This document shows positions 1 to 64,000 of a DNA stretch of 64,000 bases, in pieces (within the stretch, counting starts at the first letter, position 1; each line of letters starts with the position of its first letter). The stretch is taken from the NCBI GenBank assembly GCA_964392095.1, contig CAYMOF010000001.1, forward strand, positions 12,401 through 76,400, read 5' to 3'. Below the pieces are notes generated by a model, which was not told where the DNA came from, searched no databases, and saw only the letters and a list, made by a program, of their open reading frames with translations. The position numbers and the translations under genes were made by a program. Origin of the DNA: an uncultured Candidatus Saccharibacteria bacterium. Lineage in GTDB: Bacteria > Patescibacteriota > Andersenbacteria > UBA10190.

Positions 1-1249
1 GGTAAATAAACCGGCTTGAATTTTCCACTATGATGTCCCGCCCGGAAAACAAATGCGTCATCACGGCCATCCCAATCACAGCCACCACATATAATCCTAT
101 TAAGCTTTTTCTTTTGTTTAAAATAAGCAAACTAACAAGTACCGCGATAGTCGCCGGAGCCAACCTCATACTTTCAAAAGCCGCGCTATAAGAAAAACCC
201 AATCTCCCCCAGGCAGCCTCACCAGACGACATAACCAGATAAAAAATAAGCCAAACGGCCGCCAAGACTGAAAAAATAATTTTTTTTACAGCTCCGGCCC
301 TTTCGTCACTCAAAAAAGTAAAGCCGAAAAACAAAACAATTATCGCCGCCGCTACCGCCCCCAAAACAGCGTTTGATAGAATAAGGGCAATTCCTAAAAA
401 GGACACCGCTAACACCCCGAGTAACTTGTTTTTAATTTTATCTTTTTCCAGCGAATACAACAGAGCAACCAACAAGATAAACATGCCCGTCAGGAAAAAA
501 TGACTTTGAGCATATACATAACCGTCCCAGGAAAGAGCCAAAACATATAAAATCAAAAACATTTGTCCTAAAACCAGTGCCTTCTCCGACCCCACCCCAA
601 GAAGATTACAGTTCCCTTTTCTCAATTCGGACAAATAAACACGGCACCATAAATAAAACACTGGCACGGCTATTACTACTTGGACAAAAACCAAAACGGG
701 AAGTAAATAAAACATGAAATATTCTCCTCCCCAGGCACCTAAAGCATCCGCGTAAGCAGCGTGCAGTAAAACAGGATACTCCAGCTCGCCGCCTCCGTTA
801 AAAGGATTGCCCACAACCAACCCATCCACCTCTCTGGACCGGTTAAAAAGGGACAAAAATGTGGTTGTATCTCCATTATAAAAACCGCTCATTATCCAAT
901 TTCCCCCATGCCAACCGTTGACAGCCAAAATTACCGCCGCCGCTATGGCCACAATAGCTATTCCCATTAACAAAGAAGCTTCTTTAAACCACCAATTTTT
1001 TTCAAATTTAATCCAGCGAAAATTTTTTATGCCGGCCAGCCACAAGCCCAACATAACAAAAGACCCAACCAGATATACGACTGTCTTGTCCATAAACTCC
1101 TCCAGTCCCCTAGCAGCCAAAGTGGACACTAATACTTGAGCCTCAAAAAAAATACCACCAGCCGCCACAAAAGTTAAAATCGTTTTATGTCGGAACAATA
1201 TTCCGCTAGCCAAAAAAGATGCCGCGCCAATTATTATGTAAGCTAACAT
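1..1249 (-). CDS. Partial (5'-complete, runs off window start) polytopic membrane protein. Possibly Wzy/O-antigen-ligase-like, function not assignable.
   Basis: Hand translation of the reverse strand from ATG (rc of 1247-1249) gives MLAYIIIGAASFLASGILF... with many hydrophobic helices (>=10 predicted TM) and no stop before position 1. It is absent from the ORF track, presumably because it is edge-truncated. The + ORF 918..1139 is its shadow. Confidence 0.4.
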   Translation of the reverse strand, partial: MLAYIIIGAASFLASGILFRHKTILTFVAAGGIFFEAQVLVSTLAARGLEEFMDKTVVYLVGSFVMLGLWLAGIKNFRWIKFEKNWWFKEASLLMGIAIVAIAAAVILAVNGWHGGNWIMSGFYNGDTTTFLSLFNRSREVDGLVVGNPFNGGGELEYPVLLHAAYADALGAWGGEYFMFYLLPVLVFVQVVIAVPVFYLWCRVYLSELRKGNCNLLGVGSEKALVLGQMFLILYVLALSWDGYVYAQSHFFLTGMFILLVALLYSLEKDKIKNKLLGVLAVSFLGIALILSNAVLGAVAAAIIVLFFGFTFLSDERAGAVKKIIFSVLAAVWLIFYLVMSSGEAAWGRLGFSYSAAFESMRLAPATIAVLVSLLILNKRKSLIGLYVVAVIGMAVMTHLFSGRDIIVENSSRFIY

Positions 1250-1353
1250 ATATAACCATTATACATTTTTATCTTTTTCAAATTTGATCTTTTCCTTTAC
1301 TAATTAATAAATAAAGCTATTAACTCTACTCTTAATAAGCCCTTTATTATTAT

Positions 1354-2097
1354 ATGTCCAACACTAATCCAATCAGCTTACTCATTCCCGCTTACAATGA
1401 AGCTGAACGTCTAGCTCCGTTTTTGGATTCCGTTGTCGATTATAACCAAACCCACCCATCACACATACATGAAATTATTATTATTGATGACGGCAGCACC
1501 GACAGTACTTACGATCTCGCCGCTTCCTACAGCGACAAACTCCCCGTTAGACTCCTCAAACACCAAAAAAATTCCGGCAAAGGCGCGGCCATTAAAACGG
1601 GAGTTTTTTCTGCCACTGCCGAATATATTGTTTTTACCGACGCCGACGGAGCCACGCCCATAACCGAGCTTTCTAAAATGCTTAGTGCTCTGCATGATCA
1701 TCAAATTGTCGTTGGCAACAGATGGATACCCGGATCAAAAACCGACCGCCATTCCCTATTAAGAAAATTATCCGGCTGGACCTACCGACAATACATGAAA
1801 TTTTACGGCTTGGGCCAAATCGACACGATGTGCGGCTTTAAAGGATACCATCGAAATGTAGCTCTTGATCTTTTCAAAGACCTAATCGATAACCGATGGC
1901 TATTCGACACCGAAATAGCCTACAAAGCGGTTCACCTGAACTACTCTATCACCAACATACCCGTCGAATGGGAATCAAAAGAGGGCAGCAAGCTATCGGC
2001 CTTCTCTTTGATAAAATCCGCTCTTGGCATTAGGCCTCTGCTCAAAAGGGTTGACAAAACACTTTCCATGAAATCTAATAACCACCAAAACAAATAA
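1354..2097 (+). CDS. GT2 polyprenol-phosphate glycosyltransferase (DPM1/GtrB/ArnC-like)
   Basis: Motifs LLIPAYNE, IIIIDDGSTD, KNSGKGAAIKTG, FTDADG (DXD) are typical of the GT-A Dpm1-like family. Divergently oriented from the upstream membrane protein. Confidence 0.8.
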   Translation: MSNTNPISLLIPAYNEAERLAPFLDSVVDYNQTHPSHIHEIIIIDDGSTDSTYDLAASYSDKLPVRLLKHQKNSGKGAAIKTGVFSATAEYIVFTDADGATPITELSKMLSALHDHQIVVGNRWIPGSKTDRHSLLRKLSGWTYRQYMKFYGLGQIDTMCGFKGYHRNVALDLFKDLIDNRWLFDTEIAYKAVHLNYSITNIPVEWESKEGSKLSAFSLIKSALGIRPLLKRVDKTLSMKSNNHQNK

Positions 2098-3269
2098 TGA
2101 AAATAATCTTTATCACATCACAATCAGCCGGCGGATCAACTGTCATCGGCCGCATTATCCCTCTCGCTGAGGAATTTAGCCATTTCCACGAAACATATGT
2201 CTTTCTCCTTAAAAACCGTTTGTCTTCGAACAGTTCAACCGACTCCTTCAAAATTAATACTCGCTACACAGGTTTTGAGCCTTTTACTCGAAGCTCTAAA
2301 GGCAAAAAAAGACTGTCTGGTTTAAAACTGTATTCTAACCTCGCCTCAATTATTATCCGGACATTTATTGCCTTAATCTCAATTCATCCCGACTTTATAA
2401 TAATTTCAAAACCTCTCCCTCACAATGTACTTCCCGCCTGGCTCTACTCCTTAATAAACAGAAAAACCAAAATAATATCCGACGTGGATGATTATGAGCT
2501 TAGCGCCAATGTTTTAAATTCAATAACAGCCCGCATTCCAATCCATTGGTCGGAACGACAAGCTGGGCGTATTTCGGACACCATAATAACCGCTTCGCCT
2601 TTTCTGCAAAACCACTTTAAGTTTCTAACAGGAAAAAAAAACATATTTCTAATACCTACTGGTTGCTATCCCGTTACGCCGCCTGTTCCGTCAACTATCA
2701 AAAATTCATCCTCATATAACATCCTCTATATTGGTAGTTTAACATCAAGCTCCGGACACAAGATCGAGCTGTTGCCACCCATTCTAAAAAAAATTTTGGA
2801 TAAAAAAATTTCCGTCACGCTTCATATAGCCGGATCCGGAGACGATGAAGATCAACTAAAATCGCTGCTTAAACAGCTCAATATTAACAACCACTGCCAA
2901 TACCACGGCCACTTCGAAAAAAAACAATTACCGAAAATCACTAAAAACATTAACGTTATAGTTGATCCCATTGACTCTTCCGTAAACGCTCGAGCTAAAA
3001 GCAGTTTCCGGGTCTGCCTGGCTCTGGCCTACGGAATACCTGTCGTTACTAGCAACGTCGGTATTAGACCCCATTTAGTTCCCCCCTCATTTCATAACCG
3101 ATTTTTTGCCCAACCGAACGACCCCTCAGACTACGCGGAAAAAATATTCTTCCTTTTAACAAACTCCTTATCAGAACAAGAAAAGTCAGCCCTTATAAAA
3201 CATTCCCATAAATATCTCTGGCCCCAATTAGCCTCCGACTACATGAAAAAAATTAATCTGTCATCTTAA
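2097..3269 (+). CDS. GT-B glycosyltransferase, GT4-like
   Basis: C-terminal CLALAYGIPVVTSNVGIRP matches the GT4 donor-binding region. Its ATG overlaps the stop of the upstream gene (ATAATGA). Contains an A9 tract at 2633-2641. Confidence 0.6.
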   Translation: MKIIFITSQSAGGSTVIGRIIPLAEEFSHFHETYVFLLKNRLSSNSSTDSFKINTRYTGFEPFTRSSKGKKRLSGLKLYSNLASIIIRTFIALISIHPDFIIISKPLPHNVLPAWLYSLINRKTKIISDVDDYELSANVLNSITARIPIHWSERQAGRISDTIITASPFLQNHFKFLTGKKNIFLIPTGCYPVTPPVPSTIKNSSSYNILYIGSLTSSSGHKIELLPPILKKILDKKISVTLHIAGSGDDEDQLKSLLKQLNINNHCQYHGHFEKKQLPKITKNINVIVDPIDSSVNARAKSSFRVCLALAYGIPVVTSNVGIRPHLVPPSFHNRFFAQPNDPSDYAEKIFFLLTNSLSEQEKSALIKHSHKYLWPQLASDYMKKINLSS

Positions 3270-3271
3270 AT

Positions 3272-5596
3272 ATGATTTTTATTAAAGCCCTCATTGCTTG
3301 TGCTTTTCCTGTTTTTACCTTATTTTTTCCCGGCCTATTCATATTCAAACAACCACGTTCAATTAACGGTCTTTTTTCTCATCACTCGAAATCATTTATC
3401 TTTAATACCTCTTTTCTATTACTACTAACCCTCCTGTTAACCTTGCTGAAACTCCCCGTCTGGTTTTTTCTAATTACTTCTCTGCTCACCACCGCCCTTT
3501 TTCTTTTCACAAACAGAAAAGAAATTATCAATTATAAAACATTGTTTCTGCAAGCTTCGTTTCTCACCCTGTTCTTGCTAGCTTACCTGCTTTTTTCTTT
3601 TCCCTTTCTCTCCTACCATGTCGGGATGCCAACTGGCGACTCCCAGAAATCAATTTATTGGGCTGATAATATACTAGCCAACACTTCCCTGCCTAATTAT
3701 AAATCTTCCCTTGAGAAACTGAATCGAGATCCGGTGGATTTTTTCACTCCCGGTCTGCACACTGCAACCGCCTATCTAATGAGCCCCTATCGGTCAAGCG
3801 ATATTCGTTTTATGACGATAGGCTTTTACTCAATCGCCGCCTGTCTGGCTATAGCCACAGTGTGTATAAACTTAGCCAAAGAAATAATACCCGCCCCCCA
3901 CAGATTTTTGAGCCTGCTTTTAACTCCTCTTTTTCTACTTTCTAACCCGGCCTTTTTACGCTACTTGCGCGAACCTGGTTATCACTACCAGAACATAATC
4001 GGTGAGCTACTTACGTTTGGTTTGTTGCTTCTTGCAATACAAGTGTTCACCAGGCTAAATCGGACAAATCTGTTTCTTTTTGTGATTTCCTGCCTGGCTC
4101 TTATTTCCGCTCATCAATTTTCCTCTTTTATAACAATCTTTATCTTGTCCCCCCCATTGTTAATACTTGTCGCTTCTCGCCGAAAACATATATTAAAATT
4201 GATTCAACAAAACAAATTATTCTCATTCTCTGTTGCCATCTTTCTGGTAATGAGCGCCACTTTTCTTTTTAGCCTTAATCTGCACGATAAAATACCTCAT
4301 TTGTTTAATCTCAATCCCCACCTCAAAAACCTCACTCCCGGCCCAGACAAATATTTCCACGTTTTTGGAGCAGCCTGGTTTATATCAGGCGTATTTGGTC
4401 TAATTCTGCTTTCGCTTCCTCTATTCAGAAAGACCCGCCTCCCGCGATTAGCCTTTATTATCTCAACTTTTACTCTACTTCTTCTGTCTCAAGGACCGCG
4501 TTTATACATAGACATTCCTCCCGTTAGAGCGGCCTACTACCTCATTGTTCCTTTAAGTATAACCGGAGCTTATTTTTTCTCTTTCCTTTTGAATAAAACC
4601 GGATTGCTAAAAAGGAAATTTTTTTTAAGAATTTCCCTCGCCGCTATCATAATTCACCTTTCCTGTTCAGGCCTGGCCCAAGCCTACAATCTTTCTCACC
4701 AGGTCAGAACCAACTCGACTCTCATTCCTGAATATATAAACGCTATTAATTACCTCAATCAGTTTTCCGAAGGAGCCGTTTTAATCGATGATTACAACCG
4801 CAGATCAGCGTCCTGGTTGATGCTCTCCGGCTTAAACACTTATTCTAGAATTTCGGCTGATCTAAAAAGACAAATGCAGGAAGCCTCGCAGTCAGACACT
4901 CGCTATTCGCTCTATCTTAAACAACTGGACTACGAAAAGATATTTTCCCTGGGAAGCAAGCCCATATCGAAATATTTATTAGATAAACATTCTATCAACT
5001 GGATTACCGGCATAGACAATTCAAGTTCCACCAGCCTTGAATTCAATCCGGCGCTCATTAAAACCATCGAAGCGAACACGGTCAATCTTTACCATGTCAA
5101 AAAACAGGTTGACCAATCCCTCAATCAAAAAAACAAAATTTCCAACTGGCTTCTTAAAACCAGCACCTTGGTAAATGATATTGGCGACCGGGAAGATACT
5201 TACAAACACCTCCCGGCCAGCCTTCGAACAACCCGCCTTTCTGATCCTATAATTAAAGACGATCTAACCTATCGCACTTCTTCTGCTCCGATTATTCCTC
5301 TTTACTTCAACATAAATGATTACGTTTCTTTATTATGGAACAAAGAAGGCACCAGCCAACCAGATACCAGCGTCGAGCTGTATATTTCAGCCCCCAACAA
5401 CAGTTCATATCCATTAACAGTCTCAACTCCAAACAATAATGAATATGTCTTGACTTCAGAAAAACCCACCGTAAAAATTCCTCCCGCTCACGTTCCCATA
5501 AACAATCAGGGTTTTATTGTTATTAATATCTTGAACCCCCAGCAATTACCCGTATCTTTAGATCTTATAGCCCTGGGTTTAGCAAAAACCCCTTAA
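3272..5596 (+). CDS. Large polytopic membrane protein with ~250-aa C-terminal soluble domain. Candidate GT-C-fold glycosyltransferase.
   Basis: About 12 hydrophobic helices followed by a hydrophilic C-terminal domain. This architecture resembles lipid-carrier-dependent extracytoplasmic glycosyltransferases. No specific family motif recognised. Confidence 0.35.
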   Translation: MIFIKALIACAFPVFTLFFPGLFIFKQPRSINGLFSHHSKSFIFNTSFLLLLTLLLTLLKLPVWFFLITSLLTTALFLFTNRKEIINYKTLFLQASFLTLFLLAYLLFSFPFLSYHVGMPTGDSQKSIYWADNILANTSLPNYKSSLEKLNRDPVDFFTPGLHTATAYLMSPYRSSDIRFMTIGFYSIAACLAIATVCINLAKEIIPAPHRFLSLLLTPLFLLSNPAFLRYLREPGYHYQNIIGELLTFGLLLLAIQVFTRLNRTNLFLFVISCLALISAHQFSSFITIFILSPPLLILVASRRKHILKLIQQNKLFSFSVAIFLVMSATFLFSLNLHDKIPHLFNLNPHLKNLTPGPDKYFHVFGAAWFISGVFGLILLSLPLFRKTRLPRLAFIISTFTLLLLSQGPRLYIDIPPVRAAYYLIVPLSITGAYFFSFLLNKTGLLKRKFFLRISLAAIIIHLSCSGLAQAYNLSHQVRTNSTLIPEYINAINYLNQFSEGAVLIDDYNRRSASWLMLSGLNTYSRISADLKRQMQEASQSDTRYSLYLKQLDYEKIFSLGSKPISKYLLDKHSINWITGIDNSSSTSLEFNPALIKTIEANTVNLYHVKKQVDQSLNQKNKISNWLLKTSTLVNDIGDREDTYKHLPASLRTTRLSDPIIKDDLTYRTSSAPIIPLYFNINDYVSLLWNKEGTSQPDTSVELYISAPNNSSYPLTVSTPNNNEYVLTSEKPTVKIPPAHVPINNQGFIVINILNPQQLPVSLDLIALGLAKTP

Positions 5597-5611
5597 CCTC
5601 GTCCAATCCCT

Positions 5612-7066
5612 ATGCAATCTCGCGTTTCTGGAGCCGTGTCTCTCACTTTTGCCCAAGCCGTCCTTCTAATTTTGGGATGGGTTACTCACCCTTTAATAGG
5701 ACGTCTTCTAGGCACGGCCGCTTACGGCATATATGGGGTTGTTCTGTCTGTCCAAAGCATCATCGGCCTTTTTCTTACTCTGGGCGTGCCAATCGCTATA
5801 TCCAGATATGTCGCCCAAGATCCCCAGCACGCCAAAAACACGCTCCAACAGGGACTAAAAATTCAAATATCCCTGGCCTTTCTAATCTCAATCATTACCT
5901 TTTTTATTAGCCCTATTATGGCCCAGGCCCTCGGAGACCCCTCTCTCACTCCTTATTTTAGATTTATTTCTCTTGTCGTTTTCGTACAATCCGGTTATCC
6001 CGTCTTTGTTCAATATTTCAGCGGACTTCACCTTTTTAACAAACAAGCTCTTTTAACTGTAATTTATGCCATCATTAAATTAGGCGCGGCCATTTCTCTG
6101 ATCTTTGTTTTTAACATATATGGAGCCTTCAGCGGATTCGCCATCGGGGGACTGATTGCCGCTTTTTTGGGTTACTTATGGTCCAAAAATCTCGGCGGCC
6201 GATTAACCAAACGCTTGCCGTTAAACTCTTTCCTTTCTTTTGCCAGCTCTTACGTTTTTATTCTTTTTGGCCTTCAGCTTCTCATCAGCCTGGATCTATT
6301 TATGGTCAAAGCCCTTCTTAAAGACAATGTATCCGTCGGCTATTACAACGCTTCTGTCACACTGTCACGCATCCCTTACCTGCTCCTCCAGGGACTTTCC
6401 TTCGTACTATTACCCAGTGTTTCCTCGCTAACAAAACCCGGGGCTTCCCACACCAAGGCCGTTAGGTTTATAAGCAACACCCTACGCTATCTTATTGCCA
6501 TAATCGTGCCGGGAGCAATGCTGGCGGCCACCACCAGCAAAAACCTCATCATACTTTTTTTCAGCACAGATTACCTGCCCGCGGCCAGCAGCCTGACTAT
6601 CCTTATGATCGGTCTCAGTACTCTGGCTTTTTTTCTGTTGTTAGCCAATATTATTGCCGGCGCCGGCCGTCCTTTAATTGCCTTGTTTACAACATTACTC
6701 ACCTTGGTCATTAGCGGTCTCTTGGGTTACATCCTCATTCCGTCTTTTGGCATATACGGAGCCGCGTGGCAAACAACCATCGCCAGTCTTATCGGCTTGC
6801 TTATTCTTTCCATCTATACCTTCAAATCATTTAATATCCCCCTTCCTTTAAAGAGCGCCTTTAACATCACTATCGCTTCTGGACTGGCTGTAATCCCCAC
6901 CTACATATGGTCTGTCCCTCCGCTTCTCTTACCTGCTCAATACCTGGTTCTTTTTTCCTTATACGCGCTTGCCTTGCTCTTCCTCGGAGAAATAAAGAAA
7001 TCAGATATTGACCTCATAGCAAACTCTCATCCGCTTTTTAATAAATTATTATCACGCCTTAAATAA
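5612..7066 (+). CDS. Wzx-like polysaccharide flippase (MOP superfamily, polysaccharide biosynthesis protein family)
   Basis: 484 aa, about 12-14 TM. The N-terminal pattern VSLTFAQAVLLILGWVTHPLIGRLLGTAAYGIYGVV is typical of Wzx/PST family proteins. Confidence 0.7.
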   Translation: MQSRVSGAVSLTFAQAVLLILGWVTHPLIGRLLGTAAYGIYGVVLSVQSIIGLFLTLGVPIAISRYVAQDPQHAKNTLQQGLKIQISLAFLISIITFFISPIMAQALGDPSLTPYFRFISLVVFVQSGYPVFVQYFSGLHLFNKQALLTVIYAIIKLGAAISLIFVFNIYGAFSGFAIGGLIAAFLGYLWSKNLGGRLTKRLPLNSFLSFASSYVFILFGLQLLISLDLFMVKALLKDNVSVGYYNASVTLSRIPYLLLQGLSFVLLPSVSSLTKPGASHTKAVRFISNTLRYLIAIIVPGAMLAATTSKNLIILFFSTDYLPAASSLTILMIGLSTLAFFLLLANIIAGAGRPLIALFTTLLTLVISGLLGYILIPSFGIYGAAWQTTIASLIGLLILSIYTFKSFNIPLPLKSAFNITIASGLAVIPTYIWSVPPLLLPAQYLVLFSLYALALLFLGEIKKSDIDLIANSHPLFNKLLSRLK

Positions 7067-7068
7067 CC

Positions 7069-7653
7069 ATGATTAGTCGCCGACCAATAATCATATTAAG
7101 CCTAATTATAATCGCTTTCACCGTCCTCCCGCTCATCTGGTTTACCTCCAAAACATCAATCAAGGTCGGCTCATTAGAAAACATAAAAGGCATACCTTTT
7201 GCCGCTCATAACAATTCTGTACTAATAACAGAAGAATTAGCCCATACTGACATTTACTTAAACAAATCCATTTTCGCCAAACAGGCAAAAATAAAAATTA
7301 CTTTTACCCCCCTAAAAACCTCATCTATTTCAGTGGGCATACGCGAAAATCCGTTTTGGTTAAGTTATACTCAATATCCCCTTTACAATTCATCAGCTAA
7401 CAATTCCCAAAACGATAAAATCCGAGCCGAAGCCACCATACCCCTAACCGATAAACTTACCGACAAAGACGGTTTTTTAGACATGATGATTTTTTCTAAC
7501 TCGCCCAACCTCTCTATTGCCGGCCAACCACACCCGGACTTCACTTATTGGTTATTGCACGATCTTGAAATCAACGTTGAGCCTGTCGTGCCTTCACGTC
7601 TAGAAGCTAAAGATTTTATCTTATCAATATTTAAAAACGAGAAACCAATATAA
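7069..7653 (+). CDS. Hypothetical membrane-anchored protein (N-terminal TM plus extracytoplasmic domain)
   Basis: Single N-terminal hydrophobic helix (IIILSLIIIAFTVLPLIWF), no recognisable motifs. Tightly packed in the operon. Confidence 0.3.
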   Translation: MISRRPIIILSLIIIAFTVLPLIWFTSKTSIKVGSLENIKGIPFAAHNNSVLITEELAHTDIYLNKSIFAKQAKIKITFTPLKTSSISVGIRENPFWLSYTQYPLYNSSANNSQNDKIRAEATIPLTDKLTDKDGFLDMMIFSNSPNLSIAGQPHPDFTYWLLHDLEINVEPVVPSRLEAKDFILSIFKNEKPI

Positions 7654-7661
7654 ATTATTTT

Positions 7662-9170
7662 ATGAACAATAGTCTCCGCAAACTCAAAAACCCCCTCTTT
7701 TTTATAGTTGTCCTATTACTGCTGGTTGCCAGTATTCCTATCCTTAACACCAAGGTAGATAGAATATCAGCCAACCTTAAACCCGACGAAGGAATAATAA
7801 ACGGACAGGTATTAAAAAAAGCTACCAGCTACCGTCAATCATTCCTTGTTAACACTAAAAACATTTCCAAGATCGGCTTCCACCTTAGATATACCGTCAC
7901 CACCCCCCCCATTGGCAACCTTTCCATTAACATTTTAAGAAATAAACAAATCATTTTTTCCCAAACAGTTAATTCATCTCTAATTGACTCTGCCGGTCCC
8001 ACCTACGTTAAAATCAATCCTCCAATCAAAACCTCCCCCGGTGAAAAACTGTCAGCCGAGATTTTGGTTTCTAAAGAACTAAATCAGGTTTTAAGAGCCC
8101 AACACCGCCATCTGGACAAGTCTTTCAACCCCAAAACGACTACTTTTTATATAAACGACGTTCAGCAACCTAGCCCTCTTGCCTATCAAACACTTTACTC
8201 CCACACGCCTCCTCTAGCTTTGCAACTTGGCTGTCTCCTTATTTTCACATCTCTGGCCGCCCTTTTAATAAAAATATTCAAGCTTCCTCAAGAGCTTTTC
8301 ACTCATCCTTTCTCCTCCATAATTCTTAAAAAAATATCTCCCGGAAAAAGAACTGCTTTCGCCCTCCTGATTTTATCTTATGTCTTAACCGCCCCCGCTT
8401 TATTTCTTTTTTCAATAAAGGGAAACGCCAATCAACTATTAACTATTTATTTTTATTCAGTTGCCGTTCTCTCCTTATTTATCTTCATCTCCTGTAAAAA
8501 AAATCTAGCTATGGTTCCCGCGCTCTTTGGTTCTCACGCTCTCGCCTTCTCCAGCTGGTATCCCCTTCAAGTTCTTTCCAGCAAGCCCCGTCTAGCCGTT
8601 ATTACCATCGCCCTTCTCTTTATTGTCGCCCTTTTGCCTATCCGCAAAACAGCTCCTCAATTCAGTGCGCTCTCAAGCTCTCTTCTTCTTATTATTCTCT
8701 TATTGCTTATAAAACTCTCTTTTATTGAGCCCGGAGTCACCTCTAATGTCCGAGATATCTTTCTCGACCCCAACCAGTCTATCATGGCCGACAAAAAAAA
8801 CAGCTTGAGCTGGAACAATTACGGCAGTTATATAGGAATTATCCCTGCGTTTTTTGCGTTTGCCGGAATTTTTTTTCATCATAAGAAATTTCTGCCTGTT
8901 CTTACCATAGGTCTTGTCGGATTAGCCCTGGCCACCATCTCTCCCATTACCGCTTTTTTTAACCAATTTTTTCCCCTGCCCGGACAAAACTTGTCCATAC
9001 TGATAACTATGTCCTTAAGCTTTTTTGCGGCGATAGGATTACAGTCTTCTATGAATTTCTTCAACCCCGGAAAATATAAATTTCAAAGCGGCCTTATTCT
9101 TTTACTTTTTTCTCTTATCACCATAATATCTCTCCTCGATATCTGGCATGTATCAGCCACTATCCGATAA
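7662..9170 (+). CDS. Hypothetical polytopic membrane protein (N-terminal TM, ~170-aa extracytoplasmic domain, C-terminal multi-TM region)
   Basis: Topology inferred from hydrophobic segments. Could be a polymerase/ligase-type protein but no motif support. Confidence 0.3.
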   Translation: MNNSLRKLKNPLFFIVVLLLLVASIPILNTKVDRISANLKPDEGIINGQVLKKATSYRQSFLVNTKNISKIGFHLRYTVTTPPIGNLSINILRNKQIIFSQTVNSSLIDSAGPTYVKINPPIKTSPGEKLSAEILVSKELNQVLRAQHRHLDKSFNPKTTTFYINDVQQPSPLAYQTLYSHTPPLALQLGCLLIFTSLAALLIKIFKLPQELFTHPFSSIILKKISPGKRTAFALLILSYVLTAPALFLFSIKGNANQLLTIYFYSVAVLSLFIFISCKKNLAMVPALFGSHALAFSSWYPLQVLSSKPRLAVITIALLFIVALLPIRKTAPQFSALSSSLLLIILLLLIKLSFIEPGVTSNVRDIFLDPNQSIMADKKNSLSWNNYGSYIGIIPAFFAFAGIFFHHKKFLPVLTIGLVGLALATISPITAFFNQFFPLPGQNLSILITMSLSFFAAIGLQSSMNFFNPGKYKFQSGLILLLFSLITIISLLDIWHVSATIR

Positions 9171-9182
9171 ACCGCTTCTAAA

Positions 9183-10763
9183 ATGTCCGAATCTTCCCTA
9201 AAAAAAGAACAGATCCAAACTTCAAAATTTGCCGGCCTCATCGGCTTAACCGCGCTGGGAGGCGCCTTGCTTGGATTTTTCTTACAATTAGCCGTCGCTT
9301 ACTTTTTTGGTGCCTCATATAAAACGGACGCGTTTTTTATGGCCATGTCTACTTCAGAGCTTCTTTCCAAACTACTGCTGGGAGGCTCAATCACGGCCGT
9401 TTTCCTTCCTGTTTTCGTAAACAAAATATCCCGCCAACGGGATAAAGAAGCCTGGTCCCTAGCTCTAAACCTAATCCACCTTACCATCATTGTAATGTCT
9501 TTCGTTCTTGTTCTCCTGGGCGTTTTCACCCGCCCCTTTGTCAACTTTATTGCTCCCGGTTTCGACGAGCAAACCACCTCCTTAACAACAAACATGCTAC
9601 GCCTTTTACTTCCCTCATTTTTGTTCCTTTTTCTAATAGAGCTCGGTACATCCATGATGCACTCCCTTCGCAGATTCACTATACCGGCCTTCCTGCGAAT
9701 AATAGCCCCCTCTACATCCTTAATAATCCTGCTTACTTTCTACAAAATCATCGGTATTTATGCTCTGGCCGTCGGCGCTTTAACCAGCTCTGTATTACAA
9801 CTAGTCCTTCTTTATTATGGTTTGCGCAAAAACGGTCTAGCTTACCGCTTTGTATTTAATCCTCTCCACCGCGATATTAAACACATTTTTTATTTAGTTT
9901 ATCCATTTGCAATTTCCGTCCTAGTTACACAAATGGCGGGTATTGTCTATCGAATCCTCGCTTCTGAACTATCCGAAGGAAGCCTTGCTTCACTCAAATT
10001 CGCCGAGAAAATCACCCAAATGATAACCATTATCTTCTTAACATCCATTACTATGGTTATCTATCCCAACCTATCCCGAAAAGCGTCGTACAAAGATTAT
10101 AACGGGATGCGCGACACCATTGCTTACGCTATCAGGTTAATCATTCTTCTAATCTTGCCCATCACTATCGGTGTTATCATGCTTCGCCTTCCCCTGGTCT
10201 CTTTTATTTACCAACGAGGGTCTTTCACGGCTGAAGACGCTTACTTAACCAGCACTGCTCTCCTGTTTTTGGTTATTGGCCTAACCACTAACGGCATAAG
10301 CTCTGTTCTCGGCCACGCTACCCTCGCTCTTCAAAAAACGAGAGTGGCCGTGGCCGTAAGTTGCGCTTCCCAAGCAATAGCTATATTCCTATTTATAATT
10401 CTTACCCCAAAAATGTCCCTCGCCGGACTCGCTTTAGCTTCTTCTCTTGTCCCAATAGCCACCGCCATTCTTTATGCGCTTCACCTTAAAAATCACATCA
10501 GCAATCTACTCTCCGTATTCACCGGTTCTTTCTACAGCAAAACTTTATTTCTGGCAATTGTTCTCGTAATTGCGCTTCACTTTTCTTTGCTTTTCTGTAA
10601 TTTCCCCCAATTTCCCCCGCAAACAGCTCTATTCCTAAAAATTCTAATACCGTCCATTATCGGAACTTTTGTTTTCTTTGGAGGAGCATACATACTACAC
10701 ATATCAGAAATTAGAGATCTAACGACCATCCTCGGTCGCAAATTATTAAAATATCTTACTTAA
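9183..10763 (+). CDS. MurJ/MviN-family lipid-linked oligosaccharide flippase
   Basis: N-terminal LQLAVAYFFGASYKTDAFFMAMS...LLLGGSITAVFLPVF matches the conserved MurJ signature (YFGAS..DAF). 526 aa, about 14 TM. Confidence 0.7.
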   Translation: MSESSLKKEQIQTSKFAGLIGLTALGGALLGFFLQLAVAYFFGASYKTDAFFMAMSTSELLSKLLLGGSITAVFLPVFVNKISRQRDKEAWSLALNLIHLTIIVMSFVLVLLGVFTRPFVNFIAPGFDEQTTSLTTNMLRLLLPSFLFLFLIELGTSMMHSLRRFTIPAFLRIIAPSTSLIILLTFYKIIGIYALAVGALTSSVLQLVLLYYGLRKNGLAYRFVFNPLHRDIKHIFYLVYPFAISVLVTQMAGIVYRILASELSEGSLASLKFAEKITQMITIIFLTSITMVIYPNLSRKASYKDYNGMRDTIAYAIRLIILLILPITIGVIMLRLPLVSFIYQRGSFTAEDAYLTSTALLFLVIGLTTNGISSVLGHATLALQKTRVAVAVSCASQAIAIFLFIILTPKMSLAGLALASSLVPIATAILYALHLKNHISNLLSVFTGSFYSKTLFLAIVLVIALHFSLLFCNFPQFPPQTALFLKILIPSIIGTFVFFGGAYILHISEIRDLTTILGRKLLKYLT

Positions 10764-10779
10764 CTAACTAAACCTGCTT

Positions 10780-11958
10780 ATGAAATTCGCGGTTATTGAA
10801 TATTCTAGTAAATCGGGTCGCGTCTGGCGTCATACAAACCAAAAACCAAATTATCTATGCGATCCCGAAACCATTATCGACCCAACCAGCTTTGGTTGTT
10901 ATGTTTCCGCCCTTTCCGGAGAACACATCCCCCTTCTTAGTCTAATCATAGGCACAAAATCGACTTGCCCAAAAAACAAACATCATAATCCAGATGACGA
11001 CTTCCCAATCAATCCCCTAACAAAAACCTATCGTCGGGTCTTTAAAAAAGTAACCGGCTCCTGGCCAGCCGGATACTCAATAGACTACCTAAAAAAATTC
11101 GATGCTTTACTAGTTGTTCACCAGATCAGCGACGGTCACGAAATCACTTCATTTACAACCAGAGTTAAAAAAAGGTTCCCTCACATTTTTTTAGTCGGCG
11201 TGCCCACTCAACCATTCGGCATCCTTAAAGATAACTGGCCATCTTGCCCTAGCTCTTTTCAAAACCTAAAAAATTTTATCACGGCCTGCGACACCTTTAT
11301 TACCATCGTTTCCAGCACCAAAAAAGAGTGGCAAAAAATTACCAACCGTCCTGTAACCTACCTACCCCAGCCATATCCCGTTGAGTTTACCCAACGCTTT
11401 TTTTCCCCTCTAAAAAACAAGAAAAAAATTATATTTGTTGCCGGTGTAACCGAAAGAAACAATATAACTAAAGGACACATAATCGCCAATAAATTACAAC
11501 AAATTTTTCCCGATTACAAAATCCATCTCACCAAAACCCCTGGCACCTCCCTCAACGTCGCCAACCTAAAAGACACTAATTATGAAATCGTTCCCTTTCT
11601 TTCCTGGCATAAACACCTCCAATACCTTGCCCAAACGTCCTTAGTTATAAACACTGATTATACCCAAACACGCGGGCGGGTTCAGTGCGATTGCGCGGCC
11701 GTGGGAACTCCTTCTATTGGTGCCGACTCAGATGGTCAACAATTTCTTTTCCCTCAACTACCGGCATCCTCAAAAACCTCACTAAAAACCCTGATTACTC
11801 AAGGCTGTCACCTGCTATCCAGTCAATTTTATTACAAAAATATAGTTAACCAAGCAAAAAATAATCTCACCCAGTACAACTACAGTCTATCAGCCAAACG
11901 TTTCACTAATCTATATAAAAAATATCTTCGCGAAAGTCGTCAACAGCCCGAATCATGA
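10780..11958 (+). CDS. Hypothetical protein, possibly a divergent GT-B glycosyltransferase
   Basis: C-terminal TRGRVQCDCAAVGTPSIGADSDGQ loosely resembles the GT4 nucleotide-sugar binding segment. Otherwise no motifs. Confidence 0.3.
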   Translation: MKFAVIEYSSKSGRVWRHTNQKPNYLCDPETIIDPTSFGCYVSALSGEHIPLLSLIIGTKSTCPKNKHHNPDDDFPINPLTKTYRRVFKKVTGSWPAGYSIDYLKKFDALLVVHQISDGHEITSFTTRVKKRFPHIFLVGVPTQPFGILKDNWPSCPSSFQNLKNFITACDTFITIVSSTKKEWQKITNRPVTYLPQPYPVEFTQRFFSPLKNKKKIIFVAGVTERNNITKGHIIANKLQQIFPDYKIHLTKTPGTSLNVANLKDTNYEIVPFLSWHKHLQYLAQTSLVINTDYTQTRGRVQCDCAAVGTPSIGADSDGQQFLFPQLPASSKTSLKTLITQGCHLLSSQFYYKNIVNQAKNNLTQYNYSLSAKRFTNLYKKYLRESRQQPES

Positions 11959-12998
11959 AAAAAATACTGATCAAACACGTAGGCAATATGGGGGATATGG
12001 TTTTCCTAGTCCCGCCAGCTTTAGCCACCCTAAAAAAAGTTTATCCTCACTGCCAAATAACATTTCTTACCGCTTGGGGCTATAAAGACAAACACGGTCG
12101 CTGGGGAAAGCGCTCTCAGGACGGACACTGTATAGCCTTGTCTCTCAATAATCCCCACATCGACCACTTGGCCCACTGGCACGACACCAAAACTTCTCTT
12201 TCAGGCAATATCTGTCAAGAGGAGGGACACAAAATCCCCACCTGGAGTAAAGATTATTATGAAAAAATTAAAAGCTCGTCCGCTTTTGACCTGGTTTATG
12301 AACTGGACTTCGGCATTAGCGCCAATGATAATCCCATAAAGAAAATGTACCAACTGTTAAACCTGCCTGATGAAAATTATTCCGACTATAAGCTGTATTT
12401 CAATCAAAGAGACCTGTCCATAGCTGAAGAAATTATAAAAGAACACCCTTCGCCTCGGATTGTTTTACTTGAATCTCTTTTTGGAAAAACCACTCGTTCT
12501 TGGGACAAACACAAACTTCCCGCTCTTAATCAGGCCATCAAAAAACATTTTGGCGTCAAACCAATTTATTTTGGAAGCCGGTTTTCTCCTTACTATCAAG
12601 GACATCCTCTTACTCTTAACCAAAACATCGCTTTATTAAAATTCTGTCACGTTGCCGTCGGACCTTTGTCCGGCCCTTTACACTTCGCCGCCGCCTGCGG
12701 CTTACCCACCATAACCATACACTGTGATGTCCCTCTGCGTCGTACCGCCCCCGCGTATTTTTTAAATAAATATATAACCAATCCTCAACATCGTCACCGT
12801 ACTATACTAGGACCATCGCCCTGCGTTCACCACCAACTCAAAAATCCTCTTTTTTGCGACAACCTAACTCCTTACGAAGCCAAAAAACAAAACTATAAAA
12901 ACTGGGATAATCCCGGCAACCAGTCAAAAAAATCATGTCTATCTGTAATTACCGTCGATGAAATTATATCTGTTCTTTCTGATATTGTTAGGCCCTGA
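11955..12998 (+). CDS. GT9 family glycosyltransferase (heptosyltransferase-like)
   Basis: N-terminal ILIKHVGNMGDMVFLVPPALATLKKVYPHCQITFLT is the GT9 pattern (GDxx.. P.l..Lk..yP.a.i). 4-nt overlap with the upstream gene. Confidence 0.7.
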   Translation: MKKILIKHVGNMGDMVFLVPPALATLKKVYPHCQITFLTAWGYKDKHGRWGKRSQDGHCIALSLNNPHIDHLAHWHDTKTSLSGNICQEEGHKIPTWSKDYYEKIKSSSAFDLVYELDFGISANDNPIKKMYQLLNLPDENYSDYKLYFNQRDLSIAEEIIKEHPSPRIVLLESLFGKTTRSWDKHKLPALNQAIKKHFGVKPIYFGSRFSPYYQGHPLTLNQNIALLKFCHVAVGPLSGPLHFAAACGLPTITIHCDVPLRRTAPAYFLNKYITNPQHRHRTILGPSPCVHHQLKNPLFCDNLTPYEAKKQNYKNWDNPGNQSKKSCLSVITVDEIISVLSDIVRP

Positions 12999-13186
12999 TA
13001 CCCTATTCGGAACCAGCCGCTGAAGTATCAGAACCTGCCGGGCCTAGCGCCGCCTCGTTATGTGAGTAGATTCCCTATAGTCTCTTTATCAAAACCGACA
13101 AATAGGTTACAAAATATACAGCTTGAGATTAGTATTATGAAATCGGACTTTATGTAGCGTACACACCACGCCCTTAATTAATATTT

Positions 13187-13915
13187 ATGGACCAATCAAA
13201 GCCTAATAACCATTCAACCTGGATCATTATCCCCACCTACAACGAGAAGGGAAATATTTCTAAAATGATCCACCGTCTCTTTTGGTTAAATATTCCTAAT
13301 CTATCCGTTCTCATAGTGGACGACAGTTCTCCCGACGGCACCGGCTCAATCGTTCGGTCTCTGCAAAAAAAATATCAATCTCTTCACCTTGAACAAAGAT
13401 CAGGCAAAAATGGTTTAGGAACAGCCTACATCCACGGCTTTAAGTACGCCTTAGAAAAAGGAGCATCGGCACTAGTCCAAATGGACGCCGATTTTTCTCA
13501 CAGCCCCGACGACGTGTCTCGTCTTCTAAACGAACTAAAAAAATATGATCTCGTTCTGGGATCCAGATACGTCAACGGCATCAGCGTGATTAACTGGCCG
13601 CTCAAAAGGCTGCTTATAAGCATGGGCGGAAACCTTTATGCCCGCCTGGTCACCGGCCTGCCTTATAAAGATTCGACTGGCGGATTTAAGGCCTGGCGCT
13701 CACCGGCACTTAAAAAAATTAATTTGGACCAAACTAAAGGTAATGGATATGCTTTTCAAATTTCTACCACCTACGCCGCCTGGAAAAAGGGTTTTAAAAT
13801 TACTGAAGTTCCTATAGTTTTCACTGAAAGAACCGACGGGAAATCAAAGATGAGCAAGGCAATAGTATGGGAGGCTATTTGGCTTGTCTGGAAACTGCGC
13901 ATATTCGGCATATAA
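13187..13915 (+). CDS. GT2 dolichyl/undecaprenyl-phosphate hexose synthase (DPM1-like)
   Basis: WIIIPTYNEKGNI, LIVDDSSPDGTG, MDADFSHSPDD, LVLGSRY are a classic Dpm1/Ppm1 motif set. Confidence 0.85.
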   Translation: MDQSKPNNHSTWIIIPTYNEKGNISKMIHRLFWLNIPNLSVLIVDDSSPDGTGSIVRSLQKKYQSLHLEQRSGKNGLGTAYIHGFKYALEKGASALVQMDADFSHSPDDVSRLLNELKKYDLVLGSRYVNGISVINWPLKRLLISMGGNLYARLVTGLPYKDSTGGFKAWRSPALKKINLDQTKGNGYAFQISTTYAAWKKGFKITEVPIVFTERTDGKSKMSKAIVWEAIWLVWKLRIFGI

Positions 13916-16193
13916 AAATCCAATGCGTATAAATTTATATTTATTTCTCGTCATAGTTTGCATTCTTCTCGCCTTCTCCCCCTTGTTAAGGGGGTATTTT
14001 TTCTATAGCGGAGACATGCGCGACGTTTTTATCCCTCTTGAAAAGTTTTTCCGATCTCAACAACTGGTTGGCCAAATCCCCTCCTGGAACCCAAACATCG
14101 CCTGGGGTTTTCCGGTAATTGCCTCTGCCCAAATAGGCTATTTCTATCCACCTCTTTTACTCGGACGTTTTTTGCCTCTTCAAATATATCTCCCTCTAAT
14201 ATTCATGTCTCATTTAATATTTCTGACCATTGGTACCTATTTTTTTGTCCGCCGCCTAGGACAAAGCAAAACCTCCAGCTCTCTGTCAGCTCTTTCTTTT
14301 GCTTTAGGTGCTTACGTAATCCAACACGCCTCCCACCTAAACATAATCCTCACTTTATCCTGGCTGCCCTGGCAACTCTTGATCGCGCATACTCTCGCCT
14401 CCCGAAAAAAATTTAATTTTTTGAGGTTTACTCTTTTTGTCCTGACATTAAGTTTCCCCTTCCTAGCGGGACAAATCCAGATTCCTCTGCTAACAAGCGG
14501 TTTTTCCTCTCTTTTTTATTTATGGCTATCCTTAATCAACAAGAAAACATTCTTTAAGCCCACCCTTTACGTTTTGTCCGCCGCTGTCTTAGTCGTCGCC
14601 CTGGCTTCATGTCAGCTCTTGCCTACCTACGAACTGACGCAATTTTCATCCCGGGCCAACAACAATGATTTTGATATCATCCGAGCCAACCAACACAGCT
14701 TTCCCCTCTACCATTTGCCCACCCTGCTATTTCCACGCTTCTTTGGCAACGACTCAACCTATTGGGGAAAGCGTTTGCAAATAGAGTATGGAATTTATAT
14801 AGGCGCTATTCCTCTAATTCTCTCTTTATGGATTATCTTTAAACAAATCAAGTCAAATAAACCTGTTTTACCTTACGGACGATTCTGGTTATTCGCCGCG
14901 ATTGCCTCTTTTTTGCTCGCCTTGGGAAACAATTCCCCTTTTAGACTTATCGGACTTGAGCCTTCTCTTTGGATATTTTCGGCTCCCGCTCGTTGGCTAT
15001 TATTTACTTGTTTCTCTCTGTCAATCATGTCCGGGTTCGGTTTGGATATACTGTCTAATAAAAACATATCCTTAAGGTCTTTCCAGTGGTTTATCGTTAT
15101 ATTCTTTGCTTTCATTATCGGATTCAATCTTTTATTATTGCTGCCTGCCACTACCCTAGCCGATTACGCACTTGATCTAATAAAAGCAATCCGGCCGGAA
15201 ATTTTGACCGGTCGAGACCTTACCTATTACCAAAACAAACTTCTTAATCTGGTTGTCAGCGCCAAACAAGATAGCATCAGCTTATCCTCTCTCTACACCA
15301 TTATTCCTCTTGTCTCTATCTTGTCCTTTCCTTTCATATTTAACAGAAAAAGAGGACGTCAGGTTATTCTTGGTGTAACTATTTTTGAATTGATAATCTT
15401 TGCCAACAGCACCAACCCCACCACCCCCTGGACAAAAATATTAAATCCCCCCTCCTCCTTAAAACAATTACCTAATCACGTACTGGATAAATCATCAAGG
15501 CTCCACTCGCTGCGCCCTTCCGGAGGAGACACCGGAGCTCTCTTAACTAACCCTTCTTCGCGAGCCGACAAAGAAACCAGAAACGAGCTAAGAAAGCTTT
15601 TGGTACCCCTAGTCCATTCCCAATTCGATGTAGCCGGTATAGAATGGCCCGCTTCTCTTTTTCTTTCTTCTCATGTGCCCCTTTTAGACCAGCTTCGAAC
15701 CTTCAACAAAAGCAGCTACAACCTTGACTTGGCTCGCTCTTTAAATATCGGAGCCGTAACCGCCCCTGCCAGCATGCCTTTGTCCAATATCAACCCTGTC
15801 TCAAAAAGCCAAGATGTTCTAATATACGATTTAGGCGAAAACCCCCGAGCCATTCTCTGTTCCTCTGAAAATAAGTGTGGTGTCAGCGCTTCCTACTCCG
15901 AATTAAACCCCAAGAAAATCAGTATCAATACCGACTCCCCCCAAGACACGACTTTGTTAGTCAAAGACAACTGGTTTCCCGGCTGGTTGGCCACCATAGA
16001 CGGTCTGCCCGCAACCATAGAAAAATCTAATTCCATATTTAAATCAATAAAACTTCCTCCCGGCCAACACACGGTTACTATGGAATATCGCCCCCGCTCC
16101 TTAGAAACCGGTCTCTTTATATCCCTGACAACTATTACAATACTAATAACCATCAATCTCCTGTTATTGCAAACAAAATCAAAACATCCGTAA
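13884..16193 (+). CDS. YfhO-family membrane glycosyltransferase-like protein (GT-C type)
   Basis: 769 aa. The N-terminal region FYSGDMRDVFIPLEKFF...NIAWGFPVIASAQIGYFYPPLLL follows the YfhO pattern, with a multi-TM body and C-terminal domain. The likely true start is the ATG at 13923. Located immediately downstream of a DPM1-like GT2, which is the classic pairing. Confidence 0.55.
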   Translation: MSGNCAYSAYKNPMRINLYLFLVIVCILLAFSPLLRGYFFYSGDMRDVFIPLEKFFRSQQLVGQIPSWNPNIAWGFPVIASAQIGYFYPPLLLGRFLPLQIYLPLIFMSHLIFLTIGTYFFVRRLGQSKTSSSLSALSFALGAYVIQHASHLNIILTLSWLPWQLLIAHTLASRKKFNFLRFTLFVLTLSFPFLAGQIQIPLLTSGFSSLFYLWLSLINKKTFFKPTLYVLSAAVLVVALASCQLLPTYELTQFSSRANNNDFDIIRANQHSFPLYHLPTLLFPRFFGNDSTYWGKRLQIEYGIYIGAIPLILSLWIIFKQIKSNKPVLPYGRFWLFAAIASFLLALGNNSPFRLIGLEPSLWIFSAPARWLLFTCFSLSIMSGFGLDILSNKNISLRSFQWFIVIFFAFIIGFNLLLLLPATTLADYALDLIKAIRPEILTGRDLTYYQNKLLNLVVSAKQDSISLSSLYTIIPLVSILSFPFIFNRKRGRQVILGVTIFELIIFANSTNPTTPWTKILNPPSSLKQLPNHVLDKSSRLHSLRPSGGDTGALLTNPSSRADKETRNELRKLLVPLVHSQFDVAGIEWPASLFLSSHVPLLDQLRTFNKSSYNLDLARSLNIGAVTAPASMPLSNINPVSKSQDVLIYDLGENPRAILCSSENKCGVSASYSELNPKKISINTDSPQDTTLLVKDNWFPGWLATIDGLPATIEKSNSIFKSIKLPPGQHTVTMEYRPRSLETGLFISLTTITILITINLLLLQTKSKHP

Positions 16194-16236
16194 TTTTCTC
16201 CATTTACCTCATCAACCAAAATGCTATTGTTTACCC

Positions 16237-17430
16237 ATGCATATACTTTTTTCTATACCAAGTGGATTTCACTTACGAGAAATTCTTCTTCCTTTAAAGC
16301 CTCTCATCGATCAAGACACCTCAATTGAGAAAGTCACCTGCCTGTGCCCGGCAGCGCCGTTTAAAGACAAACTTTTTAAAGAATATAAAGAAAAATATCA
16401 CTTCATTAAAAACCCCACCGATGAAAAAGAAACCACAAAATTGTTAGACCAAATTAAGCCCCAGCTTGTAGTTACCAACACAAGCGGGCTTGATTCTCTC
16501 GATCTGCCCCCCTTAAAATCAGCCCAATCTTTAAAAATCCCCACTTTTACTTTCATCTCCAGCTGGGATAATGTCTGGAAAATGGAAAGGCTAAAAAATG
16601 ACAACGGCTGTCAAATCCTCGCCGATACTATTGTTGTATGGAACCCCACCATGAAAAACCTCCTCCTCAAAATTTTTCCAACAGACCCCGAAAAAATTAA
16701 AATTATCGGCGCTCCCCGCTTAGACTTCTTTCACCATCCGGAAAAAATACCAACCCGCGAACAACTTTTTTCTCACCTCGGCCTAGACGACCCGGAGCGT
16801 AAATTAATACACCTTTCCTCAACCGAACTGTATCCTTTCGACTATGTCGTCAAAACCATAAGCAAAGCAATCGATAGCGATAAAATCAACCACCATCCCT
16901 ACTTATACCTTTCCGTACATCCCGGCGGCGACATAAACCGCCACAAAAAATATACCCAAAAATACAATGTCTTAACTCGCTATTCCTTTGGCAGGTTACC
17001 GACCTCTCCTCACCCCAACTTCCTCTATAATCCCACCATTAAGGACGTATATCTACTAACGTCTCTATTCGTTCACAGTGACCTTCTAATTAATCACTCC
17101 TCAACCACTGCCATCGAATCATTTTTGGGCCACACACCGGTCATAAACATAAATTACGGACGCCCATTTGACTACTTTAATTGGCGCCGCTCAATGGTTT
17201 ACCGTGACTTTAAACAGCACTATCAACAAATCCTGAAAGCCAAAGCGACCAAAATAGTCAAAAACCCCTCTGAACTAATAAACGCGATAAAAGCCTACCT
17301 AAACAATCCGCATGCCGACGCCGACGGTCGCCAAACCGCCTTAAAAAATATCTTGGCATCGGCCGATAAGCCCTGTGCTCCTCAAATACTGTCTCTCATA
17401 AAAACCTCTGTTGGCAGGGGTGATAGGTAG
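16237..17430 (+). CDS. TagF/TagB-like CDP-alditol (glycerol/ribitol) phosphotransferase family protein
   Basis: LYLSVHPGGD and LFVHSDLLINHSSTTAIESFLGHTPVINI correspond to the Glyphos_transf motifs k.HP and aDvLITDYSS..fDF..l.kPvI. Confidence 0.5.
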   Translation: MHILFSIPSGFHLREILLPLKPLIDQDTSIEKVTCLCPAAPFKDKLFKEYKEKYHFIKNPTDEKETTKLLDQIKPQLVVTNTSGLDSLDLPPLKSAQSLKIPTFTFISSWDNVWKMERLKNDNGCQILADTIVVWNPTMKNLLLKIFPTDPEKIKIIGAPRLDFFHHPEKIPTREQLFSHLGLDDPERKLIHLSSTELYPFDYVVKTISKAIDSDKINHHPYLYLSVHPGGDINRHKKYTQKYNVLTRYSFGRLPTSPHPNFLYNPTIKDVYLLTSLFVHSDLLINHSSTTAIESFLGHTPVININYGRPFDYFNWRRSMVYRDFKQHYQQILKAKATKIVKNPSELINAIKAYLNNPHADADGRQTALKNILASADKPCAPQILSLIKTSVGRGDR

Positions 17431-17434
17431 GATA

Positions 17435-17463
17435 TTGACTTGGTTTTGCAAACAACTATTTTA
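17435..17463 (+). promoter_or_regulatory. Candidate sigma70-type promoter (TTGACT-N17-TATTTT) upstream of the ATP-grasp operon
   Basis: TTGACT at 17435-17440 and TATTTT at 17458-17463 with a 17-nt spacer. Lies in the 77-nt gap before the 17508 start. Confidence 0.25.
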
Positions 17464-17507
17464 AAACCATTGACAACTTTCCTTTCTATTACTTATCTTA
17501 CTTAACT

Positions 17508-18350
17508 ATGAAATTTCATTTCATCTGCCACCCCCAGCACAACCAAAAAACCCGAGACCGGCTAAAAGAAGCTTGCGCTAAAAGAAATCTGGACTTTGTT
17601 TCTCAACACTGGATAGCCAAAGAACAGCCCAAACCCCAACCTAAAGACTTACTTTATCGCGCCTCTATTAGCCCTAAAAATATCATTCTTGAACAACAGC
17701 TAATTAATGAATCGATTATCACTTTATACCAAAAAACCCTTTCCTCCTATGTCGATCAATTCTCCAGCCAGCCTTCTCTTTTAACCAAAGCTAACATACC
17801 CACACCAAAAACCCTTAACATCTATTCCTGTGACCGCTCCACCCTTATTGAACAAGTGAATCAACTAGGCGGCTTTCCTGTTATCTTAAAAGTGTTCGGC
17901 GGCAGTCATGGGATAGGCATTATTAAATCGGACTCAACATCCTCTCTTTTTTCAATCACCGACTATCTCCTCTCCAAAAGAGAACTAGTTATCATGCAAG
18001 AATTCATAAAAACAAACTCCTCGGCTCGCTTAGTCGTTCTTGGCAATCAGGTTATTTCCAGCTATAGCTACCAAGTTCCCGCCCACGATTTTCGATCAAA
18101 CACCGGCCCCAACCCCCAAACTAACGCTGTCAACTACTCACCAGACATACAAAAAATCGCCGTGGGAGCTGTAAAGGCCCAGCTGGTTGAGTTCGGCGGA
18201 GTGGATATACTTATTGACGACAATAACCAACCTTACGTTTCGGAAGTTAACTTTCCTTGCAACATCATTCGCGCCGAAGAAGCAACCGACATAGATGTAG
18301 CCGGCTATATTTTGGATTTTCTAATTAACAAAGCAACCCGTTATGACTAG
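17508..18350 (+). CDS. ATP-grasp ligase (RimK / cyanophycin-synthetase N-domain-like)
   Basis: ILKVFGGSHGIGIIK, ELVIMQEFIK and GGVDILIDDNNQPYVSEVNFPC match ATP-grasp B- and C-domain signatures. Confidence 0.7.
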   Translation: MKFHFICHPQHNQKTRDRLKEACAKRNLDFVSQHWIAKEQPKPQPKDLLYRASISPKNIILEQQLINESIITLYQKTLSSYVDQFSSQPSLLTKANIPTPKTLNIYSCDRSTLIEQVNQLGGFPVILKVFGGSHGIGIIKSDSTSSLFSITDYLLSKRELVIMQEFIKTNSSARLVVLGNQVISSYSYQVPAHDFRSNTGPNPQTNAVNYSPDIQKIAVGAVKAQLVEFGGVDILIDDNNQPYVSEVNFPCNIIRAEEATDIDVAGYILDFLINKATRYD

Positions 18351-18996
18351 GGGGACCTTGACTTTTATTTTTGATGACGGGTATCAATGTATTTGGAACC
18401 ACGTCTTACCCGCCTTAAACGATCTCAAAATCCCGGCCGTATTTTCTGTACCAATAAAATCAACCTCCAAAGAACATCAATCCCACTTTCCTCTAATTCC
18501 ATATACAAGGTGGCTAACCGTTAAAAAGCACGGACATGAAATTGCTGCCCACTCAATAAGCCACACGGATTTAAGTGTCCTTTCTACCCAGGAATTAAAA
18601 AATAATTTAGCCCTACCCGCCTCTTTATTAAAAGCCACTACCTTGGTTTACCCCGGCGGCGCTTATAATAAAAAAATTAAAGCCCTGGCTCGCCAACACT
18701 ACACCGCCGCCCGTTCCACCAATCACGGGCTTGAAACCAAAACGCCTGCGGATTCTTTTGCTCTACACACAATAAATTTCACTCAGAAAAACTTCAGCCT
18801 ATTAAAAGCCAACTATTATGCTTTAAAAGCCTTCTTGCTCAACCGTTGGCTCATTGAGACATATCACATAATTACCCCAGAAAAAACCAATCACCCTTAT
18901 GCTATCCCCTTGTCCACTTTTGTTTCTCACCTTAAATTTGTTAGCCACCTTCCTCTTCACTTTACCACCATAAAAGACTATAAAGGCATCCGTTAA
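18343..18996 (+). CDS. Polysaccharide deacetylase (NodB / CE4 family)
   Basis: TFIFDDGY (motif 1 TFDDG), HGHEIAAHSISH (motif 2 H-x4-H), LVYPGGAYN (motif 3). 8-nt overlap with the ATP-grasp gene. Confidence 0.75.
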   Translation: MTRGTLTFIFDDGYQCIWNHVLPALNDLKIPAVFSVPIKSTSKEHQSHFPLIPYTRWLTVKKHGHEIAAHSISHTDLSVLSTQELKNNLALPASLLKATTLVYPGGAYNKKIKALARQHYTAARSTNHGLETKTPADSFALHTINFTQKNFSLLKANYYALKAFLLNRWLIETYHIITPEKTNHPYAIPLSTFVSHLKFVSHLPLHFTTIKDYKGIR

Positions 18997-19005
18997 ATAA
19001 ATTCC

Positions 19006-20289
19006 ATGTTTCGCTCCACAGACAAAAGCCTACATCCCAAAATAATCTCCGTTACCGGCACCAAAGGCAAGACTACCATTGTCCGTCTGCTGGACCATGT
19101 TCTCGCCCGACAATTTAACAACATTCTAAGGGTAGATACAGACGGCCACTATTTAAACGGAACCCAAAAATCAAACCCTCTGGACAGCTATCAACTTTTT
19201 GGCTTGTTACCAGGATCTTCTCCCGGCAGATTTTTATGGGACCTGCGCGATAAAAAAAATTCCCTGGCCATCCTTGAAGCAACATTCTCCTGTTCAGGGC
19301 ATGCCGGTCTTGGCTATCTTTCACATGACATTGGAATTTTCACCAATGTTTATGGCGACCACTTGGGACGCGACATAAAAAATGCCAAACAAATGGCGCG
19401 ACACAAAGCCAGGTTTATTTTTTCTCGCATAAAACCATCCGGCTTTGCCGTTTTTAATGCCGACGATAAACGCGTCTGTCGTTATCTGAACATGATACCA
19501 CCCTCTCTTAACATTAAGAAAATTCCTGTCGGCATTGATTTTAAGTATTTTTCTCCCAACCAACTCAAGCATCCCCATGAATTCGCCATAACTTGTAAAG
19601 AAAACAACGTAGGCCTGCTAAATAAACACAAGTTTAATCCTTTGTTCGACGCCTCCACTATTCCGTGGACTTTTAATGGTTGTTTTCTGCCCTCCATCTC
19701 TAATCTTATGTTTGTAACCGGTGCCCTAGGCGCTCATTACAACAAGCAAATACCTGCCGAGATTATTAATCGAATTTGCTCATACCAACCCAAAGAAGCT
19801 GGCGGACGATTAATAAGTATAAAAAACGAAGCCCGCAACATCACCGTCCTCCTCGACTTCGCCCACGAAGAAAAATCGCTTCTTGAAATTGCCAAACTCG
19901 CCCGCCAGCTATCTACCAACTCGACTATCAGCGTAATTCGAATAAACCCTGATCGCACCGACGCCTTGATTAAAAAAACCGGCCGCCGGATAGCCAACGC
20001 CTTTGACACTATAATCGTTTACGACAAAATCGATGGCATACACAGAAACGAATTAAAAGTTCCTCGCTGGAAACTTACTCGCCAACCAGGCGCCACTGCT
20101 TCACTGCTGCACTCCGCCATCAAAAAACATCAAAAACCACCTCACCAAACCTTCAAAATTATTGAAGAAAGAAAGGCCGTCGCAAAAGCTATCAGCATTG
20201 CTCAACCGGGAGACGTAATTATTTATATTGTCAACGATAATCATGGAGCCAGCTTAAACATCGCCAAAGAAGCCCTAAATCAATCATGA
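19006..20289 (+). CDS. Mur-ligase-family protein (CphA C-domain / MurT / PgsB-like amide ligase)
   Basis: P-loop ISVTGTKGKTT, GIFTNVYGDHLG (Mur ligase TN..DHLD motif) and a C-terminal Mur-ligase-type domain. Does not look like MurC-F proper. Confidence 0.65.
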   Translation: MFRSTDKSLHPKIISVTGTKGKTTIVRLLDHVLARQFNNILRVDTDGHYLNGTQKSNPLDSYQLFGLLPGSSPGRFLWDLRDKKNSLAILEATFSCSGHAGLGYLSHDIGIFTNVYGDHLGRDIKNAKQMARHKARFIFSRIKPSGFAVFNADDKRVCRYLNMIPPSLNIKKIPVGIDFKYFSPNQLKHPHEFAITCKENNVGLLNKHKFNPLFDASTIPWTFNGCFLPSISNLMFVTGALGAHYNKQIPAEIINRICSYQPKEAGGRLISIKNEARNITVLLDFAHEEKSLLEIAKLARQLSTNSTISVIRINPDRTDALIKKTGRRIANAFDTIIVYDKIDGIHRNELKVPRWKLTRQPGATASLLHSAIKKHQKPPHQTFKIIEERKAVAKAISIAQPGDVIIYIVNDNHGASLNIAKEALNQS

Positions 20290-21077
20290 TCTCCGCCGTA
20301 ATCACCACCAAAAATAACGCGGACACTCTGAAAAAGTGTTTAGCCGGTCTCTCGTTCTGTAAAGAAATTATTGTCATTGATTCAGGCAGTACCGACCAAA
20401 CCCTGAAAATTGCCGCTCATCACTCCGCTCGTATTTATCACAACAATTGGCCCGGCTACGGCGCCCAAAAAAACTTTGGTCTCTCAAAAGCTAACTGCAA
20501 GTGGTTATTATTTATTGATGCTGACGAGGAAGTAACCAATAAACTAGCACGGGAAATTGTGTCTGTTGTAAATTCACCCCAATATGATTTTTACTGGCTA
20601 AAGATTACTACCGTCTTTCTCGGCAAAAAACTGAACCATCTATACGGTCACAACCTCCGCCTCTTTAAAAAAAGCAAAGGCCTTTGGAATAATTCACCCG
20701 TTCATGAACAGGTTATCGACAGCTCCGGCAATACCTTGAAACTAAAAAAATCACCTTCTGGCCTTGTTCAGGAACCACTTTTACACCATTCTCACAATAC
20801 CGTCTGCTCTTATTTAAAAAAAATGCGCCACTACACATCCCTTGACGCCCGGAAAATGCATGAACACAACACCCACCGCTCCGGCAAAAAAATTAGACCT
20901 TCCTTTTTTTTGCCCACTCGTCTTTTTGCCAGACAGCTAATTAAAATGTTATTTTATCGCCGCGGACTATTTGACGGTTTCGCTGGAATTACATGGTGTC
21001 TCCTCTCTGCCTACTACGAATACGAGCTAGGAAAAAAATACCTTACTCTCATACACCACAACAAATTACCACGCTAA
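20286..21077 (+). CDS. GT2 glycosyltransferase (LPS-core/WaaE-like subfamily)
   Basis: ISAVITTKNNADTLKKCL, IIVIDSGSTDQT, LLFIDADEEV (DXD). ATGA overlap with the upstream gene. Confidence 0.75.
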   Translation: MISAVITTKNNADTLKKCLAGLSFCKEIIVIDSGSTDQTLKIAAHHSARIYHNNWPGYGAQKNFGLSKANCKWLLFIDADEEVTNKLAREIVSVVNSPQYDFYWLKITTVFLGKKLNHLYGHNLRLFKKSKGLWNNSPVHEQVIDSSGNTLKLKKSPSGLVQEPLLHHSHNTVCSYLKKMRHYTSLDARKMHEHNTHRSGKKIRPSFFLPTRLFARQLIKMLFYRRGLFDGFAGITWCLLSAYYEYELGKKYLTLIHHNKLPR

Positions 21078-21109
21078 TTTCCACTTTCTAGTTTCTATAT
21101 TCGAATCTC

Positions 21110-22252
21110 ATGCGCATAATTCACACTTGTCTGCGCTACCCCCCTGCTCTGGGAGGAGCCGAAAACTACATTAAGAACATTGTCACCAGAACCCGAGACA
21201 TTGACACCGGCCGCGACGTGCGTGTCCTTTCCAGCAAACTCAAAACCCATTCGCCCATCTCTGTTCTGAATAACAAAGACCTGTCCAAAGATCCTGTTTA
21301 CATCCAAAGACTCCACCACCTAAAAACCCCGTTTATTTCTTACCCTCGACTACAATCTCTGCCTTATTATTTAAAACATCATCAACCTGACATAATCCAC
21401 TCCTACGGTTTTTGGTACCAGCCCGCCGATACCACTGCCCGCTTCGCTTCTAAACACAAACTGCCTTTTATCTTTCATCCTATATATTATGAAAACCGCG
21501 TCAGGAAAAAATTTATTTGGCAAACATACAAAAAAACCATAGGCTACAAAACCTTTGCCGCCGCGTCAGTTGTTGTAGTTATCTCTCCTCAAGAACAAAA
21601 ACTAATCGAAAAAAACAATTTTCCCGTGAAAAAATTCGCCTTGATACCCCCTGGCATAGATATCGCCAGATTCTCAAAAGCTACCCCCAGCTTATACCAA
21701 TCTCGAAAAATAAAAGGAGACATAATTCTCTCTGTCGGTCGTCTGGCTAAATCCAAGGGATTGGAAGACGTAATTGATATACTGCCTAGTCTCATAAAAA
21801 ACCACCCTAACCTTCACTATGTTATTGTCGGCGAAGACTTCGGGCATCAAAATATTCTTCTTAAAAAAACCGAAGGCCTTGGGTTAACCAACCACGTTCA
21901 TTTCTTGGGCAAAATAAATTCCCGAGAACTAATCAGTGCTTACCAGCATGCCAACATCCTAGTTCACCCCTCCTATTATGAAGCCTTTGGAATTGTTTTA
22001 GCTGAAAGCCTGGCGGCCGGCACTCCTGTGATCGCTCGAAATTCCTCCTCTATTCCTTTTGTCTGTCCTCACAACATTGGAGGACAGCTCTTTTCTTCCC
22101 CCAAAGAACTTCTTCATTCTTTAGATACTCTCCTCAAAGAAAAAGACCTGCGAAAAAAATATGGCGCCCAAGGACGCCATTACGTAGCCTCTAATTTCGG
22201 ATGGGATAAGTCAATCAAATCCATTATTGACCTTTACTCCTTTATCAAATAG
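21110..22252 (+). CDS. GT4 glycosyltransferase
   Basis: SYYEAFGIVLAESLAAGTPVIARNSS is the E-x7-E GT4 signature. Confidence 0.8.
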   Translation: MRIIHTCLRYPPALGGAENYIKNIVTRTRDIDTGRDVRVLSSKLKTHSPISVLNNKDLSKDPVYIQRLHHLKTPFISYPRLQSLPYYLKHHQPDIIHSYGFWYQPADTTARFASKHKLPFIFHPIYYENRVRKKFIWQTYKKTIGYKTFAAASVVVVISPQEQKLIEKNNFPVKKFALIPPGIDIARFSKATPSLYQSRKIKGDIILSVGRLAKSKGLEDVIDILPSLIKNHPNLHYVIVGEDFGHQNILLKKTEGLGLTNHVHFLGKINSRELISAYQHANILVHPSYYEAFGIVLAESLAAGTPVIARNSSSIPFVCPHNIGGQLFSSPKELLHSLDTLLKEKDLRKKYGAQGRHYVASNFGWDKSIKSIIDLYSFIK

Positions 22253-22762
22253 TCAAGTAAGCGACAAGCTCTTTTTACCCCCCAGGTTGTCTGCTAATCC
22301 CTCTCCAGACAAGAAAGCGAAGCATTCCTCCATCGGTTGTCCATCCGGATGAATTAGAACATTAGGACGAGCATTAAAATCATCAGCTAATCGCCTAACC
22401 ACCTCTTCAGCCGATGAAGCCAACAACACCACCCTGGGCATAGGCCGACAAGCGAGAAAAACATGCAACAGTCTTTCAACCTGACCGGCAAATCCAGGAT
22501 CAACATCATCAAGCAAAATCCCGTCCATGACCTCGGATAATAATGCTATAGACTCCAAGCATTCGTCCAAGTTAGTAACCTGAGCCCAGCACCTACGCCT
22601 ATTCAGCTCTCTGCACCATTCCGCGATCACGCCACTGTCGTCCGTTTCGGTAACTACCAACACCAGCCTTCGCTCATCCCTTGCCCCGTTCATGATCATC
22701 TCCCTCCCTAATGAAAGTACAAGCAAAGCACAAAAACAAGCCCAGTCTTGTCTTTCTGACAA
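22253..22762 (-). CDS. Hypothetical protein with weak CheY-like receiver-fold pattern (no conserved Lys)
   Basis: Alternating beta/alpha pattern RLVLVVTETDD / GILLDDVDP / RVVLLASS suggests a (pseudo)receiver domain. The true start is probably an internal Met (MIMNGARDE...). Opposite strand to its neighbours. Confidence 0.3.
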   Translation of the reverse strand: MSERQDWACFCALLVLSLGREMIMNGARDERRLVLVVTETDDSGVIAEWCRELNRRRCWAQVTNLDECLESIALLSEVMDGILLDDVDPGFAGQVERLLHVFLACRPMPRVVLLASSAEEVVRRLADDFNARPNVLIHPDGQPMEECFAFLSGEGLADNLGGKKSLSLT

Positions 22763-22802
22763 AATATGCTACATTCCGGATCGTAATCCCCTTCGTCTCA
22801 TC

Positions 22803-23864
22803 ATGTCAAATCAACCCTCTAAACAACCAAGAATTCTTATAGTCTCACTGTCAGGAATAGGCAACTTGGTTATGCAGTCACCCTCAACTGACCTAATAAA
22901 AAAACATTATCCCCAGTCTCTTATAACTGCCTGGTTAGCCCCCCGTTCGACTAAGCAGATCGCTCATTGCCTGCCCGCCATCGACCAAATTATAGAAGCG
23001 CCTATTAAACAGCCTCTTACTAATCACCTTTCCCTTATCAGTCAATTTAGGCGTCTGAATTTTTCTACCGGCATAATCATGTCTCCCGGCCAACTGATAA
23101 AAAGCGCTACTTATCTATTTCTTTGCGGAATACCCACCCGGGTTGGCCACAAATATCCACTGGGCAAAAACCCTCAAAGCGGTTTTCTTTTAACCCACGC
23201 CATTAAGGAAAACCCCAACCTTCATGACATCGAACAAAACCTAAAACTCCTGAAGGCCCTAAACATCCCCCTCCCCCAAGAACCAACAACTTATTCGCTA
23301 AACTTGCCCAACCAAGCCAGTCAAAAAGCGGACAATATTTTCGACAACCTAAATATAACCGCTGGTCAGAAAATAATCGGTTTTCATCCCGGATCATCGC
23401 CTGATCACGTTTGGAAAAGATGGCCCAGCCAGAATTTTATTGCCCTTGGCCAACAGCTCGGCAAAAAATTTAATGCCCACATTCTCATTTTCGGCGGCCC
23501 CCAGGAAGAAAAATTAAAAAATAAGATTGTAAGATCAATTGGTCTTACTCACGCTTCATCAATCTCATCAAGCCTGCTGATTTCCGCCGCGTTAATTAAA
23601 AAATGCGGACTCTTTATTTCTAATGATTCAGGCCTTATGCACCTGGCCGCCGCTCTAAACACACCCACCTTAGGACTGTTTGGTCCAACCAATGAAAAGC
23701 ATACCGGCCCTCGCGGCCATAAAAGCTTCACTATTCGCGCTCCGAAAACATCACCCTCTTATAACACCGAAAAAAACTATCGCCTGGGCTCAAACCCCCA
23801 TCCTGATATCAAGACCCTTAAGGTTAACCACGTACTGGAAAAAATTAATTCGATTAACTTCTAG
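22803..23864 (+). CDS. GT9 family glycosyltransferase (heptosyltransferase-like)
   Basis: ILIVSLSGIGNLVMQSPSTDLIKKHYPQSLITAW and GLFISNDSGLMHLAAALNTPTLGLFGPT are textbook GT9 motifs. Start moved to the ATG at 22803, since the track ORF begins at 22692 inside the convergent gene. Confidence 0.75.
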   Translation: MSNQPSKQPRILIVSLSGIGNLVMQSPSTDLIKKHYPQSLITAWLAPRSTKQIAHCLPAIDQIIEAPIKQPLTNHLSLISQFRRLNFSTGIIMSPGQLIKSATYLFLCGIPTRVGHKYPLGKNPQSGFLLTHAIKENPNLHDIEQNLKLLKALNIPLPQEPTTYSLNLPNQASQKADNIFDNLNITAGQKIIGFHPGSSPDHVWKRWPSQNFIALGQQLGKKFNAHILIFGGPQEEKLKNKIVRSIGLTHASSISSSLLISAALIKKCGLFISNDSGLMHLAAALNTPTLGLFGPTNEKHTGPRGHKSFTIRAPKTSPSYNTEKNYRLGSNPHPDIKTLKVNHVLEKINSINF

Positions 23865-25077
23865 ATCTTAACATCCGCTTATAAACACACTCATATTGAG
23901 CACAAACAGCCTCCTGATTAAGATTAGAAATCGCCCAATCATGGGCCTTTTTACCAATATTTTCTTTTTCTTCTTCAGTCATTTCTACGACTCGGCAAAT
24001 TTTCTCTGACAAATCACTCGCCACACCTCTTTTAAACAACCAGCCTGACACTCCGTCTTGTATCATCTCACTAGGTCCGCCCCTATCAGCGGCTACCACC
24101 ACCTTACCCCTAGCCATGGCTTCAGCAACTGTTCTCCCAAAAGGTTCTATCCATAAATGAGGGGCTACTACAGTCTCCGCCTCGTCATAAAAACTAATCA
24201 GCTTCCGGTGAGGAATCCTGCCAACAAAATTAACGTTCTTATCCAAACCCGTTTTATTTACCAAACTCACATAATCACTCTTTTGCGCCCCCTCGCCGAC
24301 TATCTTAAGACTGGCCTCCGGACACTTTTCCAGCACTTCTGTCCAAGCGCTAATCAATAACCCCACCCCTTTGTAATCTTCAACAGTGCCCACATACAAA
24401 ACTTGACCTCGTTTGCCTTTTTTACAAGGCAAGTTCAAATAATCTCTGCTCACGGGATTATAAACAACATACTTGCTGATATCAGACAAGTCCTGCTGAT
24501 CCTCTATTTCCTTCTTTTGAGCATTAGAAATAAAAACCTGGGTTTTTATTTTGCTAAAAGCTTTTTTTCTGTACAAAAAGTTGTACTTATACTGCCATAA
24601 ACGAAACGGCTTTCTTGCCAAAGAAGCTTCTCTAATTCTCTGCGTCTTTAACAAATCACCCAAACTGCAACTGCACCTGTCCCCGCTATAAATTACATTA
24701 TTAGTAGTGCCACACACCTGCGCATAATCTCTTGCCGTAACCATCGCATTTTTGCAACCTAGTTCCGACAAGGCCATAGCGCTTCGAAAGTCATGAGCAT
24801 GAATAGCATCAAAAGCATCAACATTAAACGCCCCACCTATCGCCCCTGCTATCCTCTTGCTTTCTTTCTTCTCAAACAATGGTTTAGCCGTCAACCCCAG
24901 CGGCATCATGTTTACCTCGACGCCATCAACATCAACGGTTTTTCTTGTCTCACCCTCGGTAATTACAACAACGTTATGTCCTTGATGCACTAACCCTTCC
25001 GCCAACAACCTCGTCGATATTTCGGCTCCACCTCTCACATTAGGCGGATAATAAGCCGATAAAAACAATATTTTCAT
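23854..25077 (-). CDS. GT4 glycosyltransferase
   Basis: MKILFLSAYYPPNVRGGAEI... and EPFGRTVAEAMARGKVVVAADRGGPSEM. The 3' end overlaps the convergent GT9 by 11 nt. Confidence 0.8.
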   Translation of the reverse strand: MKILFLSAYYPPNVRGGAEISTRLLAEGLVHQGHNVVVITEGETRKTVDVDGVEVNMMPLGLTAKPLFEKKESKRIAGAIGGAFNVDAFDAIHAHDFRSAMALSELGCKNAMVTARDYAQVCGTTNNVIYSGDRCSCSLGDLLKTQRIREASLARKPFRLWQYKYNFLYRKKAFSKIKTQVFISNAQKKEIEDQQDLSDISKYVVYNPVSRDYLNLPCKKGKRGQVLYVGTVEDYKGVGLLISAWTEVLEKCPEASLKIVGEGAQKSDYVSLVNKTGLDKNVNFVGRIPHRKLISFYDEAETVVAPHLWIEPFGRTVAEAMARGKVVVAADRGGPSEMIQDGVSGWLFKRGVASDLSEKICRVVEMTEEEKENIGKKAHDWAISNLNQEAVCAQYECVYKRMLRSRS

Positions 25078-25172
25078 ATAATAATTCTAATATGGTAAAA
25101 TTTCTTTCTATAACCCACAATAAGCACTTTCGCTATTTGAATTATGCACATAATATCTAAATAACCAAGCCC

Positions 25173-25940
25173 ATGGTTATTAATTCCTTTAAAAAACAAT
25201 GCAAGCGGTCAATCAACCGTTTTAAAAACAGGGTTTTACCTATAAGCTACATTAAAAATGGAATTCTTTTGTGGGAGGGTTTCGCCTTTTGTGCCCTGCT
25301 GGACCTATTTAATATAGACATGATTATCGAATCCGGCATCGCCGGTGGTCGGTCAACAGAAATATTCGCCCGTTATTTTAAAGGGCCAATCATTGCTATC
25401 GACAATGCCGATTACTATGGCCTAAAGCGCTTCAACGAAACTAAGTTACGTCTTTCGCGCTATCAAAACGTTTCCTGCTTAAACACCGATTCCATTTTTG
25501 CCATGCCCAAACTCATATCGCAAAACCCGAATAAATCCATCGCCCTTTTCATAGATGGACCTAAAGGTCTTAAGGCTATCAGATTATCACAACGATGCTT
25601 TGCCTTTTCCAATGTTAAATTTGTCGGCATCCATGACCAATGCAAAGACTCATATCACCAGATGGATCGATGGGAAAAAACCTTCTTTTACACAGACAGT
25701 CACTGGTTTATCGAAAAATATTCCCATCTGGATCGCGATTTGTCCGACCAGTCTCTACAAAAAGAATTAAATGACAATCCTAACGGACCCGGGGTGGGCT
25801 TCGCCCTTAACGATAAAGTGCCTTCAAAAAATGGAATCTTGCTCAAGGCTGATTATCAAATTCTAAAAACCCAAGCCCTAATAGATCATCAAATTGCCCA
25901 TGCCGGATCAGTTTTGCGACGTTTTTCAAAAATCGCCTAG
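25173..25940 (+). CDS. Putative SAM-dependent O-methyltransferase (TylF/MycF-like)
   Basis: IIESGIAGGRSTEIFARYF...IIAIDNADYYG and ALFIDGPKG resemble the TylF-family Rossmann and metal-binding motifs. Weak. Confidence 0.35.
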   Translation: MVINSFKKQCKRSINRFKNRVLPISYIKNGILLWEGFAFCALLDLFNIDMIIESGIAGGRSTEIFARYFKGPIIAIDNADYYGLKRFNETKLRLSRYQNVSCLNTDSIFAMPKLISQNPNKSIALFIDGPKGLKAIRLSQRCFAFSNVKFVGIHDQCKDSYHQMDRWEKTFFYTDSHWFIEKYSHLDRDLSDQSLQKELNDNPNGPGVGFALNDKVPSKNGILLKADYQILKTQALIDHQIAHAGSVLRRFSKIA

Positions 25941-25973
25941 CCTTCAAAGAATATATCTAAATTTTTTACAAAA

Positions 25974-27155
25974 CTATTTTGGCCCTAAGTCCAAAATAGA
26001 CTCATAAACCCGCTTTACCGCCTCGGCCTTATTTTTCCAGACAAACAACTTAACCCTTTCCAAGCCTCGCCTTTTATACTCATCAGCTTTTTCTTTATTC
26101 TCTAAAAATTCTCTTACTGATCCCGCCATTCCCGCTATGTCATCAGGATCAAAAGTAGCCGCCGCCTTCTTCCCATACCCACCATCGTCGCCTACCACCT
26201 CCGGCAAGGAAGTGGAGTTTGAACAAACCACCGGCGTTCCGCAAGCCATCGCCTGTAAAGGTGGCAGCCCAAACCCTTCAAAACGAGAAGGAAAAATTAA
26301 GACATCAGCCAAATTATACACCTCGTTCAATTTCTCTTGAGACACATTGCCCACAAACCTAACCTCATCTCTTATTCCTAATTTATCTATTTCTTTTAGC
26401 AGTTCCTCCCGTCCTCTTAAGATTCCCGGCTCCCCTACTTTCAGCCAAATAACATCTTTTTGTTTACTAACAACTTCGCTTACGACTCGCGCCGCGCCCA
26501 TTACATTCTTACGAGGATGATCAGACCCCACATACAAAATAATTTTGCTGTCATCTGACACCTTATACTCTGTCTTTAAAGATTGACATCCCACTGTATA
26601 TTCAAAATTATCAATTTCGTAAAAATCATCGGCTCCATTATAAACAACTTCGATTAAGCTTCGATCAACCCCGTAATAATCAGTGATTGTTTCGGCCGTA
26701 TAGTGAGACACTGCTACTAATTTATCCGTCCTAGCAATCCCGCTATACAAATATCTGTTTAGCCAATACGCTTTTTTGTCTTGCGGCTCCAGCAACTCTA
26801 TTAAGTCATGAATTGTCAGAACACTCGGCCTTAAGCCTTTCGCCATAAAACTTAATGTCTGGTTGGTAAAATGATACAAGCCATAACCTTGATCTCCTGC
26901 TTCTTTTACCAAACGTTTACCCAGTCTTACCCAGTTAACGCTTTTGTTGTTTAATAAACCAGGCCAAGCATCAATTCGTGAAATTGTCTGCCCCTGTTCA
27001 TTCTTCAAACACCTTTCTATTCCATCAATCTCATATCTTTCCAAATTCATTTCTTTTCCTTTCAACTCCCCATAAATTTTCCGCGCCCGATAACCGACCG
27101 CCGTACGGGAAGATGAATTCATCACATAAGCCAATTTTAACTTAACTTCCTTCAT
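25974..27155 (-). CDS. GT4 glycosyltransferase
   Basis: [31 protein letters not shown]. Confidence 0.8.
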
Positions 27156-27178
27156 AATAAGAACTTCGTAGATAAAAA

Positions 27179-28315
27179 TTATCTCCTTTTGCTCAAAACC
27201 TTTTTATATACCTGCACCGTTTCTTCGGCTACTTCCTGCCAAGTTCTTTTTCCAGCCTGTTTTATTCCGGCCCTAGACATATTTTTCCTCTTTTTATTAT
27301 CCGTCAAAACCAGCAACATCCTGTCGGCCAATTCGCTTTCAAACGCCTCGTCCGCAACCCGCTCGCTTACCCCGCCAACGGAAAACTTTACCACCTCTCC
27401 AGCCCCACCAACCACTTCGGGCAAAGCCCCGCCGTCACTAACAATCACCGGAACACCAGCCGACATCGCTTCTTGAGGAGGGAAGCCCCAACCCTCATAA
27501 ACAGAAGGCCACACAAATAAATCAGCTCCTTTATACAACCCCGGCAACTCCTTGTCTCTCACCAAGCCAACCTGTTTTATCCGGTCACTGAAAGCACTGC
27601 TCTTTATTTCTTTTTTTACTTCCTCTACTCCCTTGTAACCTCGCCCCGCTATCACCAATTCATGAGGGACTTTATCGGCTATCCGACTGTAAGCCCTAAC
27701 CAGAGCGGGAATGTTTTTTCTCGGCTCAATCGTTCCTAAGAACAAAATATAAGGATTTTTCTGTCTGCCCTCCTCACGACCGCCCAAATAAACACCGGGG
27801 GACAAAAAATTTGTAGCCGCTAAAGCAGTCACGGTTATCTTTTCTTCCGGCACATCAAGACGGTCTATTATGTCCTTTTTACTCTGTTCTGAAATAGTAA
27901 TTATATGATCGCTTACTCGAGCCGCCCACCTTAAAACAAAAGGCCAAACTTTTCTCTTCAACATTTTTTGGGAATCCGGAAAGAGTATCGGTATAACATC
28001 ATATATTGTTGTCACTGTGGGAAAATCAACCCTTCCGGGAGCTTGCGCTTTTGTGTAATGGACCAGATCGGGACTGGTTACCCTTAACGCTTTCGACAAC
28101 CGCACATTTATCCACCACCACAACATTAAATCTCCGCGCCTTTCAACAACCACTTCTTCAACCCCCTTAAACCCTCTTTTTCCCCTTTGAGAATCATAAA
28201 AGACACACATCTCAAAATCATGCGTCTTCAACATAGCAGGTACCAAGTTCTCTACATATCTCTTCACACCTCCACTAGAACCCGTCGCCGCCCTTGCTTC
28301 AACAGCAATCTTCAT
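27179..28315 (-). CDS. GT4 glycosyltransferase
   Basis: YEGWGFPPQEAMSAGVPVIVSDGGALPEVVG. 4-nt overlap with the downstream gene. Confidence 0.75.
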   Translation of the reverse strand: MKIAVEARAATGSSGGVKRYVENLVPAMLKTHDFEMCVFYDSQRGKRGFKGVEEVVVERRGDLMLWWWINVRLSKALRVTSPDLVHYTKAQAPGRVDFPTVTTIYDVIPILFPDSQKMLKRKVWPFVLRWAARVSDHIITISEQSKKDIIDRLDVPEEKITVTALAATNFLSPGVYLGGREEGRQKNPYILFLGTIEPRKNIPALVRAYSRIADKVPHELVIAGRGYKGVEEVKKEIKSSAFSDRIKQVGLVRDKELPGLYKGADLFVWPSVYEGWGFPPQEAMSAGVPVIVSDGGALPEVVGGAGEVVKFSVGGVSERVADEAFESELADRMLLVLTDNKKRKNMSRAGIKQAGKRTWQEVAEETVQVYKKVLSKRR

Positions 28316-29472
28316 ACACTTTTCTTCAAAACATTATTTATAACCTGCTCAAACCGACCCGTAGTTTCTCCCAAATAATACTTACCAACTTCTCTTTTAT
28401 TGTTCTCGCCCATCATTCTTCTTGCTTCTTCGTCTTTCATAATCTTTATCAGAATGTTTCTTATTCCCTTAGCATCTCCTGGAGAAACCAACAGAGCATT
28501 CTTTCCCTCTCGCAAGAAATCATTCTGACCTCCTACCCGAGTCGCTACAATTGGCAGACCCGACTCCATAGCCTCCAAAAAAACTATTCCAAAGCCTTCA
28601 TGCTTAGCCGCCGATACATACACGTCAGCAACTCCCAAAATCTGCCATTTCTTTTTCTCCGACACCCTGCCTAAAATTTTAATTCTATTCTCCAATCCTC
28701 TATTTTGTACTATTTCTTCGAGTCTTCTTTTCTCCTGCCCTCCCCCTATAATTACCAGTTCAACTCCCTCCACTCTCTCACAAGCCTCAATTAAAGTATC
28801 AAACCCTTTCCTGGGAATAAGTCTACCCACCGAAACACACAAAAACTTATCTTTCTTGAAACCCAATTCCCCTCTGGTCTTTTTTTTAAAATCTCGTCTT
28901 AACAAACCTATATGAACCACTTCGATATCTTTTTTAACCCCATGTAATCTCTGGGCTCTTATTTTAGTATCTTCTGATATAGCCGTGCGCGCGTCCGCCC
29001 CACTAGCTATCAGCCTGACTAAACACCTCATAAACCAATGTTTGTGCGGCGACGTTCCTTTGGTTGGATCATATAAATCACCCCCGATAAAACTCAAAAT
29101 AAAGGGGGTTCGAAATATCTTGGCCAAAATCAATCCTGTTAAACCGGAAGGCAAAACAAACTGCGCATTTATTACATCAAATCTGTTCTTTATACACACT
29201 TTTACCCCAGCCACCAAAGAAGCAGGAACAAAGCTAACCATAGATAAAAGAGATGCGGTAGTCAGCTTTTTCCTATTCATCACCCGTACTCTCCATATAT
29301 TTACTCCTCTTTTTTTTTCTTCGGAAAGCAGACCCTTAAACCAGGTAGTAATAACGTGCACTTCGTTGTCTTTCGCTAATTCTTCTGCCATTTGCTGTGT
29401 CGCCACTCCGCCTCCACCACCCAAGGGCGGATACTCGAAATTAATGATTAATATTTTCTTTAGTTCGCTCAT
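28312..29472 (-). CDS. GT4 glycosyltransferase
   Basis: ILIINFEYPPLGGGGGVATQ... and HEGFGIVFLEAMESGLPIVATRVGGQ. The sense strand contains an A9 tract (top-strand T9 at 29310-29318). Confidence 0.8.
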   Translation of the reverse strand: MSELKKILIINFEYPPLGGGGGVATQQMAEELAKDNEVHVITTWFKGLLSEEKKRGVNIWRVRVMNRKKLTTASLLSMVSFVPASLVAGVKVCIKNRFDVINAQFVLPSGLTGLILAKIFRTPFILSFIGGDLYDPTKGTSPHKHWFMRCLVRLIASGADARTAISEDTKIRAQRLHGVKKDIEVVHIGLLRRDFKKKTRGELGFKKDKFLCVSVGRLIPRKGFDTLIEACERVEGVELVIIGGGQEKRRLEEIVQNRGLENRIKILGRVSEKKKWQILGVADVYVSAAKHEGFGIVFLEAMESGLPIVATRVGGQNDFLREGKNALLVSPGDAKGIRNILIKIMKDEEARRMMGENNKREVGKYYLGETTGRFEQVINNVLKKSV

Positions 29473-29478
29473 TGATTT

Positions 29479-31572
29479 TTATTCGCTCATTACCTTCATT
29501 ATCGGATCTCTTATTATCGCTTTTTTTAAGCCCTTTTTAACTATTTTAATATTAGTTACTCCCGGCTTAACTAATAGCTCTATTCTTCTTCTAGAATTAT
29601 TTTTATCAGACAACAACCCGTCAGCGGCTATCGTGACATCACTCTCTACCTTTGTCCATTCCAGCACAAGTTTTTTGTTCCTATTATTCGCATTATAAAC
29701 CGTTAGCCCCACCTCGCCAGGTAGCTCGGCGAACACACAGTCTTTATCGGGATCATACCCAACATTCTTCCAACCCGAATCTCTGCTTATAAAGACACCG
29801 TCGCCATTAGTCTTACCCTCGTCTCTGTATAGTATCGCGTCCTCGTACTCTGACTTTGACCATTTCATTTTATTCATCATCAATTCCTCTACTGCCTTGT
29901 TTTGTTTTTCTGATAAAGAATCAGGATGAACAACCATCATCTTTACGTCCAGCCATCGCAAAACATCAGTCAAGGTTTCCACCATCTCCTGTTCAAAAAA
30001 CTCGTTCCTTGCCTCCAATATATGCGTTGTTCTAAGAAATAAAATTTGTCTAAGAACAGGAAAAGATCTTACCTCTTCATAAACCTCTTTTGCTTCAGCT
30101 CTTTCCAAGGCAATATTGCCCACCACATTTTTACCATGACGCAATGACGCGAATAGCGATTTGGAAGCGGCTCTATAATTAGTGACCGCCGGTAGTTCTG
30201 CTATTGCTCTTCCTTCACCGCTTTTTACCTCCTCATATACTCGCGATAATTGAGCCGACTGCGTATTAACGGGAACAAAAACAAATTCAATAGCTATCAA
30301 AATTACCATTATAGCTACGCTGACTTTCCGATTTATGTTATGAAACAAAACCAGACCCAGCATAACCGCCATGCTCATACCCACCACCACACCCGCCCGC
30401 GCCGCCGCCCTTACCACTTCAATGACTGGCCAGCTGTCAATTATTTCATAAGGCAAAACTAAATCAGTTACCACGCCAAAGACATGAAGCCTGGGACCCA
30501 GACTAATTATCAAGAACAACAAGCCTAAGCCTTGCCAAAAAATCCTTTCTTTTTTTGACACACGTTGCTGAAAAAAAACAACCGTTAGTAAAAAAAACAA
30601 ACCCAGGTAATGAGTCGCTTCATATACGTTCCCGGTAAAAACTTTTTCATACACCGGAGAAAACCAATTCCCCCAAACAGAATGCCACACAGAAGGCGTA
30701 ACAAAAGCGAATAAATCAGCTGAAAATCTCACCAGCTGCTCTTTTCCTAAAACCAAATCACTGCCTTCCCGCCAGGCCATCCCAAGAGTCGGAAAATACG
30801 GTAAAATTACGAAAATAAAACACAAAGACAAAGCTAGAACTATCACCTGCCACCCCTTCCTCGAGCCAACCAGCTTTTTCAGAGAACTTCTTTTATACAA
30901 AATAATTAAAAAAACCAACACTGACGCCCACAAAGCGTAATGATGCTCCGTCCATGACTGCGTAATTGCCAACCCGACTAAAATCAACGCCTTGCCAAAC
31001 CCCGGTTTCTCAATTATAGACAACACTGTTAAAACAATTAACGGCAGCCACTGGACTTGCATAGCCCCGAAGTGACCCATGGAGTGGGCCACGTGAAAAG
31101 GCAGAAACATATAATACAAGCCGCTCACAAAAGCCACGGCCTCAAGAAATCTTTGTCCGCCCCCAGCCCCTTCTTTCTGTCTCTTTAAAACATGCCCGAC
31201 CAATAGATACATTCCGTATCCGGCAAGAAAGTAAGACAGTAGCCAAACAAGGTTATAAGCAAACGGTTGTCCAAACAAGGCATGCAGTCCCATCCACGGC
31301 CAAACCGATAAATTAACCAATCTCGGCCCTCCTCCTCCAAAAAATTCATTTTTTTGAAACTCCGTAAAAGACCCCATCCCACCCCAAGTAACATCAAAAC
31401 TATCCACCAAAGTCCTCCACTTGCTCTCGAACCGCCAAGCCGTTTGCCAAGGATCACCCCCCTCACCCGCCAGACAGGAATCCATTTGAACTACCACCGG
31501 CCAAGTCATAGCCACCACGGCCAATATATACAAAACTGCTACCCCCAGATGCTTTTTAAAGCCCATTATCAT
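29479..31572 (-). CDS. Large polytopic membrane protein, YfhO-like / GT-C candidate
   Basis: 697 aa. N-terminal multi-TM region (NLVWLLSYFLAGYGMYLLVGH pattern similar to the YfhO-like ORF at 13884) and a C-terminal soluble domain. Confidence 0.4.
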   Translation of the reverse strand: MIMGFKKHLGVAVLYILAVVAMTWPVVVQMDSCLAGEGGDPWQTAWRFESKWRTLVDSFDVTWGGMGSFTEFQKNEFFGGGGPRLVNLSVWPWMGLHALFGQPFAYNLVWLLSYFLAGYGMYLLVGHVLKRQKEGAGGGQRFLEAVAFVSGLYYMFLPFHVAHSMGHFGAMQVQWLPLIVLTVLSIIEKPGFGKALILVGLAITQSWTEHHYALWASVLVFLIILYKRSSLKKLVGSRKGWQVIVLALSLCFIFVILPYFPTLGMAWREGSDLVLGKEQLVRFSADLFAFVTPSVWHSVWGNWFSPVYEKVFTGNVYEATHYLGLFFLLTVVFFQQRVSKKERIFWQGLGLLFLIISLGPRLHVFGVVTDLVLPYEIIDSWPVIEVVRAAARAGVVVGMSMAVMLGLVLFHNINRKVSVAIMVILIAIEFVFVPVNTQSAQLSRVYEEVKSGEGRAIAELPAVTNYRAASKSLFASLRHGKNVVGNIALERAEAKEVYEEVRSFPVLRQILFLRTTHILEARNEFFEQEMVETLTDVLRWLDVKMMVVHPDSLSEKQNKAVEELMMNKMKWSKSEYEDAILYRDEGKTNGDGVFISRDSGWKNVGYDPDKDCVFAELPGEVGLTVYNANNRNKKLVLEWTKVESDVTIAADGLLSDKNNSRRRIELLVKPGVTNIKIVKKGLKKAIIRDPIMKVMSE

Positions 31573-31680
31573 AAACCCACATTAACCTAAATCACCAACA
31601 AATTACCACCACCCGCCACACCTTGATCAAAACCCTACACCCCTGTTGCCCTAATCACAGCATATCTATACCTTTAAATT

Positions 31681-32376
31681 GTGCCTGACCAACAAAAAAG
31701 TAACATATTCGTTGTCATCCCCGCCTATAACGAAGACAAGGCTATATACTCGGTAGTAAAAAAAACTAGGTCATTAGGGCTCCAAAACATTATCGTGGTC
31801 AACGATGGCTCTACCGACAACACTCTCTCCACATCTCTCAATGCCGGCGCCCAATGCATATCCCACAAAATTAACCGGGGCAAAGGAGCCGCCACCAAAA
31901 CAGGCATAGAAGCCGCTAAAAAACTTGATGCCCAAATCGTAGTTACCATTGATGGAGACGGACAACACGACCCCGGCGATATTAATAATCTCATTAAGCC
32001 TATAATTAACTGCCAAGCTGACGTCGTTTTAGGCACCAGATCTTTTAACCTCAAAACAATGCCGCTTACCAAAATCGCGCAAAATTATACTGCTAACCTT
32101 GTCACCAAACTGCTCTACGGCTATTCGGTTTCTGACAGTCAATCCGGCTTCCGCGCCTATTCCCGACGAGCTTTGGAGGTCATAGAAACTAAATCCGACT
32201 CCTACGAATACGAAAGTGAGATTGTCAGAGAAATAAACTGGCACAAACTTTCCTATTCAGAAATTCCTATAAAAACCAAATACACCACCCATTCCACCAC
32301 CAAAACATCAAGGCAAAGCCTCAAAAACGGATTAAAAACACTATACAAAATGATTTGGAATATCATATCCTTCTAA
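31681..32376 (+). CDS. GT2 polyprenol-phosphate glycosyltransferase (DPM1/GtrB-like)
   Basis: FVVIPAYNED, IIVVNDGSTDNT, NRGKGAATKTG, TIDGDGQHDP. GTG start as in the ORF track. Confidence 0.8.
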   Translation: MPDQQKSNIFVVIPAYNEDKAIYSVVKKTRSLGLQNIIVVNDGSTDNTLSTSLNAGAQCISHKINRGKGAATKTGIEAAKKLDAQIVVTIDGDGQHDPGDINNLIKPIINCQADVVLGTRSFNLKTMPLTKIAQNYTANLVTKLLYGYSVSDSQSGFRAYSRRALEVIETKSDSYEYESEIVREINWHKLSYSEIPIKTKYTTHSTTKTSRQSLKNGLKTLYKMIWNIISF

Positions 32377-32750
32377 GACCAATGAATTTACGTTTCTATC
32401 AAATCGCCATCACTCTCATATCCTTGCTGATGATCTATTTCGGCCTGGAAAAGTATTTTCGCCGTCAACCATCACAATCCCTTCTTAAACTTTTGGTCCG
32501 CGTTTTTGTCTGGGGCGGCATGGCGCTGGTAGCCCTCTATCCTAAAGCCTCTAACTTGTTAGCCCGTTACATAGGTATTGAAGACAACATAAACGCCGTT
32601 GTTTTAACAGGTTTTCTTCTTATTTTTCTCATTATCTTCAAAATTTTATCGGTTGTGGAAAGAATTGAACAAGACATAACTACCCTCACAAGAAAAAAGG
32701 CCCTCGATTCATTCACTAAAAGCCACCAAAAAGACAAAAATCGACCATGA
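32355..32750 (+). CDS. DUF2304-like small membrane protein (GT2-associated)
   Basis: 131 aa, two or three TM helices, the ARYIGIE segment and a charged C-terminal tail. This family typically sits immediately downstream of Dpm1-like GT2 genes. Overlaps the GT2 3' end. Confidence 0.5.
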   Translation: MEYHILLRPMNLRFYQIAITLISLLMIYFGLEKYFRRQPSQSLLKLLVRVFVWGGMALVALYPKASNLLARYIGIEDNINAVVLTGFLLIFLIIFKILSVVERIEQDITTLTRKKALDSFTKSHQKDKNRP

Positions 32751-32753
32751 CTT

Positions 32754-33896
32754 ATGAAAATAGTTGCTTTTACTCCCTACTACCCACCACACACCGGGGG
32801 ACTGGAAGAATACGCTTATGAGCTTCACAAAAATCTGGCCCGAACCGGCCACCAAATAACTGTTTTTACCCCCAATATTCCCCGCCAGGCAAAATTCGAG
32901 TCTTTTAAAAACGTAACTGTTAAACCTTTTCCCGCCTGGGAAATTATCTTTAACTACCCCCTCCCTAAAATATGGCTTCCTTCCTTTTGGCTATCCTTTT
33001 TCAAACTCTTTAAAAATAAACCGGACTTAGTTGTTTCCTATACACGCTTTTTCTGCACTTCCATGCTTGCTTTCTGTTTAGCCAAAACCACCAGCACGGC
33101 GTGGGTGCACGTCGAACATGGCAGCGATTATGTTGTCTCAAATAATCCTTTTATCAAATACACCGCTCGTCTATTTGATGTAACCCTAGGAAAAATTGTT
33201 TTTAGATCATCAACTATCAACATCGCCCCCTCAAAGTCAGCTAGAAAATTTATTCGTCTCTTTGACGCCAGAGAGGTTCCCGTAATTTATCGAGGGTTAA
33301 ATTATGAAAAAATAAACAGTATCCCGACCAACGATGAAATCCGCCGCGATTTTCCTAACAAAACTATCATCGCCTATTCCGGTCGCTTCATTGACGGCAA
33401 AGGAATTCCCGACCTGATACGAGCTGTTGCTATGCTGGATAATAAAAACTGGACATTAATTTTAATTGGCGACGGTTCCCGATATTCTAAGATAAAAAAT
33501 ATGGTTAAGAGTCTTAATCTTGCTAACCGTTCCCTGTTTTTAGGCGGTCTCAAACACCCCCATGCTATTTCCTGCCTAAAGGCCGCTGACATCATTGTTA
33601 ATCCCAGCTATAATGAAGGGCTGCCCACTACTATATTAGAGGCGGCCGCTTGTTCAAAGGCCATTGTTGCTACTAATGTCGGTGGTACACCTGAAATTAT
33701 CAAACACGACAAATCGGGACTATTATATCAACCGGGAAATACTAAAGCTCTTTACCAACATCTAACCAGCCTTATTTCAAACAAAAAAAAGCTCGATTAT
33801 CTAAGCCATAATGCTTATCTGTCCGTCACCGAAAAGTTTAACTGGGAAAAGACTACCACCCAATACTCGTCAATATTTTTCCGAATAAAACATTAA
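32754..33896 (+). CDS. GT4 glycosyltransferase
   Basis: MKIVAFTPYYPPHTGGLEEY... and NPSYNEGLPTTILEAAACSKAIVATNVGGTPE. Confidence 0.8.
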   Translation: MKIVAFTPYYPPHTGGLEEYAYELHKNLARTGHQITVFTPNIPRQAKFESFKNVTVKPFPAWEIIFNYPLPKIWLPSFWLSFFKLFKNKPDLVVSYTRFFCTSMLAFCLAKTTSTAWVHVEHGSDYVVSNNPFIKYTARLFDVTLGKIVFRSSTINIAPSKSARKFIRLFDAREVPVIYRGLNYEKINSIPTNDEIRRDFPNKTIIAYSGRFIDGKGIPDLIRAVAMLDNKNWTLILIGDGSRYSKIKNMVKSLNLANRSLFLGGLKHPHAISCLKAADIIVNPSYNEGLPTTILEAAACSKAIVATNVGGTPEIIKHDKSGLLYQPGNTKALYQHLTSLISNKKKLDYLSHNAYLSVTEKFNWEKTTTQYSSIFFRIKH

Positions 33897-33906
33897 TCAC
33901 AAACCC

Positions 33907-36255
33907 ATGACCAGAAATAATATCATTATCTCTAACCTCATTACAGTCGCTCTGTACATTCTTTCTCTCGCCATAAAACATATAAATCCCGAAAATAACC
34001 TTTTTCAAGCACCCCTTATCGCCGTATCTTTTCTGCTTGTTATTACAATCGGCCTAAGTCTTGCCTATATACAACAACAACTTTTTTATCTCCGGTTAGA
34101 CAAATGGCTGTTTTTTTTAATCGCCATACTAAACACCTTCTTTTTCCTACCCGTATTATTTACCCTTATTTTTTTTATCAGCGGCACCATAAACTACATT
34201 TTAGTATTACTTACCCTACTCGCAATCTTCTTGCTCCCCGTTTTTTGGCCAAAAATCAATAATTCTATTTTCCACCGCCCAACTATCCATACGCTTTCCA
34301 TAAATAAAAAAAACGGCTGGCAATCGATATTCCATCCCGTTATCTTTGCCTTTCTCTTTATACTTACCGTCCACATAATCAATACCAACATGTATGCGTT
34401 TCTTCCTGCTCCCGACTCATACAGCTGGTTATCAGCATACAATGAAGACCTTCACCACGAAGCCACTAAATTTATCGGCGGTTATGATCGCCTCACTCTC
34501 GCCTCTTTTACTGCCATTATCAAACAATTATCGGATGTGGACCTATTTATCTTGTTTAAATATGTTTATCCTCTTTTTTCAGCATTTACCGTTTTTCCCC
34601 TTTGGTTACTCGCTCGGCGCCTGAAATCTTACCCGGCCCAACTCCTCATCCTGCTACCTTCCTTTCTCTGCCCCGCTATTATCTATGAACTGGAAATGAC
34701 CCGCCAAATAATACTATTTTTCGTCTTCTTACCCTTCTACATTTCTCTTTTATATGAAGCCAAGAATAAAAAAGACCGTTCTCTTTTTCTTTTAACCGGC
34801 TTCTTTACTGCCCTTGGTTCATTTGCCCACCCCTTATTCAATATTCTCACTATATTTTGGCTCTTGTCATTCGTTCTCTTTTACTGGCGCGCTCTTTTAA
34901 AGCCTAAAATCATCCCTCTGCTTTTGATTGCTCTAGCAGTTCTTTGGAAATTCGGACTGCGCAGCATGATAACTCGAATCAGAGACCAAGTAATAATAAT
35001 ATTTGAAAACATCGCCCAAGGCGAACACAATTTTAAATTCCCCGCCCACTTCGTCAATGTTGACAACAATGAAGTTGGCTGGGCTGGTTTGACCGGTGTT
35101 CTGAAATACTACGGATTCTATCTGGGACCCCTGGCGGCGCTAATTTTGTTAACTTTCACATTGCTCATAATTTTTAACAAAAAATCCAGGCAATCTTTTC
35201 TTAAAACACTTCTTTCTCCCTACACATTACCCGTTACCCTTTCTCTGCTTTTCTTCCTGTCGGTTGCCGAAATATTTCCCCGATTTGTTAATATTGCCTA
35301 TCTCCCGGAAAGATCTCTGCAATACTTCACCTTATCCCTTCTTTTTATAGCTTTTCTGATTCTAAAAAAAATCCACCGAGCAAAATTTTGGCGCCTTGCC
35401 TTTCCTTTAGCCGCTCTCCTAGCCATGTCTGTTAATGTCGCCGGAGCTTCTTATATAAGCTATTTAAACATATACGTCTTCCCGGAATACGAATGGCAAG
35501 CCATGAAATGGATAAAAAACAATTTGCCGCCGGACCGAATCATCTTTTCCCGCACTTCAGGAAATTTAATATCAATTCATTCTGGCTCACGCCGAAAAGC
35601 GGTTTGGCACCGTTATCTAACTAATGCCACTCCGGAAGAGCTCATCGGCTTTCTTAAAGAAGAATTAAAGCCCCCGGACTATGTTCCTCTCCTTCGTCAA
35701 AGCATGGCCTTCGCTGAATCAACCAGCCGTGTCACTGAGTTGTCTAATTTTCTCAACGACTGCCTTATGCACGACGACTATCCGCCCAACATGGAGGGCC
35801 AAGTAACCAACTGTCTGGCTTGTGAACCTACCAGTCAAGGCTACAAAACCAGTCTCAAAAGCTCTTGCGCAGGCGGCCCCCTTCACTTCCCGCAAGAGGA
35901 AATTCGCCCTTGGGCAAAAAGGGCTGAAGAATTTTCTCAGGAAATATCAAACTTCATGAACGACTACCAGAAATTCGCTTTACAACTCGAGCTTGAAACC
36001 AATGTTAACAACCAAACCACCACCGATCCTGTCTATATATACTATTCTCTGCCTCACGAAAAAAACCCTTATAGTGATCGCCCCTATCTTTCTCTAAACT
36101 TTGGAGAAGCCTCCTTCTTCCCTCCCCTTGATGAAAACCCTGGGCTTTTTACCCGCGTTTATGAAGATGAAGATAAAGTAATTATCTGGAAAGTCAGCCC
36201 CGAAGTCCTGGAAAAACCAAACATTAACCATGTTTCTGGAAGAGACCTGCTATGA
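33907..36255 (+). CDS. Large polytopic membrane protein with C-terminal soluble domain. GT-C-fold candidate.
   Basis: 782 aa. More than 12 hydrophobic helices in the first ~500 aa, then a hydrophilic domain. Same architecture as the ORF at 3272. Confidence 0.35.
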   Translation: MTRNNIIISNLITVALYILSLAIKHINPENNLFQAPLIAVSFLLVITIGLSLAYIQQQLFYLRLDKWLFFLIAILNTFFFLPVLFTLIFFISGTINYILVLLTLLAIFLLPVFWPKINNSIFHRPTIHTLSINKKNGWQSIFHPVIFAFLFILTVHIINTNMYAFLPAPDSYSWLSAYNEDLHHEATKFIGGYDRLTLASFTAIIKQLSDVDLFILFKYVYPLFSAFTVFPLWLLARRLKSYPAQLLILLPSFLCPAIIYELEMTRQIILFFVFLPFYISLLYEAKNKKDRSLFLLTGFFTALGSFAHPLFNILTIFWLLSFVLFYWRALLKPKIIPLLLIALAVLWKFGLRSMITRIRDQVIIIFENIAQGEHNFKFPAHFVNVDNNEVGWAGLTGVLKYYGFYLGPLAALILLTFTLLIIFNKKSRQSFLKTLLSPYTLPVTLSLLFFLSVAEIFPRFVNIAYLPERSLQYFTLSLLFIAFLILKKIHRAKFWRLAFPLAALLAMSVNVAGASYISYLNIYVFPEYEWQAMKWIKNNLPPDRIIFSRTSGNLISIHSGSRRKAVWHRYLTNATPEELIGFLKEELKPPDYVPLLRQSMAFAESTSRVTELSNFLNDCLMHDDYPPNMEGQVTNCLACEPTSQGYKTSLKSSCAGGPLHFPQEEIRPWAKRAEEFSQEISNFMNDYQKFALQLELETNVNNQTTTDPVYIYYSLPHEKNPYSDRPYLSLNFGEASFFPPLDENPGLFTRVYEDEDKVIIWKVSPEVLEKPNINHVSGRDLL

Positions 36256-37181
36256 TCTATTTACTGTCACCCCGTCGTGGAGGACCCTACACTCAACTAA
36301 AACTTATAGCCACCAAACTAAACGAGTTTGGCTATCCGGCCAAGCACTGCTACACGGCCTATGACTGGGCACGTCTACATTTATGCAAAAAAGACACTAT
36401 TATATCGGTTATTCCCTTCTTTTTTGTCTCCAACAAAAAAAAGTTCTTCCTCAATATACGCGGCAACTATCACAAAGAAAAAAAAATAACCAACCCCCTA
36501 TCATACTTATACGAAATCAATATTAAATACGCGGCTAAGCTTGTCTTACCCTCTCATTTTCTTAAAAACGAACTCAATTTTAAAAACGCCACAGTTATTC
36601 CCAATTCTACCGATATAAAAACAAAACCCGCCCCTCTTCCCCCAAAAGATTCAACCATTAATATCGCCACAATTACCAACTTCGACTTTCGCCCCAAAGC
36701 CCAAGGTATCAGCAAAATTATCAACATCATTAATCAGCTGGATTCCCCCTTGCCCCTAAAATTAAATATCTATGGCGGCGGGAAATGGCTCAACTTTGCC
36801 CAACACCAATACGAAACTAATAATTTCAAAAAATATCCCGTAATATTTCACGGCCTTTTCCATGACCCCTCTAACAAACTTACCCAAAATGATATTTTTG
36901 TTTATTGGTCCGTATTCGATAACATGCCCAACGTCTTAACCGAAGCAATTGCCTGCGGGTTGCCCGTGGTCGCTAACCGCTATGGCGCCTATGAAGAAAT
37001 ATTGGGACCCAGGGGTTTATTAGCCCAAAACGAAAAGCAGTTCTCAAATTATATTCTCGACTTGATAAAAAACCCCAATCTTAGAAAGCTTCACCGCCAA
37101 AGAAATCTAGCCCGGGCCAAACTATTCAACATCGACACAAACATAAATCATTGGATAAAAACAGTCGATCCCGACAAATAA
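36252..37181 (+). CDS. GT-B glycosyltransferase, GT4-like (short N-domain)
   Basis: VLTEAIACGLPVVANRYGAYEEILGPRGLL. ATGA overlap with the upstream gene. Confidence 0.55.
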   Translation: MIYLLSPRRGGPYTQLKLIATKLNEFGYPAKHCYTAYDWARLHLCKKDTIISVIPFFFVSNKKKFFLNIRGNYHKEKKITNPLSYLYEINIKYAAKLVLPSHFLKNELNFKNATVIPNSTDIKTKPAPLPPKDSTINIATITNFDFRPKAQGISKIINIINQLDSPLPLKLNIYGGGKWLNFAQHQYETNNFKKYPVIFHGLFHDPSNKLTQNDIFVYWSVFDNMPNVLTEAIACGLPVVANRYGAYEEILGPRGLLAQNEKQFSNYILDLIKNPNLRKLHRQRNLARAKLFNIDTNINHWIKTVDPDK

Positions 37182-37187
37182 AACGGC

Positions 37188-39191
37188 ATGTCCTCCGGCA
37201 ATCCAACAATCTCTATTCTTCTATCCGTTTATAACGGCCAATCATCCATTTCTTCCTGTCTAGCCAGCATAAAAGCCCAAACCCGCAAAGACTATGAAAT
37301 TATCTGCGTCAACGACGCATCAACTGACAATACCGATCAAATACTAAAAAAATGGCAAAAAATATTTTCATCCCAAAAATTCACCATTATCAAGAACCGC
37401 GATAATCTGGGCCTCACCAAATCATTAAACATCGGTCTTTCCTACTGCCAAGGAAATTATATAGCCCGCATTGACGCGGACGACACCTGGCATCCGGAAA
37501 AGCTTTCTAAGCAAACCTCTTTCCTAAAAAAACATCCCGAAACCGACATTGTTGGTTGCTATTACATCAACCGGAAAAACCACACCGACTATCATTTCAA
37601 GCTCCCGGTCACCGATAAGGAAATTAAATCCGCCATATTCAGGCAAAATCCTTTTGGCCACAGTTGTGTTTTAATAAAACACGCCCTGCTTAAAAACCTC
37701 GGCGGATATGATGACTCGATAAAATACGGCCAAGACAAAGACTTATGGTTTAGATGCTACCCCCACGCAACTTTCTACAACTTTCCCGAATATCTGTGCT
37801 TTCGCTCCGCCGATCAAGGCATCTCCGTGCGCCATAATCGTCAACAGCTCTGGCAAGGCATACTTACCCGGATAAAATACATACACCTTTATAAAGCTCC
37901 AACCCTTAATTATTTATACATCCTATACCCTTTTTTGCTTTTAATTACCCCCCATTATTTTAAAAACCTCGCCAGACCTTTCTTTGGTCAAAAAAACAAA
38001 CCGCTAGAAAAAGCTAAAAAAGAAAACATCGTCTATGTCAACGACTCTTTCTTTCCCAGTAAATACGCTAACGCCGTAGCCAGAAAAAACATGGCCCGGG
38101 CCTTTAACTCTCTTGGTTATATAAATTCAATCATCTTCGTCTATCACCAAAAAGAAGATAAAAAAAACCTGTTTCCATCGACTAAAATTTATGAAAGGCC
38201 CATTAGAGGACCGTACCTGTCCCAAAATAAAAGTTTCAGTAAAATATGGAATTCCTCTGTGTTTATTTTTAATAATATAAGGCTTATTTTTTTAAAAATC
38301 CCTAAAGAAGTGACATTAATCTATATGCGAACTGGCGCCTTGGCCGGATTAGCTCTAAGCCTTAGAAATCTATTGGCTTCAAAAAAACTTATTCTAGAAA
38401 TACATAATTACGAATTCGGTTGCTTCCCTACCGACCTAATATACAAATTTATTTTTTCTCAATGCGACGAAATTATTACCATTTCCAACCACACAAAAGA
38501 CAATTGGGCTAAGTTCGGTATTCCGGACCACAAAATAAAAGTATTGCCTAGCGGAGTCGATCCTAATTTCTTCAAAAACGTAATCGAAAATAAATCATTA
38601 CTAAGAAAAAAACTGAGTCTGCCCCTAGATAAAAAAATAGTTATTTATTTCGGTCATCTGTACCGTCATCGCGGCATCGAAGATATTATAAAAGCCGCCC
38701 AAATTATTTCACCTGTCAACAATATTCTGTTTCTAGTAATCGGCGGTCACCCAAGAGACATTTCTTTCTACACAAACTATATCAAAAACTATTATCAAAA
38801 TAACTCCAATATCAATCTTTTAGGCTACCAATCCCCGTCAATACTGAAAAACTATATTAAAGCTTCAGATGCTATACTAGTAACCTACTCTAACAAATGC
38901 CCTACTAGCCTTTCCATGAGCCCTCTGAAGCTATTAGAAGCCATGTTATCCCGAATACCAATTGTTTGTGCCAATCTACCCGCTCTCCGGCAAATTGCCG
39001 ACAACTCTATGGTCGTTTTTTATCAACCAGATAACCCTGAAGACCTAGCCGACAAAATTAAATTCGTCCTCTCTGCCAAAACTCACCGGCTCCAAATATG
39101 CGAGAAATCATACCAAGAAGCGCTCAAATACAACTGGCGACTAAGAGCCAAAGCCATAATAGAATCCGCCAGCCAGTCACATGAGTATTGA
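37188..39191 (+). CDS. Bifunctional GT2 (N-terminal) and GT4 (C-terminal) glycosyltransferase
   Basis: N-terminal ISILLSVYNGQSSISSCLASI, ICVNDASTDNT, RIDADDTWHPEK (GT2). C-terminal LKLLEAMLSRIPIVCANLPALRQIAD (GT4). Confidence 0.7.
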   Translation: MSSGNPTISILLSVYNGQSSISSCLASIKAQTRKDYEIICVNDASTDNTDQILKKWQKIFSSQKFTIIKNRDNLGLTKSLNIGLSYCQGNYIARIDADDTWHPEKLSKQTSFLKKHPETDIVGCYYINRKNHTDYHFKLPVTDKEIKSAIFRQNPFGHSCVLIKHALLKNLGGYDDSIKYGQDKDLWFRCYPHATFYNFPEYLCFRSADQGISVRHNRQQLWQGILTRIKYIHLYKAPTLNYLYILYPFLLLITPHYFKNLARPFFGQKNKPLEKAKKENIVYVNDSFFPSKYANAVARKNMARAFNSLGYINSIIFVYHQKEDKKNLFPSTKIYERPIRGPYLSQNKSFSKIWNSSVFIFNNIRLIFLKIPKEVTLIYMRTGALAGLALSLRNLLASKKLILEIHNYEFGCFPTDLIYKFIFSQCDEIITISNHTKDNWAKFGIPDHKIKVLPSGVDPNFFKNVIENKSLLRKKLSLPLDKKIVIYFGHLYRHRGIEDIIKAAQIISPVNNILFLVIGGHPRDISFYTNYIKNYYQNNSNINLLGYQSPSILKNYIKASDAILVTYSNKCPTSLSMSPLKLLEAMLSRIPIVCANLPALRQIADNSMVVFYQPDNPEDLADKIKFVLSAKTHRLQICEKSYQEALKYNWRLRAKAIIESASQSHEY

Positions 39192-39224
39192 TATTTAACT
39201 TTCCTGACATCATAATTTCTAACT

Positions 39225-40331
39225 ATGAACCGCCAAAAAAAAATTCTTCACCTAATAACCGGCCTCGAGGTTGGAGGGGCTGAAACTATGCTTCTTAAAA
39301 CTCTGCCCGCCACCAAAAATGACTTTGATCATCTTGTCTGCTCAATTGTCGGCATGGGCCCAGTCGGGGACATGCTTCAGGAAAAAGGCGTACATATCCA
39401 TCACCTAGACCTCAAAGGATTTTTAGATCTCGGCGTAGTCGGCCGCCTCAAAAAAACAATGATTGATTTTAAACCCGATGCCCTTATCACTTATTTACCG
39501 CACGCCGACATCCTGGGACGAATAATCGGCTCATTGGTTGGCGTTCCCTCAATAACCTCCTCCATCCGGGTAAAACTTAATAAGTCTAAATATATTTACT
39601 TCTTTGTTCTTGACGGATTAACCTCTCCTTTTGTTGATCATTACCACTTTAATTCCAGCACTTTGGCCGACATCCACCATCGTTTGCTTAAAATTCCCGC
39701 CTCAAAAATCAACATTATCTCCAACGCGGTTGATGTAAACAAATTTGATCTTAAAATAAATGTTCCTGAAAAAAAAGCGAAGCTAAACATCCCCCAAAAC
39801 AAAACGATAATTGGTTGCGTCGCTCGCTTAAGAAAACAAAAAGGACACAAATACTTAATACAATCTTTTGCCCAAGTCTTACGCGCGAAACCGGACACAG
39901 TTTTACTGCTTATCGGAGACGGGGAACAGAAAAAAGAAATCGTCAGGCAGGTTAACAATCTTGGCTTAAAAGAAAAAATCATCTTTCTCGGCAATCGTCA
40001 TGACGTGCCGGAAATACTTCAAATAATAGATATCTTTGTCCTCACCACCTTATTTGAAGGTATGAGCAACAGCCTCATGGAAGCCATGAGCGCCCGTCGC
40101 GCCATAGTCACTACTTCAATTCCCGAAAACAAAGAACTTATCAGTCATAATCACACTGGACTCCTGGTCCGCCCTAAAGATCCTGCCTCGACCACTAATC
40201 AGGTAATCAAATTAATTAAAAACCCCGGGTTGCGCTCCAAACTGGGCGCTTTGGCTCACCTAACAGTTAAAAGTAAATTTGATATTCCCCAAATAGTCTC
40301 CCGCTACCGCAACTTTTACAACTCCATCTAA
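39225..40331 (+). CDS. GT4 glycosyltransferase
   Basis: ILHLITGLEVGGAETM... and FEGMSNSLMEAMSARRAIVTTSIPENKE. Confidence 0.8.
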   Translation: MNRQKKILHLITGLEVGGAETMLLKTLPATKNDFDHLVCSIVGMGPVGDMLQEKGVHIHHLDLKGFLDLGVVGRLKKTMIDFKPDALITYLPHADILGRIIGSLVGVPSITSSIRVKLNKSKYIYFFVLDGLTSPFVDHYHFNSSTLADIHHRLLKIPASKINIISNAVDVNKFDLKINVPEKKAKLNIPQNKTIIGCVARLRKQKGHKYLIQSFAQVLRAKPDTVLLLIGDGEQKKEIVRQVNNLGLKEKIIFLGNRHDVPEILQIIDIFVLTTLFEGMSNSLMEAMSARRAIVTTSIPENKELISHNHTGLLVRPKDPASTTNQVIKLIKNPGLRSKLGALAHLTVKSKFDIPQIVSRYRNFYNSI

Positions 40332-40334
40332 AAA

Positions 40335-40634
40335 GTGCAGATCATCAAAGAAAAATCCATCGTCGCTAACACAAGGTTGTCCAGAAACTCTCTTTTTGTA
40401 ACTACCAAAAATTTCAAGGGTTTTAAAACCGGTATAAACAAAGAAGAAGAATACAGTTGGTTTTACATTGTCTGTCTAAAAGGAGAAGAAGGAGAAAGCA
40501 TCACCCTTAACATCAATAATCCAAATAAGAAGAACGAGCCGCTGTCTCTAAAAAATGGACTAGCCCACTACTCCTTAGATGGTTGGCAATGGCATAAAAT
40601 CAACTCCGTCCCACTAACCAGTTATGGTTTCTAA
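40335..40634 (+). CDS. Small hypothetical protein. Possibly the detached N-terminal beta-sandwich domain of the downstream M14-like peptidase.
   Basis: 99 aa with GTG start. Overlaps the next ORF by 11 nt in a different frame. The composition suggests a beta-rich domain. Confidence 0.25.
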   Translation: MQIIKEKSIVANTRLSRNSLFVTTKNFKGFKTGINKEEEYSWFYIVCLKGEEGESITLNINNPNKKNEPLSLKNGLAHYSLDGWQWHKINSVPLTSYGF

Positions 40635-41562
40635 CACCATTTTCTATGACTACGAAAAAGCAACTAATTTCATAACCCGCTATGTTACTCAAAACAAAGA
40701 CTTCTGTTCACTCACTAGCATTGGCAAATCCCTAAAACAAAAGCCTCTCCATGTTATCAATTATTCTAAAACGAGCGACCCCAAAGGAAGAATTTTTATC
40801 ACCACCGGCTGTCATCCGGCCGAACTGGATTTAGCCATATCATTAGCTATCATGAAATTTCTAACCACGCCTTTGGGCCAGAAAATACTCGAAAATTACA
40901 ATATCGACATAATGCCAATGCAAAACCCTGGCGGCTTCCTTATGGAAAGCTGTTTAACCGCCAATGGCATTAATCTTTACTGGAATTTTAGACATACCGA
41001 TAAATTTAACTGCCCTGAAGCCTTCTATCTCCAGCAATACCTCAAAAAAATCCCGCCTCTTCTCTGCCTCGACTTCCACTTTTATGTAACCCAATTTCAC
41101 CGGCCCTCCATGCCTTACCTAAAACCTCGTCACGAATATTGGGGACTAAAAACCAAAAGAGTCGTTCATCACATAAACAAAACCCTAACCAAACTATCCA
41201 ACGGTTTCTATAAAACAGGTTCTCTTTCTTCATGGCCCGCCAGTCTGTCTTACCTAATCACCGCTGAATTTAATACCATTGCTTACACCAAATACCATTT
41301 CAACCTCAAAGAAGGCCTCAAAACTTCTCAAAACCGGGCCGAAGAAATTTTTATTGCCCTAACCAACCAGCTAATAAAGCGCAATCTATCTAATTCTAAC
41401 ACTCTCAAAAATCCTTATAGAGGGACCCAGTCAGACAGTTCAAATAAGGCCCCCATCAGAATAATTTATAAACTCGAGGCACTTTACAAACAACTTTATA
41501 TATACCTTAAATCTTACTCCAACAAATACACTTTTTACTTACAAAATTTTCTCAGAAACTGA
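40624..41562 (+). CDS. M14-family zinc carboxypeptidase-like protein
   Basis: SIGKSLKQKPLHVINY...GRIFITTGCHPAELD (HxxE zinc motif) and IDIMPMQNPGGF (NPDG-like) match the M14 layout. Confidence 0.4.
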   Translation: MVSNTIFYDYEKATNFITRYVTQNKDFCSLTSIGKSLKQKPLHVINYSKTSDPKGRIFITTGCHPAELDLAISLAIMKFLTTPLGQKILENYNIDIMPMQNPGGFLMESCLTANGINLYWNFRHTDKFNCPEAFYLQQYLKKIPPLLCLDFHFYVTQFHRPSMPYLKPRHEYWGLKTKRVVHHINKTLTKLSNGFYKTGSLSSWPASLSYLITAEFNTIAYTKYHFNLKEGLKTSQNRAEEIFIALTNQLIKRNLSNSNTLKNPYRGTQSDSSNKAPIRIIYKLEALYKQLYIYLKSYSNKYTFYLQNFLRN

Positions 41563-41675
41563 ATTATTGTAAAACCATTCAAAACAATCCTAAAAATCAC
41601 TCTAATAAGCTACTGCCGTTTCTTGTTTTAATTATTAAAAAAACTACCATAAAACATTATGCGCTATTTCTTTGT

Positions 41676-42638
41676 ATGACCACACGCTCATATAAAAAAA
41701 CTATTTATCATCTTGTCAATATCCTGCGTCATGAAAAACCCACTGGTATTTTCCTTTTCATTCGCTACGCAATTAGTTATATAAGCATGAAAATCTTTTT
41801 ACCTAATAAACGATATGCCAGCAGAAAAATACACGGTTCCAGAATGATTCTCGATCTTAAAGACCCGGGCATCTCAAGGTCTTTATATCTCCTCGGTGAT
41901 CGTGAACGAGAACATTATTTTTTGCTTAAAAAAGCCATTCGCCCCCACCAAAGAATTTTAGACATCGGTGCCAATATAGGCTATTACGTACTCATAGAAC
42001 ACCGGCTCCTCCAAGAAAAAGGACACGTAATCGCTTTCGAGCCCTCCTCTAAAAACTTCACCCTCCTGAAAAAAAATATCAACTTAAACAAATTATCTAG
42101 TAAAACCACTCTTCTCCATACTGCCCTGGCCACCAAAGACGGCTTTTCGCGTCTCCATCTATCCCGCTTAGCCAATGTCCACAGTCTAATTAAAAAAAAT
42201 ACCGACTCTCCTACCGGCCACTCTATTCCCGTCCCCGCCACCTCCTTAGAAACAACCCTAGAAAAATATGGTCCTATAAATTTAATCCGAATGGATATAG
42301 AGGGCTATGAACACCTTGTTCTAAAATCGCTGATCAAGATAAACCAAACTAAAAATTTTACCCCCCACATAGTCATAGAACTTCACCCGCCCAAATACAA
42401 TAAAACTAAATTCCGGCAAACAATAAAGGAACTGTACCGCCTCGGCTATCAAGCCAAATACGTCGCCTGCTCTCACCTTGACCTGCTTCAAAAACATAAC
42501 TTAACCATAGTAAAAAGCATTCCCACGGACGGCACTGTCAGGCACATAGCCCAAAACGTTGAATTACGCCTCCTCAACAAAATCATCTTCTCCAGCCGAG
42601 CCATTCTTTTCTCCACCAAAAATTCTCTTGTTCCCTAA
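41676..42638 (+). CDS. FkbM-family SAM-dependent methyltransferase
   Basis: ILDIGANIGYYVL and MDIEGYEHLVLKS are FkbM-domain signatures. Confidence 0.75.
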   Translation: MTTRSYKKTIYHLVNILRHEKPTGIFLFIRYAISYISMKIFLPNKRYASRKIHGSRMILDLKDPGISRSLYLLGDREREHYFLLKKAIRPHQRILDIGANIGYYVLIEHRLLQEKGHVIAFEPSSKNFTLLKKNINLNKLSSKTTLLHTALATKDGFSRLHLSRLANVHSLIKKNTDSPTGHSIPVPATSLETTLEKYGPINLIRMDIEGYEHLVLKSLIKINQTKNFTPHIVIELHPPKYNKTKFRQTIKELYRLGYQAKYVACSHLDLLQKHNLTIVKSIPTDGTVRHIAQNVELRLLNKIIFSSRAILFSTKNSLVP

Positions 42639-42642
42639 TCTT

Positions 42643-43719
42643 ATGACTAATGTTTTTATCGATATTGTTCTACCCAAAGAATTAAAATGTGATCAGGCTT
42701 TTCAAAACATTTACTTCGTCACCTCCACCCATACTCGAAAACGCTCTCCGGCAGATTGGCAAAAAAAATTTAAAAAGTACTGTCGTCGCGGCCACTTCAA
42801 TTCCGAACTATTCTCCACGAAATTACTCAAGGGATTAAAAATTTTTTCTTTTTACAACCTTTCTTTTTCCCTGCCCTTTTTAGTTGTCAAAGAAAACCCC
42901 TCTTCCGTTACCATCAACCGATACGACTCCCCTAATTCAATACTGGTTTATTTCCTCACCCGCCTGCTGTGCCCTAAAGCAAAGATTTATTTCTATTCTG
43001 AAATGTGGATTTACCCCCAAAATCTGCTCTATAAAATATCATGGCCTGTAATCAGCTACCTCGCCACTCACGCCGACAAGCACTACGTTATAGGCTCGCA
43101 ACAAAAAAAATTCCTTATCAAAAAAAACGTCAGCCCCACAAAAATTATAGTCACCCGCGACGTGCCCTACGCGCCGATTCTTAAGACCTCCAACCTAGTC
43201 GCTCCTCTCAAAGAAAAGTTGGATCACAAAAAGACAATTGAACTGCTTTATATAGGAAGAATCATCCCCTATAAAGGCCTCTTTTATCTCCTCAAGGAAT
43301 ACAAAAAACTAACCGAGCTTTCCCCCAACAAATTTCATCTATCAATAGTCGGCGGCGGTAAAAATCATAACGAGTCTCAATTTTCCGGCGCCGATCCCGA
43401 CTATGAACAAAAGTGTCGTCAATATGCCAGCTTAAATCTCGCCTCTTCCGCATACGATTTCTACGGCTATCAAGAAAAAGTTGCCCCTTATTACAAAAAA
43501 GCTGATTTGTTAATTACCCCCAACATAATTGTCCTCCAAAACATAGTTCCCGCTGAAGCCTGGGGAAGAATAGTCCCTGAAGCTCTAAAAAACCATGTTC
43601 CGGTCCTGGCCACCACTGCCATCCCCTCCGCTCACGATTACATTAAGAACGACATAAACGGTTGGATTGTTAAAAAAATTAATTTCCAACCATTTATCAA
43701 ACTCATTCAAGATGTCTAA
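42643..43719 (+). CDS. GT-B glycosyltransferase, GT4-like
   Basis: C-terminal IVPEALKNHVPVLATTAIPSAHDYIKNDINGWIV. Start set to the ATG at 42643, just after the upstream stop. Confidence 0.55.
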   Translation: MTNVFIDIVLPKELKCDQAFQNIYFVTSTHTRKRSPADWQKKFKKYCRRGHFNSELFSTKLLKGLKIFSFYNLSFSLPFLVVKENPSSVTINRYDSPNSILVYFLTRLLCPKAKIYFYSEMWIYPQNLLYKISWPVISYLATHADKHYVIGSQQKKFLIKKNVSPTKIIVTRDVPYAPILKTSNLVAPLKEKLDHKKTIELLYIGRIIPYKGLFYLLKEYKKLTELSPNKFHLSIVGGGKNHNESQFSGADPDYEQKCRQYASLNLASSAYDFYGYQEKVAPYYKKADLLITPNIIVLQNIVPAEAWGRIVPEALKNHVPVLATTAIPSAHDYIKNDINGWIVKKINFQPFIKLIQDV

Positions 43720-45082
43720 ACGTCAAGCAATTATTTTTATAATTCTAGTCTTCCTAGTCACTAGGGGCCTTCTTTTTCTCCTGGAAAAAGATCTGTTTTT
43801 GTATAAATTTCCCTATCAAGACGACGCGCCCGCCTATCTTAAAATTTCCCAAATACTCCTTGGTCAAGAAAGCTACGAAAGCTCCAGCTTAAGCCCCTTT
43901 GTACGCGTCCCCGGCTACCCTCTTTTTCTTTCGGCTATTCAAAAACCAGCCGGCTTAAACAACTTCAAGACAATTTTCTTCATCCAGCAATTTATCTCTC
44001 TGGTCATTATTTTCACTTTATTCTTTTACCTCTGTAAAAAAACAAGTATCAAGATGGCCTTAACCCTGGTTCTAATTCTCGCCCTCTTCTTTGACTTCAC
44101 CTTATATGGTTTCCTTATACGTTCAGAAATACTCTTCACTTTTCTAATATTCTTTGGTACTCTAACCCACTTAAACACCGTTAATCGGCGTCAATTAAAA
44201 TGGGCGGTTTTAACCGGCCTTCTCTTTGGGTTGGCTACCCTAACTCGTCCGGTTTCTTTTTTAGCCTTTATTCCCTTATCTCTGACCATCCTGGCCACCA
44301 AACAAAAAGGCTTAAACACTATTGTCTCCTCTCTAAAACTCATTTTTGCCTTCCTTATACCTTTTGTCTTAGTTTTAACACCCTGGCTAACTAGAAACTA
44401 CTCCTTAAGCGGCCGCTTCCTTCTCCAGCAAGATTTAAGCAACATTTATTATGCCACCCTGCCAGGAGGCCACTGGCAGTCAGTCCAAATTACCGACGTA
44501 ATCGACACTGCCGACAAAGACTACCTTGCTATCGACTCCGAAATGACCGCCTTAGCTGTAAAAAACATCAAAGAAAAACCTAACGTCTGGATAAAAAACA
44601 GTCTGCGTAGTTTTCTCTATCGCCTCTGGTCGATGGGCTTCACTGATACCTATCTGCGCTACTTTGAATATACTCCTGACACCGGCGGTTATCACAAATC
44701 ATCCATCAGTCCCCTGTCTAAACTAATCAGCTCTATCAATATTTTTTCAAATCGCTATTCAATAAATCCAATCCATCACCTATACCTTGTTATTAATAAT
44801 ATAATTGGCTTTTCTTTTATCTTAATGTCTCTTTTCTGCCTAATCGTATTTCCCTACTTTAAAAGAAACGCCATCGTGATTTTCACAATATTTCTATATT
44901 TCTGGAGTATCACCTCGATTTTTGCCTTCAGCGGCTCACGTTATATGATCCCTATGGTGCCCCTCCTTTTCCTCTTGACTCCAGACATACTCGCAGGTGC
45001 CCGCTCACTATTCAGTCCCCAAAAAGAGTCCCTGTCTTACCACTCTTTTATAAAAAGATCGCTCTTAAAACCCTTTTCCTGA
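43712..45082 (+). CDS. ArnT/PMT-family (GT39/GT83-like) lipid-carrier-dependent membrane glycosyltransferase
   Basis: FVRVPGYPLFLSAIQ matches the R-x-P-x-YP-x-FL family motif, with multi-TM topology. The ATG at 43712 overlaps the upstream stop (gATGtcTAA). Confidence 0.6.
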   Translation: MSKRQAIIFIILVFLVTRGLLFLLEKDLFLYKFPYQDDAPAYLKISQILLGQESYESSSLSPFVRVPGYPLFLSAIQKPAGLNNFKTIFFIQQFISLVIIFTLFFYLCKKTSIKMALTLVLILALFFDFTLYGFLIRSEILFTFLIFFGTLTHLNTVNRRQLKWAVLTGLLFGLATLTRPVSFLAFIPLSLTILATKQKGLNTIVSSLKLIFAFLIPFVLVLTPWLTRNYSLSGRFLLQQDLSNIYYATLPGGHWQSVQITDVIDTADKDYLAIDSEMTALAVKNIKEKPNVWIKNSLRSFLYRLWSMGFTDTYLRYFEYTPDTGGYHKSSISPLSKLISSINIFSNRYSINPIHHLYLVINNIIGFSFILMSLFCLIVFPYFKRNAIVIFTIFLYFWSITSIFAFSGSRYMIPMVPLLFLLTPDILAGARSLFSPQKESLSYHSFIKRSLLKPFS

Positions 45083-45821
45083 CCCTCGCGAACCTATAGC
45101 CCATACCCAGTTTAAATAAAATCCAGAGGGACTCAAATATTAGTTTTAATCTAAAATTAGATTTTCCGCGCGCCCGATTAACAAAAACTGTCGGCACTTC
45201 TACTATCTTGTTCCCCTTAATATGCCACTGCAGTAGTTCCTGACTCAACATAATGAAACCGTCCGCGTCTAATCTGTCCAAATCTAAAGCAACCAACTGC
45301 TCCCATCCGAATACCCTGTAGCCATTAGTGTAATCCCTTATCCCCACAGACAAAACAAGCCTGGCTAAACAATTTGCTAAAGCGCTAAACACCCTTCTCC
45401 CCTCCGGCCAGCCGACAATTTTACTTCCCCTTATATAACGTGAGCCCACCACTACTTCCCCCCCACTCAACGCCGCTAGCAGTTTCGGCAAATCCTTAGG
45501 ATCATGAGAAAAATCTGCGTCAGCAACGGCTATAACCCCCTTCTCATAGTTTTTCTTTAAATACTTATAACTTTCAACAATAGCCGCTCCTCTGCCCTGC
45601 TTCCTGTCGCACTCTAAAACCATAACCCCCTTATCATTCCCAAATTGTTTTTTAACTATTTGGGCCGTACCGTCCGGAGAATCACTATCAGCCACTATTA
45701 TTTTTATTTCCCTCTCTACTTCCCTAAAACCATTAATTAACGACACTATATTGCTAGCCTCGTTAAAAGTTGGAATTATTAAAAATAGGTTTTTCTCCGC
45801 CGCAACTTTTTCATTCATCAA
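45048..45821 (-). CDS. GT2 polyprenol-phosphate glycosyltransferase (ArnC/DPM1-like)
   Basis: LFLIIPTFNEASNI, IIVADSDSPDGT, KQGRGAAIVESY, VADADFSHDPKD. The 3' end overlaps the convergent ArnT-like gene by 35 nt. Confidence 0.8.
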   Translation of the reverse strand: MMNEKVAAEKNLFLIIPTFNEASNIVSLINGFREVEREIKIIVADSDSPDGTAQIVKKQFGNDKGVMVLECDRKQGRGAAIVESYKYLKKNYEKGVIAVADADFSHDPKDLPKLLAALSGGEVVVGSRYIRGSKIVGWPEGRRVFSALANCLARLVLSVGIRDYTNGYRVFGWEQLVALDLDRLDADGFIMLSQELLQWHIKGNKIVEVPTVFVNRARGKSNFRLKLIFESLWILFKLGMGYRFARVRKRVLRAIFL

Positions 45822-47046
45822 ACAAGCTCAAAAAATCATCAAAAACAGAAACCACATACGCCAAATCACTTTCCAACAACCCCTGATGAACTCCGATGTG
45901 GTAACCAGCCCCGCCGATATATTCTGCCACCGGAAAATCACCTCGCTTATACCCTAAAAACTCATAAGCCTTGTGCTGCGTCGGCAGGCTCCCAAAAAGA
46001 CGCTTCCACTCAATGCCCGCCTCGGTTAACATTTTTTCTATCTCTGGACCCCTAAACGGTGCCCTTTCTTCAACAACAAAAGGGAAACCCTGCGGCCCAA
46101 TCACTTCATAATCTTCCACTTTGGGCAAATCAATAAAACCCCGCTCTCTTTGCAAAGTCGCCAAATTTTCCAGCAAATAATCGTAGTTATACTTTCTCTT
46201 TTTTCTTATCTCTTCATACCTCAAGCACTGATCCACGCCCAGAGCGGCTTCCAACTCATTCATTTTACTGTTAAAACCCACTCTATGAAAATCGAAATCT
46301 AATTTCCCTGGTGGACGGCCATGAGACCGCAACGACATATATATATCCCTCATTTTCTCGTCATCCGTCGTTACCACCCCTCCCTCGCCAGTGCAAATAA
46401 GATGCGCGGCATATAAACTAAACGACGTTCCAATACCCCTACTACCTATTCTAGTCCCTTTATAAAAACTGCCGTGGGCCTGGCAACCATCCTCAAAAAC
46501 CAATAGGTCATGCTTCTTTGCTATCTCACGAATTTCATCCATAGCCGCTGGTTTACCCATTATATGAACCGGAAATATGGCTCGTGTGTTTTTAGTTATC
46601 GCTTCTTCAATTTTACCCGCATCAATATTGAACGTCTCTCGTTCCACATCAACAAATTTTGGAGAAAGCCCTGCTGCCAATACGGAATTAGCGGTAGCGC
46701 TAAAAGTCAAAGCTGGCAGTATTACCTCATCCCCTCTTTTTGCTCCAAAATCATACAGGCTCGACATCATTAAAGTACAAGCATCCGTACCGGAACTAAC
46801 CGCCACCGCGTACTTGGCGCTCACAACTTCGGCAAAAAGCTTCTCAAACCTGGGAACGTAAGGACCGGTGCTAACCCGGCTAGTTTCTAAACAATCCTTT
46901 AAAAAAGCCCACGCCCTTGGACCTATATCCACAGATCCGTAACCAACTTTGCGCCCACTAACAGCTCTGGGCATTTCCTTGCTTTCTTTAAGCCCAACAG
47001 CTGTTTCCTCCTTAAAATTACCCTTTATTTTCAAATCATCGCTCAT
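45811..47046 (-). CDS. DegT/DnrJ/EryC1-family PLP/PMP-dependent sugar-modifying enzyme with His in place of the Schiff-base Lys (ColD/E1-type 3-dehydratase signature)
   Basis: Family layout is clear (FEDGCQAHGSFYKGTRIGS...GTSFSLYAAHLICTGEGG). The position aligned to ArnB Lys188 (FSFHAIKNI) is His (codon CAT, checked on the DNA). Confidence 0.7.
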   Translation of the reverse strand: MSDDLKIKGNFKEETAVGLKESKEMPRAVSGRKVGYGSVDIGPRAWAFLKDCLETSRVSTGPYVPRFEKLFAEVVSAKYAVAVSSGTDACTLMMSSLYDFGAKRGDEVILPALTFSATANSVLAAGLSPKFVDVERETFNIDAGKIEEAITKNTRAIFPVHIMGKPAAMDEIREIAKKHDLLVFEDGCQAHGSFYKGTRIGSRGIGTSFSLYAAHLICTGEGGVVTTDDEKMRDIYMSLRSHGRPPGKLDFDFHRVGFNSKMNELEAALGVDQCLRYEEIRKKRKYNYDYLLENLATLQRERGFIDLPKVEDYEVIGPQGFPFVVEERAPFRGPEIEKMLTEAGIEWKRLFGSLPTQHKAYEFLGYKRGDFPVAEYIGGAGYHIGVHQGLLESDLAYVVSVFDDFLSLFDE

Positions 47047-47207
47047 AAATATGGTTAAATTTTAGCCTACTAATAAATAAATTTCCAAACAGGGTCTTTT
47101 CTATTTCTTTCGATCATAACACTTAACAACTTATAACGCCTTCCGACAACAACTAATTCATTCTCATGCAACTAACAACTGCGCACTTGATGGTAAAATT
47201 AGTTTAT

Positions 47208-48731
47208 TCAAAACACACTCTTGACAATCAGCGCATCTTTTATGCTTTTAAAAACCCGCTTTCCTACTTCAACATCTTTTTTATTCCACACCCCAGCTTT
47301 TTTGACCATAAACAAATAAATAATCACAAAACCAACCAATGACAACAAGGACCTCATTAAATCATCTCCTTTTAATACAATCAGACCTGTTGTTCCCGCA
47401 ACTCCAACTGCAAAAGCATGTCGCCTAATACCCGACACGTCCAAGCCTACCCCATAAATCCTCCTTGTTAGAAAGTAAAAACACACTGATTGCATAATCA
47501 AGCTCAAAGCTGTAGAAAACGCCACCCCGTTAATCCCCCAAATACCCACCAAACTTATTGACAGAAAAATATTTATCAATGCAACAATTAAGTTAACAAC
47601 AAAAATCATCACTGTTCTTCCATACGCAACTAGAACATTGCTCGACAAACTCAATAGTGAGCTCACAACAATTCCTGATACCACGATAACCAACGCGGTC
47701 CTTCCTCCTATAAAACTCTCTCCAAAAACAGCCCTGATAAAAAAACGACTCCACAGGATCAAAACTACCGCCACAGGAAAAGTTAAACCGAATATCCATC
47801 TGGTTACATCACTAAATATTTCTTTCACGGCTTTGTTTTTTTTCAGAGAAGCCTGCTCTGAAACCTGGGCAATAAATAACTGCGATATAACCCGATAAAA
47901 AAAAGACACCAACAACGCCAAAGAATATGAAGCCGAATATAAACCTAAATTAGTATTGTCTAAATACCTAGCAATAATCAAATTATCACTCCAGTTCAAA
48001 ACCATCGCGAAAAAACCCGACAACAACAATGGTAGAGAAAACAAAAGCCACTCTCTGATGGGCCACGAACCTTTTTTATACCCAACACCCAAGTCTATTT
48101 TAGCAATCAAAAACAAATCAACAACCAAAGCTATAAAAACAGACAAGAATAAAATAAAGGCCATGAAGACCATATCCAACCCCTTCCAAAAACCAATCAG
48201 TACACCGATAATTAACACTATTTTTTCAACAATATGGTATGAAAAATTTCTATAGAAATACCGTTTCTCCGCTAAAAAAATATTTCTAACAATGTTCGTT
48301 AAAACAGCCAATGGTATCGCCAGAACAATAAAAACAAGTAAATCATTAAATCGGGTTGGCTGACTTAAAAAAAGTCTTAGCGCCTCCCGATTCCACCACA
48401 GCAATGACGACATTAATACGGATACCAATAGAGGTACCCCACAGACAAAGAAAAGATAGTTGCCTCCCAAAGACCCTCCCCTCGCTTTGTACCACGGCAA
48501 ATATCTGGAAATACTGTTAACCAGCCCAAAACCAGCGATAAGGACAAAAAACCTAAGCAATGTGTCCAATAATGAATAGGCGCCAAACTCACTAACTGTA
48601 TAAGCTCGGGCTAACAGAACCCTAAAAAGCCAAACCAATAGCGTACTGACCACCAAAAACGAAAAGGTAGTACCTGCCCCACGAGCCACGTTTTCCTGGG
48701 CCGAAATGTCTCTGGAGACCGACATCATCAA
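47208..48731 (-). CDS. Wzx-like polysaccharide flippase (MOP superfamily)
   Basis: 507 aa, about 14 TM, with an N-terminal GAGTTFSFLVVSTLLVWLFRVLLARAY pattern. Confidence 0.65.
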   Translation of the reverse strand: MMMSVSRDISAQENVARGAGTTFSFLVVSTLLVWLFRVLLARAYTVSEFGAYSLLDTLLRFFVLIAGFGLVNSISRYLPWYKARGGSLGGNYLFFVCGVPLLVSVLMSSLLWWNREALRLFLSQPTRFNDLLVFIVLAIPLAVLTNIVRNIFLAEKRYFYRNFSYHIVEKIVLIIGVLIGFWKGLDMVFMAFILFLSVFIALVVDLFLIAKIDLGVGYKKGSWPIREWLLFSLPLLLSGFFAMVLNWSDNLIIARYLDNTNLGLYSASYSLALLVSFFYRVISQLFIAQVSEQASLKKNKAVKEIFSDVTRWIFGLTFPVAVVLILWSRFFIRAVFGESFIGGRTALVIVVSGIVVSSLLSLSSNVLVAYGRTVMIFVVNLIVALINIFLSISLVGIWGINGVAFSTALSLIMQSVCFYFLTRRIYGVGLDVSGIRRHAFAVGVAGTTGLIVLKGDDLMRSLLSLVGFVIIYLFMVKKAGVWNKKDVEVGKRVFKSIKDALIVKSVF

Positions 48732-49500
48732 TTATTCACACTTTTACGAAAATGCTTACTTCCCCCGGATGAACAGTTTCTGTTTTTTAACCTGCTCACT
48801 AAACAATTAATAGCAGATGCCCATAAACTGTTTTTTACCGCTCTACTACCCGCGTCTCCTTCTTTCGTAATGAAACTTAACTTTCTTCGCCCTTTATAAC
48901 GACCGCTTGTATGAAAAAATCTTTCCCACTTCCACTTGTTTTTTGTAGCCACAGCCATCACATACACAGAAGCGCGCCTGTGATTATTGTATTTCAAAAG
49001 CAAAACATCCATGCCCAATTCATTAAACATTTTTTTACGGCCGAAGGACTGAAACGCCAGTAATCACCATACTCGTCGTGCATCGGCTGCAGAAAAGGAA
49101 CCACCACAATGACCACATCCCTTGATAAAGCACAGATATTCCGTAAAGCCTTCTTGTAATTGTAAATATGTTCCAGTGTTGTATGATTAAACACCACATC
49201 AAATCTGCCCTTTAACTCAGAGGATAGCCCCTTTTCCAAATCAAGGAATATTTCTCCCTCCTCTCCTTGATAACCACGTTTTTCCGCTACGTAATTACTA
49301 ACTCTATAACTACTCGCACTGCTAAAATAGTTTTTGTACTTTCCACCCTCCTTGTCTTCGTCCCTCCACGCTGAAACATTAATTACTGATCCAGTAAAAA
49401 GCCCAGAGAACTTACGAAGTTCTTCATTAGACCACAACCTTGGCAATCTATACACCCTATCCGTAAAAAGGGGATATGCTTTTCGCCTTAACATAAACAT
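48728..49500 (-). CDS. Class I SAM-dependent methyltransferase, apparently split by a frameshift (ORFs 48994..49500 and 48728..49030)
   Basis: The upstream ORF has GRFDVVFNHTTLEHIYNYKKAL and VVIVVVPF (MTase fold). The downstream ORF begins NELGMDVLLLKYNNH (typical MTase C-terminus) and ends with a 4-nt overlap onto the Wzx gene. Confidence 0.45.
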
Positions 49501-49582
49501 GTTTTAATCTTTTAAAAGACCCATCATCTCATACTTTATACTACATATAAAAAACTTCCCTTAACAAGCTGCTATAAAACCC

Positions 49583-50587
49583 ATGAAAATATTTCTGCCA
49601 ATTAACATCAAACCAACCGGCGGCAGTTCAACCTTCGCCGTCAAATTTCAACAAGGCATGGCCAAAAAGGGCCACCAGGTTTTTTTTAAATCCTCTACTG
49701 ATTACGACATTCTTTTTGTCTTAGCTTCCTGCCCCTGGCGATTCCTCTTTCAAGCTAAAAGTCAAAAGAAAAGAATAGCTCACCGCCTCGACGGAGTTTA
49801 CTATCCCACCACCACCGCCGGTTATTTATATCCTCTCATGAACGCTCCTCTAAAAATCATTCATCGTTATTTTTCAGATTTTACTATCTACCAAAGCCAA
49901 TATTCAAAAAAATGCTGCGACCTATTCCTGGGTAAAACCAAAAATCGCCAATCCACAATTATCATGAACGGAGTGGCCAATAAAACCTTCTCTCCCCAAG
50001 GACCTAAAATTTCAATAAGAGAAAACTCCAAACAAAAAATATTCATCACCCATTCCCGGTTCCGACGCCCCGACCAAATCACTCCTCTTCTCAAATCCTT
50101 ATCTGTATTCAAAAAAGAATATTCTGATAATTTCAAATTCCTAATTATTGGCGACAGCCCGGCAATAGATCTTGAATATCTTGTCAAAAAATACAATTTA
50201 TCAAAATTAACGAAAACGCTGGGCATTATTACTAACAATAAAATCCCTTCTTACTTGCGCTCCGCCGATGTTTTTTTGTTTAGCCACCTAAACCCCCCCT
50301 GCCCCAATAACGTTTTGGAAGCCATGTCTTGTGGTCTGCCTATTTGCGGCGTCGCCGACGGAGCCATGCCGGAAATTGTCACCCCTGGATTAAACGGGGA
50401 GCTCATCAACGCGCCCGGAGAAGCTTTCTACCGCTTACGTCCTTTTAACACCAACCAGTTTGCTAAAAATCTCAACAAAATCTTGTCTAACCACGAACAC
50501 TACCAAACCAAAGCTTCAAACATAGCTCAAGAGAGCTTCTCCCTAAACAACATGATAACCACTTATGAAAAAATCATCTCTCGATAA
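49583..50587 (+). CDS. GT-B glycosyltransferase, GT4-like
   Basis: NNVLEAMSCGLPICGVADGAMPEIVTPGLNGELI. Confidence 0.6.
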   Translation: MKIFLPINIKPTGGSSTFAVKFQQGMAKKGHQVFFKSSTDYDILFVLASCPWRFLFQAKSQKKRIAHRLDGVYYPTTTAGYLYPLMNAPLKIIHRYFSDFTIYQSQYSKKCCDLFLGKTKNRQSTIIMNGVANKTFSPQGPKISIRENSKQKIFITHSRFRRPDQITPLLKSLSVFKKEYSDNFKFLIIGDSPAIDLEYLVKKYNLSKLTKTLGIITNNKIPSYLRSADVFLFSHLNPPCPNNVLEAMSCGLPICGVADGAMPEIVTPGLNGELINAPGEAFYRLRPFNTNQFAKNLNKILSNHEHYQTKASNIAQESFSLNNMITTYEKIISR

Positions 50588-50821
50588 ACCCACCCCGCTA
50601 AACACTGAACTGTAAGCGTTTTATCCCAAAATGATATAAAATACCTTAACCTAACGAAAAACATAAAAGAAGCTCAAATGCGACATCAACTATATTTCAC
50701 TTACTCCGACGGCCATCTTAACAAAACCGGATCAGAAATAATCGGCCGCGCCCTAGTTAAAAAATTCACTTCCTGGCTTCAAAATAAACCCGCTCACAAA
50801 TAACTTTGTCTTTCGATTTTT

Positions 50822-51556
50822 ATGGTTTCTCTCCTCTCCTCTAACTACCTCTCCCGCTTTCCCGTGGACCAAGCCATGAAACGGTTCAGTCGCCGTTTCA
50901 ATCCTTCTCAAAAAGTCCTGGATATCGGCTGTGGTCATAAGCCCTACGCCAAATATTTCTCCTGTGAATACACGGGACTAGATCACTCAAAAAATACTTC
51001 AGCCGATATAATTGCCGACAGCTCTTCTATTCCTCTGCCCGACAACTCATTTGACGGCATAATCTTAAACCAAACCCTGGAACATACCCAAAACCTTGCC
51101 GATACAATCAACGAAATAAAACGTCTCTTAAAAAAAGACGGTCTTTGTCTTATCTCCGTACCCGCGGCTATGAAAATACATTCCCTTCCTCTGCCTGTAA
51201 AAGAAGCCCCCGCGAACAACTTTAAACCCGATCTTTTAAGCTACTGGAACATCGACTACTGGCGATTCACCAAATACGGACTCATTATCCTTTTCCGCGA
51301 TTTCTACGTTTTAAACATAAAAGAAACCTCCGGCTACTTCGGCACCCTTTTTCAGATGTCCAATTACTTCTTCGCCTCGTTTGGTTTAGGAAAATTATTT
51401 TCTCCCCTATACTTCATCAATAACGCTTTAGGAGTCTCTATTGACGCAGTAGTTATCAAAACCTGCCGAAACAGTCCTGTTGCTGTCCTTAAAAAGTTTT
51501 ACGACCTTATCTACTCAAGTTTTCCTCTCAACTATATATTGATTATTAAAAAATAG
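50822..51556 (+). CDS. Class I SAM-dependent methyltransferase
   Basis: KVLDIGCGHKPY (motif I), DGIILNQTLEH, DGLCLISVP. Confidence 0.7.
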   Translation: MVSLLSSNYLSRFPVDQAMKRFSRRFNPSQKVLDIGCGHKPYAKYFSCEYTGLDHSKNTSADIIADSSSIPLPDNSFDGIILNQTLEHTQNLADTINEIKRLLKKDGLCLISVPAAMKIHSLPLPVKEAPANNFKPDLLSYWNIDYWRFTKYGLIILFRDFYVLNIKETSGYFGTLFQMSNYFFASFGLGKLFSPLYFINNALGVSIDAVVIKTCRNSPVAVLKKFYDLIYSSFPLNYILIIKK

Positions 51557-51613
51557 CTTCTTGCTATCTCTACTCACAATCATAAAAACTGAACCCTCGC
51601 CTATAGAAAAATT

Positions 51614-52432
51614 ATGAAATACTACGACCCCAAAAACAAAAGATTATACTTCACCGGCCCGGCGGCTACCTGCTGTTACTGGGACAAACAATGGAAAGAA
51701 GACAATGACATTGTAAAGCTCCTCAAAACCGGCGGCGGCGACAATCTAGTCAGATCAATCACTCCCAAGTTTATCCAGCCCTCCCCTCAAGCCAAAGTAA
51801 TTGACGCCGGCTGCGGCAAAGGACAACACGTTGTCTCTTTAAAAAATCTGGGCTACTCGTCTTATGGGGTTGACTACGCCCCTAAAACCATCTCTCTCAT
51901 AAAAAAAATCAGGCCTGACCTGAAAGTAAGTTGTGCCGACATTACCGACCTCCCTTTTCCTAATGCCTACTTCGACGGTTACTGGTCGCTGGGAGTAATT
52001 GAACATTTCTACTCCGGCTTCGAGCCAGCGGCTAAAGAGATGGCCAGAGTAGTAAAGCCAAACGGCTACCTCTTTCTTGTTTTTCCCCACATGTCCTCCT
52101 TAAGAAAAACAAAATCGGCTTTATCTTTTTATCACACCTTCGACCCTCAAATTCACGACGCTGCCCATTTTTATCAGTTCGCGCTCCACGACAAAGACGT
52201 TATCAAAACCATGAGCCAATACGGCTTTCGCCTGATTTCCAAGAAGAAAAACAACGGACTTAAAGGACTAAAAGATGAATCGGCCTTCCTAAAGCCGCTA
52301 CTTCAACAACTATACGATCACCCTTCCCCGCCTATAAAAGCCACTAAAGTAATACTTTCAAAATTACTAACCCCGCTCACCAGCCACACTGTCGTTCTGG
52401 TTATGAAGAAGCAGGATAATAATTACGCCTAA
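51614..52432 (+). CDS. Class I SAM-dependent methyltransferase
   Basis: KVIDAGCGKGQH (motif I), FDGYWSLGVIEH, NGYLFLVFPH. Confidence 0.75.
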   Translation: MKYYDPKNKRLYFTGPAATCCYWDKQWKEDNDIVKLLKTGGGDNLVRSITPKFIQPSPQAKVIDAGCGKGQHVVSLKNLGYSSYGVDYAPKTISLIKKIRPDLKVSCADITDLPFPNAYFDGYWSLGVIEHFYSGFEPAAKEMARVVKPNGYLFLVFPHMSSLRKTKSALSFYHTFDPQIHDAAHFYQFALHDKDVIKTMSQYGFRLISKKKNNGLKGLKDESAFLKPLLQQLYDHPSPPIKATKVILSKLLTPLTSHTVVLVMKKQDNNYA

Positions 52433-53144
52433 CGTAATCATACAACTTTATATCCAAATCATTTTTCTTCCTTATTGTTTCCAGCTGTCCTTCGGTTAAC
52501 CCTCCCGTCCTAGTACGCGGTCGGTTAGCGTTATATCTTTTCTTTTCGCTATACTGTATCTCCTCGTCCTTAAAACCAAGTTTTTCTTTAACTTCCCGCA
52601 AAAACAAATCATATTTCTCCATTAGTCCCACCACCGCGAAATTATCCAGGTTTTTCTTAGCTTGTTCCAAATCACACTTATAAGGGTAAGACAGCCACTT
52701 AGTCATGTGGTTTGACTGCCGGCATAAAACCCCTCCGCTGTGCATATAATTATCCTCCTCTTCATTAAACCATTGATTAAACGGCATCTTCTCTTTTACT
52801 GCCTCGCTCACTTGATTTCTAGTCATTTTCCTGGCTTTCATAGGCGCGTCAAATAAGTACTTATAATACTCTGACAAAACCCGATCCACCGGCTCCCTTA
52901 ACAACACCACGTATTTACCGCCAGGCACGATTTCATCCTGCGCTTCCGGATTATAGGCCTGGTGAAAAGAATACACGCTGTAAGGCCTCTTGATAACACC
53001 GTCCAGCTCTTGATGATAGCTTCGATAATTATACACTTTCATTCCTCTTCGCCTGGCATACCTAACCAACAAACCATAAAAAGTGCTGCTTCCCACCCGG
53101 ACAAGCCTCACAAAGATAATCCTAGTCTGATTTTCCCTTCCCAT
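52401..53144 (-). CDS. PAPS-dependent sulfotransferase family protein
   Basis: RVGSSTF (5'-phosphosulfate-binding loop analogue of KTGTT) and LLREPVDRVLSEY (3'-phosphate-binding RDP..R..S motif). The 3' end overlaps the convergent MTase by 32 nt. Confidence 0.6.
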   Translation of the reverse strand: MGRENQTRIIFVRLVRVGSSTFYGLLVRYARRRGMKVYNYRSYHQELDGVIKRPYSVYSFHQAYNPEAQDEIVPGGKYVVLLREPVDRVLSEYYKYLFDAPMKARKMTRNQVSEAVKEKMPFNQWFNEEEDNYMHSGGVLCRQSNHMTKWLSYPYKCDLEQAKKNLDNFAVVGLMEKYDLFLREVKEKLGFKDEEIQYSEKKRYNANRPRTRTGGLTEGQLETIRKKNDLDIKLYDYVRRNYYPASS

Positions 53145-53149
53145 AATAA

Positions 53150-53995
53150 TTATTTCTTCTGCCTTAATTCCCTAAGCTTAGATGTTACTAAGAGCAAAGA
53201 TCTAACAATCTTCTCTGTAAACTTACGCGGTCCTTCTATTGGATTCAACTGTCTCTGGCAAGCTACTTTCAACACAAACTCATTGTCAACATTCCTATAT
53301 AAACCCCGCTCGTAACAGCCTCGCCCCCTAGCCTCCATTATCGGCTCTAAACCCTCTTTAATAAACTTGTCTGGCCTCGGCAGAGCCGCCGTCTCCAACA
53401 AAGCTACTCTGTATCCAGCATCAAACAATTCGCTCAAAACCCCCTTCAAAGAGCGCCCCTCGTCATATATTAATGGATGCACTTCCATTAATATATTTAC
53501 TTCATTTGTCCTTTTCAAATAATCCAGGCTTCCCCGCAACACATCCACCTCATAACCTTCTATGTCCATTTTTACAACTATGGGTCCACAAATATCTTGC
53601 TCTTTTATGAAGCTTTCAAGGGTAACATACTCTGTCTTTATTGAATCATCATAAGACTCCGCGGCAATTGCCGTGCTTAAATTCCTTTTCTTTTTATTCA
53701 AATAAAAAAAACCTTTACCGCTCTGGTCAGAAACCGCCTGGGAAAATAAATAAAAATTATCTCGACTGCCCAGAATCCTAGTTATTTTATTTCTGTTATA
53801 ACTGTCCGGCTCCAAAATATAAATCTTAATATCGTCACCATATTTTTTGAACAAGTATCTAGCCTCATAACCATCGCTCGACCCAATTTCTATAACATTC
53901 GTACCAGCTACCACCGCCTCATCCAACATGGCCATAAATATCGGCTCTCTCGGCTCTCTTTTTAAAATCTTAACAAGTTGTCGCGCCTTAATCAT
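53150..53995 (-). CDS. FkbM-family SAM-dependent methyltransferase
   Basis: NVIEIGSSDGYEARYL and VVKMDIEGYEVDVLRGS. Confidence 0.7.
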   Translation of the reverse strand: MIKARQLVKILKREPREPIFMAMLDEAVVAGTNVIEIGSSDGYEARYLFKKYGDDIKIYILEPDSYNRNKITRILGSRDNFYLFSQAVSDQSGKGFFYLNKKKRNLSTAIAAESYDDSIKTEYVTLESFIKEQDICGPIVVKMDIEGYEVDVLRGSLDYLKRTNEVNILMEVHPLIYDEGRSLKGVLSELFDAGYRVALLETAALPRPDKFIKEGLEPIMEARGRGCYERGLYRNVDNEFVLKVACQRQLNPIEGPRKFTEKIVRSLLLVTSKLRELRQKK

Positions 53996-54585
53996 CTAAC
54001 AAATCTTTTTAAAACACTCTTCAGCCACGCCCCCAGTCTCCCCTTGGCTCTGATCCTGTTTTCTAAATACTCGCTCTGATCCGTTTCCATTTTGGGAGTC
54101 TGCCAGTCTCCGTATTGATACTCTAAATACTCTTCCGGCGACGACGGACATTCATACCAGCTCCCCCGAAACAAAATCTTCCCCGTATTATTAAAAAACT
54201 TAATCGGATAACGCCAGTTCCTCCTTTTTCTGAATCTGCTCTTCTCCTCATATCCTAATAAAGAATATTTCGTTCCATACTTATGAACATTAATCTTCAT
54301 GTTGCCCTTATCGATCACTATCGACCCCGGCCTAAAACCTGAATTTCTCAACCCTTCTTTTATTGCCTCGAATTTTTCCTGCATCTGCTCCGCGTACAAA
54401 GCCAGCTCCACATCCCAGTCCCACTTAATAAAATCTTTTTCTCTCACCGCCCCCAACAAAACCCCGTCAATCAACAAAAATTTTACCCCCAAGCCATCCA
54501 ACACCCTTTTTATTTGAACCAAACCTTCATTGCGATTTTCCAACTCCTCTTTAGAAAATATTTTTAGCTTTTTATCCAACTTCAT
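53992..54585 (-). CDS. LicD-family phosphotransferase (phosphocholine/alditol-phosphate transferase family)
   Basis: KFLLIDGVLLGAVREKDFIKWDWDVELAL matches the LicD motif (LLGAVRH.GFIPWDDDIDV). Confidence 0.75.
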   Translation of the reverse strand: MKLDKKLKIFSKEELENRNEGLVQIKRVLDGLGVKFLLIDGVLLGAVREKDFIKWDWDVELALYAEQMQEKFEAIKEGLRNSGFRPGSIVIDKGNMKINVHKYGTKYSLLGYEEKSRFRKRRNWRYPIKFFNNTGKILFRGSWYECPSSPEEYLEYQYGDWQTPKMETDQSEYLENRIRAKGRLGAWLKSVLKRFVR

Positions 54586-54604
54586 ATTTTATCTTAATAT
54601 CAAA

Positions 54605-54724
54605 GCTAGTTCTTTTGGCGAATTAGAGGTCCTTTTCGGCCTGGTCCCACGCTCAGCGTGGACGAAAAGGGCCAAAGCCTCGGAGCTACCGCTGGGGCAA
54701 CGAGAATGAGCCAAAAGAACTAGC
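54605..54724. repeat. 120-bp GC-rich palindromic element. Perfect 15-bp terminal inverted repeats enclose nested hairpins. Candidate structured RNA or MITE-like element.
   Basis: GCTAGTTCTTTTGGC (54605-54619) is the exact reverse complement of GCCAAAAGAACTAGC (54710-54724). Inner stems are 54631-54638/54663-54670 (CCTTTTCG/CGAAAAGG) and 54647-54652/54656-54661 (CCACGC/GCGTGG). Confidence 0.4.
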
Positions 54725-54746
54725 CTTGATAATCCAAAACATAAAC

Positions 54747-55568
54747 TCACCATTTCCCCTTATAAAATAATCTCTGAAAAGGCACCGGAATAAAATGCTT
54801 CGGCGCCATCCCTAAATGCTTTACTTTTTCTTTCGGTAAATATTTCTTCCATAATTCCAACTTATCATAAAAGCACTTTAGCCTCTTATACCTCATATCA
54901 GACCATTTGTGCTGAAACGGCTTGCCGATAATCAGATAATATATAGGGCCTTTATAGTGCAATATATGGCATTCCTCACCCCACGGCTCATAATGCCGCG
55001 CTCTATTTAACTCACCCACATAAAAACCCTTAAACCTCACTCCATATTTAGTAAACGGCTTCGTATAATCCTCTCCCTCAACCAATGACATAAACGCGTG
55101 TTGATCAGTACCTCCTTTATCAACAATTTCCATAGTCTTTTCTTTGTACTTCCTGAAAAAATCCCTTACCGCCCGATTATTCCTACACAACATCACCCCG
55201 CTGTTTAACCACTCTTTCGGCACATGTGACAAATATCGGTAAGTAAAACCTATATCATAATCTCCAAAATACTGATCGACGGGCTTTAAAATCAGTGTAT
55301 CCGCGTCCATAAACAACACCCAATCTCCCTCAGCCTTCTCCAGACCCATCTCCCAGCAAGGTAGTTTCAAGCTTCCTGGATGGGGATGCGAATCCATCTT
55401 TTCCCGCAAAATAACATCTTCAATGGGAATATCCTTGCCTACCACAATAGGCTTAATGCCCGGATAAACCCGCCTGATGCTTTCTTTTAAAGCTTCCAAA
55501 AACAAGTCAACCTTGCTCCCAAAAGCCGCCACCACTATGTCTAAACCATTTTTTTTAATATTGGTCAT
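54747..55568 (-). CDS. GT8-like nucleotide-diphospho-sugar (GT-A) glycosyltransferase
   Basis: FMDADTLIL (DXD) and WLNSGVMLCRNN (GT8 motif resembling F.NSGVLLIN). Confidence 0.5.
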   Translation of the reverse strand: MTNIKKNGLDIVVAAFGSKVDLFLEALKESIRRVYPGIKPIVVGKDIPIEDVILREKMDSHPHPGSLKLPCWEMGLEKAEGDWVLFMDADTLILKPVDQYFGDYDIGFTYRYLSHVPKEWLNSGVMLCRNNRAVRDFFRKYKEKTMEIVDKGGTDQHAFMSLVEGEDYTKPFTKYGVRFKGFYVGELNRARHYEPWGEECHILHYKGPIYYLIIGKPFQHKWSDMRYKRLKCFYDKLELWKKYLPKEKVKHLGMAPKHFIPVPFQRLFYKGKW

Positions 55569-55577
55569 TGGCCATCA

Positions 55578-55606
55578 TTGACTAGTAGTCATCTGTCCAT
55601 TATACA
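55578..55606 (+). promoter_or_regulatory. Sigma70-type promoter candidate (TTGACT-N17-TATACA) embedded in the 13-bp palindrome TGACTAGTAGTCA
   Basis: TTGACT at 55578-55583, a 17-nt spacer, TATACA at 55601-55606, and GAAGG about 8 nt before the 55678 ATG. The palindrome at 55579-55591 overlaps the -35. Confidence 0.35.
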
Positions 55607-55677
55607 TACAAGGCCTGAACTGCCATAGTCGGCGTCAGGAAAATTCGCACCTTTCACAATTTCTGAAGGCTTTAGTC

Positions 55678-56456
55678 ATGAGTTTCAAGCTCCAAGTTCT
55701 CGGTTCTGGTATCGCTGCTCCTTTTGATAACCGCATGCCTTCCGGATACCTCGTCATCACCGGCAACACAGAGATCTTGCTCGAATGCAATCCATTCACT
55801 ATCGGAGCCCGCCTATCCGCCATTAACATCACCTCAATCTCTGGAATCCTCGTCACCCACGCCCACAACGACCACTCCGGTGGAGAAGTCGCCTTCCTGG
55901 AAGCCTTCCGCACCAGACACAAAATACTCGGAAAGCCGATTCCCCCCTTTACTTTATGCGGCCCCGCCCCAAACCGTTTCTTCAAGACATACCTTAAAAA
56001 ACAACTTCAGTGGCGCTGGCCGGAATTGCCAGAAGAAGATTGTTTTTGGAAAATCCCATCAGAATTGAATCGCTTCTCGCTGGGTGATGCCTGGATAACC
56101 GCCTTTCCTGTCAACCGCGTCCCCGAAATGCCGGCCGTCGGCTACCATATCCAGTATGGAAATCAGTCCTTAGTCTACTGCGGCGATTTTGGCACCACTC
56201 AATTCCAAAACGTCAACACCCTTGGCCAGTGGATCACCGACGCTGACCTGCTCATCCTCGACTGCGGAGCCCCCACTGAATCCCCAGCCACCTGACCATT
56301 GAGCAGGGCCACAAGATCAAACAGCGGTTCCTCGCCCGCAAACTCCTGGCCACCCACATTCCCGCTCACCGCGTAGGAAATGTCCGCGAGCGCATCGCTG
56401 CCCTCAATGACCCAGATGTCATCCTCGCTGAAGATCTCATGGTGCTTGATATCTAA
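55678..56456 (+). pseudogene. MBL-fold metallo-hydrolase, ~60% GC, interrupted by a frameshift near 56280-56293
   Basis: ILVTHAHNDHSGG (HxHxDH) and CGDFG. The ORF stops at 56295, but the C-terminal remainder (HLTIEQGHKIKQRFLARKLLATHIPAHR...MVLDI*) continues in another frame from 56280 to 56456. The shift maps to C-homopolymers (CCCCC at 56270-56274, CCCC at 56282-56285). Confidence 0.6.
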
Positions 56457-56554
56457 ACCAACTTCAGCAACTTCCCGCAACACATAGCACCCTCTTCTAC
56501 CATCCCTAGTTTACCTCGGATGGTTTTTTCTTACCAAACAATACTCGCAAGTTA

Positions 56555-57235
56555 TCATTTTCCATTTTCTCTCCTTCCCCACATTCTCTTCACCTTCCCT
56601 AAAATATTCTTCAACACCACATTTCCTCTTTTTCCAGCAAAATGATCCGCGTTATAATACTCCTCATCAATATCGGATCTCTTGGGGGTTTGCCAGTCAC
56701 CATAAACATGCTCCAAGAACTTTTCCGGCGGTGACGGCACTAAAAACTGCCTCCCCTTAAAATCGATTTTCTCTTTTTCGTTGAAAAAACGAGCCGGGTA
56801 CTTATAAGCCGGACGAGTCCTGTACTCACCATCGTCACGCAATGCCCCTAAAGCGATTTTTTGGCCGTATTTAAAAAACGCCATCTTAGGAAACCTATTA
56901 CTTTCAATCAACCGCACCACGAAACCAGCCTCTATCAACCTTTCTTTCAATTCCTTCATCACCCCGACAAACTCCTCCTCCAACATGTCCAAATCAACAT
57001 CATCGTCCCAGGCAATGAAATTATTCTCTCTAATTGCCCCCAGTAAACTTCCCCCCGTTAACCAAAACCTGACGCCGGCAGAACTCAATACGTCGCTGGC
57101 CTCCTGCAAGGCCTTCTCTCTTGCCTGTAAATCAAACGGGTAAGGTTGGACTACTCGGGGTCTTGCTTTTTTCCATCTCCTGCGCGACAGGTTGCTCAAA
57201 CGCCTGATTTCACCTTGTGAAAATTCGTAACTCAT
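56555..57235 (-). CDS. LicD-family phosphotransferase (second paralog)
   Basis: RFWLTGGSLLGAIRENNFIAWDDDVDLDM. Roughly 45% identical by eye to the LicD at 53992. Confidence 0.75.
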   Translation of the reverse strand: MSYEFSQGEIRRLSNLSRRRWKKARPRVVQPYPFDLQAREKALQEASDVLSSAGVRFWLTGGSLLGAIRENNFIAWDDDVDLDMLEEEFVGVMKELKERLIEAGFVVRLIESNRFPKMAFFKYGQKIALGALRDDGEYRTRPAYKYPARFFNEKEKIDFKGRQFLVPSPPEKFLEHVYGDWQTPKRSDIDEEYYNADHFAGKRGNVVLKNILGKVKRMWGRRENGK

Positions 57236-57912
57236 ACCATCTTCACACTATACCTCCACCTGGACTGCATATAAAACTCTAATCGATCAATATCCTCATC
57301 ATAAAATTCAACCTTTCTGCCCAACTCATCCCCGATTTTAATAAAAAATTCTTTATCATAAAACATATGGCTCGGGGTAACCTTTCCCCCGACCTTTTTT
57401 CGGCTCTCCAGCCTATCTAAATATCTTTCCCTCTTCTTTTTCTTACCCGCATCATTCACATCACCGATAATAATTCGTCCGTCCTTTTTGGCCACCCTAA
57501 CCATCTCTTTAACCGCCTGGATCGCGTACTTACAAGACGGAAAATACTGCCAAACGCTCCAAGCGCAAACCACGTCAAAACGATTGTCATCAAAAGGAAT
57601 CTTATTAGCTTCGGCTACTCTAAAATCACCCTCTATGTTTTTCCTGATAATATCAATTGAATCTTTAGCGTAATCAACCCCCGCCAAACTTCCCCACTTT
57701 TCAACCTCCATAAGAATCGCCCCCGCCCCGCAACCTACCTCCAAAACATCATCCCGAGAGCCAATCTCACACAGATCCAAAAAATAGTCGGCCAAATCCT
57801 TCCACTGTTTTCTATTTAGGGTTTCAAAACCATCCATCACGTGAAGAATATCAACATCGCCGCCAGGCCGATATTTTTTGTCCCATATTTTTAACCACTG
57901 TTTATCCCTCAT
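57232..57912 (-). CDS. Class I SAM-dependent methyltransferase
   Basis: VLEVGCGAGAIL (motif I), FDVVCAWSVWQYF, DGRIIIGDV. Confidence 0.7.
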   Translation of the reverse strand: MRDKQWLKIWDKKYRPGGDVDILHVMDGFETLNRKQWKDLADYFLDLCEIGSRDDVLEVGCGAGAILMEVEKWGSLAGVDYAKDSIDIIRKNIEGDFRVAEANKIPFDDNRFDVVCAWSVWQYFPSCKYAIQAVKEMVRVAKKDGRIIIGDVNDAGKKKKRERYLDRLESRKKVGGKVTPSHMFYDKEFFIKIGDELGRKVEFYDEDIDRLEFYMQSRWRYSVKMV

Positions 57913-59714
57913 ATGTCTATCCTGATCCTGCCCTGATCAACAGAAGAATATCCGGCAGAAAAGACGGTTCCCTCTTTCACATAATCCTTAGCCCCTTTTA
58001 CCGCCTGTTCTCTTTCCATTTCCGGTATTTTTTTTGATACTTCCTCACTGTCATCAGCCCACCCCTCCTCGCTAAGCCTGTAAGCCTCGACCCTTTTTAC
58101 ATTATCGCTATTAATCACGCCATTTTTAAACCCAAAGAAAACTATCCACTTGTAATGATCATCATATCCGGCTACTCCCACTGATCCAAGAGTCTTGTAA
58201 TCTACCGTTTCATTAATCCAATAAACACCTCCGTAAAACCTCTCGCTTACCGCCTCGTAGTATCCGGGCAACTCCCAGCCGGCCACTTCCGCCAGTAAAC
58301 CATAAACAGAAGATGTCGCACTAATAAATTTACCAGCTTTTTCTTGCCACCTGCCAGCACCTTCCCAGCCTTCTGAAGTTTTAAACATCATTGGCACCCG
58401 CAAGCGGTCCTCATAAAACTGATAACTATATCTGGTATAAGGCGGTACCGACCGGCCATGATCAGCCAATAACACAATATGACTCTGGGGAAAATACGAC
58501 TCCCCTTCCAACCAGGTCAACAGAGTTTCCAAAAACAAATCCAGCTGTTTCAAAGTCTCCCAATACCCGCTAAAAGCCGCGTTGTTTTTATCTTTTGTGC
58601 CTCTAATACTCGCGTAGGGCGGGTGGGCCCCAGGCAAATGCAAATGAACATAAGTCGGCTCCCGCCTAGCATTAGCTATAAATTGCGTCGCTGTTTTTAG
58701 GGACGGATATTTTCTTATCCGACCACTGCAAACATTTATGTACCTGTGAAAACCACGCGCGTGCCCATATTGAGGCCGCCACTTGGAAAAAAAAGTCAAG
58801 CCTAAGCTTTTGTAACCGTCACCCGAGGCCAATTCAGCCACCGTTTTTATACGAGGAGAAAGTGTCATTAATTTGTCGCTATAATGCCAAGTGTCATAGT
58901 CGTAAATCATATGCCTGGTTAAACCCAGGCCGGTCATCAAACAAGCCGAAGCGCTGCCGGTCACGCTAGCCGAACACACCGCCTTTTTAAAAACAATTGA
59001 ATTTTCGGCCATCTTATTAAACCCCTTCAGCTCCGTCCGGCCCCTTAGGTCACTAGCCGTCACCGCGTCAACAGATAATACCAACAACAGGGGGGGCTTT
59101 TGTCCTTTTTTTTTAAAACAAGCCCTAGTTAAAAAAACTTTTTTATCATTTTTTTTGCCGCTCTTATCTTTAACCTCGACGTCATCAACATAAACAGTTA
59201 AATTTCCCTCTTTACTTACTAATTGATCGGGAATCTCAACCAACAACTCCACCCACCAGTCTTCTTTATCAACATTTCTCGCAAAATCTCTGTCAAAACC
59301 GCACTTAAAACTATATTCTTCCCCCTCTTTGTTGCCGTAACCACTTCCAAAAATCATCCTGCCCTTCACCCGCAAAGACCCAATCTCTCCTACCGGCTTT
59401 CCCGTAAAAACCTCAAAAGACACTTCTCGACCCGCTTTTACCCCCTTCCTCTCATACACTTTCACTGGTCCGCTCTTGCCCCACTTTCTACAAAGCCTGC
59501 CTTCATAACTTTGATAATCACGTGTTTTTTCTTTATGAATCAAAACCACGCTCCTCTCTTTTTCAATCCCAACAACTCGACCGCGCTTGTATCTGCCAAC
59601 CTTCACGGACACCAGATACTTCACTTTCTCCCAGGCTTTCTTAATCTCTTCCCGCCAATTAAGCCTTTCTTCAAATACTAAAATCTGTTGCTTTTTATCG
59701 CTCACACTCCACAA
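57909..59714 (-). CDS. Alkaline-phosphatase-superfamily sulfatase-like protein with ~190-aa N-terminal soluble extension. Lacks the C/S-x-P-x-R FGly motif.
   Basis: LLLVLSVDAVTASDL (metal-binding Asp region), HLHLPGAHPPY, IVLLADHG (sulfatase/LtaS GDHG motif). The nucleophile region is TGSASACLMTG in place of CxPSRxxxLTG. No TM helix. The sense strand carries A9 (top T9 at 59106-59114). Confidence 0.6.
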   Translation of the reverse strand: MWSVSDKKQQILVFEERLNWREEIKKAWEKVKYLVSVKVGRYKRGRVVGIEKERSVVLIHKEKTRDYQSYEGRLCRKWGKSGPVKVYERKGVKAGREVSFEVFTGKPVGEIGSLRVKGRMIFGSGYGNKEGEEYSFKCGFDRDFARNVDKEDWWVELLVEIPDQLVSKEGNLTVYVDDVEVKDKSGKKNDKKVFLTRACFKKKGQKPPLLLVLSVDAVTASDLRGRTELKGFNKMAENSIVFKKAVCSASVTGSASACLMTGLGLTRHMIYDYDTWHYSDKLMTLSPRIKTVAELASGDGYKSLGLTFFSKWRPQYGHARGFHRYINVCSGRIRKYPSLKTATQFIANARREPTYVHLHLPGAHPPYASIRGTKDKNNAAFSGYWETLKQLDLFLETLLTWLEGESYFPQSHIVLLADHGRSVPPYTRYSYQFYEDRLRVPMMFKTSEGWEGAGRWQEKAGKFISATSSVYGLLAEVAGWELPGYYEAVSERFYGGVYWINETVDYKTLGSVGVAGYDDHYKWIVFFGFKNGVINSDNVKRVEAYRLSEEGWADDSEEVSKKIPEMEREQAVKGAKDYVKEGTVFSAGYSSVDQGRIRIDI

Positions 59715-59796
59715 CTATTAATTACATTTATTATTACATCCGGACCTGGATATTGGGATCGCCCCATATAATAATCCGCTTCTTTCACGTCACTCC

Positions 59797-62004
59797 TTAA
59801 TAAAACACTCTCTTTCCAGCCCCTACCCTTTTTCTAACCATCTCCTGAATCTCCCTCCGCATAAACCAGTCCGGCAGATCCCTGCCTTCCTGAAAAGCCT
59901 TGCGGGCCTGGGTACCGCTAATCATCTCCACTGTGCCCGCTTCACTCAAACTCACATAAGTTTTCCTTTTAGGATTAAAACCAACCGCCTCAAAGAATAC
60001 CGGCTCAACACCAATATCCCCAACCTTTTCAAATATTTCCTTTGTTTCTCTGGGCTTATAAAAATCTCCTACTCCAGTATGGTCGCGCCCGACAATAAAA
60101 TGGCTACACCCCATATTTTTCCTGCATAAGGCAGTAAATACTGCCTCCCTGGGGCCGGCGTATCTTGAATAAGTGGAAAAGCTTCCTAAAACAGCCCTGC
60201 CTTTAGGATAAGCTCCGTTTTTAATAGCCAGTTCATAGCTTCTCATTATCGGCCCCGTTAACCAGTCACCGCTTTTCTTAGGGCCTATCACCGGGCTCAA
60301 AAATAACCCGCTTGCTCCCGTCCTTTTAAGGGCCGTCAACTGCAAATACTCGTGCGCTCTATGCACCACATTTCTTGTATGAAAACCCACCACTTTACGC
60401 CACCCCTTATGGGTAAATATTTGCCGCGTCTGATGCGGATCCAGCTCATATTTCCGCCAAACAGAATCCCCTTTTTCTATCAATTCCACCTCTCCCGCTA
60501 TAAACATCTCCCCCGATTCCATAAACCTTCTCACTCCCGGATGATCCCGAGACGTTGTCTTAAACCACAGCCTGGCCGCTTCTTCCCGATCACATTCATA
60601 AACTTCGCTAACTTTCAATAAACTATGCTTTTTGCCCTTGCCATCTTTTAGAACAACTCTCATGCCCGGTTTAATTTTTTCAGCTCTTCTTCTATCTACC
60701 TGCAATATAACCGGCATAGTCCAAACGCACCCGTTCAGCAATTTCATATCATATAAAACACTAAACAGCTCGTCTTTAGTCATAAATCCAGAAACCGGTG
60801 AAAATGTGCCTAGAGCGATCTGCTCACAATCCATCAGGTCGGTATCCTCCACTGTCAAGCTCATCAAATCATCTAAATCTTCCTTTGAACCGCTATACAA
60901 ATTTTTCAAAAGTTTTCCCCCGTGAGGCTCCACCAGCATAGACACCGAAGTGGACACTATGAAGCTTTTCGTTTCTCCGACCTCCCTTTCATATTGCTTC
61001 ATTAATCTTATTATCATTTCCGCGCAAGCTACCGGATATCTGCCCACCGCCGTCTCAGCCGCTAACACCAAACCGTCAGCCCCGTCCGCTAAAGTGTTGT
61101 AAATATCATTAACTTCCGCCCTGGTAGGAACAGGCGCTTCCACCATAGATTCCAACAGATTAGTGGCCACGTAAACGCGCCTGTCCAGATTATGACACTC
61201 AGCAATTATTTTTTTCTGCAAACGAGGAAGCAGCTCTATTGAAGCCTCCCGCGACAAATCGCCTCGATCAATCAAGATATCGTTCGCGCTTGCGGCAATC
61301 TGCTTCAAATTTAACAACCCTTCTTCACATTCAATTTTCGCCGTAACCTTAAACCCTTCCCCAACAATTTCTCTCACCTCTTGTATATCTTCAACGCGAT
61401 GAGCAAAAGATAACGCCACGTTGCTTATCCCCAAACCTTTAACCTGCTTCAAAGCCTCTCTGTCTTTATCTGTTAAAGGAGATAACCTTATTTTTCTATC
61501 AACAGAAAGAGCTTTGTTCTGCTCAATTATCCCTTCTTCCAAAACCTTTAAAATCACTTTTTTCTCGTCTTTTACAATAACCCGCAACAAAACTTTTCTA
61601 TAATCAACGGTCACCAGATCCCCAACCCGCAAGCTTCTGCCTACTTCTTCTGGGTAAAAACTGAAATTAGGCCCCGCGGCTATCGCGTTACCCCCACCTT
61701 CTTTTAGATAAACCGTTAACTCCTCCTCCTCTTCCACCCAAATTTTTCTTCCTCCCTGATATCCCGTCCTGGGCTGGGCTCCTTCCGTATCAATACATAT
61801 CGGAACCGCGCTGTGTCTTCTAACCAGCCCCACCAAATTACCTAAATCATAAACATCCGTATGAGACATGTTGATTCTGAACAAATTAACCCCCAGATCC
61901 GTTAAGCTCCTTATTACCTCCGCGTTCATTGACGCCGGTCCCAAGGTGCACCAAACTTCTTTTCCCTTATTAAATTTGGATATTTCTGACATAAACTTCG
62001 TCAA
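59797..62004 (-). CDS. Fusion protein: pyruvate-kinase-like N-terminal domain (A+B domains, catalytic residues conserved) joined to a complete ATP sulfurylase (sulfate adenylyltransferase, Sat type)
   Basis: N-terminal part: TLGPAS..NLFRINMSHTD, IDTEGAQPRTG, KIECEEG, DRGDLS, ATNLLESMVEAPVPTRAEVNDIYNTLADGADGLVLAAETAVGRYP (PK signatures). C-terminal part: PUA-like segment LVEPHGGKLL..., then GFHTRNVVHRAHEYL (QTRNP.HRAHE motif) and IVGRDHTGVGDFY (GRDHAG motif). Confidence 0.75.
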   Translation of the reverse strand: MTKFMSEISKFNKGKEVWCTLGPASMNAEVIRSLTDLGVNLFRINMSHTDVYDLGNLVGLVRRHSAVPICIDTEGAQPRTGYQGGRKIWVEEEEELTVYLKEGGGNAIAAGPNFSFYPEEVGRSLRVGDLVTVDYRKVLLRVIVKDEKKVILKVLEEGIIEQNKALSVDRKIRLSPLTDKDREALKQVKGLGISNVALSFAHRVEDIQEVREIVGEGFKVTAKIECEEGLLNLKQIAASANDILIDRGDLSREASIELLPRLQKKIIAECHNLDRRVYVATNLLESMVEAPVPTRAEVNDIYNTLADGADGLVLAAETAVGRYPVACAEMIIRLMKQYEREVGETKSFIVSTSVSMLVEPHGGKLLKNLYSGSKEDLDDLMSLTVEDTDLMDCEQIALGTFSPVSGFMTKDELFSVLYDMKLLNGCVWTMPVILQVDRRRAEKIKPGMRVVLKDGKGKKHSLLKVSEVYECDREEAARLWFKTTSRDHPGVRRFMESGEMFIAGEVELIEKGDSVWRKYELDPHQTRQIFTHKGWRKVVGFHTRNVVHRAHEYLQLTALKRTGASGLFLSPVIGPKKSGDWLTGPIMRSYELAIKNGAYPKGRAVLGSFSTYSRYAGPREAVFTALCRKNMGCSHFIVGRDHTGVGDFYKPRETKEIFEKVGDIGVEPVFFEAVGFNPKRKTYVSLSEAGTVEMISGTQARKAFQEGRDLPDWFMRREIQEMVRKRVGAGKRVFY

Positions 62005-62069
62005 TTAACTACCTCTGCTTTCTAAGCATACTTTCCATGAAAACCAAATACAAACACTATTAAAACACA

Positions 62070-63860
62070 TTATCCGCCTTGCGCAGCCAGCAATCTCGCG
62101 TAGAGACCTCCTTTTTGTTTCAATTTCTCGTGAGCCCCTTCTTCCGTTATTTGGCCCCTGTCTAACACGACAATTCTGTCCGCGTCGGCTATGGTCGATA
62201 AACGGTGAGCAATAACCACACTCGTCCGCCCCGCCCCCACCCTGTCTAAAGCTTCCTGCACCAAATTCTCCGACTCGCTATCCAAAGCCGAAGTTGCCTC
62301 GTCTAGAATCAATATTTCCGGATTCCGCAAAACCGCCCTGGCAATAGCTATACGCTGTCTCTGTCCGCCCGACAGTCTTATACCCCTATCCCCCAGCATA
62401 GTATTATACCCCCCCTTAAAACTGGTGATAAATTCATGAGCGTTAGCTAATTTTGCCGCTCTTTTTATATCAGCAAACGTCGCTTTCTCATCCGCGAAAC
62501 CTATATTAGCCTTTATCGTGTCGTTAAACATAAACGTATCTTGCGTCACCACCCCAATATGCTCCCGCCAAGACTCGATTCTATAATCTCTCAAGTCCGT
62601 GCCATCAACCACAATCCTTCCCTCCTGCGGATCAAAAAACCTAAGCAGTAATCCAGCCACGGTAGATTTCCCCCCCCCTGAAGGCCCAACAATAGCCACC
62701 TTCTTTCCTTTTCTAACAACAAAAGACACGTTTCTTAAAGCATAATGATCGTCCTCACTATATGTAAAACCAATCTTTTTAAAAACGATCTCTTTTGCTA
62801 AACCGTTATAACTCTTCTCCCCATCCGGCAAATAAACCTTATTGCTTTTATTCAAAAACTCATCCAGTCCCTTAAGAGCCGGCAACACACCGGCTATACT
62901 CGCCCGCCCCTGGTTAATCATGGCTACCGGCACTATTAGCCTGAACAGAATAATCACAAAAGTTAAAAGCGCTTCCATCCACTTGTTAAGATCTCCGGCT
63001 AACAAAAAAGAGGCCACTATTAATATCAAAGCCAGCGACGTTACGCTTGTCATTTCAAACATTGGTAAAACCGATGCGTTGGCCCGCGCCCCCATGTAAG
63101 TGGCGTCAGCATTTTTGTCTATCGCCTTATACACCTCTCTTCTCACTAACTTTTCCCTGTTAAACGCTTTTATCACTCTCATTCCGCCAATAGCCGACAA
63201 TATCAGGTCATTAAGTTTTTTCATAGCTTCGTTCCCCAGTTTATTGGCCATCTCCGCTCTTTTCATTGCCCCCCTTAATGTCAGTGACGACAAAAATACC
63301 AGCACCAGCGAAACTATAGTTAATTGCCAGGATATAACAAACAGCATCATCAAAAGCACCAGTATTGTGAATAATTTCGGTATCATCGGCCCCACCGCAT
63401 TAACCAGAGTGCCCATCCAACTAGTGTAATAGGACGCGATAGTAAACAAATCTGAGCCTCTTTGCTTTTCCAGATAACCGGTGCTTACCTGCAACAACTG
63501 CGTAAAGCAGAATCGCCGAAACCTGCTCACGGTATTAGCCACTAAGCGAGCGGTAACTTTAGCGTTAAAGTAATAAACCGCCCCCTTTAACGTCGTTAAA
63601 ACCAAAAGCAGTACGGCCACCCGGCGGATACGATCCACGGCGCCTACGTCTGCAAACCAGCGCGCGAAAACATTCAGCGCCGCGGGCAGAGCGCTAACTT
63701 CACTGCCGCTCACGCCCTGAAGCAACGGAACCACCAGTGTCATTGTCAGTCCTTCCAACACCGACACCGCGACTCCTGATACCGCTAAACCGGCTACCAG
63801 CCAGGGAAACAATTTATACAGCCTGTATCCTCTTTTTATTAAATCAATATAAACCCGCAT
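62070..63860 (-). CDS. ABC exporter, fused TMD-NBD (MsbA/type I exporter-like)
   Basis: Six-helix TMD, then Walker A GPSGGGKST, signature LSGGQRQRIAIARA, Walker B ILILDEAT. The track ORF starts at TTG 63896. The first ATG is at 63858-63860 (MRVYIDL...). Confidence 0.85.
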   Translation of the reverse strand: MRVYIDLIKRGYRLYKLFPWLVAGLAVSGVAVSVLEGLTMTLVVPLLQGVSGSEVSALPAALNVFARWFADVGAVDRIRRVAVLLLVLTTLKGAVYYFNAKVTARLVANTVSRFRRFCFTQLLQVSTGYLEKQRGSDLFTIASYYTSWMGTLVNAVGPMIPKLFTILVLLMMLFVISWQLTIVSLVLVFLSSLTLRGAMKRAEMANKLGNEAMKKLNDLILSAIGGMRVIKAFNREKLVRREVYKAIDKNADATYMGARANASVLPMFEMTSVTSLALILIVASFLLAGDLNKWMEALLTFVIILFRLIVPVAMINQGRASIAGVLPALKGLDEFLNKSNKVYLPDGEKSYNGLAKEIVFKKIGFTYSEDDHYALRNVSFVVRKGKKVAIVGPSGGGKSTVAGLLLRFFDPQEGRIVVDGTDLRDYRIESWREHIGVVTQDTFMFNDTIKANIGFADEKATFADIKRAAKLANAHEFITSFKGGYNTMLGDRGIRLSGGQRQRIAIARAVLRNPEILILDEATSALDSESENLVQEALDRVGAGRTSVVIAHRLSTIADADRIVVLDRGQITEEGAHEKLKQKGGLYARLLAAQGG

Positions 63861-63879
63861 AGCTAAATGGTACTTTATA

Positions 63880-63919
63880 ACCACCGGCCAACACAAAACT
63901 CCCGAAGGGATCCTTTGGG
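63880..63919 (-). terminator. Weak hairpin followed by a U-tract on the minus strand (possible terminator for an off-window upstream gene, or 5'-leader structure of the ABC gene)
   Basis: Imperfect hairpin at 63901-63919 (CCCGAAGGGATCCTTTGGG). On the minus-strand transcript it is followed by AGUUUUGUGUU. The stem is interrupted by mismatches on that strand. Confidence 0.2.
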
Positions 63920-64000
63920 AACAGATTTGTATTTCCTTATCCTCCCGCCTACTTTGATATATATGCCTGAAAACCCCAAAAGAACGCCTGTTGATGTTGC

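Follow-up and report, generated by a model that had tools for sequence, protein, structure and literature searches.

Chargaff's second parity rule and the rule of a G-rich leading strand hold in almost all bacterial genomes. The DNA studied here, a single stretch of 64,000 nucleotides that was analysed at its full length (the window), raises the question of which process can keep G far below C on one strand, and which strand of the replication fork this is. In total, we counted 18,813 A, 17,851 C, 9,213 G and 18,123 T on the + strand (1..64000; A 29.4%, C 27.9%, G 14.4%, T 28.3%), corresponding to a GC content of 42.3%, a GC skew of −0.319 and an AT skew of +0.019. Over the whole window, the departure from parity between G and C amounted to 52 SD. 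The GC skew ranged from −0.19 to −0.40 in all 2-kb windows, was below −0.10 in 64 of 64 non-overlapping 1-kb windows and was negative in 93% of the 60-nt lines. Sliding windows across 1..64000 revealed neither a sign change nor an unskewed island, and the cumulative skew was monotonic inside the window. A gradient along the window (slope −0.01 per 10 kb, p = 0.04) was rejected, being too weak and too strongly confounded by gene orientation for interpretation.

As a yardstick we used 53 loci from other phyla, each 5 kb or longer; their absolute skew had a median of 0.074 and reached 0.185 at most. The value of 0.319 in the window is thus about twice that of the largest control. A sequence-only reading of this DNA had claimed a strong excess of C over G on the top strand, larger than the usual replication skew, and both parts of the claim are borne out by the base counts, the 1-kb windows and the control loci. 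The mean skew lies clearly outside ±0.1, the range in which the sampled lines of that reading would have been unrepresentative. Its hand counts were indeed representative, but four of the six lines were slightly wrong; the true G/C counts are 6/19, 9/23, 4/16, 11/18, 9/22 and 10/12.

The gene content of the window is given in Table 1. Judging from one protein search, synteny and depositor labels, the window comes from the chromosome of an uncultured, groundwater-type CPR bacterium of the class Andersenbacteria. A 38-mer of the window had no exact counterpart among GTDB species representatives or JGI metagenomes, and exact-protein queries with three proteins matched no record. The best matches of MurJ, whose gene was used as anchor for finding relatives, were 55–61% identical, and several of them are named Candidatus Andersenbacteria. 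At least 16 genes, spanning 1354–27155, are collinear with MAG contigs of 100–700 kb. Many of the related loci bear depositor labels other than Andersenbacteria. A monotonic cumulative skew is typical of rolling-circle replicons (PMC3269016), and a non-chromosomal replicon such as a rolling-circle plasmid or phage, or else an assembly or sequencing artefact, is a rival explanation of the disparity. However, homologous blocks lie on the 100–700 kb contigs, the reading frames are intact, the gene order is conserved and the same skew appears in independent contigs from NCBI, JGI, ENA and Logan that were made with different assemblers. We therefore regard an artefact or a non-chromosomal replicon as extremely improbable. 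The list of genomes with 'rolling circle' skew by Chen et al. 2020 contains no CPR among its entries.

Table 1. Features of the window with their positions and strands
Feature	Position	Strand	Remarks
Membrane-protein gene, 5′ part, running off the window start	1..1257	−	Open stretch of 419 aa, G/V/A-rich like other − genes
Conserved cell-envelope glycopolymer cluster, 17 co-oriented genes	1354..22252	+	Collinear with Andersenbacteria MAG loci; Pfam labels from syntenic genes
murJ (lipid II flippase)	9183..10763	+	Pfam MurJ 3.5e-63
Five − genes: four GT4 and a 697-aa membrane protein	23854..31572	−	One + gene inside, 25173-25940
Second + block: GT2, GT4, GT2-GT4 fusion, PMT_2-like, FkbM methyltransferase, M14-like	31681..45082	+	Fully skewed
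GT2, DegT aminotransferase, Wzx-type flippase, small ORF	45048..49500	−	Coding strand G-rich
One GT4 and two class I methyltransferases	49583..52432	+	Methyltransferases are the + members in within-family comparisons
Sulfotransferase, FkbM methyltransferase, LicD-like, one unknown	52401..55568	−	
LicD, methyltransferase, sulfatase-like, pyruvate-kinase-barrel/PUA/ATP-sulfurylase fusion, ABC exporter	56555..63896	−	

The glycopolymer cluster encodes GT2, GT4, GT-C-like membrane proteins, a Wzx-type flippase, MurJ, and heptosyltransferase-like, YfhO-like, Glyphos_transf-like and deacetylase proteins. Its products are poor in G/E/V/M and its coding strand is C-rich. Relatives carry a − strand gene of ~600 aa at the position that matches the gene at 1..1257, and the genes at 23854–27155 lie on the − strand in relatives too. 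For the second + block, no counterpart was found within 10 kb of murJ in relatives. The last − block (56555..63896) is collinear with an unskewed metagenome contig of 36% GC (L055), and this pair was used to show the effect of the G-rich strand on orthologs. No rRNA genes, tRNA genes or Rfam matches were found in the window, and ten skewed loci searched with ARAGORN likewise had neither tRNA nor tmRNA genes.

Both gene orientations are present in the window, and the skew was found to be set by the strand. The top-strand GC skew was −0.586 over the 5,719 four-fold sites of + genes and −0.453 over the 2,812 of − genes, and intergenic DNA had a skew of −0.319. Read on the coding strand, the same sites gave −0.59 in + genes and +0.45 in − genes, so that the sign does not follow the coding strand. 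Decomposition of the four-fold GC skew yielded a strand component of about −0.52 and a coding-strand component of about −0.07. Moreover, the third-position top-strand skew lay between −0.32 and −0.66 in all 52 ORFs, and in the five − genes at 23854..31572 the top-strand skew (−0.34 to −0.41) was equal to that of + genes. This bears out the earlier claim that the asymmetry is associated with the strand and not with transcription.

Genes near murJ are mostly co-oriented, and damage or repair that differs between the coding and template strands of co-oriented genes could in principle produce such a pattern. A genuine coding-strand effect does exist for A and T: whichever way the genes point, four-fold sites have T>A on the coding strand (AT skew −0.24 and −0.27), with a strand component of about +0.01. 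For G and C, on the other hand, the 19 − strand genes (21.6 kb) share the sign and nearly the size of the skew with the + genes, intergenic DNA is skewed as well, and the coding-strand component is small. Orientation-independent skew was also observed in the relatives L058, L059, L066, L007 and L001. Transcription is thus a hardly credible source of the GC skew.

Every gene has come to equilibrium under the bias, and this includes blocks of apparently horizontal origin. A per-gene scan of the 52 ORFs detected no recently acquired, still-unskewed genes. The low total skew at 13187–13915 reflects amino-acid constraint, as the four-fold skew of this stretch is −0.44.

The strand bias has a pronounced effect on the encoded proteins. 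Products of + genes are enriched 1.4–2x in H, P, N, I, T, Q and S, and those of − genes are enriched ~2x in E, V, M, R and G. The same split recurs inside five families that have paralogs on both strands, where the combined fraction of G, E, V, R, M and W is 0.18–0.23 in + members and 0.31–0.36 in − members. The amino-acid shift is also present in orthologs when compared to unskewed relatives, and ortholog composition correlated with the skew of the locus (Spearman; M +0.83, E +0.76, V +0.72, P −0.79). The opposite patterns of + and − proteins that had been claimed from the letters are therefore confirmed in paralogs and orthologs. Of the individual residues named at that time, K and A showed no difference and D only a mild one, while M, R and W were missing from the list of residues depleted in + genes.

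Since many of the + genes encode polytopic membrane proteins, selection on codon or amino-acid usage, rather than mutation, might be held responsible. This is very unlikely, because the GC skew peaks at four-fold sites (−0.52), exists in intergenic DNA (−0.32) and is weakest at codon position 2 (−0.21). The strands also differ within single protein families, and ortholog composition tracks the skew of the locus. About half of the pressure reaches codon positions 1 and 2, and + proteins therefore drift to P/T/H/Q/N/S/L/I and − proteins to G/E/V/R/M/W. Opposite-strand paralogs differ almost two-fold in the latter residues, which can distort phylogenies. On genomes of this kind, binning and HGT detection by composition, gene callers, codon-usage indices and models of amino-acid substitution need to be applied per strand and will misbehave otherwise.

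An unusually strong, strand-fixed mutation bias very probably acts on an otherwise ordinary Andersenbacteria-class CPR chromosome. Such a bias would strip the + strand of G, which amounts to stripping the − strand of C. Two routes may contribute. Transitions would act through an excess of G to A on the top strand: at silent sites, top-strand G:A was ~1:3–4 and C:T ~1:1, and at two-fold sites of + and − genes, C/(C+T) was 0.51 and 0.47 and G/(G+A) 0.16 and 0.26, respectively. Purine-to-pyrimidine transversions would form the second route and leave the silent sites of the + strand with 38% purine (strand-averaged four-fold frequencies: A.258, C.376, G.118, T.248; purines 0.376). With both routes operating, no A/T asymmetry would be left. 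The four-fold purine fraction was 0.32–0.45 in 7 of 7 skewed relatives tested, 0.48–0.50 in five unskewed ones and 0.566 in the relative L073.

Because of the purine deficit at silent sites, plain cytosine deamination is insufficient as the whole cause. Context-specific deamination at methylated motifs or CpG was ruled out: with A/T flanks, the G deficit was uniform across contexts, at −0.33 to −0.43, and CpG showed no depletion (rho 1.05). Judging from composition, the bias more likely arises on one template, from guanine lesions that escape repair or from asymmetric misincorporation. Replication is the only process known to distinguish the strands over tens of kb, and since the bias is strand-set and independent of transcription, we infer by exclusion that the skew is linked to replication and that all 64 kb would be copied by forks moving one way.

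Classical replication-associated GC skew (Lobry 1996; Grigoriev 1998; reviewed in PMC3269016) resembles the skew of the window in being strand-fixed, independent of transcription and strongest at silent sites, and in shifting codon and amino-acid usage between the genes of the two strands, in the classical case leading and lagging. The window differs in the size of the skew relative to the controls, in a gene-rich strand that is C-rich, in having no T>A or A>T strand component and in its strong silent-site purine deficit. Moreover, no origin or terminus switch was observed in the window.

A likeness in both kind and magnitude is found in Ch65 (Ca. Chazhemtobacterium aquaticus), whose 801,504-bp chromosome contains C 29.83%, G 14.97%, A 27.87% and T 27.33% with no AT trend (PMC7143001). 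In a set of 17,873 complete genomes, Ch65 alone stood out as an obvious outlier (PMC11514846). G/C strand disparity has been published for the Microgenomatia order UBA1400, namely Ch65, one Collierbacteria and one Beckwithbacteria genome (Kadnikov et al. 2020, PMC7143001). The strand composition of the window is near-identical to that of Ch65 (GC skew −0.319 compared to −0.33 from the published percentages), A/T disparity is absent in both, and both skews are independent of gene orientation. In both cases the C-rich strand is somewhat gene-richer, and both belong to CPR with small genomes. However, the window belongs to the class Andersenbacteria and not to Microgenomatia, and thus lies outside UBA1400, the limit that was proposed by the authors on taxonomic, not mechanistic, grounds. 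In Ch65 the disparity is continuous over the whole chromosome, whereas here it covers 64 kb of an 83,730-bp contig together with 20-kb samples in relatives. The same disparity, known earlier from one CPR class, is now present in a second. Our literature search found no paper that links Andersenbacteria with GC skew.

Among the related murJ loci, about half showed the trait, with a graded GC skew of −0.11 to −0.36. The other relatives had no skew, or a weak, ordinary skew of opposite sign on the same syntenic block. For instance, L073 carries this block in the same orientation on its G-rich strand, with a four-fold skew of +0.19 in + genes and +0.22 in − genes; L061 is of classical polarity as well. 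The skewed relatives cluster phylogenetically, most of them lying together in the tree, and a strong skew of opposite sign was seen in none. Strand skew is therefore a heritable, graded lineage trait. A gradation from 0 to −0.36 together with weakly opposite-signed relatives is undescribed for UBA1400. Within 10 kb on either side of the anchor gene, no sign switch was found in any Andersenbacteria-type locus examined. Among the long skewed contigs are CAZSUC010000001.1 (698,565 bp), CAYJKV010000002.1 (242,902 bp) and MHHQ01000025.1 (186,480 bp), and an ABC protein search matched no protein on these three. Even the closest two skewed loci share just 72% of their nucleotides, and at this distance silent sites are saturated, so that close pairs yield no substitution spectrum. 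Relatives with the same gene order and a skew of 0 to −0.36, some of them opposite-signed, form a natural comparative series, in which one can ask which replication and repair genes co-vary with the skew, and public reads can test fork direction. In some relatives, T exceeds A on the C-rich strand.

As to which of the two strands leads, we consider the chances about even that it is the one rich in C and in genes, contrary to the usual rule. A more tentative reading, on balance doubtful, starts from the conserved, co-oriented murJ block, which lies on a weakly G-rich strand in ordinary relatives and on a strongly C-rich one in skewed relatives. A C-rich leading strand might then hold for these Andersenbacteria and by extension for Ch65-type CPR, with a new, dominant, transversion-type asymmetry that overrode and inverted the near-universal G-rich rule. 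Such an asymmetry could come from guanine lesions left unrepaired where the lagging-strand template is exposed, or from a reduced replisome that misincorporates asymmetrically.

Alternatively, the skew could be a much stronger replication skew of ordinary polarity, which is quite possible although short of an even chance. The G-rich (−) strand would then lead, since its sequence is what the lagging-strand template exposes single-stranded, and the murJ block would be transcribed head-on. Such a skew could stem from a switch of the lineage to unidirectional replication or to a very asymmetric origin and terminus, as proposed for Ch65 by Kadnikov et al. A leading strand with G>C is the bacterial rule (PMC7143001, PMC7111523), the two-fold sites show the predicted excess of bottom-strand over top-strand C→T, and the constant sign in the clustered skewed relatives would follow from a single ancestral shift in how they replicate. 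However, the C-rich strand is the gene-rich one: its share of the coding bases is 64% in the window and about 55–100% at the murJ loci of skewed relatives (at least 80% in most). In Ch65, 449 of 838 genes and the rRNA genes lie on it (PMC7143001), and under ordinary polarity rRNA and most genes would be head-on. Likewise, in weakly skewed relatives such as L073 the block has the same orientation but belongs to the G-rich strand. If deamination acted alone, the C-rich strand should show A>T and purines should not be deficient, and both predictions fail.

A precedent for such a skew is vertebrate mitochondrial DNA, which replicates by strand displacement: most of its genes are sense on the C-rich strand, where the GC skew is about −0.3. 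Mitochondrial light strands are A-rich as well, owing to C→T plus A→G deamination on the displaced strand. The mitochondrial skew is genome-wide and, as in the window, strongly affects amino-acid composition. In contrast to mitochondria, A and T are about equal at the four-fold sites of the window, the asymmetry is largely of the transversion type with a low purine fraction, and it is found on a bacterial chromosome of ~1 Mb.

The G deficit of the window is not a local feature, since all 2-kb windows had a GC skew, (G-C)/(G+C), between -0.19 and -0.40 and all 64 consecutive 1-kb windows were below -0.10. In total, the + strand contains 17,851 C and 9,213 G, which departs from parity by 52 standard deviations; the whole-window GC skew is -0.319, at a GC content of 42.3% and an AT skew of +0.019, and 93% of the 60-nt lines had a negative skew. 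The C>G asymmetry claimed by the sequence-only reading was thus found throughout, and the mean lies clearly outside the ±0.1 range named there as speaking against it. Its hand counts were representative, although four lines were wrong by 1-3 C. The skew is also larger than usual, as had been proposed: 53 loci from other phyla, each 5 kb or longer, had a median |skew| of 0.074 and a maximum of 0.185.

To separate strand from gene orientation, 52 ORFs of at least 150 aa were used, two shadow ORFs having been removed beforehand. Top-strand GC skew at four-fold degenerate sites was -0.586 across 5,719 sites of + genes and -0.453 across 2,812 sites of - genes, and the intergenic DNA (4.4 kb) showed -0.319. 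This bears out the earlier claim that the skew is associated with the strand and not with transcription, the latter being contradicted by the - strand genes. Decomposition of these values assigned about -0.52 to the strand and about -0.07 to the coding strand of the genes. The strand component was -0.27, -0.21 and -0.49 at codon positions 1, 2 and 3, respectively. Hence the skew comes from mutational pressure, about half of which is also felt at non-synonymous positions. Top-strand third-position skew was between -0.32 and -0.66 in every one of the 52 ORFs (mean -0.51, sd 0.08), none of which was un-ameliorated. The A/T asymmetry behaved in the opposite way: whichever way the genes point, their coding strand had more T than A (-0.24 and -0.27 at four-fold sites), which left no strand component.

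Protein composition followed the strand. Compared with each other, + genes were 1.4-2.0-fold enriched in H, P, N, I, T, Q and S, and - genes 1.6-2.4-fold in E, V, M, R, G and W. The predicted split therefore held for H/P/N/I/T/S versus G/E/V, but not for K and A, which, like C, were used equally. Three controls exclude a functional confound. In five families with members on both strands (GT4, DPM1-like GT2, MOP flippases, FkbM methyltransferases and class I methyltransferases), G+E+V+R+M+W made up 0.18-0.23 of + members versus 0.31-0.36 of - members, and P+H+T+S+Q+N+I 0.36-0.42 versus 0.19-0.27. Among thirteen syntenic + strand families across 29 loci, G+E+V+R was 0.156 in the window and 0.160 and 0.169 in the skewed relatives L028 and L007, versus 0.20-0.26 in loci without skew; residue usage correlated with the skew of the locus at Spearman +0.83 (M), +0.76 (E), +0.72 (V), -0.79 (P) and -0.68 (L). 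Finally, at 2,270 aligned positions of - genes shared with the collinear, unskewed contig L055 (skew -0.04), G+E+V+R was 0.314 in the window versus 0.205, and P+H+T+S+Q+N 0.198 versus 0.292. Net replacements from L055 to the window were I to V, K to R, L to V and S to G. The lower GC of L055 accounts for part of these differences in composition. Selection on proteins as the cause conflicts with the data from silent sites, from intergenic DNA and from within families.

The window encodes glycosyltransferases, flippases, MurJ and further cell-envelope functions; neither tRNA genes nor Rfam matches were found in it. MurJ homologs and synteny with MAG contigs, some of 100-700 kb, identify it by homology and gene order as chromosomal DNA of an Andersenbacteria-class CPR bacterium. 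Three findings contradict both an assembly artefact and a rolling-circle element: the skew recurs in independent assemblies of four sources, reading frames are intact, and the synteny is chromosomal.

Coordinates of features in the window
Feature	Position	Strand	Observation
Block collinear with relatives' MAG contigs	1354-27155		Order and orientation kept, including - strand genes 23854-27155
MurJ	9183-10763	+	>120 homologs, 49-61% identity; several labelled Candidatus Andersenbacteria
RimK-like ATP-grasp gene	17508-18350	+	Counterpart in just three related murJ loci
Mur-ligase-like gene	19006-20289	+	Counterpart in no related murJ locus
Long ORF	22253-22762	-	No Pfam match, no homolog in relatives; overlaps predicted start of 22692-23864
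Long ORF	28985-29698	+	Fully overlaps - strand genes; probably a shadow ORF
Fusion gene neighbour	52401-53144	-
Metallo-beta-lactamase-fold ORF	55678-56295	+	Outlying GC (53% overall, GC3 62%); four-fold skew -0.78, among the strongest; no homolog in related loci
Block collinear with L055	56555-63896
Fusion gene neighbour	57909-59714	-
Long ORF	59223-59681	+	Fully overlaps - strand genes; probably a shadow ORF
Sulfurylase fusion	59797-62004	-	735 aa
ABC exporter	62070-63896	-

The three long ORFs either run antisense to well-supported genes or are squeezed in between them. The ATP-grasp and Mur-ligase-like genes, with a polysaccharide-deacetylase-like gene between them, lie inside an otherwise conserved cluster; both are fully skewed and their insertion is therefore not recent. 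Within the 25 nt upstream of 41 ATG-start genes, a Shine-Dalgarno-like motif was found for 1 of 28 + genes and 1 of 13 - genes. Since the G-rich strand also lacks the motif, its scarcity does not come from G depletion, and translation initiation appears independent of Shine-Dalgarno pairing.

Furthermore, we compared murJ loci of relatives from GTDB species representatives and JGI metagenomes, covering up to 10 kb on each side of the anchor gene and all oriented with murJ on the + strand.

Related loci strongly C-rich on the murJ strand
Locus	GC skew
L080	-0.355
L078	-0.342
L028	-0.334
L082	-0.294
L059	-0.292
L007	-0.270
L069	-0.244
L001	-0.217
L066	-0.216
L002	-0.203
L004	-0.197
L027/L063	-0.193
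L006	-0.189
L058	-0.184
L077	-0.173
L009	-0.160
L079	-0.137
L011	-0.127
L067	-0.113
L013	-0.110

About twenty other related loci had a skew near zero, and none of the related murJ loci exceeded +0.10. Where skewed relatives had - strand genes, these showed the same top-strand sign, for example in the pstSCAB block of L058. The skew is a lineage trait that varies in strength and keeps one sign. In a neighbour-joining tree of nine syntenic proteins, repeated with Dayhoff recoding, most unskewed loci formed one clade and the skewed loci the rest of the tree, with three unskewed species (L005, L010 and L017) nested among skewed ones. This suggests that the trait can be lost or repeatedly gained, in a tree that is neighbour-joining only and may itself be affected by composition bias. 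Two Andersenbacteria-type relatives show an ordinary signature on the murJ block: L073 (Ga0080064_1000038, a 398-kb contig), with a four-fold skew of +0.19 in + genes and +0.22 in - genes, and L061 (Ga0233431_1000122, 175 kb), with +0.32 and T>A. The murJ block, conserved and co-oriented, is thus carried by a weakly G-rich strand in some lineages and by a strongly C-rich one in others, and L073 and L061 are natural controls for what changed in the skewed lineages.

Two-fold sites, which change by transitions only, had a top-strand C/(C+T) of 0.51 in + genes and 0.47 in - genes (complemented), with G/(G+A) at just 0.16 and 0.26, respectively. Such an asymmetry of transitions amounts to an excess of C to T change on the bottom strand. 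Alone it is insufficient, because four-fold sites on the top strand (A.258, C.376, G.118, T.248; mean of both orientations) contain just 37.6% purines with A = T, a deficit that needs a strand-asymmetric transversion flow. The purine fraction was 0.32-0.45 in all seven skewed relatives with enough genes on both strands and 0.48-0.50 in five unskewed ones, while transition asymmetry was weak in several skewed relatives (L001, L066, L077); the common core of the trait is therefore of transversion type. In the window we found neither sequence-context dependence (the G deficit was -0.33 to -0.43 with A/T flanks) nor CpG depletion. The top strand would thus be losing G, or the bottom strand be losing C, through more than deamination; the obvious candidate sources are guanine lesions or asymmetric misincorporation, and composition alone does not name an enzyme.

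A comparable disparity is known from Ca. Chazhemtobacterium aquaticus (Ch65), whose closed genome of 801,504 bp has one strand with 29.83% C, 14.97% G, 27.87% A and 27.33% T, a cumulative GC skew that falls continuously across the entire chromosome and an AT skew without trend (Kadnikov et al. 2020, PMC7143001). The C-rich strand bears the rRNA genes and 449 genes versus 389 on the other. The authors saw comparable profiles in two further genomes, one from Collierbacteria and one from Beckwithbacteria; they proposed unidirectional replication and suggested that the trait is characteristic of this lineage, the order UBA1400 (Microgenomatia) (PMC7143001). Among 17,873 complete genomes, Ch65 is the obvious outlier (Zhang 2024, PMC11514846). 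The strand composition of the window is nearly identical, but the window belongs to another class, Andersenbacteria, and we found no paper linking Andersenbacteria with GC skew. It is therefore a further case of an already described disparity; the graded series, the opposite-sign relatives and the transversion signature go beyond the published description.

Which strand leads replication is, in our estimate, an even call. That the G-rich strand leads, the classical polarity, agrees with the generality of this rule, the transition asymmetry at two-fold sites and the precedent of vertebrate mitochondria, where skew is strong. An inverted polarity, with the C-rich strand leading, agrees with gene placement, this strand bearing 64% of coding bases in the window, at least 80% in most of the skewed relatives and, in Ch65, the rRNA genes. 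It also agrees with the position of the murJ block in ordinary relatives, where the G(+T)-rich strand holds it, and with a silent-site signature that differs from that of deamination. Either outcome is unusual: most genes would be head-on to replication under the classical polarity, and the skew rule would be reversed under the inverted one.

The fusion protein joins a pyruvate-kinase barrel domain, a PUA-like domain and ATP sulfurylase. Its gene neighbours encode a sulfatase-family protein, LicD proteins, methyltransferases and a Sulfotransfer_2 protein. On L055, an unrelated metagenome contig of 36% GC, the fusion and the gene order recur next to genes for APS kinase and PEP mutase, and the region resembles a transferable cassette for glycans that are sulfated or decorated with phosphonate. 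Apart from one 76% and one 49% match, the ABC exporter has its best homologs in Omnitrophota and Margulisiibacteriota (41-46%) and not in Andersenbacteria, which suggests horizontal acquisition of the right-hand block. Its skew is nevertheless fully equilibrated.

Follow-up and report, generated by a model that had tools for sequence, protein, structure and literature searches.

Cyanophycin synthetase (CphA1; PDB 7LG5 and 7WAE), whose product is multi-L-arginyl-poly-L-aspartate, is composed of N, G and M domains. The M domain adds arginine, and its activity is abolished by mutation of D585/H586 in SuCphA1 (residue roles in PMC9262961 and PMC9427784), while the G domain nests within the RimK-like ATP-grasp enzymes in phylogenies (PMC11915815). 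RimK makes poly-alpha-L-glutamate and glutamylates the C-terminus of RpsF, with RimB trimming the tails; the RloABC system of Pseudomonas aeruginosa, which is linked to envelope stress, consists of an ATP-grasp enzyme, a 7TM inactive transglutaminase and a retropepsin-like protease (PMC11957051). Neither the described Rim systems (PMC11957051) nor the Rlo system contains a Mur-fold ligase, and our literature search found no paper on the pairing of RimK with a Mur-fold ligase in CPR bacteria.

Such a pairing occurs in the window (the whole 64-kb stretch of DNA analysed), where genes for a RimK-like ATP-grasp enzyme and a Mur-ligase-fold (M-type) protein flank a CE4 deacetylase gene (Table 1). 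The identities of these genes and of the GT2 and GT4 genes that follow, as given in the initial annotation, are borne out by significant Pfam matches, and the positions of the reading frames and the GTKGKTT and DHLG motifs of the Mur-like protein are as described there. The ATP-grasp and CE4 genes overlap by 8 nt (ATGACTAG, positions 18343-18350) and the Mur-like gene enters the GT2 gene through an ATGA overlap (20286-20289), both as annotated, but the 10-nt junction reported between the CE4 and Mur-like genes is a 9-nt spacer (18997-19005). A gap of 32 nt lies ahead of the GT4 gene. The order of the array is the same in an independent genome, the Andersenbacteria relative L001, with junctions of 2 nt and 4 nt, and this conservation rules out a chance arrangement of reading frames. 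The three-gene set is embedded in a glycan island of roughly 50 kb, and genes for MurJ-like flippases lie nearby in the window. Apart from two weak promoter-like sites ahead of the ATP-grasp gene, a promoter and terminator scan was uninformative; across the region, 23 promoter-like pairs were found against 20.7 expected by shuffling, which is no excess.

Table 1. Features of the glycan operon and ligase genes in the window (L152, L153 and L154 are operons without the ligases)
Feature	Position	Strand	Length	Matches and conservation
GT2 gene, first of operon backbone	13187..13915	+		Pfam Glycos_transf_2 1.2e-27; same first position in L001, L153, L154
YfhO-like multi-pass membrane protein, backbone	13884..16193	+	769 aa	Pfam YfhO 7.2e-11; kept upstream in L001, L152, L154
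BFO_1060/TIGR04396-like surface-carbohydrate transferase, backbone	16237..17430	+	397 aa	NCBIfam BFO_1060_trans 9.1e-21 (74 bits, cutoff 200 not reached); TIGR04396 7.7e-13; Pfam Glyphos_transf 2.9e-6
Two promoter-like hexamer pairs (weak evidence)	17435..17499	+		TTGACT-16-TATTTT and TTGACA-18-TATCTT; in the sole sizeable intergenic gap of the array (77 nt), upstream of 17508
RimK-like ATP-grasp gene	17508-18350	+	280 aa	
CE4 deacetylase gene	18343-18996	+	217 aa	
Mur-ligase-fold (M-type) gene	19006-20289	+	427 aa	
GT2 gene	20286-21077	+	263 aa	Pfam Glycos_transf_2 3.6e-21; synteny in L001, L152-L154
GT4 gene	21110-22252	+	380 aa	Pfam Glycos_transf_1 2e-35; synteny in L001, L152-L154
GT9 (heptosyltransferase-family) glycosyltransferase gene, backbone	22692..23864	+		Pfam Glyco_transf_9 6.1e-34; synteny in L001, L152-L154

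The Mur-like protein matches Pfam Mur_ligase_M (3e-16) and Mur_ligase_C (1.6e-8) and no other Pfam domain; GTKGKTT occupies residues 18-24 and DHLG residues 118-121. Its score against the CphA model TIGR02068 was 176.9 bits (5.4e-52), which falls far short of the curated cutoff of 850 bits and covers model positions 476-853 alone, i.e., the M region. The best MurE model gave 73.7 bits (cutoff of 373 not reached) and FolC (TIGR01499) 20.8 bits over the P-loop only (cutoff of 162.65 not reached), while no NCBIfam model for MurT or PgsB/CapB matched at E <= 0.01 and there was no match to Pfam DUF1727. Sequence matches in the PDB comprised five CphA1 entries (best 1.1e-16) followed by one marginal MurE match. 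A Foldseek search with the AF2 model (pLDDT 92) returned CphA1 for all of the top six hits (E of 2e-26 to 9e-22; TMq of 0.75-0.78 at the top of the list) and then MurE (1.5e-19), which shares the central ATPase and C-terminal domains. The Mcore and Mlid fold of CphA1 is present, as are the P-loop and the 'N-x-DD' and 'D-x-AH' motifs; D118-H119 aligns with the catalytic D585-H586 of SuCphA1, and GTKGKTT and NVYGDHLG align with GTNGKTT and NVAADHLG of CphA. The P-loop lysine and the D-H pair are invariant in a 32-member alignment of the family. Profile and predicted fold both place this protein nearest to the arginine-adding M domain of CphA. In the HMM classification that the initial annotation had suggested as a check, model scores, together with the architecture, led us to reject FolC, MurT, PgsB and MurC-F as identities.

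There are also clear differences from these enzymes. The P-loop begins at residue 17, so that, unlike MurC-F, the protein has no N-terminal domain for binding UDP-MurNAc or another nucleotide sugar, and both the CphA N domain (PF18921) and a fused G domain are absent. Where the C-domain of CphA has 'KEDDD', the stand-alone family has 'YDK(I/V)DG', a substitution that suggests a different incoming substrate. The ATP-grasp partner, encoded on a separate polypeptide, exceeds the gathering score of Pfam RimK (PF08443; 9.7e-27, 94.2 bits against 21) and scored 106 bits against NCBIfam rimK_fam (TIGR00768; curated cutoff of 143.4 not reached), as opposed to 23 bits against the CphA model. Among PDB sequences, E. 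coli RimK (5zct, 1.9e-19) matches it best, and the catalytic positions DFRSN and E-x-N line up between the two. It is a divergent RimK-like amide ligase, of the RimK type and not the CphA G type. In place of the RimK loop DFRSN-x-H-x-GG it carries DFRSNTGPNP, lacking H-x-GG, whereas the partners of the Saccharibacteria type have NTHQGG; given this and the score under the rimK_fam cutoff, glutamate is not assured as its substrate. The proposal that the two ligases are a split version of CphA has real support from the M-type protein and is qualified by its partner, which is RimK-like, and by the missing N domain. The pairing of an M-type protein with an ATP-grasp enzyme of the RimK/GshB/CphA-G clade makes the two-active-site logic of chain and branch available, as in CphA1.

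The M-type protein is one of a large group of related stand-alone proteins of about 420 residues, a family almost confined to the CPR/Patescibacteria. The first hundred or so representatives at 50% identity are stand-alone proteins of about 400-450 residues (214-570 bits), with named members from Andersen-, Moranii-, Magasanik-, Saccharimonad- and Pacebacteria, and full-length CphA (865-931 residues) begins only at 198 bits or below in the same listing. One cluster representative (P0001, NCBI, on an 83,730-bp contig) is 100% identical to the protein of the window; an exact-sequence look-up of that protein matched no record. Metagenome contigs were scanned with a hand-designed family-specific motif, and 62 of the 66 loci held true M-type members. 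A scan of genome contigs on a generic P-loop pattern was set aside, as it recovered mostly MurE-type genes and true members only in L007 and L008. Neighbourhoods were counted after dereplication in the 26 loci whose flanks both extended for 2.5 kb or more. An ATP-grasp gene lay within 2.5 kb of the M-type gene in 22 of these, in 21 cases on the same strand and within 700 nt; it was missing nearby in 5 of 27 well-flanked cases (both Mur-like genes of L007, together with L008, L116 and L155). A RimB-like (polyglutamate protease) domain was found near the M-type gene in 15 of 26 loci, and a 7TM-transglutaminase (Rlo-like) gene in 6; Pfam-annotated contexts agree with these pairing counts.

Across the CPR, the most frequent neighbours of the M-type gene are a RimB-like gene and a bona fide RimK that carries the DFRSN-x-H-x-GG loop. 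Six loci carry an Rlo-like set (7TM_transglut, ATPgrasp_ST, RimK-like and M-type genes) adjoining PBP1A, a class A PBP, and the ATPgrasp_ST protein has a RimB-like domain in one Pfam-annotated locus; an M-type gene adjoins LytR-CpsA-Psr in L085. PgsC/PgsA membrane partners were not found in the family neighbourhoods, and no GatD-like gene was found among the Pfam-annotated contexts. In contrast to the Rim and Rlo systems, neither the whole window nor L001 has a RimB-like or 7TM-transglutaminase gene.

The CE4 protein has a different distribution. It scores above the cutoff of Pfam Polysacc_deac_1 (PF01522; 4.6e-14, 52.9 bits against 23.1), its structure model (pLDDT 95) matches CE4 folds, and 34 homologues share D11-D12, H70/H74 and H175 without exception; it is a cytoplasmic NodB-fold enzyme with intact catalytic residues. 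CE4 was near the M-type gene in only 2 of the 26 loci, the window and L001. Conversely, all three CE4 orthologue loci examined (L152, L153 and L154) encode the BFO_1060-like transferase, CE4, GT2, GT4 and GT9 without either ligase, the BFO_1060-like gene abutting CE4 upstream and the GT2 gene lying directly downstream. The initial annotation had named a lack of joint conservation of the three genes in relatives as a finding that would weaken the module, and the three-gene module fails this test; the usual companion of the ligase pair is a RimB-like protease. The CE4 of L001 is 55% identical to that of L154 and 46% identical to that of the window, and neither pairwise identities nor an NJ tree separated the CE4s of ligase-bearing operons from those of ligase-less ones. 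A single origin of the ligase-bearing operons, with one CE4 clade, found no support here, and these data are compatible with gain as well as with repeated loss. At the same time, the interleaving of RimK-like, CE4, M-type and GT2 genes is kept in L001, whose M-type protein is only 51% identical to that of the window. Ligases on both sides of CE4, with tight junctions and a layout retained in this relative, argue for some functional tie to CE4 and the glycan.

Our preferred explanation, to which we give a probability of roughly 45%, is that the locus interleaves two units, each conserved on its own: a CE4 intrinsic to the glycan operon and an accessory, CPR-wide pair of ligases that builds an amide-linked chain. 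The CE4 belongs to an envelope-glycan operon of the Andersenbacteria type (GT2, YfhO-like protein, BFO_1060-like transferase, CE4, GT2, GT4 and GT9) and would de-N-acetylate, or de-O-acetylate, a sugar intermediate whether or not ligases are present. The RimK-like and stand-alone CphA-M-type proteins are a pair that recurs widely among the CPR/Patescibacteria and would act as ATP-dependent amide ligases. If RimK and the CphA G domain are taken as guides, the ATP-grasp enzyme would lengthen the main chain at a terminal carboxylate via an acyl-phosphate, and by analogy with the CphA M domain, the M-type ligase would activate a second carboxylate, probably in a side chain, and add an amino acid or amine. 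By such analogies, the pair most likely joins amino acids through amide links into a chain, either short or polymeric, e.g., a short peptide or branched acidic polyamide. The analysis shows which domains are present, that their catalytic residues are kept, that the pair is conserved and that CE4 does not depend on the ligases; we infer the substrates, the acceptor and how the work on chain and branch is shared. The company of RimB-like proteases or Rlo-like 7TM-transglutaminases in most CPR lineages points to a glutamate-rich product, which might be carried on a protein C-terminus or be a free or exported peptide. In the lineage of the window, the two ligases bracket the CE4 of the operon as an optional add-on and are co-translated with it. 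The ligase product may there be delivered to the same glycan, a link for which the CE4 interleaving, kept at least in the deeply diverged relative L001, leaves room, but this is the least supported step. A more specific version, in which a RimK-based analogue of split CphA makes an acidic alpha-linked backbone with isopeptide side residues and, in Andersenbacteria, the peptide is amide-linked to the CE4-deacetylated amino sugar, strikes us as quite unlikely.

The initial annotation had proposed a single module, in which CE4 frees a GlcNAc-type amine and the ATP-grasp and/or M-type ligase links an amino acid or peptide to that amine to give a glycan decorated outside the MurC-F pathway; a sugar carboxylate could also serve as the site of attachment. 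The translational coupling of the three genes inside a glycan island, the gene order retained in L001 and the envelope genes beside some other M-type loci (PBP1A, LytR-CpsA-Psr) speak for this proposal, and longest contigs of equal length in the two sets of matches (11,398 and 30,591 bp) suggest two more loci with M-type and CE4 genes. ATP-grasp enzymes such as PurD can acylate a sugar-type amine. However, the ligase-less operons indicate that the CE4 product does not need the ligases, and in 24 of the 26 well-flanked loci neither CE4 nor glycosyltransferases accompany the pair. In both ligase families, it is normally the carboxylate of the acceptor that is activated, with the free amino acid supplying the amine; we know of no Mur-fold enzyme that uses a sugar amine, and the M-type protein lacks a domain for binding a nucleotide sugar. 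A cytoplasmic CE4 between two amide ligases does recall the logic of NodB followed by NodA, or of MshB/BshB followed by a ligase, but unlike in such deacetylate and re-acylate systems, the association of CE4 with the ligases is not conserved. MshB and BshB are, moreover, LmbE-family and not CE4 enzymes, and the ligases that follow them belong to neither the ATP-grasp nor the Mur type. The module as proposed is not upheld, and we regard glycan decoration by the three gene products as unlikely, though worth keeping in mind.

Other explanations start from the ligases themselves. If the two proteins were a genuine cyanophycin synthetase in split form, the ATP-grasp enzyme would polymerise aspartate and the M-type ligase would add arginine to form a nitrogen store. 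The CphA1 M domain is the nearest characterised relative of the M-type protein, family members carry the label 'cyanophycin synthetase' in existing pipelines, and a study of Saccharimonadia reports annotations of this kind in 5 of 21 MAGs, with no cyanophycinase found. Genuine cyanophycin synthesis is nevertheless very unlikely given the RimK-type ATP-grasp, the missing N domain, 'YDK(I/V)DG' for 'KEDDD' and partners that are polyglutamate proteases and not cyanophycinase. It is somewhat less improbable that the ligases add or branch stem-peptide residues of peptidoglycan precursors, a role comparable to MurT/GatD amidation or to that of the enterococcal D-aspartate ATP-grasp ligase. The Mur-ligase fold, the class A PBP adjoining six loci and the MurJ-like flippases of the window are consistent with such a role, but the searches for MurT and GatD described above were negative, the UDP-binding domain is lacking, and the main partners are of the RimB/RimK kind, acting on glutamate tails of proteins or peptides. 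Polyglutamylation of a salvaged cofactor, with gamma-linked glutamates added by the M-type ligase and alpha-linked ones by the RimK-like enzyme (cf. FolC, CofE/CofF and MptN), seems to us highly improbable. FolC does have the same Mur fold and a similar length, and RimK-family CofF and MptN, whose models are weakly matched, cap cofactors; against this, the FolC match is confined to the P-loop at a score far under its cutoff, and cofactor genes do not recur in M-type neighbourhoods.

Little is known of the envelopes and post-translational chemistry of the CPR/Patescibacteria, which are minimal episymbionts, most of them uncultivated. A stand-alone cyanophycin-M-type family of about a hundred 50%-identity clusters, with RimK-like and polyglutamate-protease genes as habitual partners, suggests that these bacteria have an uncharacterised system that makes an amino-acid polymer or modifies protein tails. 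The pipeline label 'cyanophycin synthetase', which metabolic reconstructions of Saccharimonadia have taken up, probably misleads when applied to members of the family. In the window, a deacetylase intrinsic to the operon can be told apart from an optional ligase add-on, and ligase-bearing and ligase-less operons offer a clean natural comparison for glycan analysis. If true, the reading as a peptide-glycan conjugate would mean that CPR bacteria can assemble such a conjugate by a route other than MurC-F.

The ATP-grasp ligase, the CE4 deacetylase and the Mur-like M-type ligase that the initial annotation had taken for a single module are in fact two interleaved units. The gene array itself is present as described, with ORF calls and Pfam agreeing on ATP-grasp, CE4, Mur-like, GT2 and GT4 genes, all five on one strand (17508-22252). 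The 8-nt junction claimed for the ATP-grasp and CE4 genes was found as an 8-nt overlap, and the Mur-like gene runs into the GT2 gene through an ATGA overlap; the CE4 and Mur-like genes are closely spaced, as had been reported, but by 9 rather than 10 nt. Both the GTKGKTT and DHLG motifs occur in the Mur-like protein.

Features of the ligase/CE4 array and of the surrounding glycan-biosynthesis island
Feature	Position	Strand	Match or remark
RimK-like ATP-grasp, 280 aa	17508-18350	+	Pfam RimK 9.7e-27
CE4 deacetylase, 217 aa	18343-18996	+	Pfam Polysacc_deac_1 4.6e-14
Mur-like M-type ligase, 427 aa	19006-20289	+	Pfam Mur_ligase_M 3e-16, Mur_ligase_C 1.6e-8
GT2	20286-21077	+	Pfam
GT4	21110-22252	+	Pfam
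ORF, 169 aa	22253-22762	-	TTG start
Wzx/MurJ-type flippase	5612-7066		
Wzx/MurJ-type flippase	9183-10763		
Wzx/MurJ-type flippase	47208-48731		
Large ORF	3272-5596		family match absent or weak; island
Large ORF	29479-31572		family match absent or weak; island
Large ORF	33907-36255		family match absent or weak; island
ORF, 312 aa	40624-41562		partial Peptidase_M14 match, E 2e-9
FkbM methyltransferase	41676-42638		island
PMT_2-like membrane protein	43667-45082		island
DegT aminotransferase	45811-47046	-	island

On the NCBIfam CphA model the Mur-like protein scored 176.9 bits (E = 5.4e-52), the match being limited to positions 476-853, which are the M domain, versus 73.7 bits for the best MurE model and 20.8 for FolC; neither MurT nor PgsB was among its NCBIfam matches. 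By this HMM classification, which had been proposed as a check, the protein is CphA-like and not FolC, MurT or PgsB. A PDB sequence search returned five CphA1 entries (best 1.1e-16) followed by one marginal MurE match. The six best Foldseek matches in the PDB to an AlphaFold2 model, built on an alignment of 32 homologues (mean pLDDT 92.2), were likewise all CphA1 (E of 2e-26 to 9e-22; TMq ≤0.78), with MurE next (1.5e-19). As the protein begins at the P-loop, it has no UDP-sugar-binding N-terminal domain, in contrast to MurC-F. Its D118-H119 line up in sequence alignment with D585-H586 of SuCphA1, and a double mutant of these two residues has an inactive M domain (PMC9262961). The motif in its C-domain pocket is YDK-x-DG, compared with KEDDD in CphA and DNPR in MurE. 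When all of 1.84 billion representatives were searched with the profile, 406 matched at E ≤ 1e-30; the best ~100 of these are stand-alone proteins of ~400-450 aa (214-570 bits), and full-length CphA (865-931 aa) enters the list at 198 bits. By this ranking and the matches to the CphA M domain, the Mur-like protein is a member of a distinct, sizeable stand-alone family, of which the CphA M domain is the closest characterised relative. The unit of Mur_ligase_M and Mur_ligase_C occurs twice in a 972-aa protein (P0433), which looks like a tandem fusion. In three proteins of 599-645 aa from the profile search (P0443, P0450 and P0451), PF18921, the cyanophycin-synthase N-terminal domain, is joined directly to Mur_ligase_M and C; they have no ATP-grasp G domain, and this N plus M architecture differs from those of CphA1 and CphA2.

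The ATP-grasp has E. coli RimK as its best PDB sequence match (1.9e-19) and keeps the positions of the DFRSN and E-x-N motifs. Its rimK_fam score, 106 bits, is under the cutoff of 143, and the CphA model gives it no more than 23 bits. The RimK 'H-x-GG' loop is absent from it and from its closest neighbours in the locus set (L085, L001 and L094) and is retained in Saccharibacteria-type ATP-grasp partners of the M-type ligase. In a published phylogeny, the CphA G domain falls inside the RimK-like ATP-grasps (PMC11915815).

The gene neighbourhoods of eight diverse M-type homologues were annotated with Pfam. One Andersenbacteria-lineage locus (L001) has an array identical in order to that of the window; two (L003 and L082) have the M-type ligase, 7TM_transglut, ATPgrasp_ST and between one and three RimK-like genes beside PBP1A; L005 has a RimB-like gene and RimK; L083 and L084 have an ATP-grasp; L085 has five ATP-grasp genes surrounding the M-type gene; and L155 has no ATP-grasp. 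A scan of metagenomes for [FY]Dxxx[VI]YDK[IV]DG, a motif specific to the family, found 66 loci, 62 of them true members, and dereplication of M-type genes at 90% identity gave 63 genes. Among the 26 with at least 2.5 kb on each flank, 22 had an ATP-grasp within 2.5 kb (21 on the same strand and within 700 nt), 15 a RimB-like domain nearby, 6 a 7TM-transglutaminase and 2, the window and L001, a CE4. In the CPR locus L085 (2820-9192), the five ATP-grasp genes represent three or more subtypes and crowd around the single M-type ligase; a LytR-CpsA-Psr gene comes next, and the whole looks like a stepwise multi-ligase assembly line for a peptide. Another locus (L007:7989-10525) has tandemly duplicated M-type genes with no ATP-grasp near. 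In Saccharibacteria-type loci (L005, L091, L103, L120 and similar), the M-type/RimB-like/RimK trio usually lies directly 3' of dnaJ, and downstream of it are two to three membrane or small proteins of ~160 aa, each recurring in six to eight loci.

The CE4 residues D11-D12 (the Asp-Asp), H70 and H74 (the His-x3-His) and H175 (the distal His) are unvaried in 34 homologues, and the model (pLDDT 95.1) matches CE4 enzymes such as PplD, PdaC and PgdA in fold. Because the sequence opens with the first strand and has no N-terminal extension, we infer that the enzyme is cytoplasmic. Its homologues, most of them from Andersenbacteria, number more than 120 and share 38-50% identity with it. Three on long contigs (L152, L153 and L154) all lie in an array of BFO_1060-like transferase, CE4, GT2, GT4 and GT9 genes, with neither an ATP-grasp nor an M-type ligase in it, and identity does not split the CE4s of ligase-bearing from those of ligase-less operons. 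The claim of one three-gene module fails on these counts, CE4 occurring without the ligases in 3/3 loci and beside the M-type gene in only 2/26. The CE4 is an intrinsic part of the glycan operon, and the ATP-grasp and M-type ligase are a CPR-wide pair, an optional addition to the operon of the window.

[quoted passage not shown] RimB-like retropepsins cut back the polyglutamate tails that RimK makes, and RloABC, which consists of an ATP-grasp, a 7TM-transglutaminase and a retropepsin, is linked to envelope stress (PMC11957051). Given this precedent and the RimB-like or Rlo-like company of the pair, a chain-plus-side-chain mechanism is best supported. The ATP-grasp would lengthen a chain at its terminal carboxylate, the M-type ligase would attach a residue at another carboxylate, on a side chain, and the product would be an amide-linked peptide, short or polymeric and probably acidic. 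True cyanophycin synthesis, modification of the peptidoglycan stem and polyglutamylation of a cofactor are less likely roles for the pair.

It is possible that, in the Andersenbacteria-type lineage of the window, the CE4 deacetylates a sugar and the ligases then join an amino acid or peptide to the freed amine, as initially proposed. The ligase genes sit either side of the CE4 gene with coupled junctions, and L001 holds the same ligase/CE4/ligase order at 51% M-type identity. However, this model is weakened because the CE4 is found independently of the ligases, the pair is found independently of any glycan context, and the acceptor in both ligase families normally gives a carboxylate, not an amine.

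The closest proteins to those of the window are from Candidatus Andersenbacteria and other CPR/Patescibacteria. By Pfam, a glycan-biosynthesis island spans about the first 51 kb (1354-51556), with more than 20 GT2, GT4 and GT9 genes; YfhO- and DUF6541-like membrane proteins are also encoded. Deglutamylating carboxypeptidases are among the members of M14, the zinc carboxypeptidase family partially matched by the 312-aa ORF, and this ORF could be a hydrolase counterpart of the ligase pair, replacing the absent RimB-like protease. Strand bias is extreme and uniform, with a + strand GC skew of -0.32 across all 64 kb. At third codon positions, the skew is -0.51 for genes on the + strand and +0.45, in the sense direction, for those on the - strand; hence, the bias tracks the DNA strand and not transcription. 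Its effect is visible in amino-acid usage, which differs between strands (Val, 4.5 versus 9.7%; Gly, 4.7 versus 8.2%; Glu, 2.8 versus 6.8%; Pro, 5.6 versus 3.1%). The 169-aa ORF lies within the 440-nt GT4/GT9 gap, overlaps the predicted GT9 start by ~70 nt at its 5' end and is G-rich on the antisense strand; it is probably a by-product of strand skew and not a gene.

No description of a RimK-type ATP-grasp paired with a Mur-fold ligase in CPR was found in the literature searched. Pipelines name the M-type family 'Mur ligase family protein', 'UDP-N-acetylmuramyl tripeptide synthase' or 'cyanophycin synthetase', and a recent preprint on Saccharimonadia accepted the last label at face value. The ligase pair is a variant of RimK/Rim-type and CphA-type amide ligases, both of which are known kinds.

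Follow-up and report, generated by a model that had tools for sequence, protein, structure and literature searches.

A DegT-family protein whose Schiff-base lysine is replaced by histidine, a predicted sugar 3-dehydratase encoded beside lipid-carrier-type glycosyltransferase genes in an Andersenbacteria-like CPR bacterium

Described dehydratases and lipid-carrier glycosylation systems

What chiefly sets the sugar 3-dehydratases E1, ColD, and SpnQ apart from sugar aminotransferases, according to PMC8987622, is a histidine that replaces the catalytic lysine. ColD (WbdK) of Escherichia coli O55 is a GDP-4-keto-6-deoxy-D-mannose 3-dehydratase (PDB 2gms) that belongs to an O-antigen cassette, while E1 (DdhC/RfbH) is a CDP-6-deoxy-L-threo-D-glycero-4-hexulose 3-dehydrase (PDB 3bcx) that depends on a reductase and has, in common with SpnQ, a four-cysteine motif near the cofactor for a [2Fe-2S] cluster. 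GDP-perosamine synthase (Per; PDB 3bn1/3dr4) is a true aminotransferase and reads Asn185-Lys186 at the catalytic position. Classically, dideoxyhexoses are attached by Leloir glycosyltransferases in the cytoplasm and do not come from polyprenyl-phosphate donors. To our knowledge, all established dideoxyhexose pathways use Leloir transferases, and we are aware of no organism in which a lipid-phosphate route for dideoxy sugars has been described.

Delivery of a modified sugar on a lipid carrier is the logic of the Arn (aminoarabinose) pathway, in which a DegT enzyme (ArnB) acts on an NDP-4-keto sugar, a GT2 enzyme (ArnC) loads polyprenyl phosphate, and a GT-C enzyme (ArnT) works on the outside. 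The arrangement of a small GT2 with a GT-C enzyme recurs in Dol-P-Man synthase with PMT, GtrB/GtrC, CsbB/YfhO, and PpgS/Rv3779. We know of no three-component lipid-carrier glycosylation system that is coupled to a His-type 3-dehydratase. The envelopes of CPR bacteria are almost unstudied, and this host group is expected to lack lipid A, unlike the bacteria that use the Arn pathway.

The whole stretch of DNA analyzed here (the window) is 64 kb long and belongs to a contig of 83.7 kb. The following features of the window are the subject of this analysis.

45811..47046, minus strand: DegT/DnrJ/EryC1-family fold-type I enzyme, 411 aa (Pfam, alignments, AlphaFold2, Foldseek, phylogeny)
46402..46404, minus strand: codon CAT of His215, in the column of the Schiff-base lysine (sequence reading)
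45048..45821, minus strand: small GT2, ~255 aa, polyprenyl/dolichyl-phosphate glycosyltransferase-like, with a DAD motif (Pfam Glycos_transf_2, 8e-23)
43667..45082, plus strand: GT-C-type membrane glycosyltransferase, 471 aa (Pfam PMT_2, 32.7 bits against a cut-off of 26.1)
47208..48731, minus strand: MOP-family (Wzx/MurJ-like) flippase (Pfam Polysacc_synt, 5e-19; MurJ, 5e-13)

The DegT-family protein shares with ColD the DegT fold, the histidine, a small residue preceding it, and the lack of an Fe-S motif; both fall in the same clade of His-type sequences, and genes near relatives of the protein suggest a GDP-sugar context in common as well. It differs from ColD in the gene setting: gmd and colC do not adjoin it within the window, and it is paired with a polyprenyl-phosphate-type GT2 and a GT-C gene, unlike ColD in its O-antigen cassette. 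The E1 motif SFYPAH fits the SxYxAH of the window protein, whereas E1 and SpnQ are set apart from it by their cysteine insert, and the window gene is accompanied by neither an E3-type reductase nor CDP-glucose genes. With the Arn pathway the module shares the three-step logic outlined above, but ArnA, ArnD, and ArnE/F do not adjoin it and the ArnB lysine is replaced by histidine.

The catalytic histidine and placement of the DegT-family protein

The full-length open reading frame matches Pfam DegT_DnrJ_EryC1 over residues 48 to 401 (E=5e-91); the true start of the protein may be Met25. Its catalytic motif is FSLYAAH215LICTGEGG, and the minus-strand DNA around this residue, from att gga acg through tta tat gcc gcg CAT ctt att to gag gga ggg, translates as IGTSFSLYAAHLICTGEGG. 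A HMMER alignment sets His215 against Lys186 of GDP-perosamine synthase (FSFFGNKIITTGEGG), and in a MAFFT alignment of 167 sequences His215, ColD His188, E1 His220, Per Lys186, and the ArnB lysine share one column. The preliminary description had claimed a histidine, encoded by CAT, where ArnB has its Schiff-base lysine, and had quoted the E. coli ArnB lysine segment, which is indeed FSFHAIKNITCAEGG; the DNA reading and both alignments bear this out.

The histidine is conserved in every one of the 120 best homologues (47 to 63% identity), together with 41 further invariant positions. In a 166-sequence alignment that joined sampled close homologues to the top 50%-identity cluster representatives, the catalytic position is occupied by His in 126 cases, by Lys in 38, and by Cys and Gln in 1 each. 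The catalytic residue was taken from the MAFFT column; a regular-expression motif scan overlooked about one-third of the 50%-cluster representatives. The preceding residue differs between the two types as well: among the 126 His-type sequences, 105 have Ala there and 117 have one of Ala and Ser, whereas 22 of the 39 Lys-type sequences have Asn. The window protein has Ala214 and thus matches the His-type signature. It keeps the cofactor-binding positions Asp186, Ser210, and Ser85/Gly86/Thr87 (SSGT) and the aromatic residue Phe115. A second histidine, His191 (in AHG), was considered as a clade-specific catalytic residue, since all 120 close homologues have it. It was rejected because 18 of the 39 Lys-type sequences share it, while 57 of the 126 His-type sequences do not.

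The extreme strand mutational bias of this genome might invite the reading that the histidine reflects a sequencing error or that the gene is decaying or inactive. We regard this as extremely improbable. An error in particular, which had been named earlier as a way in which the assignment could fail, is dismissed because two base changes separate CAT from AAA or AAG and because all 120 homologues have His; moreover, the frame is intact, the structural model is of high confidence, and the other 41 positions are invariant as well.

The AlphaFold2 model, built with the 120-sequence alignment as input, has a pLDDT of 91.3, with residues 1 to 32 at low confidence. Its top Foldseek matches (TM 0.80 to 0.93) are GDP-perosamine synthase (TM 0.93), E1, ArnB, and ColD. 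Sequence comparison likewise puts Per first (E=1e-55), at 35% identity against 33% for E1 and 30% for ColD, which weighs against a ColD-like function. The best PDB match other than Per, 7b0m, proved to be a Lys enzyme.

Family placement was assessed with a neighbor-joining tree of 167 sequences from which the catalytic column had been removed (ArnB as sole outgroup, 200 bootstraps, capped distance). A single His clade that holds ColD, E1, and the window protein was recovered in 173 of 200 bootstraps (86%), the subclade of the window protein in 200 of 200, and a clade of ColD and E1 that excludes it in 191 of 200. Common descent with ColD and E1, as opposed to an independent change from Lys to His, is therefore supported moderately, since the tree is a neighbor-joining tree with one outgroup. 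The same topology places the protein in a large sister group of ColD and E1 and inside neither orthogroup. Among NCBIfam models the best-scoring one is RfbH (218 against a cut-off of 423), and the equivalog models of ArnB (NF008658; 155.4 against 631), PseC, DesI, and WecE all remain far below their cut-offs. No curated NCBIfam model and no solved structure in the PDB covers the sister clade, and it holds no characterized member, which counts against the functional assignment.

It is most likely, judging from these comparisons, that the protein is a 3-dehydratase of the PMP-dependent class of ColD and E1, which would remove a hydroxyl group rather than add an amine; with the His substitution, a 3-deoxy sugar takes the place of an amino sugar as the predicted product. 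The earlier suggestion of a sugar 3-dehydratase rather than an aminotransferase is favored by the His clade, by the Ala/Ser preceding the histidine, and by genes for a GDP-sugar 4,6-dehydratase and for Fcl/ColC-like enzymes near relatives. Its further characterization as "ColD/E1-type" survives as a statement of class, while the E1 half does not: the cysteine-rich [2Fe-2S] insert of E1, RDCYCAPGCDNTC, has no counterpart in the alignment, where the window protein reads LRSHGRPPGKLDFDFHRVGFN, the RfbH score is below its cut-off, and the clade of the protein is sister to that of the two enzymes. As the Fe-S cysteine insert is missing, we infer a PMP/glutamate mechanism of the ColD type, and not of the E1/SpnQ type, as the best guess. 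Against a ColD-like reading counts the loop beyond the GEGG motif, which is short, as in Per: ColD has an insert of ~25 residues past its HG motif that is missing here, and the GDP-contacting arginines of ColD sit inside that insert.

The short loop is one of several observations that would fit an aminotransferase working without its lysine, in which His215 would be the base for a 1,3-prototropic shift and the product would be a 4-amino-4,6-dideoxy (perosamine-like) sugar or a 4-amino-pentose, made in an analogue of the Arn pathway. The nearest solved structures are aminotransferases, with Per leading by both sequence and fold, and the order of an aminotransferase-like enzyme, a polyprenyl-phosphate GT2, and a GT-C resembles ArnB/ArnC/ArnT. 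ColD itself runs a glutamate half-transamination, and SpnQ transaminates when it is given PLP and glutamate (PMC8987622). However, the tree built without the catalytic column groups the protein with ColD and E1 and not with the Lys enzymes, the signature is Ala/Ser-His and not Asn-Lys, the aminotransferase models fall well short of their cut-offs, and neither ArnA nor ArnD accompanies the gene. The host, a CPR bacterium related to Ca. Andersenbacteria, also belongs to a group expected to lack lipid A. From the mechanism, a 4-keto sugar with a free 3-hydroxyl on a His/PMP enzyme is expected to undergo elimination over transamination (PMC8987622). We consider an aminotransferase improbable and proceed with the 3-dehydratase.

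The GT2, GT-C, and flippase genes

The likely ATG of the GT2 gene at 45818 overlaps the DegT stop codon (45813-45811), giving a gene overlap of 8 to 11 bp, and the GT2 is predicted to be translationally coupled to the DegT gene. Among NCBIfam models, AglJ and PpgS match it best, though neither reaches its equivalog cut-off, and the ArnC model scores 32.7 against a cut-off of 529. The best PDB match is the Pyrococcus Dol-P-Man synthase 5mlz (99.9 bits, E=1.4e-27), against 33 bits for ArnC. Together with the DxD motif, these closest characterized relatives suggest a protein like a lipid-phosphate sugar synthase. The specificity for the donor is not readable from the sequence, and both a deoxy-sugar donor and a polyprenyl-phosphate acceptor are putative.

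The GT-C gene is convergent with the GT2 gene, and the two share 35 bp at the 3' end of the latter. The match to PMT_2 (GT39-GT83-like) spans residues 98 to 237, and the sequence YQDDAPAY after the first hydrophobic segment supplies the acidic residues of the first external loop. A phmmer comparison with ArnT and a search of all PDB chains gave no match, and the GT-C assignment is weak because the protein has neither a structure nor a PDB relative. It is presumed to use a polyprenyl-phosphate-linked sugar at the outer face of the membrane. The neighbors had previously been described as Arn-like; this stands for the architecture and fails for the kinship, as the GT2 is closer to Dol-P-Man synthase than to ArnC and the GT-C has no detectable similarity to ArnT. 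The flippase gene lies upstream of the DegT gene on the same strand after a gap of 161 bp and is a possible part of the module; the adjacency is absent in the related loci L001, L005, and L006.

Conservation of the neighborhood was examined around close relatives of the DegT-family protein (56 to 63% identity). The GT2 gene directly follows the His-type DegT gene in seven of seven readable contexts, while the other neighbors vary; orthologues of the window GT2 (252 to 305 bits) lie immediately downstream in L001, L005, L006, L059, L139, and L140. GT-C genes are found near the pair in most of the seven contexts. In L139 and L059 a convergent ORF is 59% identical to the C terminus of the window GT-C and the gene arrangement is the same, L001 and L005 have PMT_2 or GT87 genes adjoining the pair, and L006 has a GT87-TPR gene. 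A metagenome scan added one close relative (L059), and its remaining matches belong to the wider clade. A literature search on CPR bacteria with a DegT-His/GT2/GT-C module found no paper linking the two.

The window encodes more than 15 GT4, GT2, and GT9 enzymes and a second pair of a GT2 and a YfhO-type GT-C to which no sugar-modifying enzyme is attached.

The earlier proposal that a deoxy sugar is installed via a lipid-phosphate carrier is backed by the conserved synteny of the DegT and GT2 genes, from which such a delivery may be inferred. It may instead be that a true 3-dehydratase feeds ordinary cytoplasmic glycosyltransferases and that the GT2 and GT-C form an independent polyprenyl-phosphate-mannose or -hexose system next door. 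The numerous GT4, GT2, and GT9 enzymes could take an NDP-dideoxy sugar directly, the GT2 is nearest to a plain Dol-P-Man synthase, and the second GT2/GT-C pair has no sugar-modifying enzyme attached. The use of Leloir transferases in the established dideoxyhexose pathways known to us also speaks for independence and against the lipid-carrier route. However, the adjacency of the DegT and GT2 genes outlasts the change of neighborhood in all seven contexts, the two genes overlap in the window, and the pairs in L005 and L006 have no large glycan cluster around them. We judge independence of the two systems to be unlikely, though deserving of weight, and favor the coupling of the 3-dehydratase to the GT2.

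Sugar-nucleotide context and proposed route

The main weakness of the 3-dehydratase assignment is that the 64-kb window holds no gene for a 4,6-dehydratase, a 4-reductase/epimerase, or a sugar nucleotidyltransferase, and the same pathway genes are missing from the 10- to 14-kb contigs of L005 and L006. Gmd/ColC or CDP-glucose genes, which the preliminary description had proposed to look for, are likewise not present in the window; a true Gmd (431.8 against an equivalog cut-off of 415) is encoded 9 kb from the closest homologue, on a contig that also has a second SDR. This bona fide Gmd is the sole nucleotide-sugar enzyme seen near a member of the close subclade. Across 62 loci of the wider clade, we found an HddA-like kinase in 57, an HddC-like guanylyltransferase in 54, an SDR in 54, and an Fcl/ColC-like SDR in 46, which places this clade in GDP-heptose-type cassettes that include a B12 radical-SAM enzyme. 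A GDP-sugar substrate is suggested by the Gmd near the closest homologue, by the GDP-heptose and Fcl/ColC-like genes of the distant ones, and by Per as the nearest structure. The nearness of the GT2 to Dol-P-Man synthase, which uses GDP-mannose, may be a further hint of a GDP sugar.

The cassettes of the wider clade raise the question of whether the same PMP/His chemistry is applied to another substrate, such as GDP-6-deoxy-4-keto-heptose or a UDP-4-keto-pentose, or to a related elimination at another position. A GDP-heptose C3-dehydratase does exist in Campylobacter jejuni, and that enzyme is a ColD orthologue (PMC10440746). The subclade of the window protein also departs from the wider clade both in gene context and in having Gln189 where the wider clade has Glu. 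Nevertheless, no heptose-pathway genes were found beside members of the close subclade, and the Gmd is all that stands near one of them. We hold another substrate to be distinctly improbable and return to a GDP-hexose as the likeliest one.

In the proposed cycle, the enzyme would hold PMP noncovalently, since there is no lysine for an internal aldimine. PMP would condense with the carbonyl at C4 of an NDP-4-keto-6-deoxy-sugar to give a ketimine, the likeliest substrate being a GDP-sugar, for instance GDP-4-keto-6-deoxy-mannose. His215 would then take the C4' proton and the 3-hydroxyl would leave. Hydrolysis of the resulting enamine would yield an NDP-4-keto-3,6-dideoxy-sugar and ammonia, and L-glutamate would turn PLP back into PMP; neither an Fe-S cluster nor a partner reductase would take part. 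Reduction at C4 would fall to an enzyme encoded elsewhere. The coupled GT2 would then move the deoxy sugar onto polyprenyl phosphate, the lipid-linked sugar would be flipped across the membrane, and the adjacent GT-C would join it to a glycan or a protein on the surface of the CPR bacterium. Taken as a whole, a ColD-like PMP-dependent 3-dehydratase with GT2/GT-C delivery of the deoxy sugar on a lipid carrier is the explanation toward which we lean, if by a modest degree.

The pairing of a His-type DegT enzyme with a lipid-carrier glycosyltransferase suggests an undescribed route by which a deoxy sugar reaches the cell surface. More tentatively, Andersenbacteria-like CPR bacteria may use a member of a sister family of ColD and E1 to produce a GDP-derived hexose of the 3,6-dideoxy (or 4-keto-3,6-dideoxy) kind, load it onto polyprenyl phosphate with the GT2, and attach it on the outside with the GT-C. 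If the coupling is real, it would widen the range of sugars carried on polyprenyl monophosphate carriers, and from the conservation of the three genes one would predict that CPR bacteria have a deoxy-sugar donor linked to lipid and a specific modification of their surface. The proteins themselves carry the automatic labels "DegT family aminotransferase" or "glutamine-scyllo-inositol transaminase," and reannotation would concern a very large clade, to which most of the 150 highest-ranking 50%-identity cluster representatives belong.

The catalytic histidine and the clade that shares it

The enzyme under study (DegT-His) and its catalytic codon are positioned as follows.

45811-47046, minus strand: DegT-family ORF, 411 aa (Pfam DegT_DnrJ_EryC1, E=5e-91)
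46404-46402, minus strand: CAT codon of His215, read from the DNA

The DNA around this codon (...tat gcc gcg CAT ctt att tgc act ggc gag gga ggg) translates to FSLYAAHLICTGEGG. HMMER pairs His215 with Lys186 of the aminotransferase Per (GDP-perosamine synthase), and a 167-sequence MAFFT alignment places it in one column with ColD His188, E1 His220, Per Lys186, and the ArnB lysine (ColD [2gms] and E1 [3bcx] were taken from PDB alignments and ArnB from E. coli K-12). The preliminary description, which reported a histidine encoded by CAT at the lysine position, was correct in every detail. A sequencing error at this codon, or a pseudogene, is scarcely credible, as it is contradicted by the presence of His in 120/120 nearest homologs (47-63% identity) from a 5.8-billion-protein collection, alongside 41 further invariant positions, among them Asp186 (pyridine binding) and Ser210 (phosphate binding). 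Across 166 aligned sequences (the top-ranking representatives of 50%-identity clusters, with close homologs sampled in addition), the catalytic column contained 126 His, 38 Lys, 1 Cys, and 1 Gln. The preceding residue covaried with it: of 126 His-type proteins, 117 have Ala or Ser there, and of 39 Lys-type proteins, 22 have Asn; in DegT-His it is Ala214. Cys or Gln occurred in cluster representatives P0258 and P0263, both inside the His clade.

By sequence, Per (35% identity, E=1e-55), E1 (33%, E=6e-48), and ColD (30%, E=2e-45) appear roughly equidistant from DegT-His, with ArnB more distant (29%, E=5e-37). An AlphaFold2 model using the 120-sequence alignment as input (pLDDT 91.3) most resembled Per (TM 0.93), then E1, ArnB, and ColD, a ranking of predicted folds that alone cannot separate these types. 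The top non-Per PDB match, 7b0m, proved to be a Lys enzyme. Residues 1 to 32 of the ORF (46951-47046, minus strand) had pLDDT values of <50 and have no counterpart in most homologs; Met25 (ATG at 46974-46972, minus strand) is preceded by AAGGA and may be the true start.

The proximity of Per in both sequence and fold would suit a lysine-less aminotransferase within a true Arn analogue, but this is made rather improbable by the Ala214-His signature and by a neighbor-joining tree (catalytic column removed, ArnB as outgroup, 200 bootstraps). There, all His proteins, the Cys and Gln variants, ColD, and E1 formed one clade (173/200), which we regard as moderate support for this sequence-based grouping. 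ColD and E1 formed a small clade without DegT-His (191/200), which instead grouped tightly with six relatives (200/200); their subclade belongs to a large uncharacterized sister group. The proposal of a 3-dehydratase over an aminotransferase is thereby strengthened.

What chiefly distinguishes the 3-dehydratases (E1, ColD, and SpnQ) from the aminotransferases is a His in place of the Lys; a [2Fe-2S] motif of four Cys is a further requirement of E1 and SpnQ and is missing from ColD (PMC8987622). The Cys-rich insert of E1 is absent from DegT-His in the alignment. DegT-His is therefore like ColD in both respects, and we infer a ColD-type mechanism. NCBIfam holds no model for this group, the top model being RfbH (E1) at 218 bits against a cutoff of 423, so that of the ColD/E1-type assignment made previously the ColD-type half stands and the E1-type half does not. 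DegT-His represents a known catalytic substitution inside an uncharacterized sister family.

Neighboring glycosyltransferases and partner genes

The following genes adjoin DegT-His.

45048-45821, minus strand: small GT2; nearest match among solved structures, Pyrococcus dolichol-phosphate-mannose synthase (99.9 bits, E=1e-27)
43667-45082, plus strand: GT-C (PMT_2), convergent with GT2 and overlapping its 3' end
Upstream of DegT-His: MOP flippase

The stop codon of DegT-His overlaps the GT2 start. GT2 scored 33 bits against ArnC (32.7 for the ArnC equivalog model, cutoff 529), and neither ArnT nor any PDB chain showed detectable similarity to GT-C. The neighbors, previously read as ArnC- and ArnT-like, are thus predicted to be DPMS/PMT-like, not Arn proteins. 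To our knowledge, lipid A, the target of Arn, is not expected in a Patescibacteria/CPR organism. A second lipid-carrier pair lies elsewhere in the window, where a paralog of the DegT-linked GT2 (135 bits; 13187-13915, plus strand) and a YfhO-like GT-C (13884-16193, plus strand) overlap, without an attached sugar-modifying enzyme.

DegT-His is immediately followed by a GT2 ortholog (252-305 bits) in 7/7 readable contexts of the close subclade (56-63% identity; the window, L001, L005, L006, L059, L139, and L140). GT-C genes (PMT_2 or GT87) are near the pair wherever sequence suffices, and the convergent arrangement recurs in L139 and L059, possibly one organism. GT2 and GT-C could be functionally independent of the dehydratase, but the invariant adjacency of DegT-His and GT2 makes this unlikely. 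We know of no earlier description of conserved coupling between DegT-His and lipid-carrier glycosylation in CPR bacteria.

A search for Gmd/ColC or CDP-glucose pathway genes, as previously suggested, revealed no local partners: the 64-kb window contains no SDR dehydratase/reductase or sugar nucleotidyltransferase, and the contigs of two relatives (L005 and L006) contain no dehydratase/reductase genes. The closest homolog's contig encodes a bona fide GDP-mannose 4,6-dehydratase (TIGR01472, 431.8 against a cutoff of 415) 9 kb from the homolog's own gene, with a second SDR also 9 kb away. The wider clade (45-50% identity; L002-L004, L008-L058, and L060-L138) is mostly Omnitrophota, with Desulfobacterota, Chloroflexota, methanogens, and other archaea. 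Its cassette, which is highly conserved, combines DegT-His with a Fcl/ColC-like SDR, a second SDR, a B12-binding radical-SAM enzyme, an HddA-like kinase, and an HddC-like guanylyltransferase, each partner occurring in 46-57 of the 62 loci whose upstream sequence extends for at least 6 kb; GmhA/GmhB often accompany it, as does a second, more distant DegT-family paralog. This is the gene set expected of a GDP-sugar 3-deoxygenation route, and it has the appearance of a pathway not yet described, leading to a GDP-linked heptose that is 3,6-dideoxygenated and possibly C-methylated. C. jejuni offers a parallel in its GDP-3,6-dideoxyheptose pathway, which however employs a true ColD orthologue (PMC10440746). 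The HddA-like, HddC-like, and GmhA/GmhB genes could indicate the same chemistry on another substrate class, but given the GDP-mannose 4,6-dehydratase near the closest homolog, we consider this improbable, slightly more so than the aminotransferase alternative.

On balance we favor, by a modest degree of confidence, a PMP-dependent 3-dehydratase of ColD mechanism whose substrate would be an NDP-4-keto-6-deoxy sugar, probably GDP-linked. The enzyme would remove the 3-OH, the enamine would be hydrolyzed, and PMP would be regenerated from glutamate; an enzyme encoded elsewhere would reduce the product, which in the CPR subclade would pass first to the Dol-P-Man-synthase-like GT2 and from there to GT-C transferases. 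Of this picture, the data establish the fold, the Lys-to-His change, the clade membership, the lack of the Fe-S motif, and the gene order, whereas substrate, chemistry, and connection to the lipid carrier are inferred. The main weaknesses are the local absence of partner genes, the lack of a characterized sister-clade member, and the moderate tree support.

The surrounding surface-glycan region

The remainder of the window is a very large surface-glycan region containing GT4, GT2, and GT9 enzymes, methyltransferases, LicD, a sulfotransferase, MurJ, and a Mur ligase. Named homologs of MurJ (51-57% identity) all belong to Candidatus Andersenbacteria (Patescibacteria/CPR). Two further gene sets were observed, the first a possible glycan-sulfation kit that includes an unusual fusion.

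52401-53144, minus strand: Sulfotransfer_2 protein
57909-59714, minus strand: sulfatase/phosphodiesterase-like membrane protein
59797-62004, minus strand: pyruvate-kinase barrel, PUA_2, and ATP sulfurylase fusion
40624-41562, plus strand: M14 carboxypeptidase-like protein
17508-18350, plus strand: RimK-type ATP-grasp ligase
19006-20289, plus strand: Mur-ligase-like protein

The last three, lying within the glycan cluster, hint that a surface polymer is decorated with peptides or amino acids.

Throughout positions 1-64000 the plus strand has a GC skew of about -0.3, whatever the gene orientation. Measured on the coding strand, the skew averages -0.29 for 32 plus-strand genes versus +0.37 for 18 minus-strand genes, and -0.53 versus +0.45 at third codon positions. 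Asymmetry of this strength is unusual in a bacterium, and it leaves a visible imprint on the proteome, Gly, Glu, and Val being about twice as common in minus-strand proteins.
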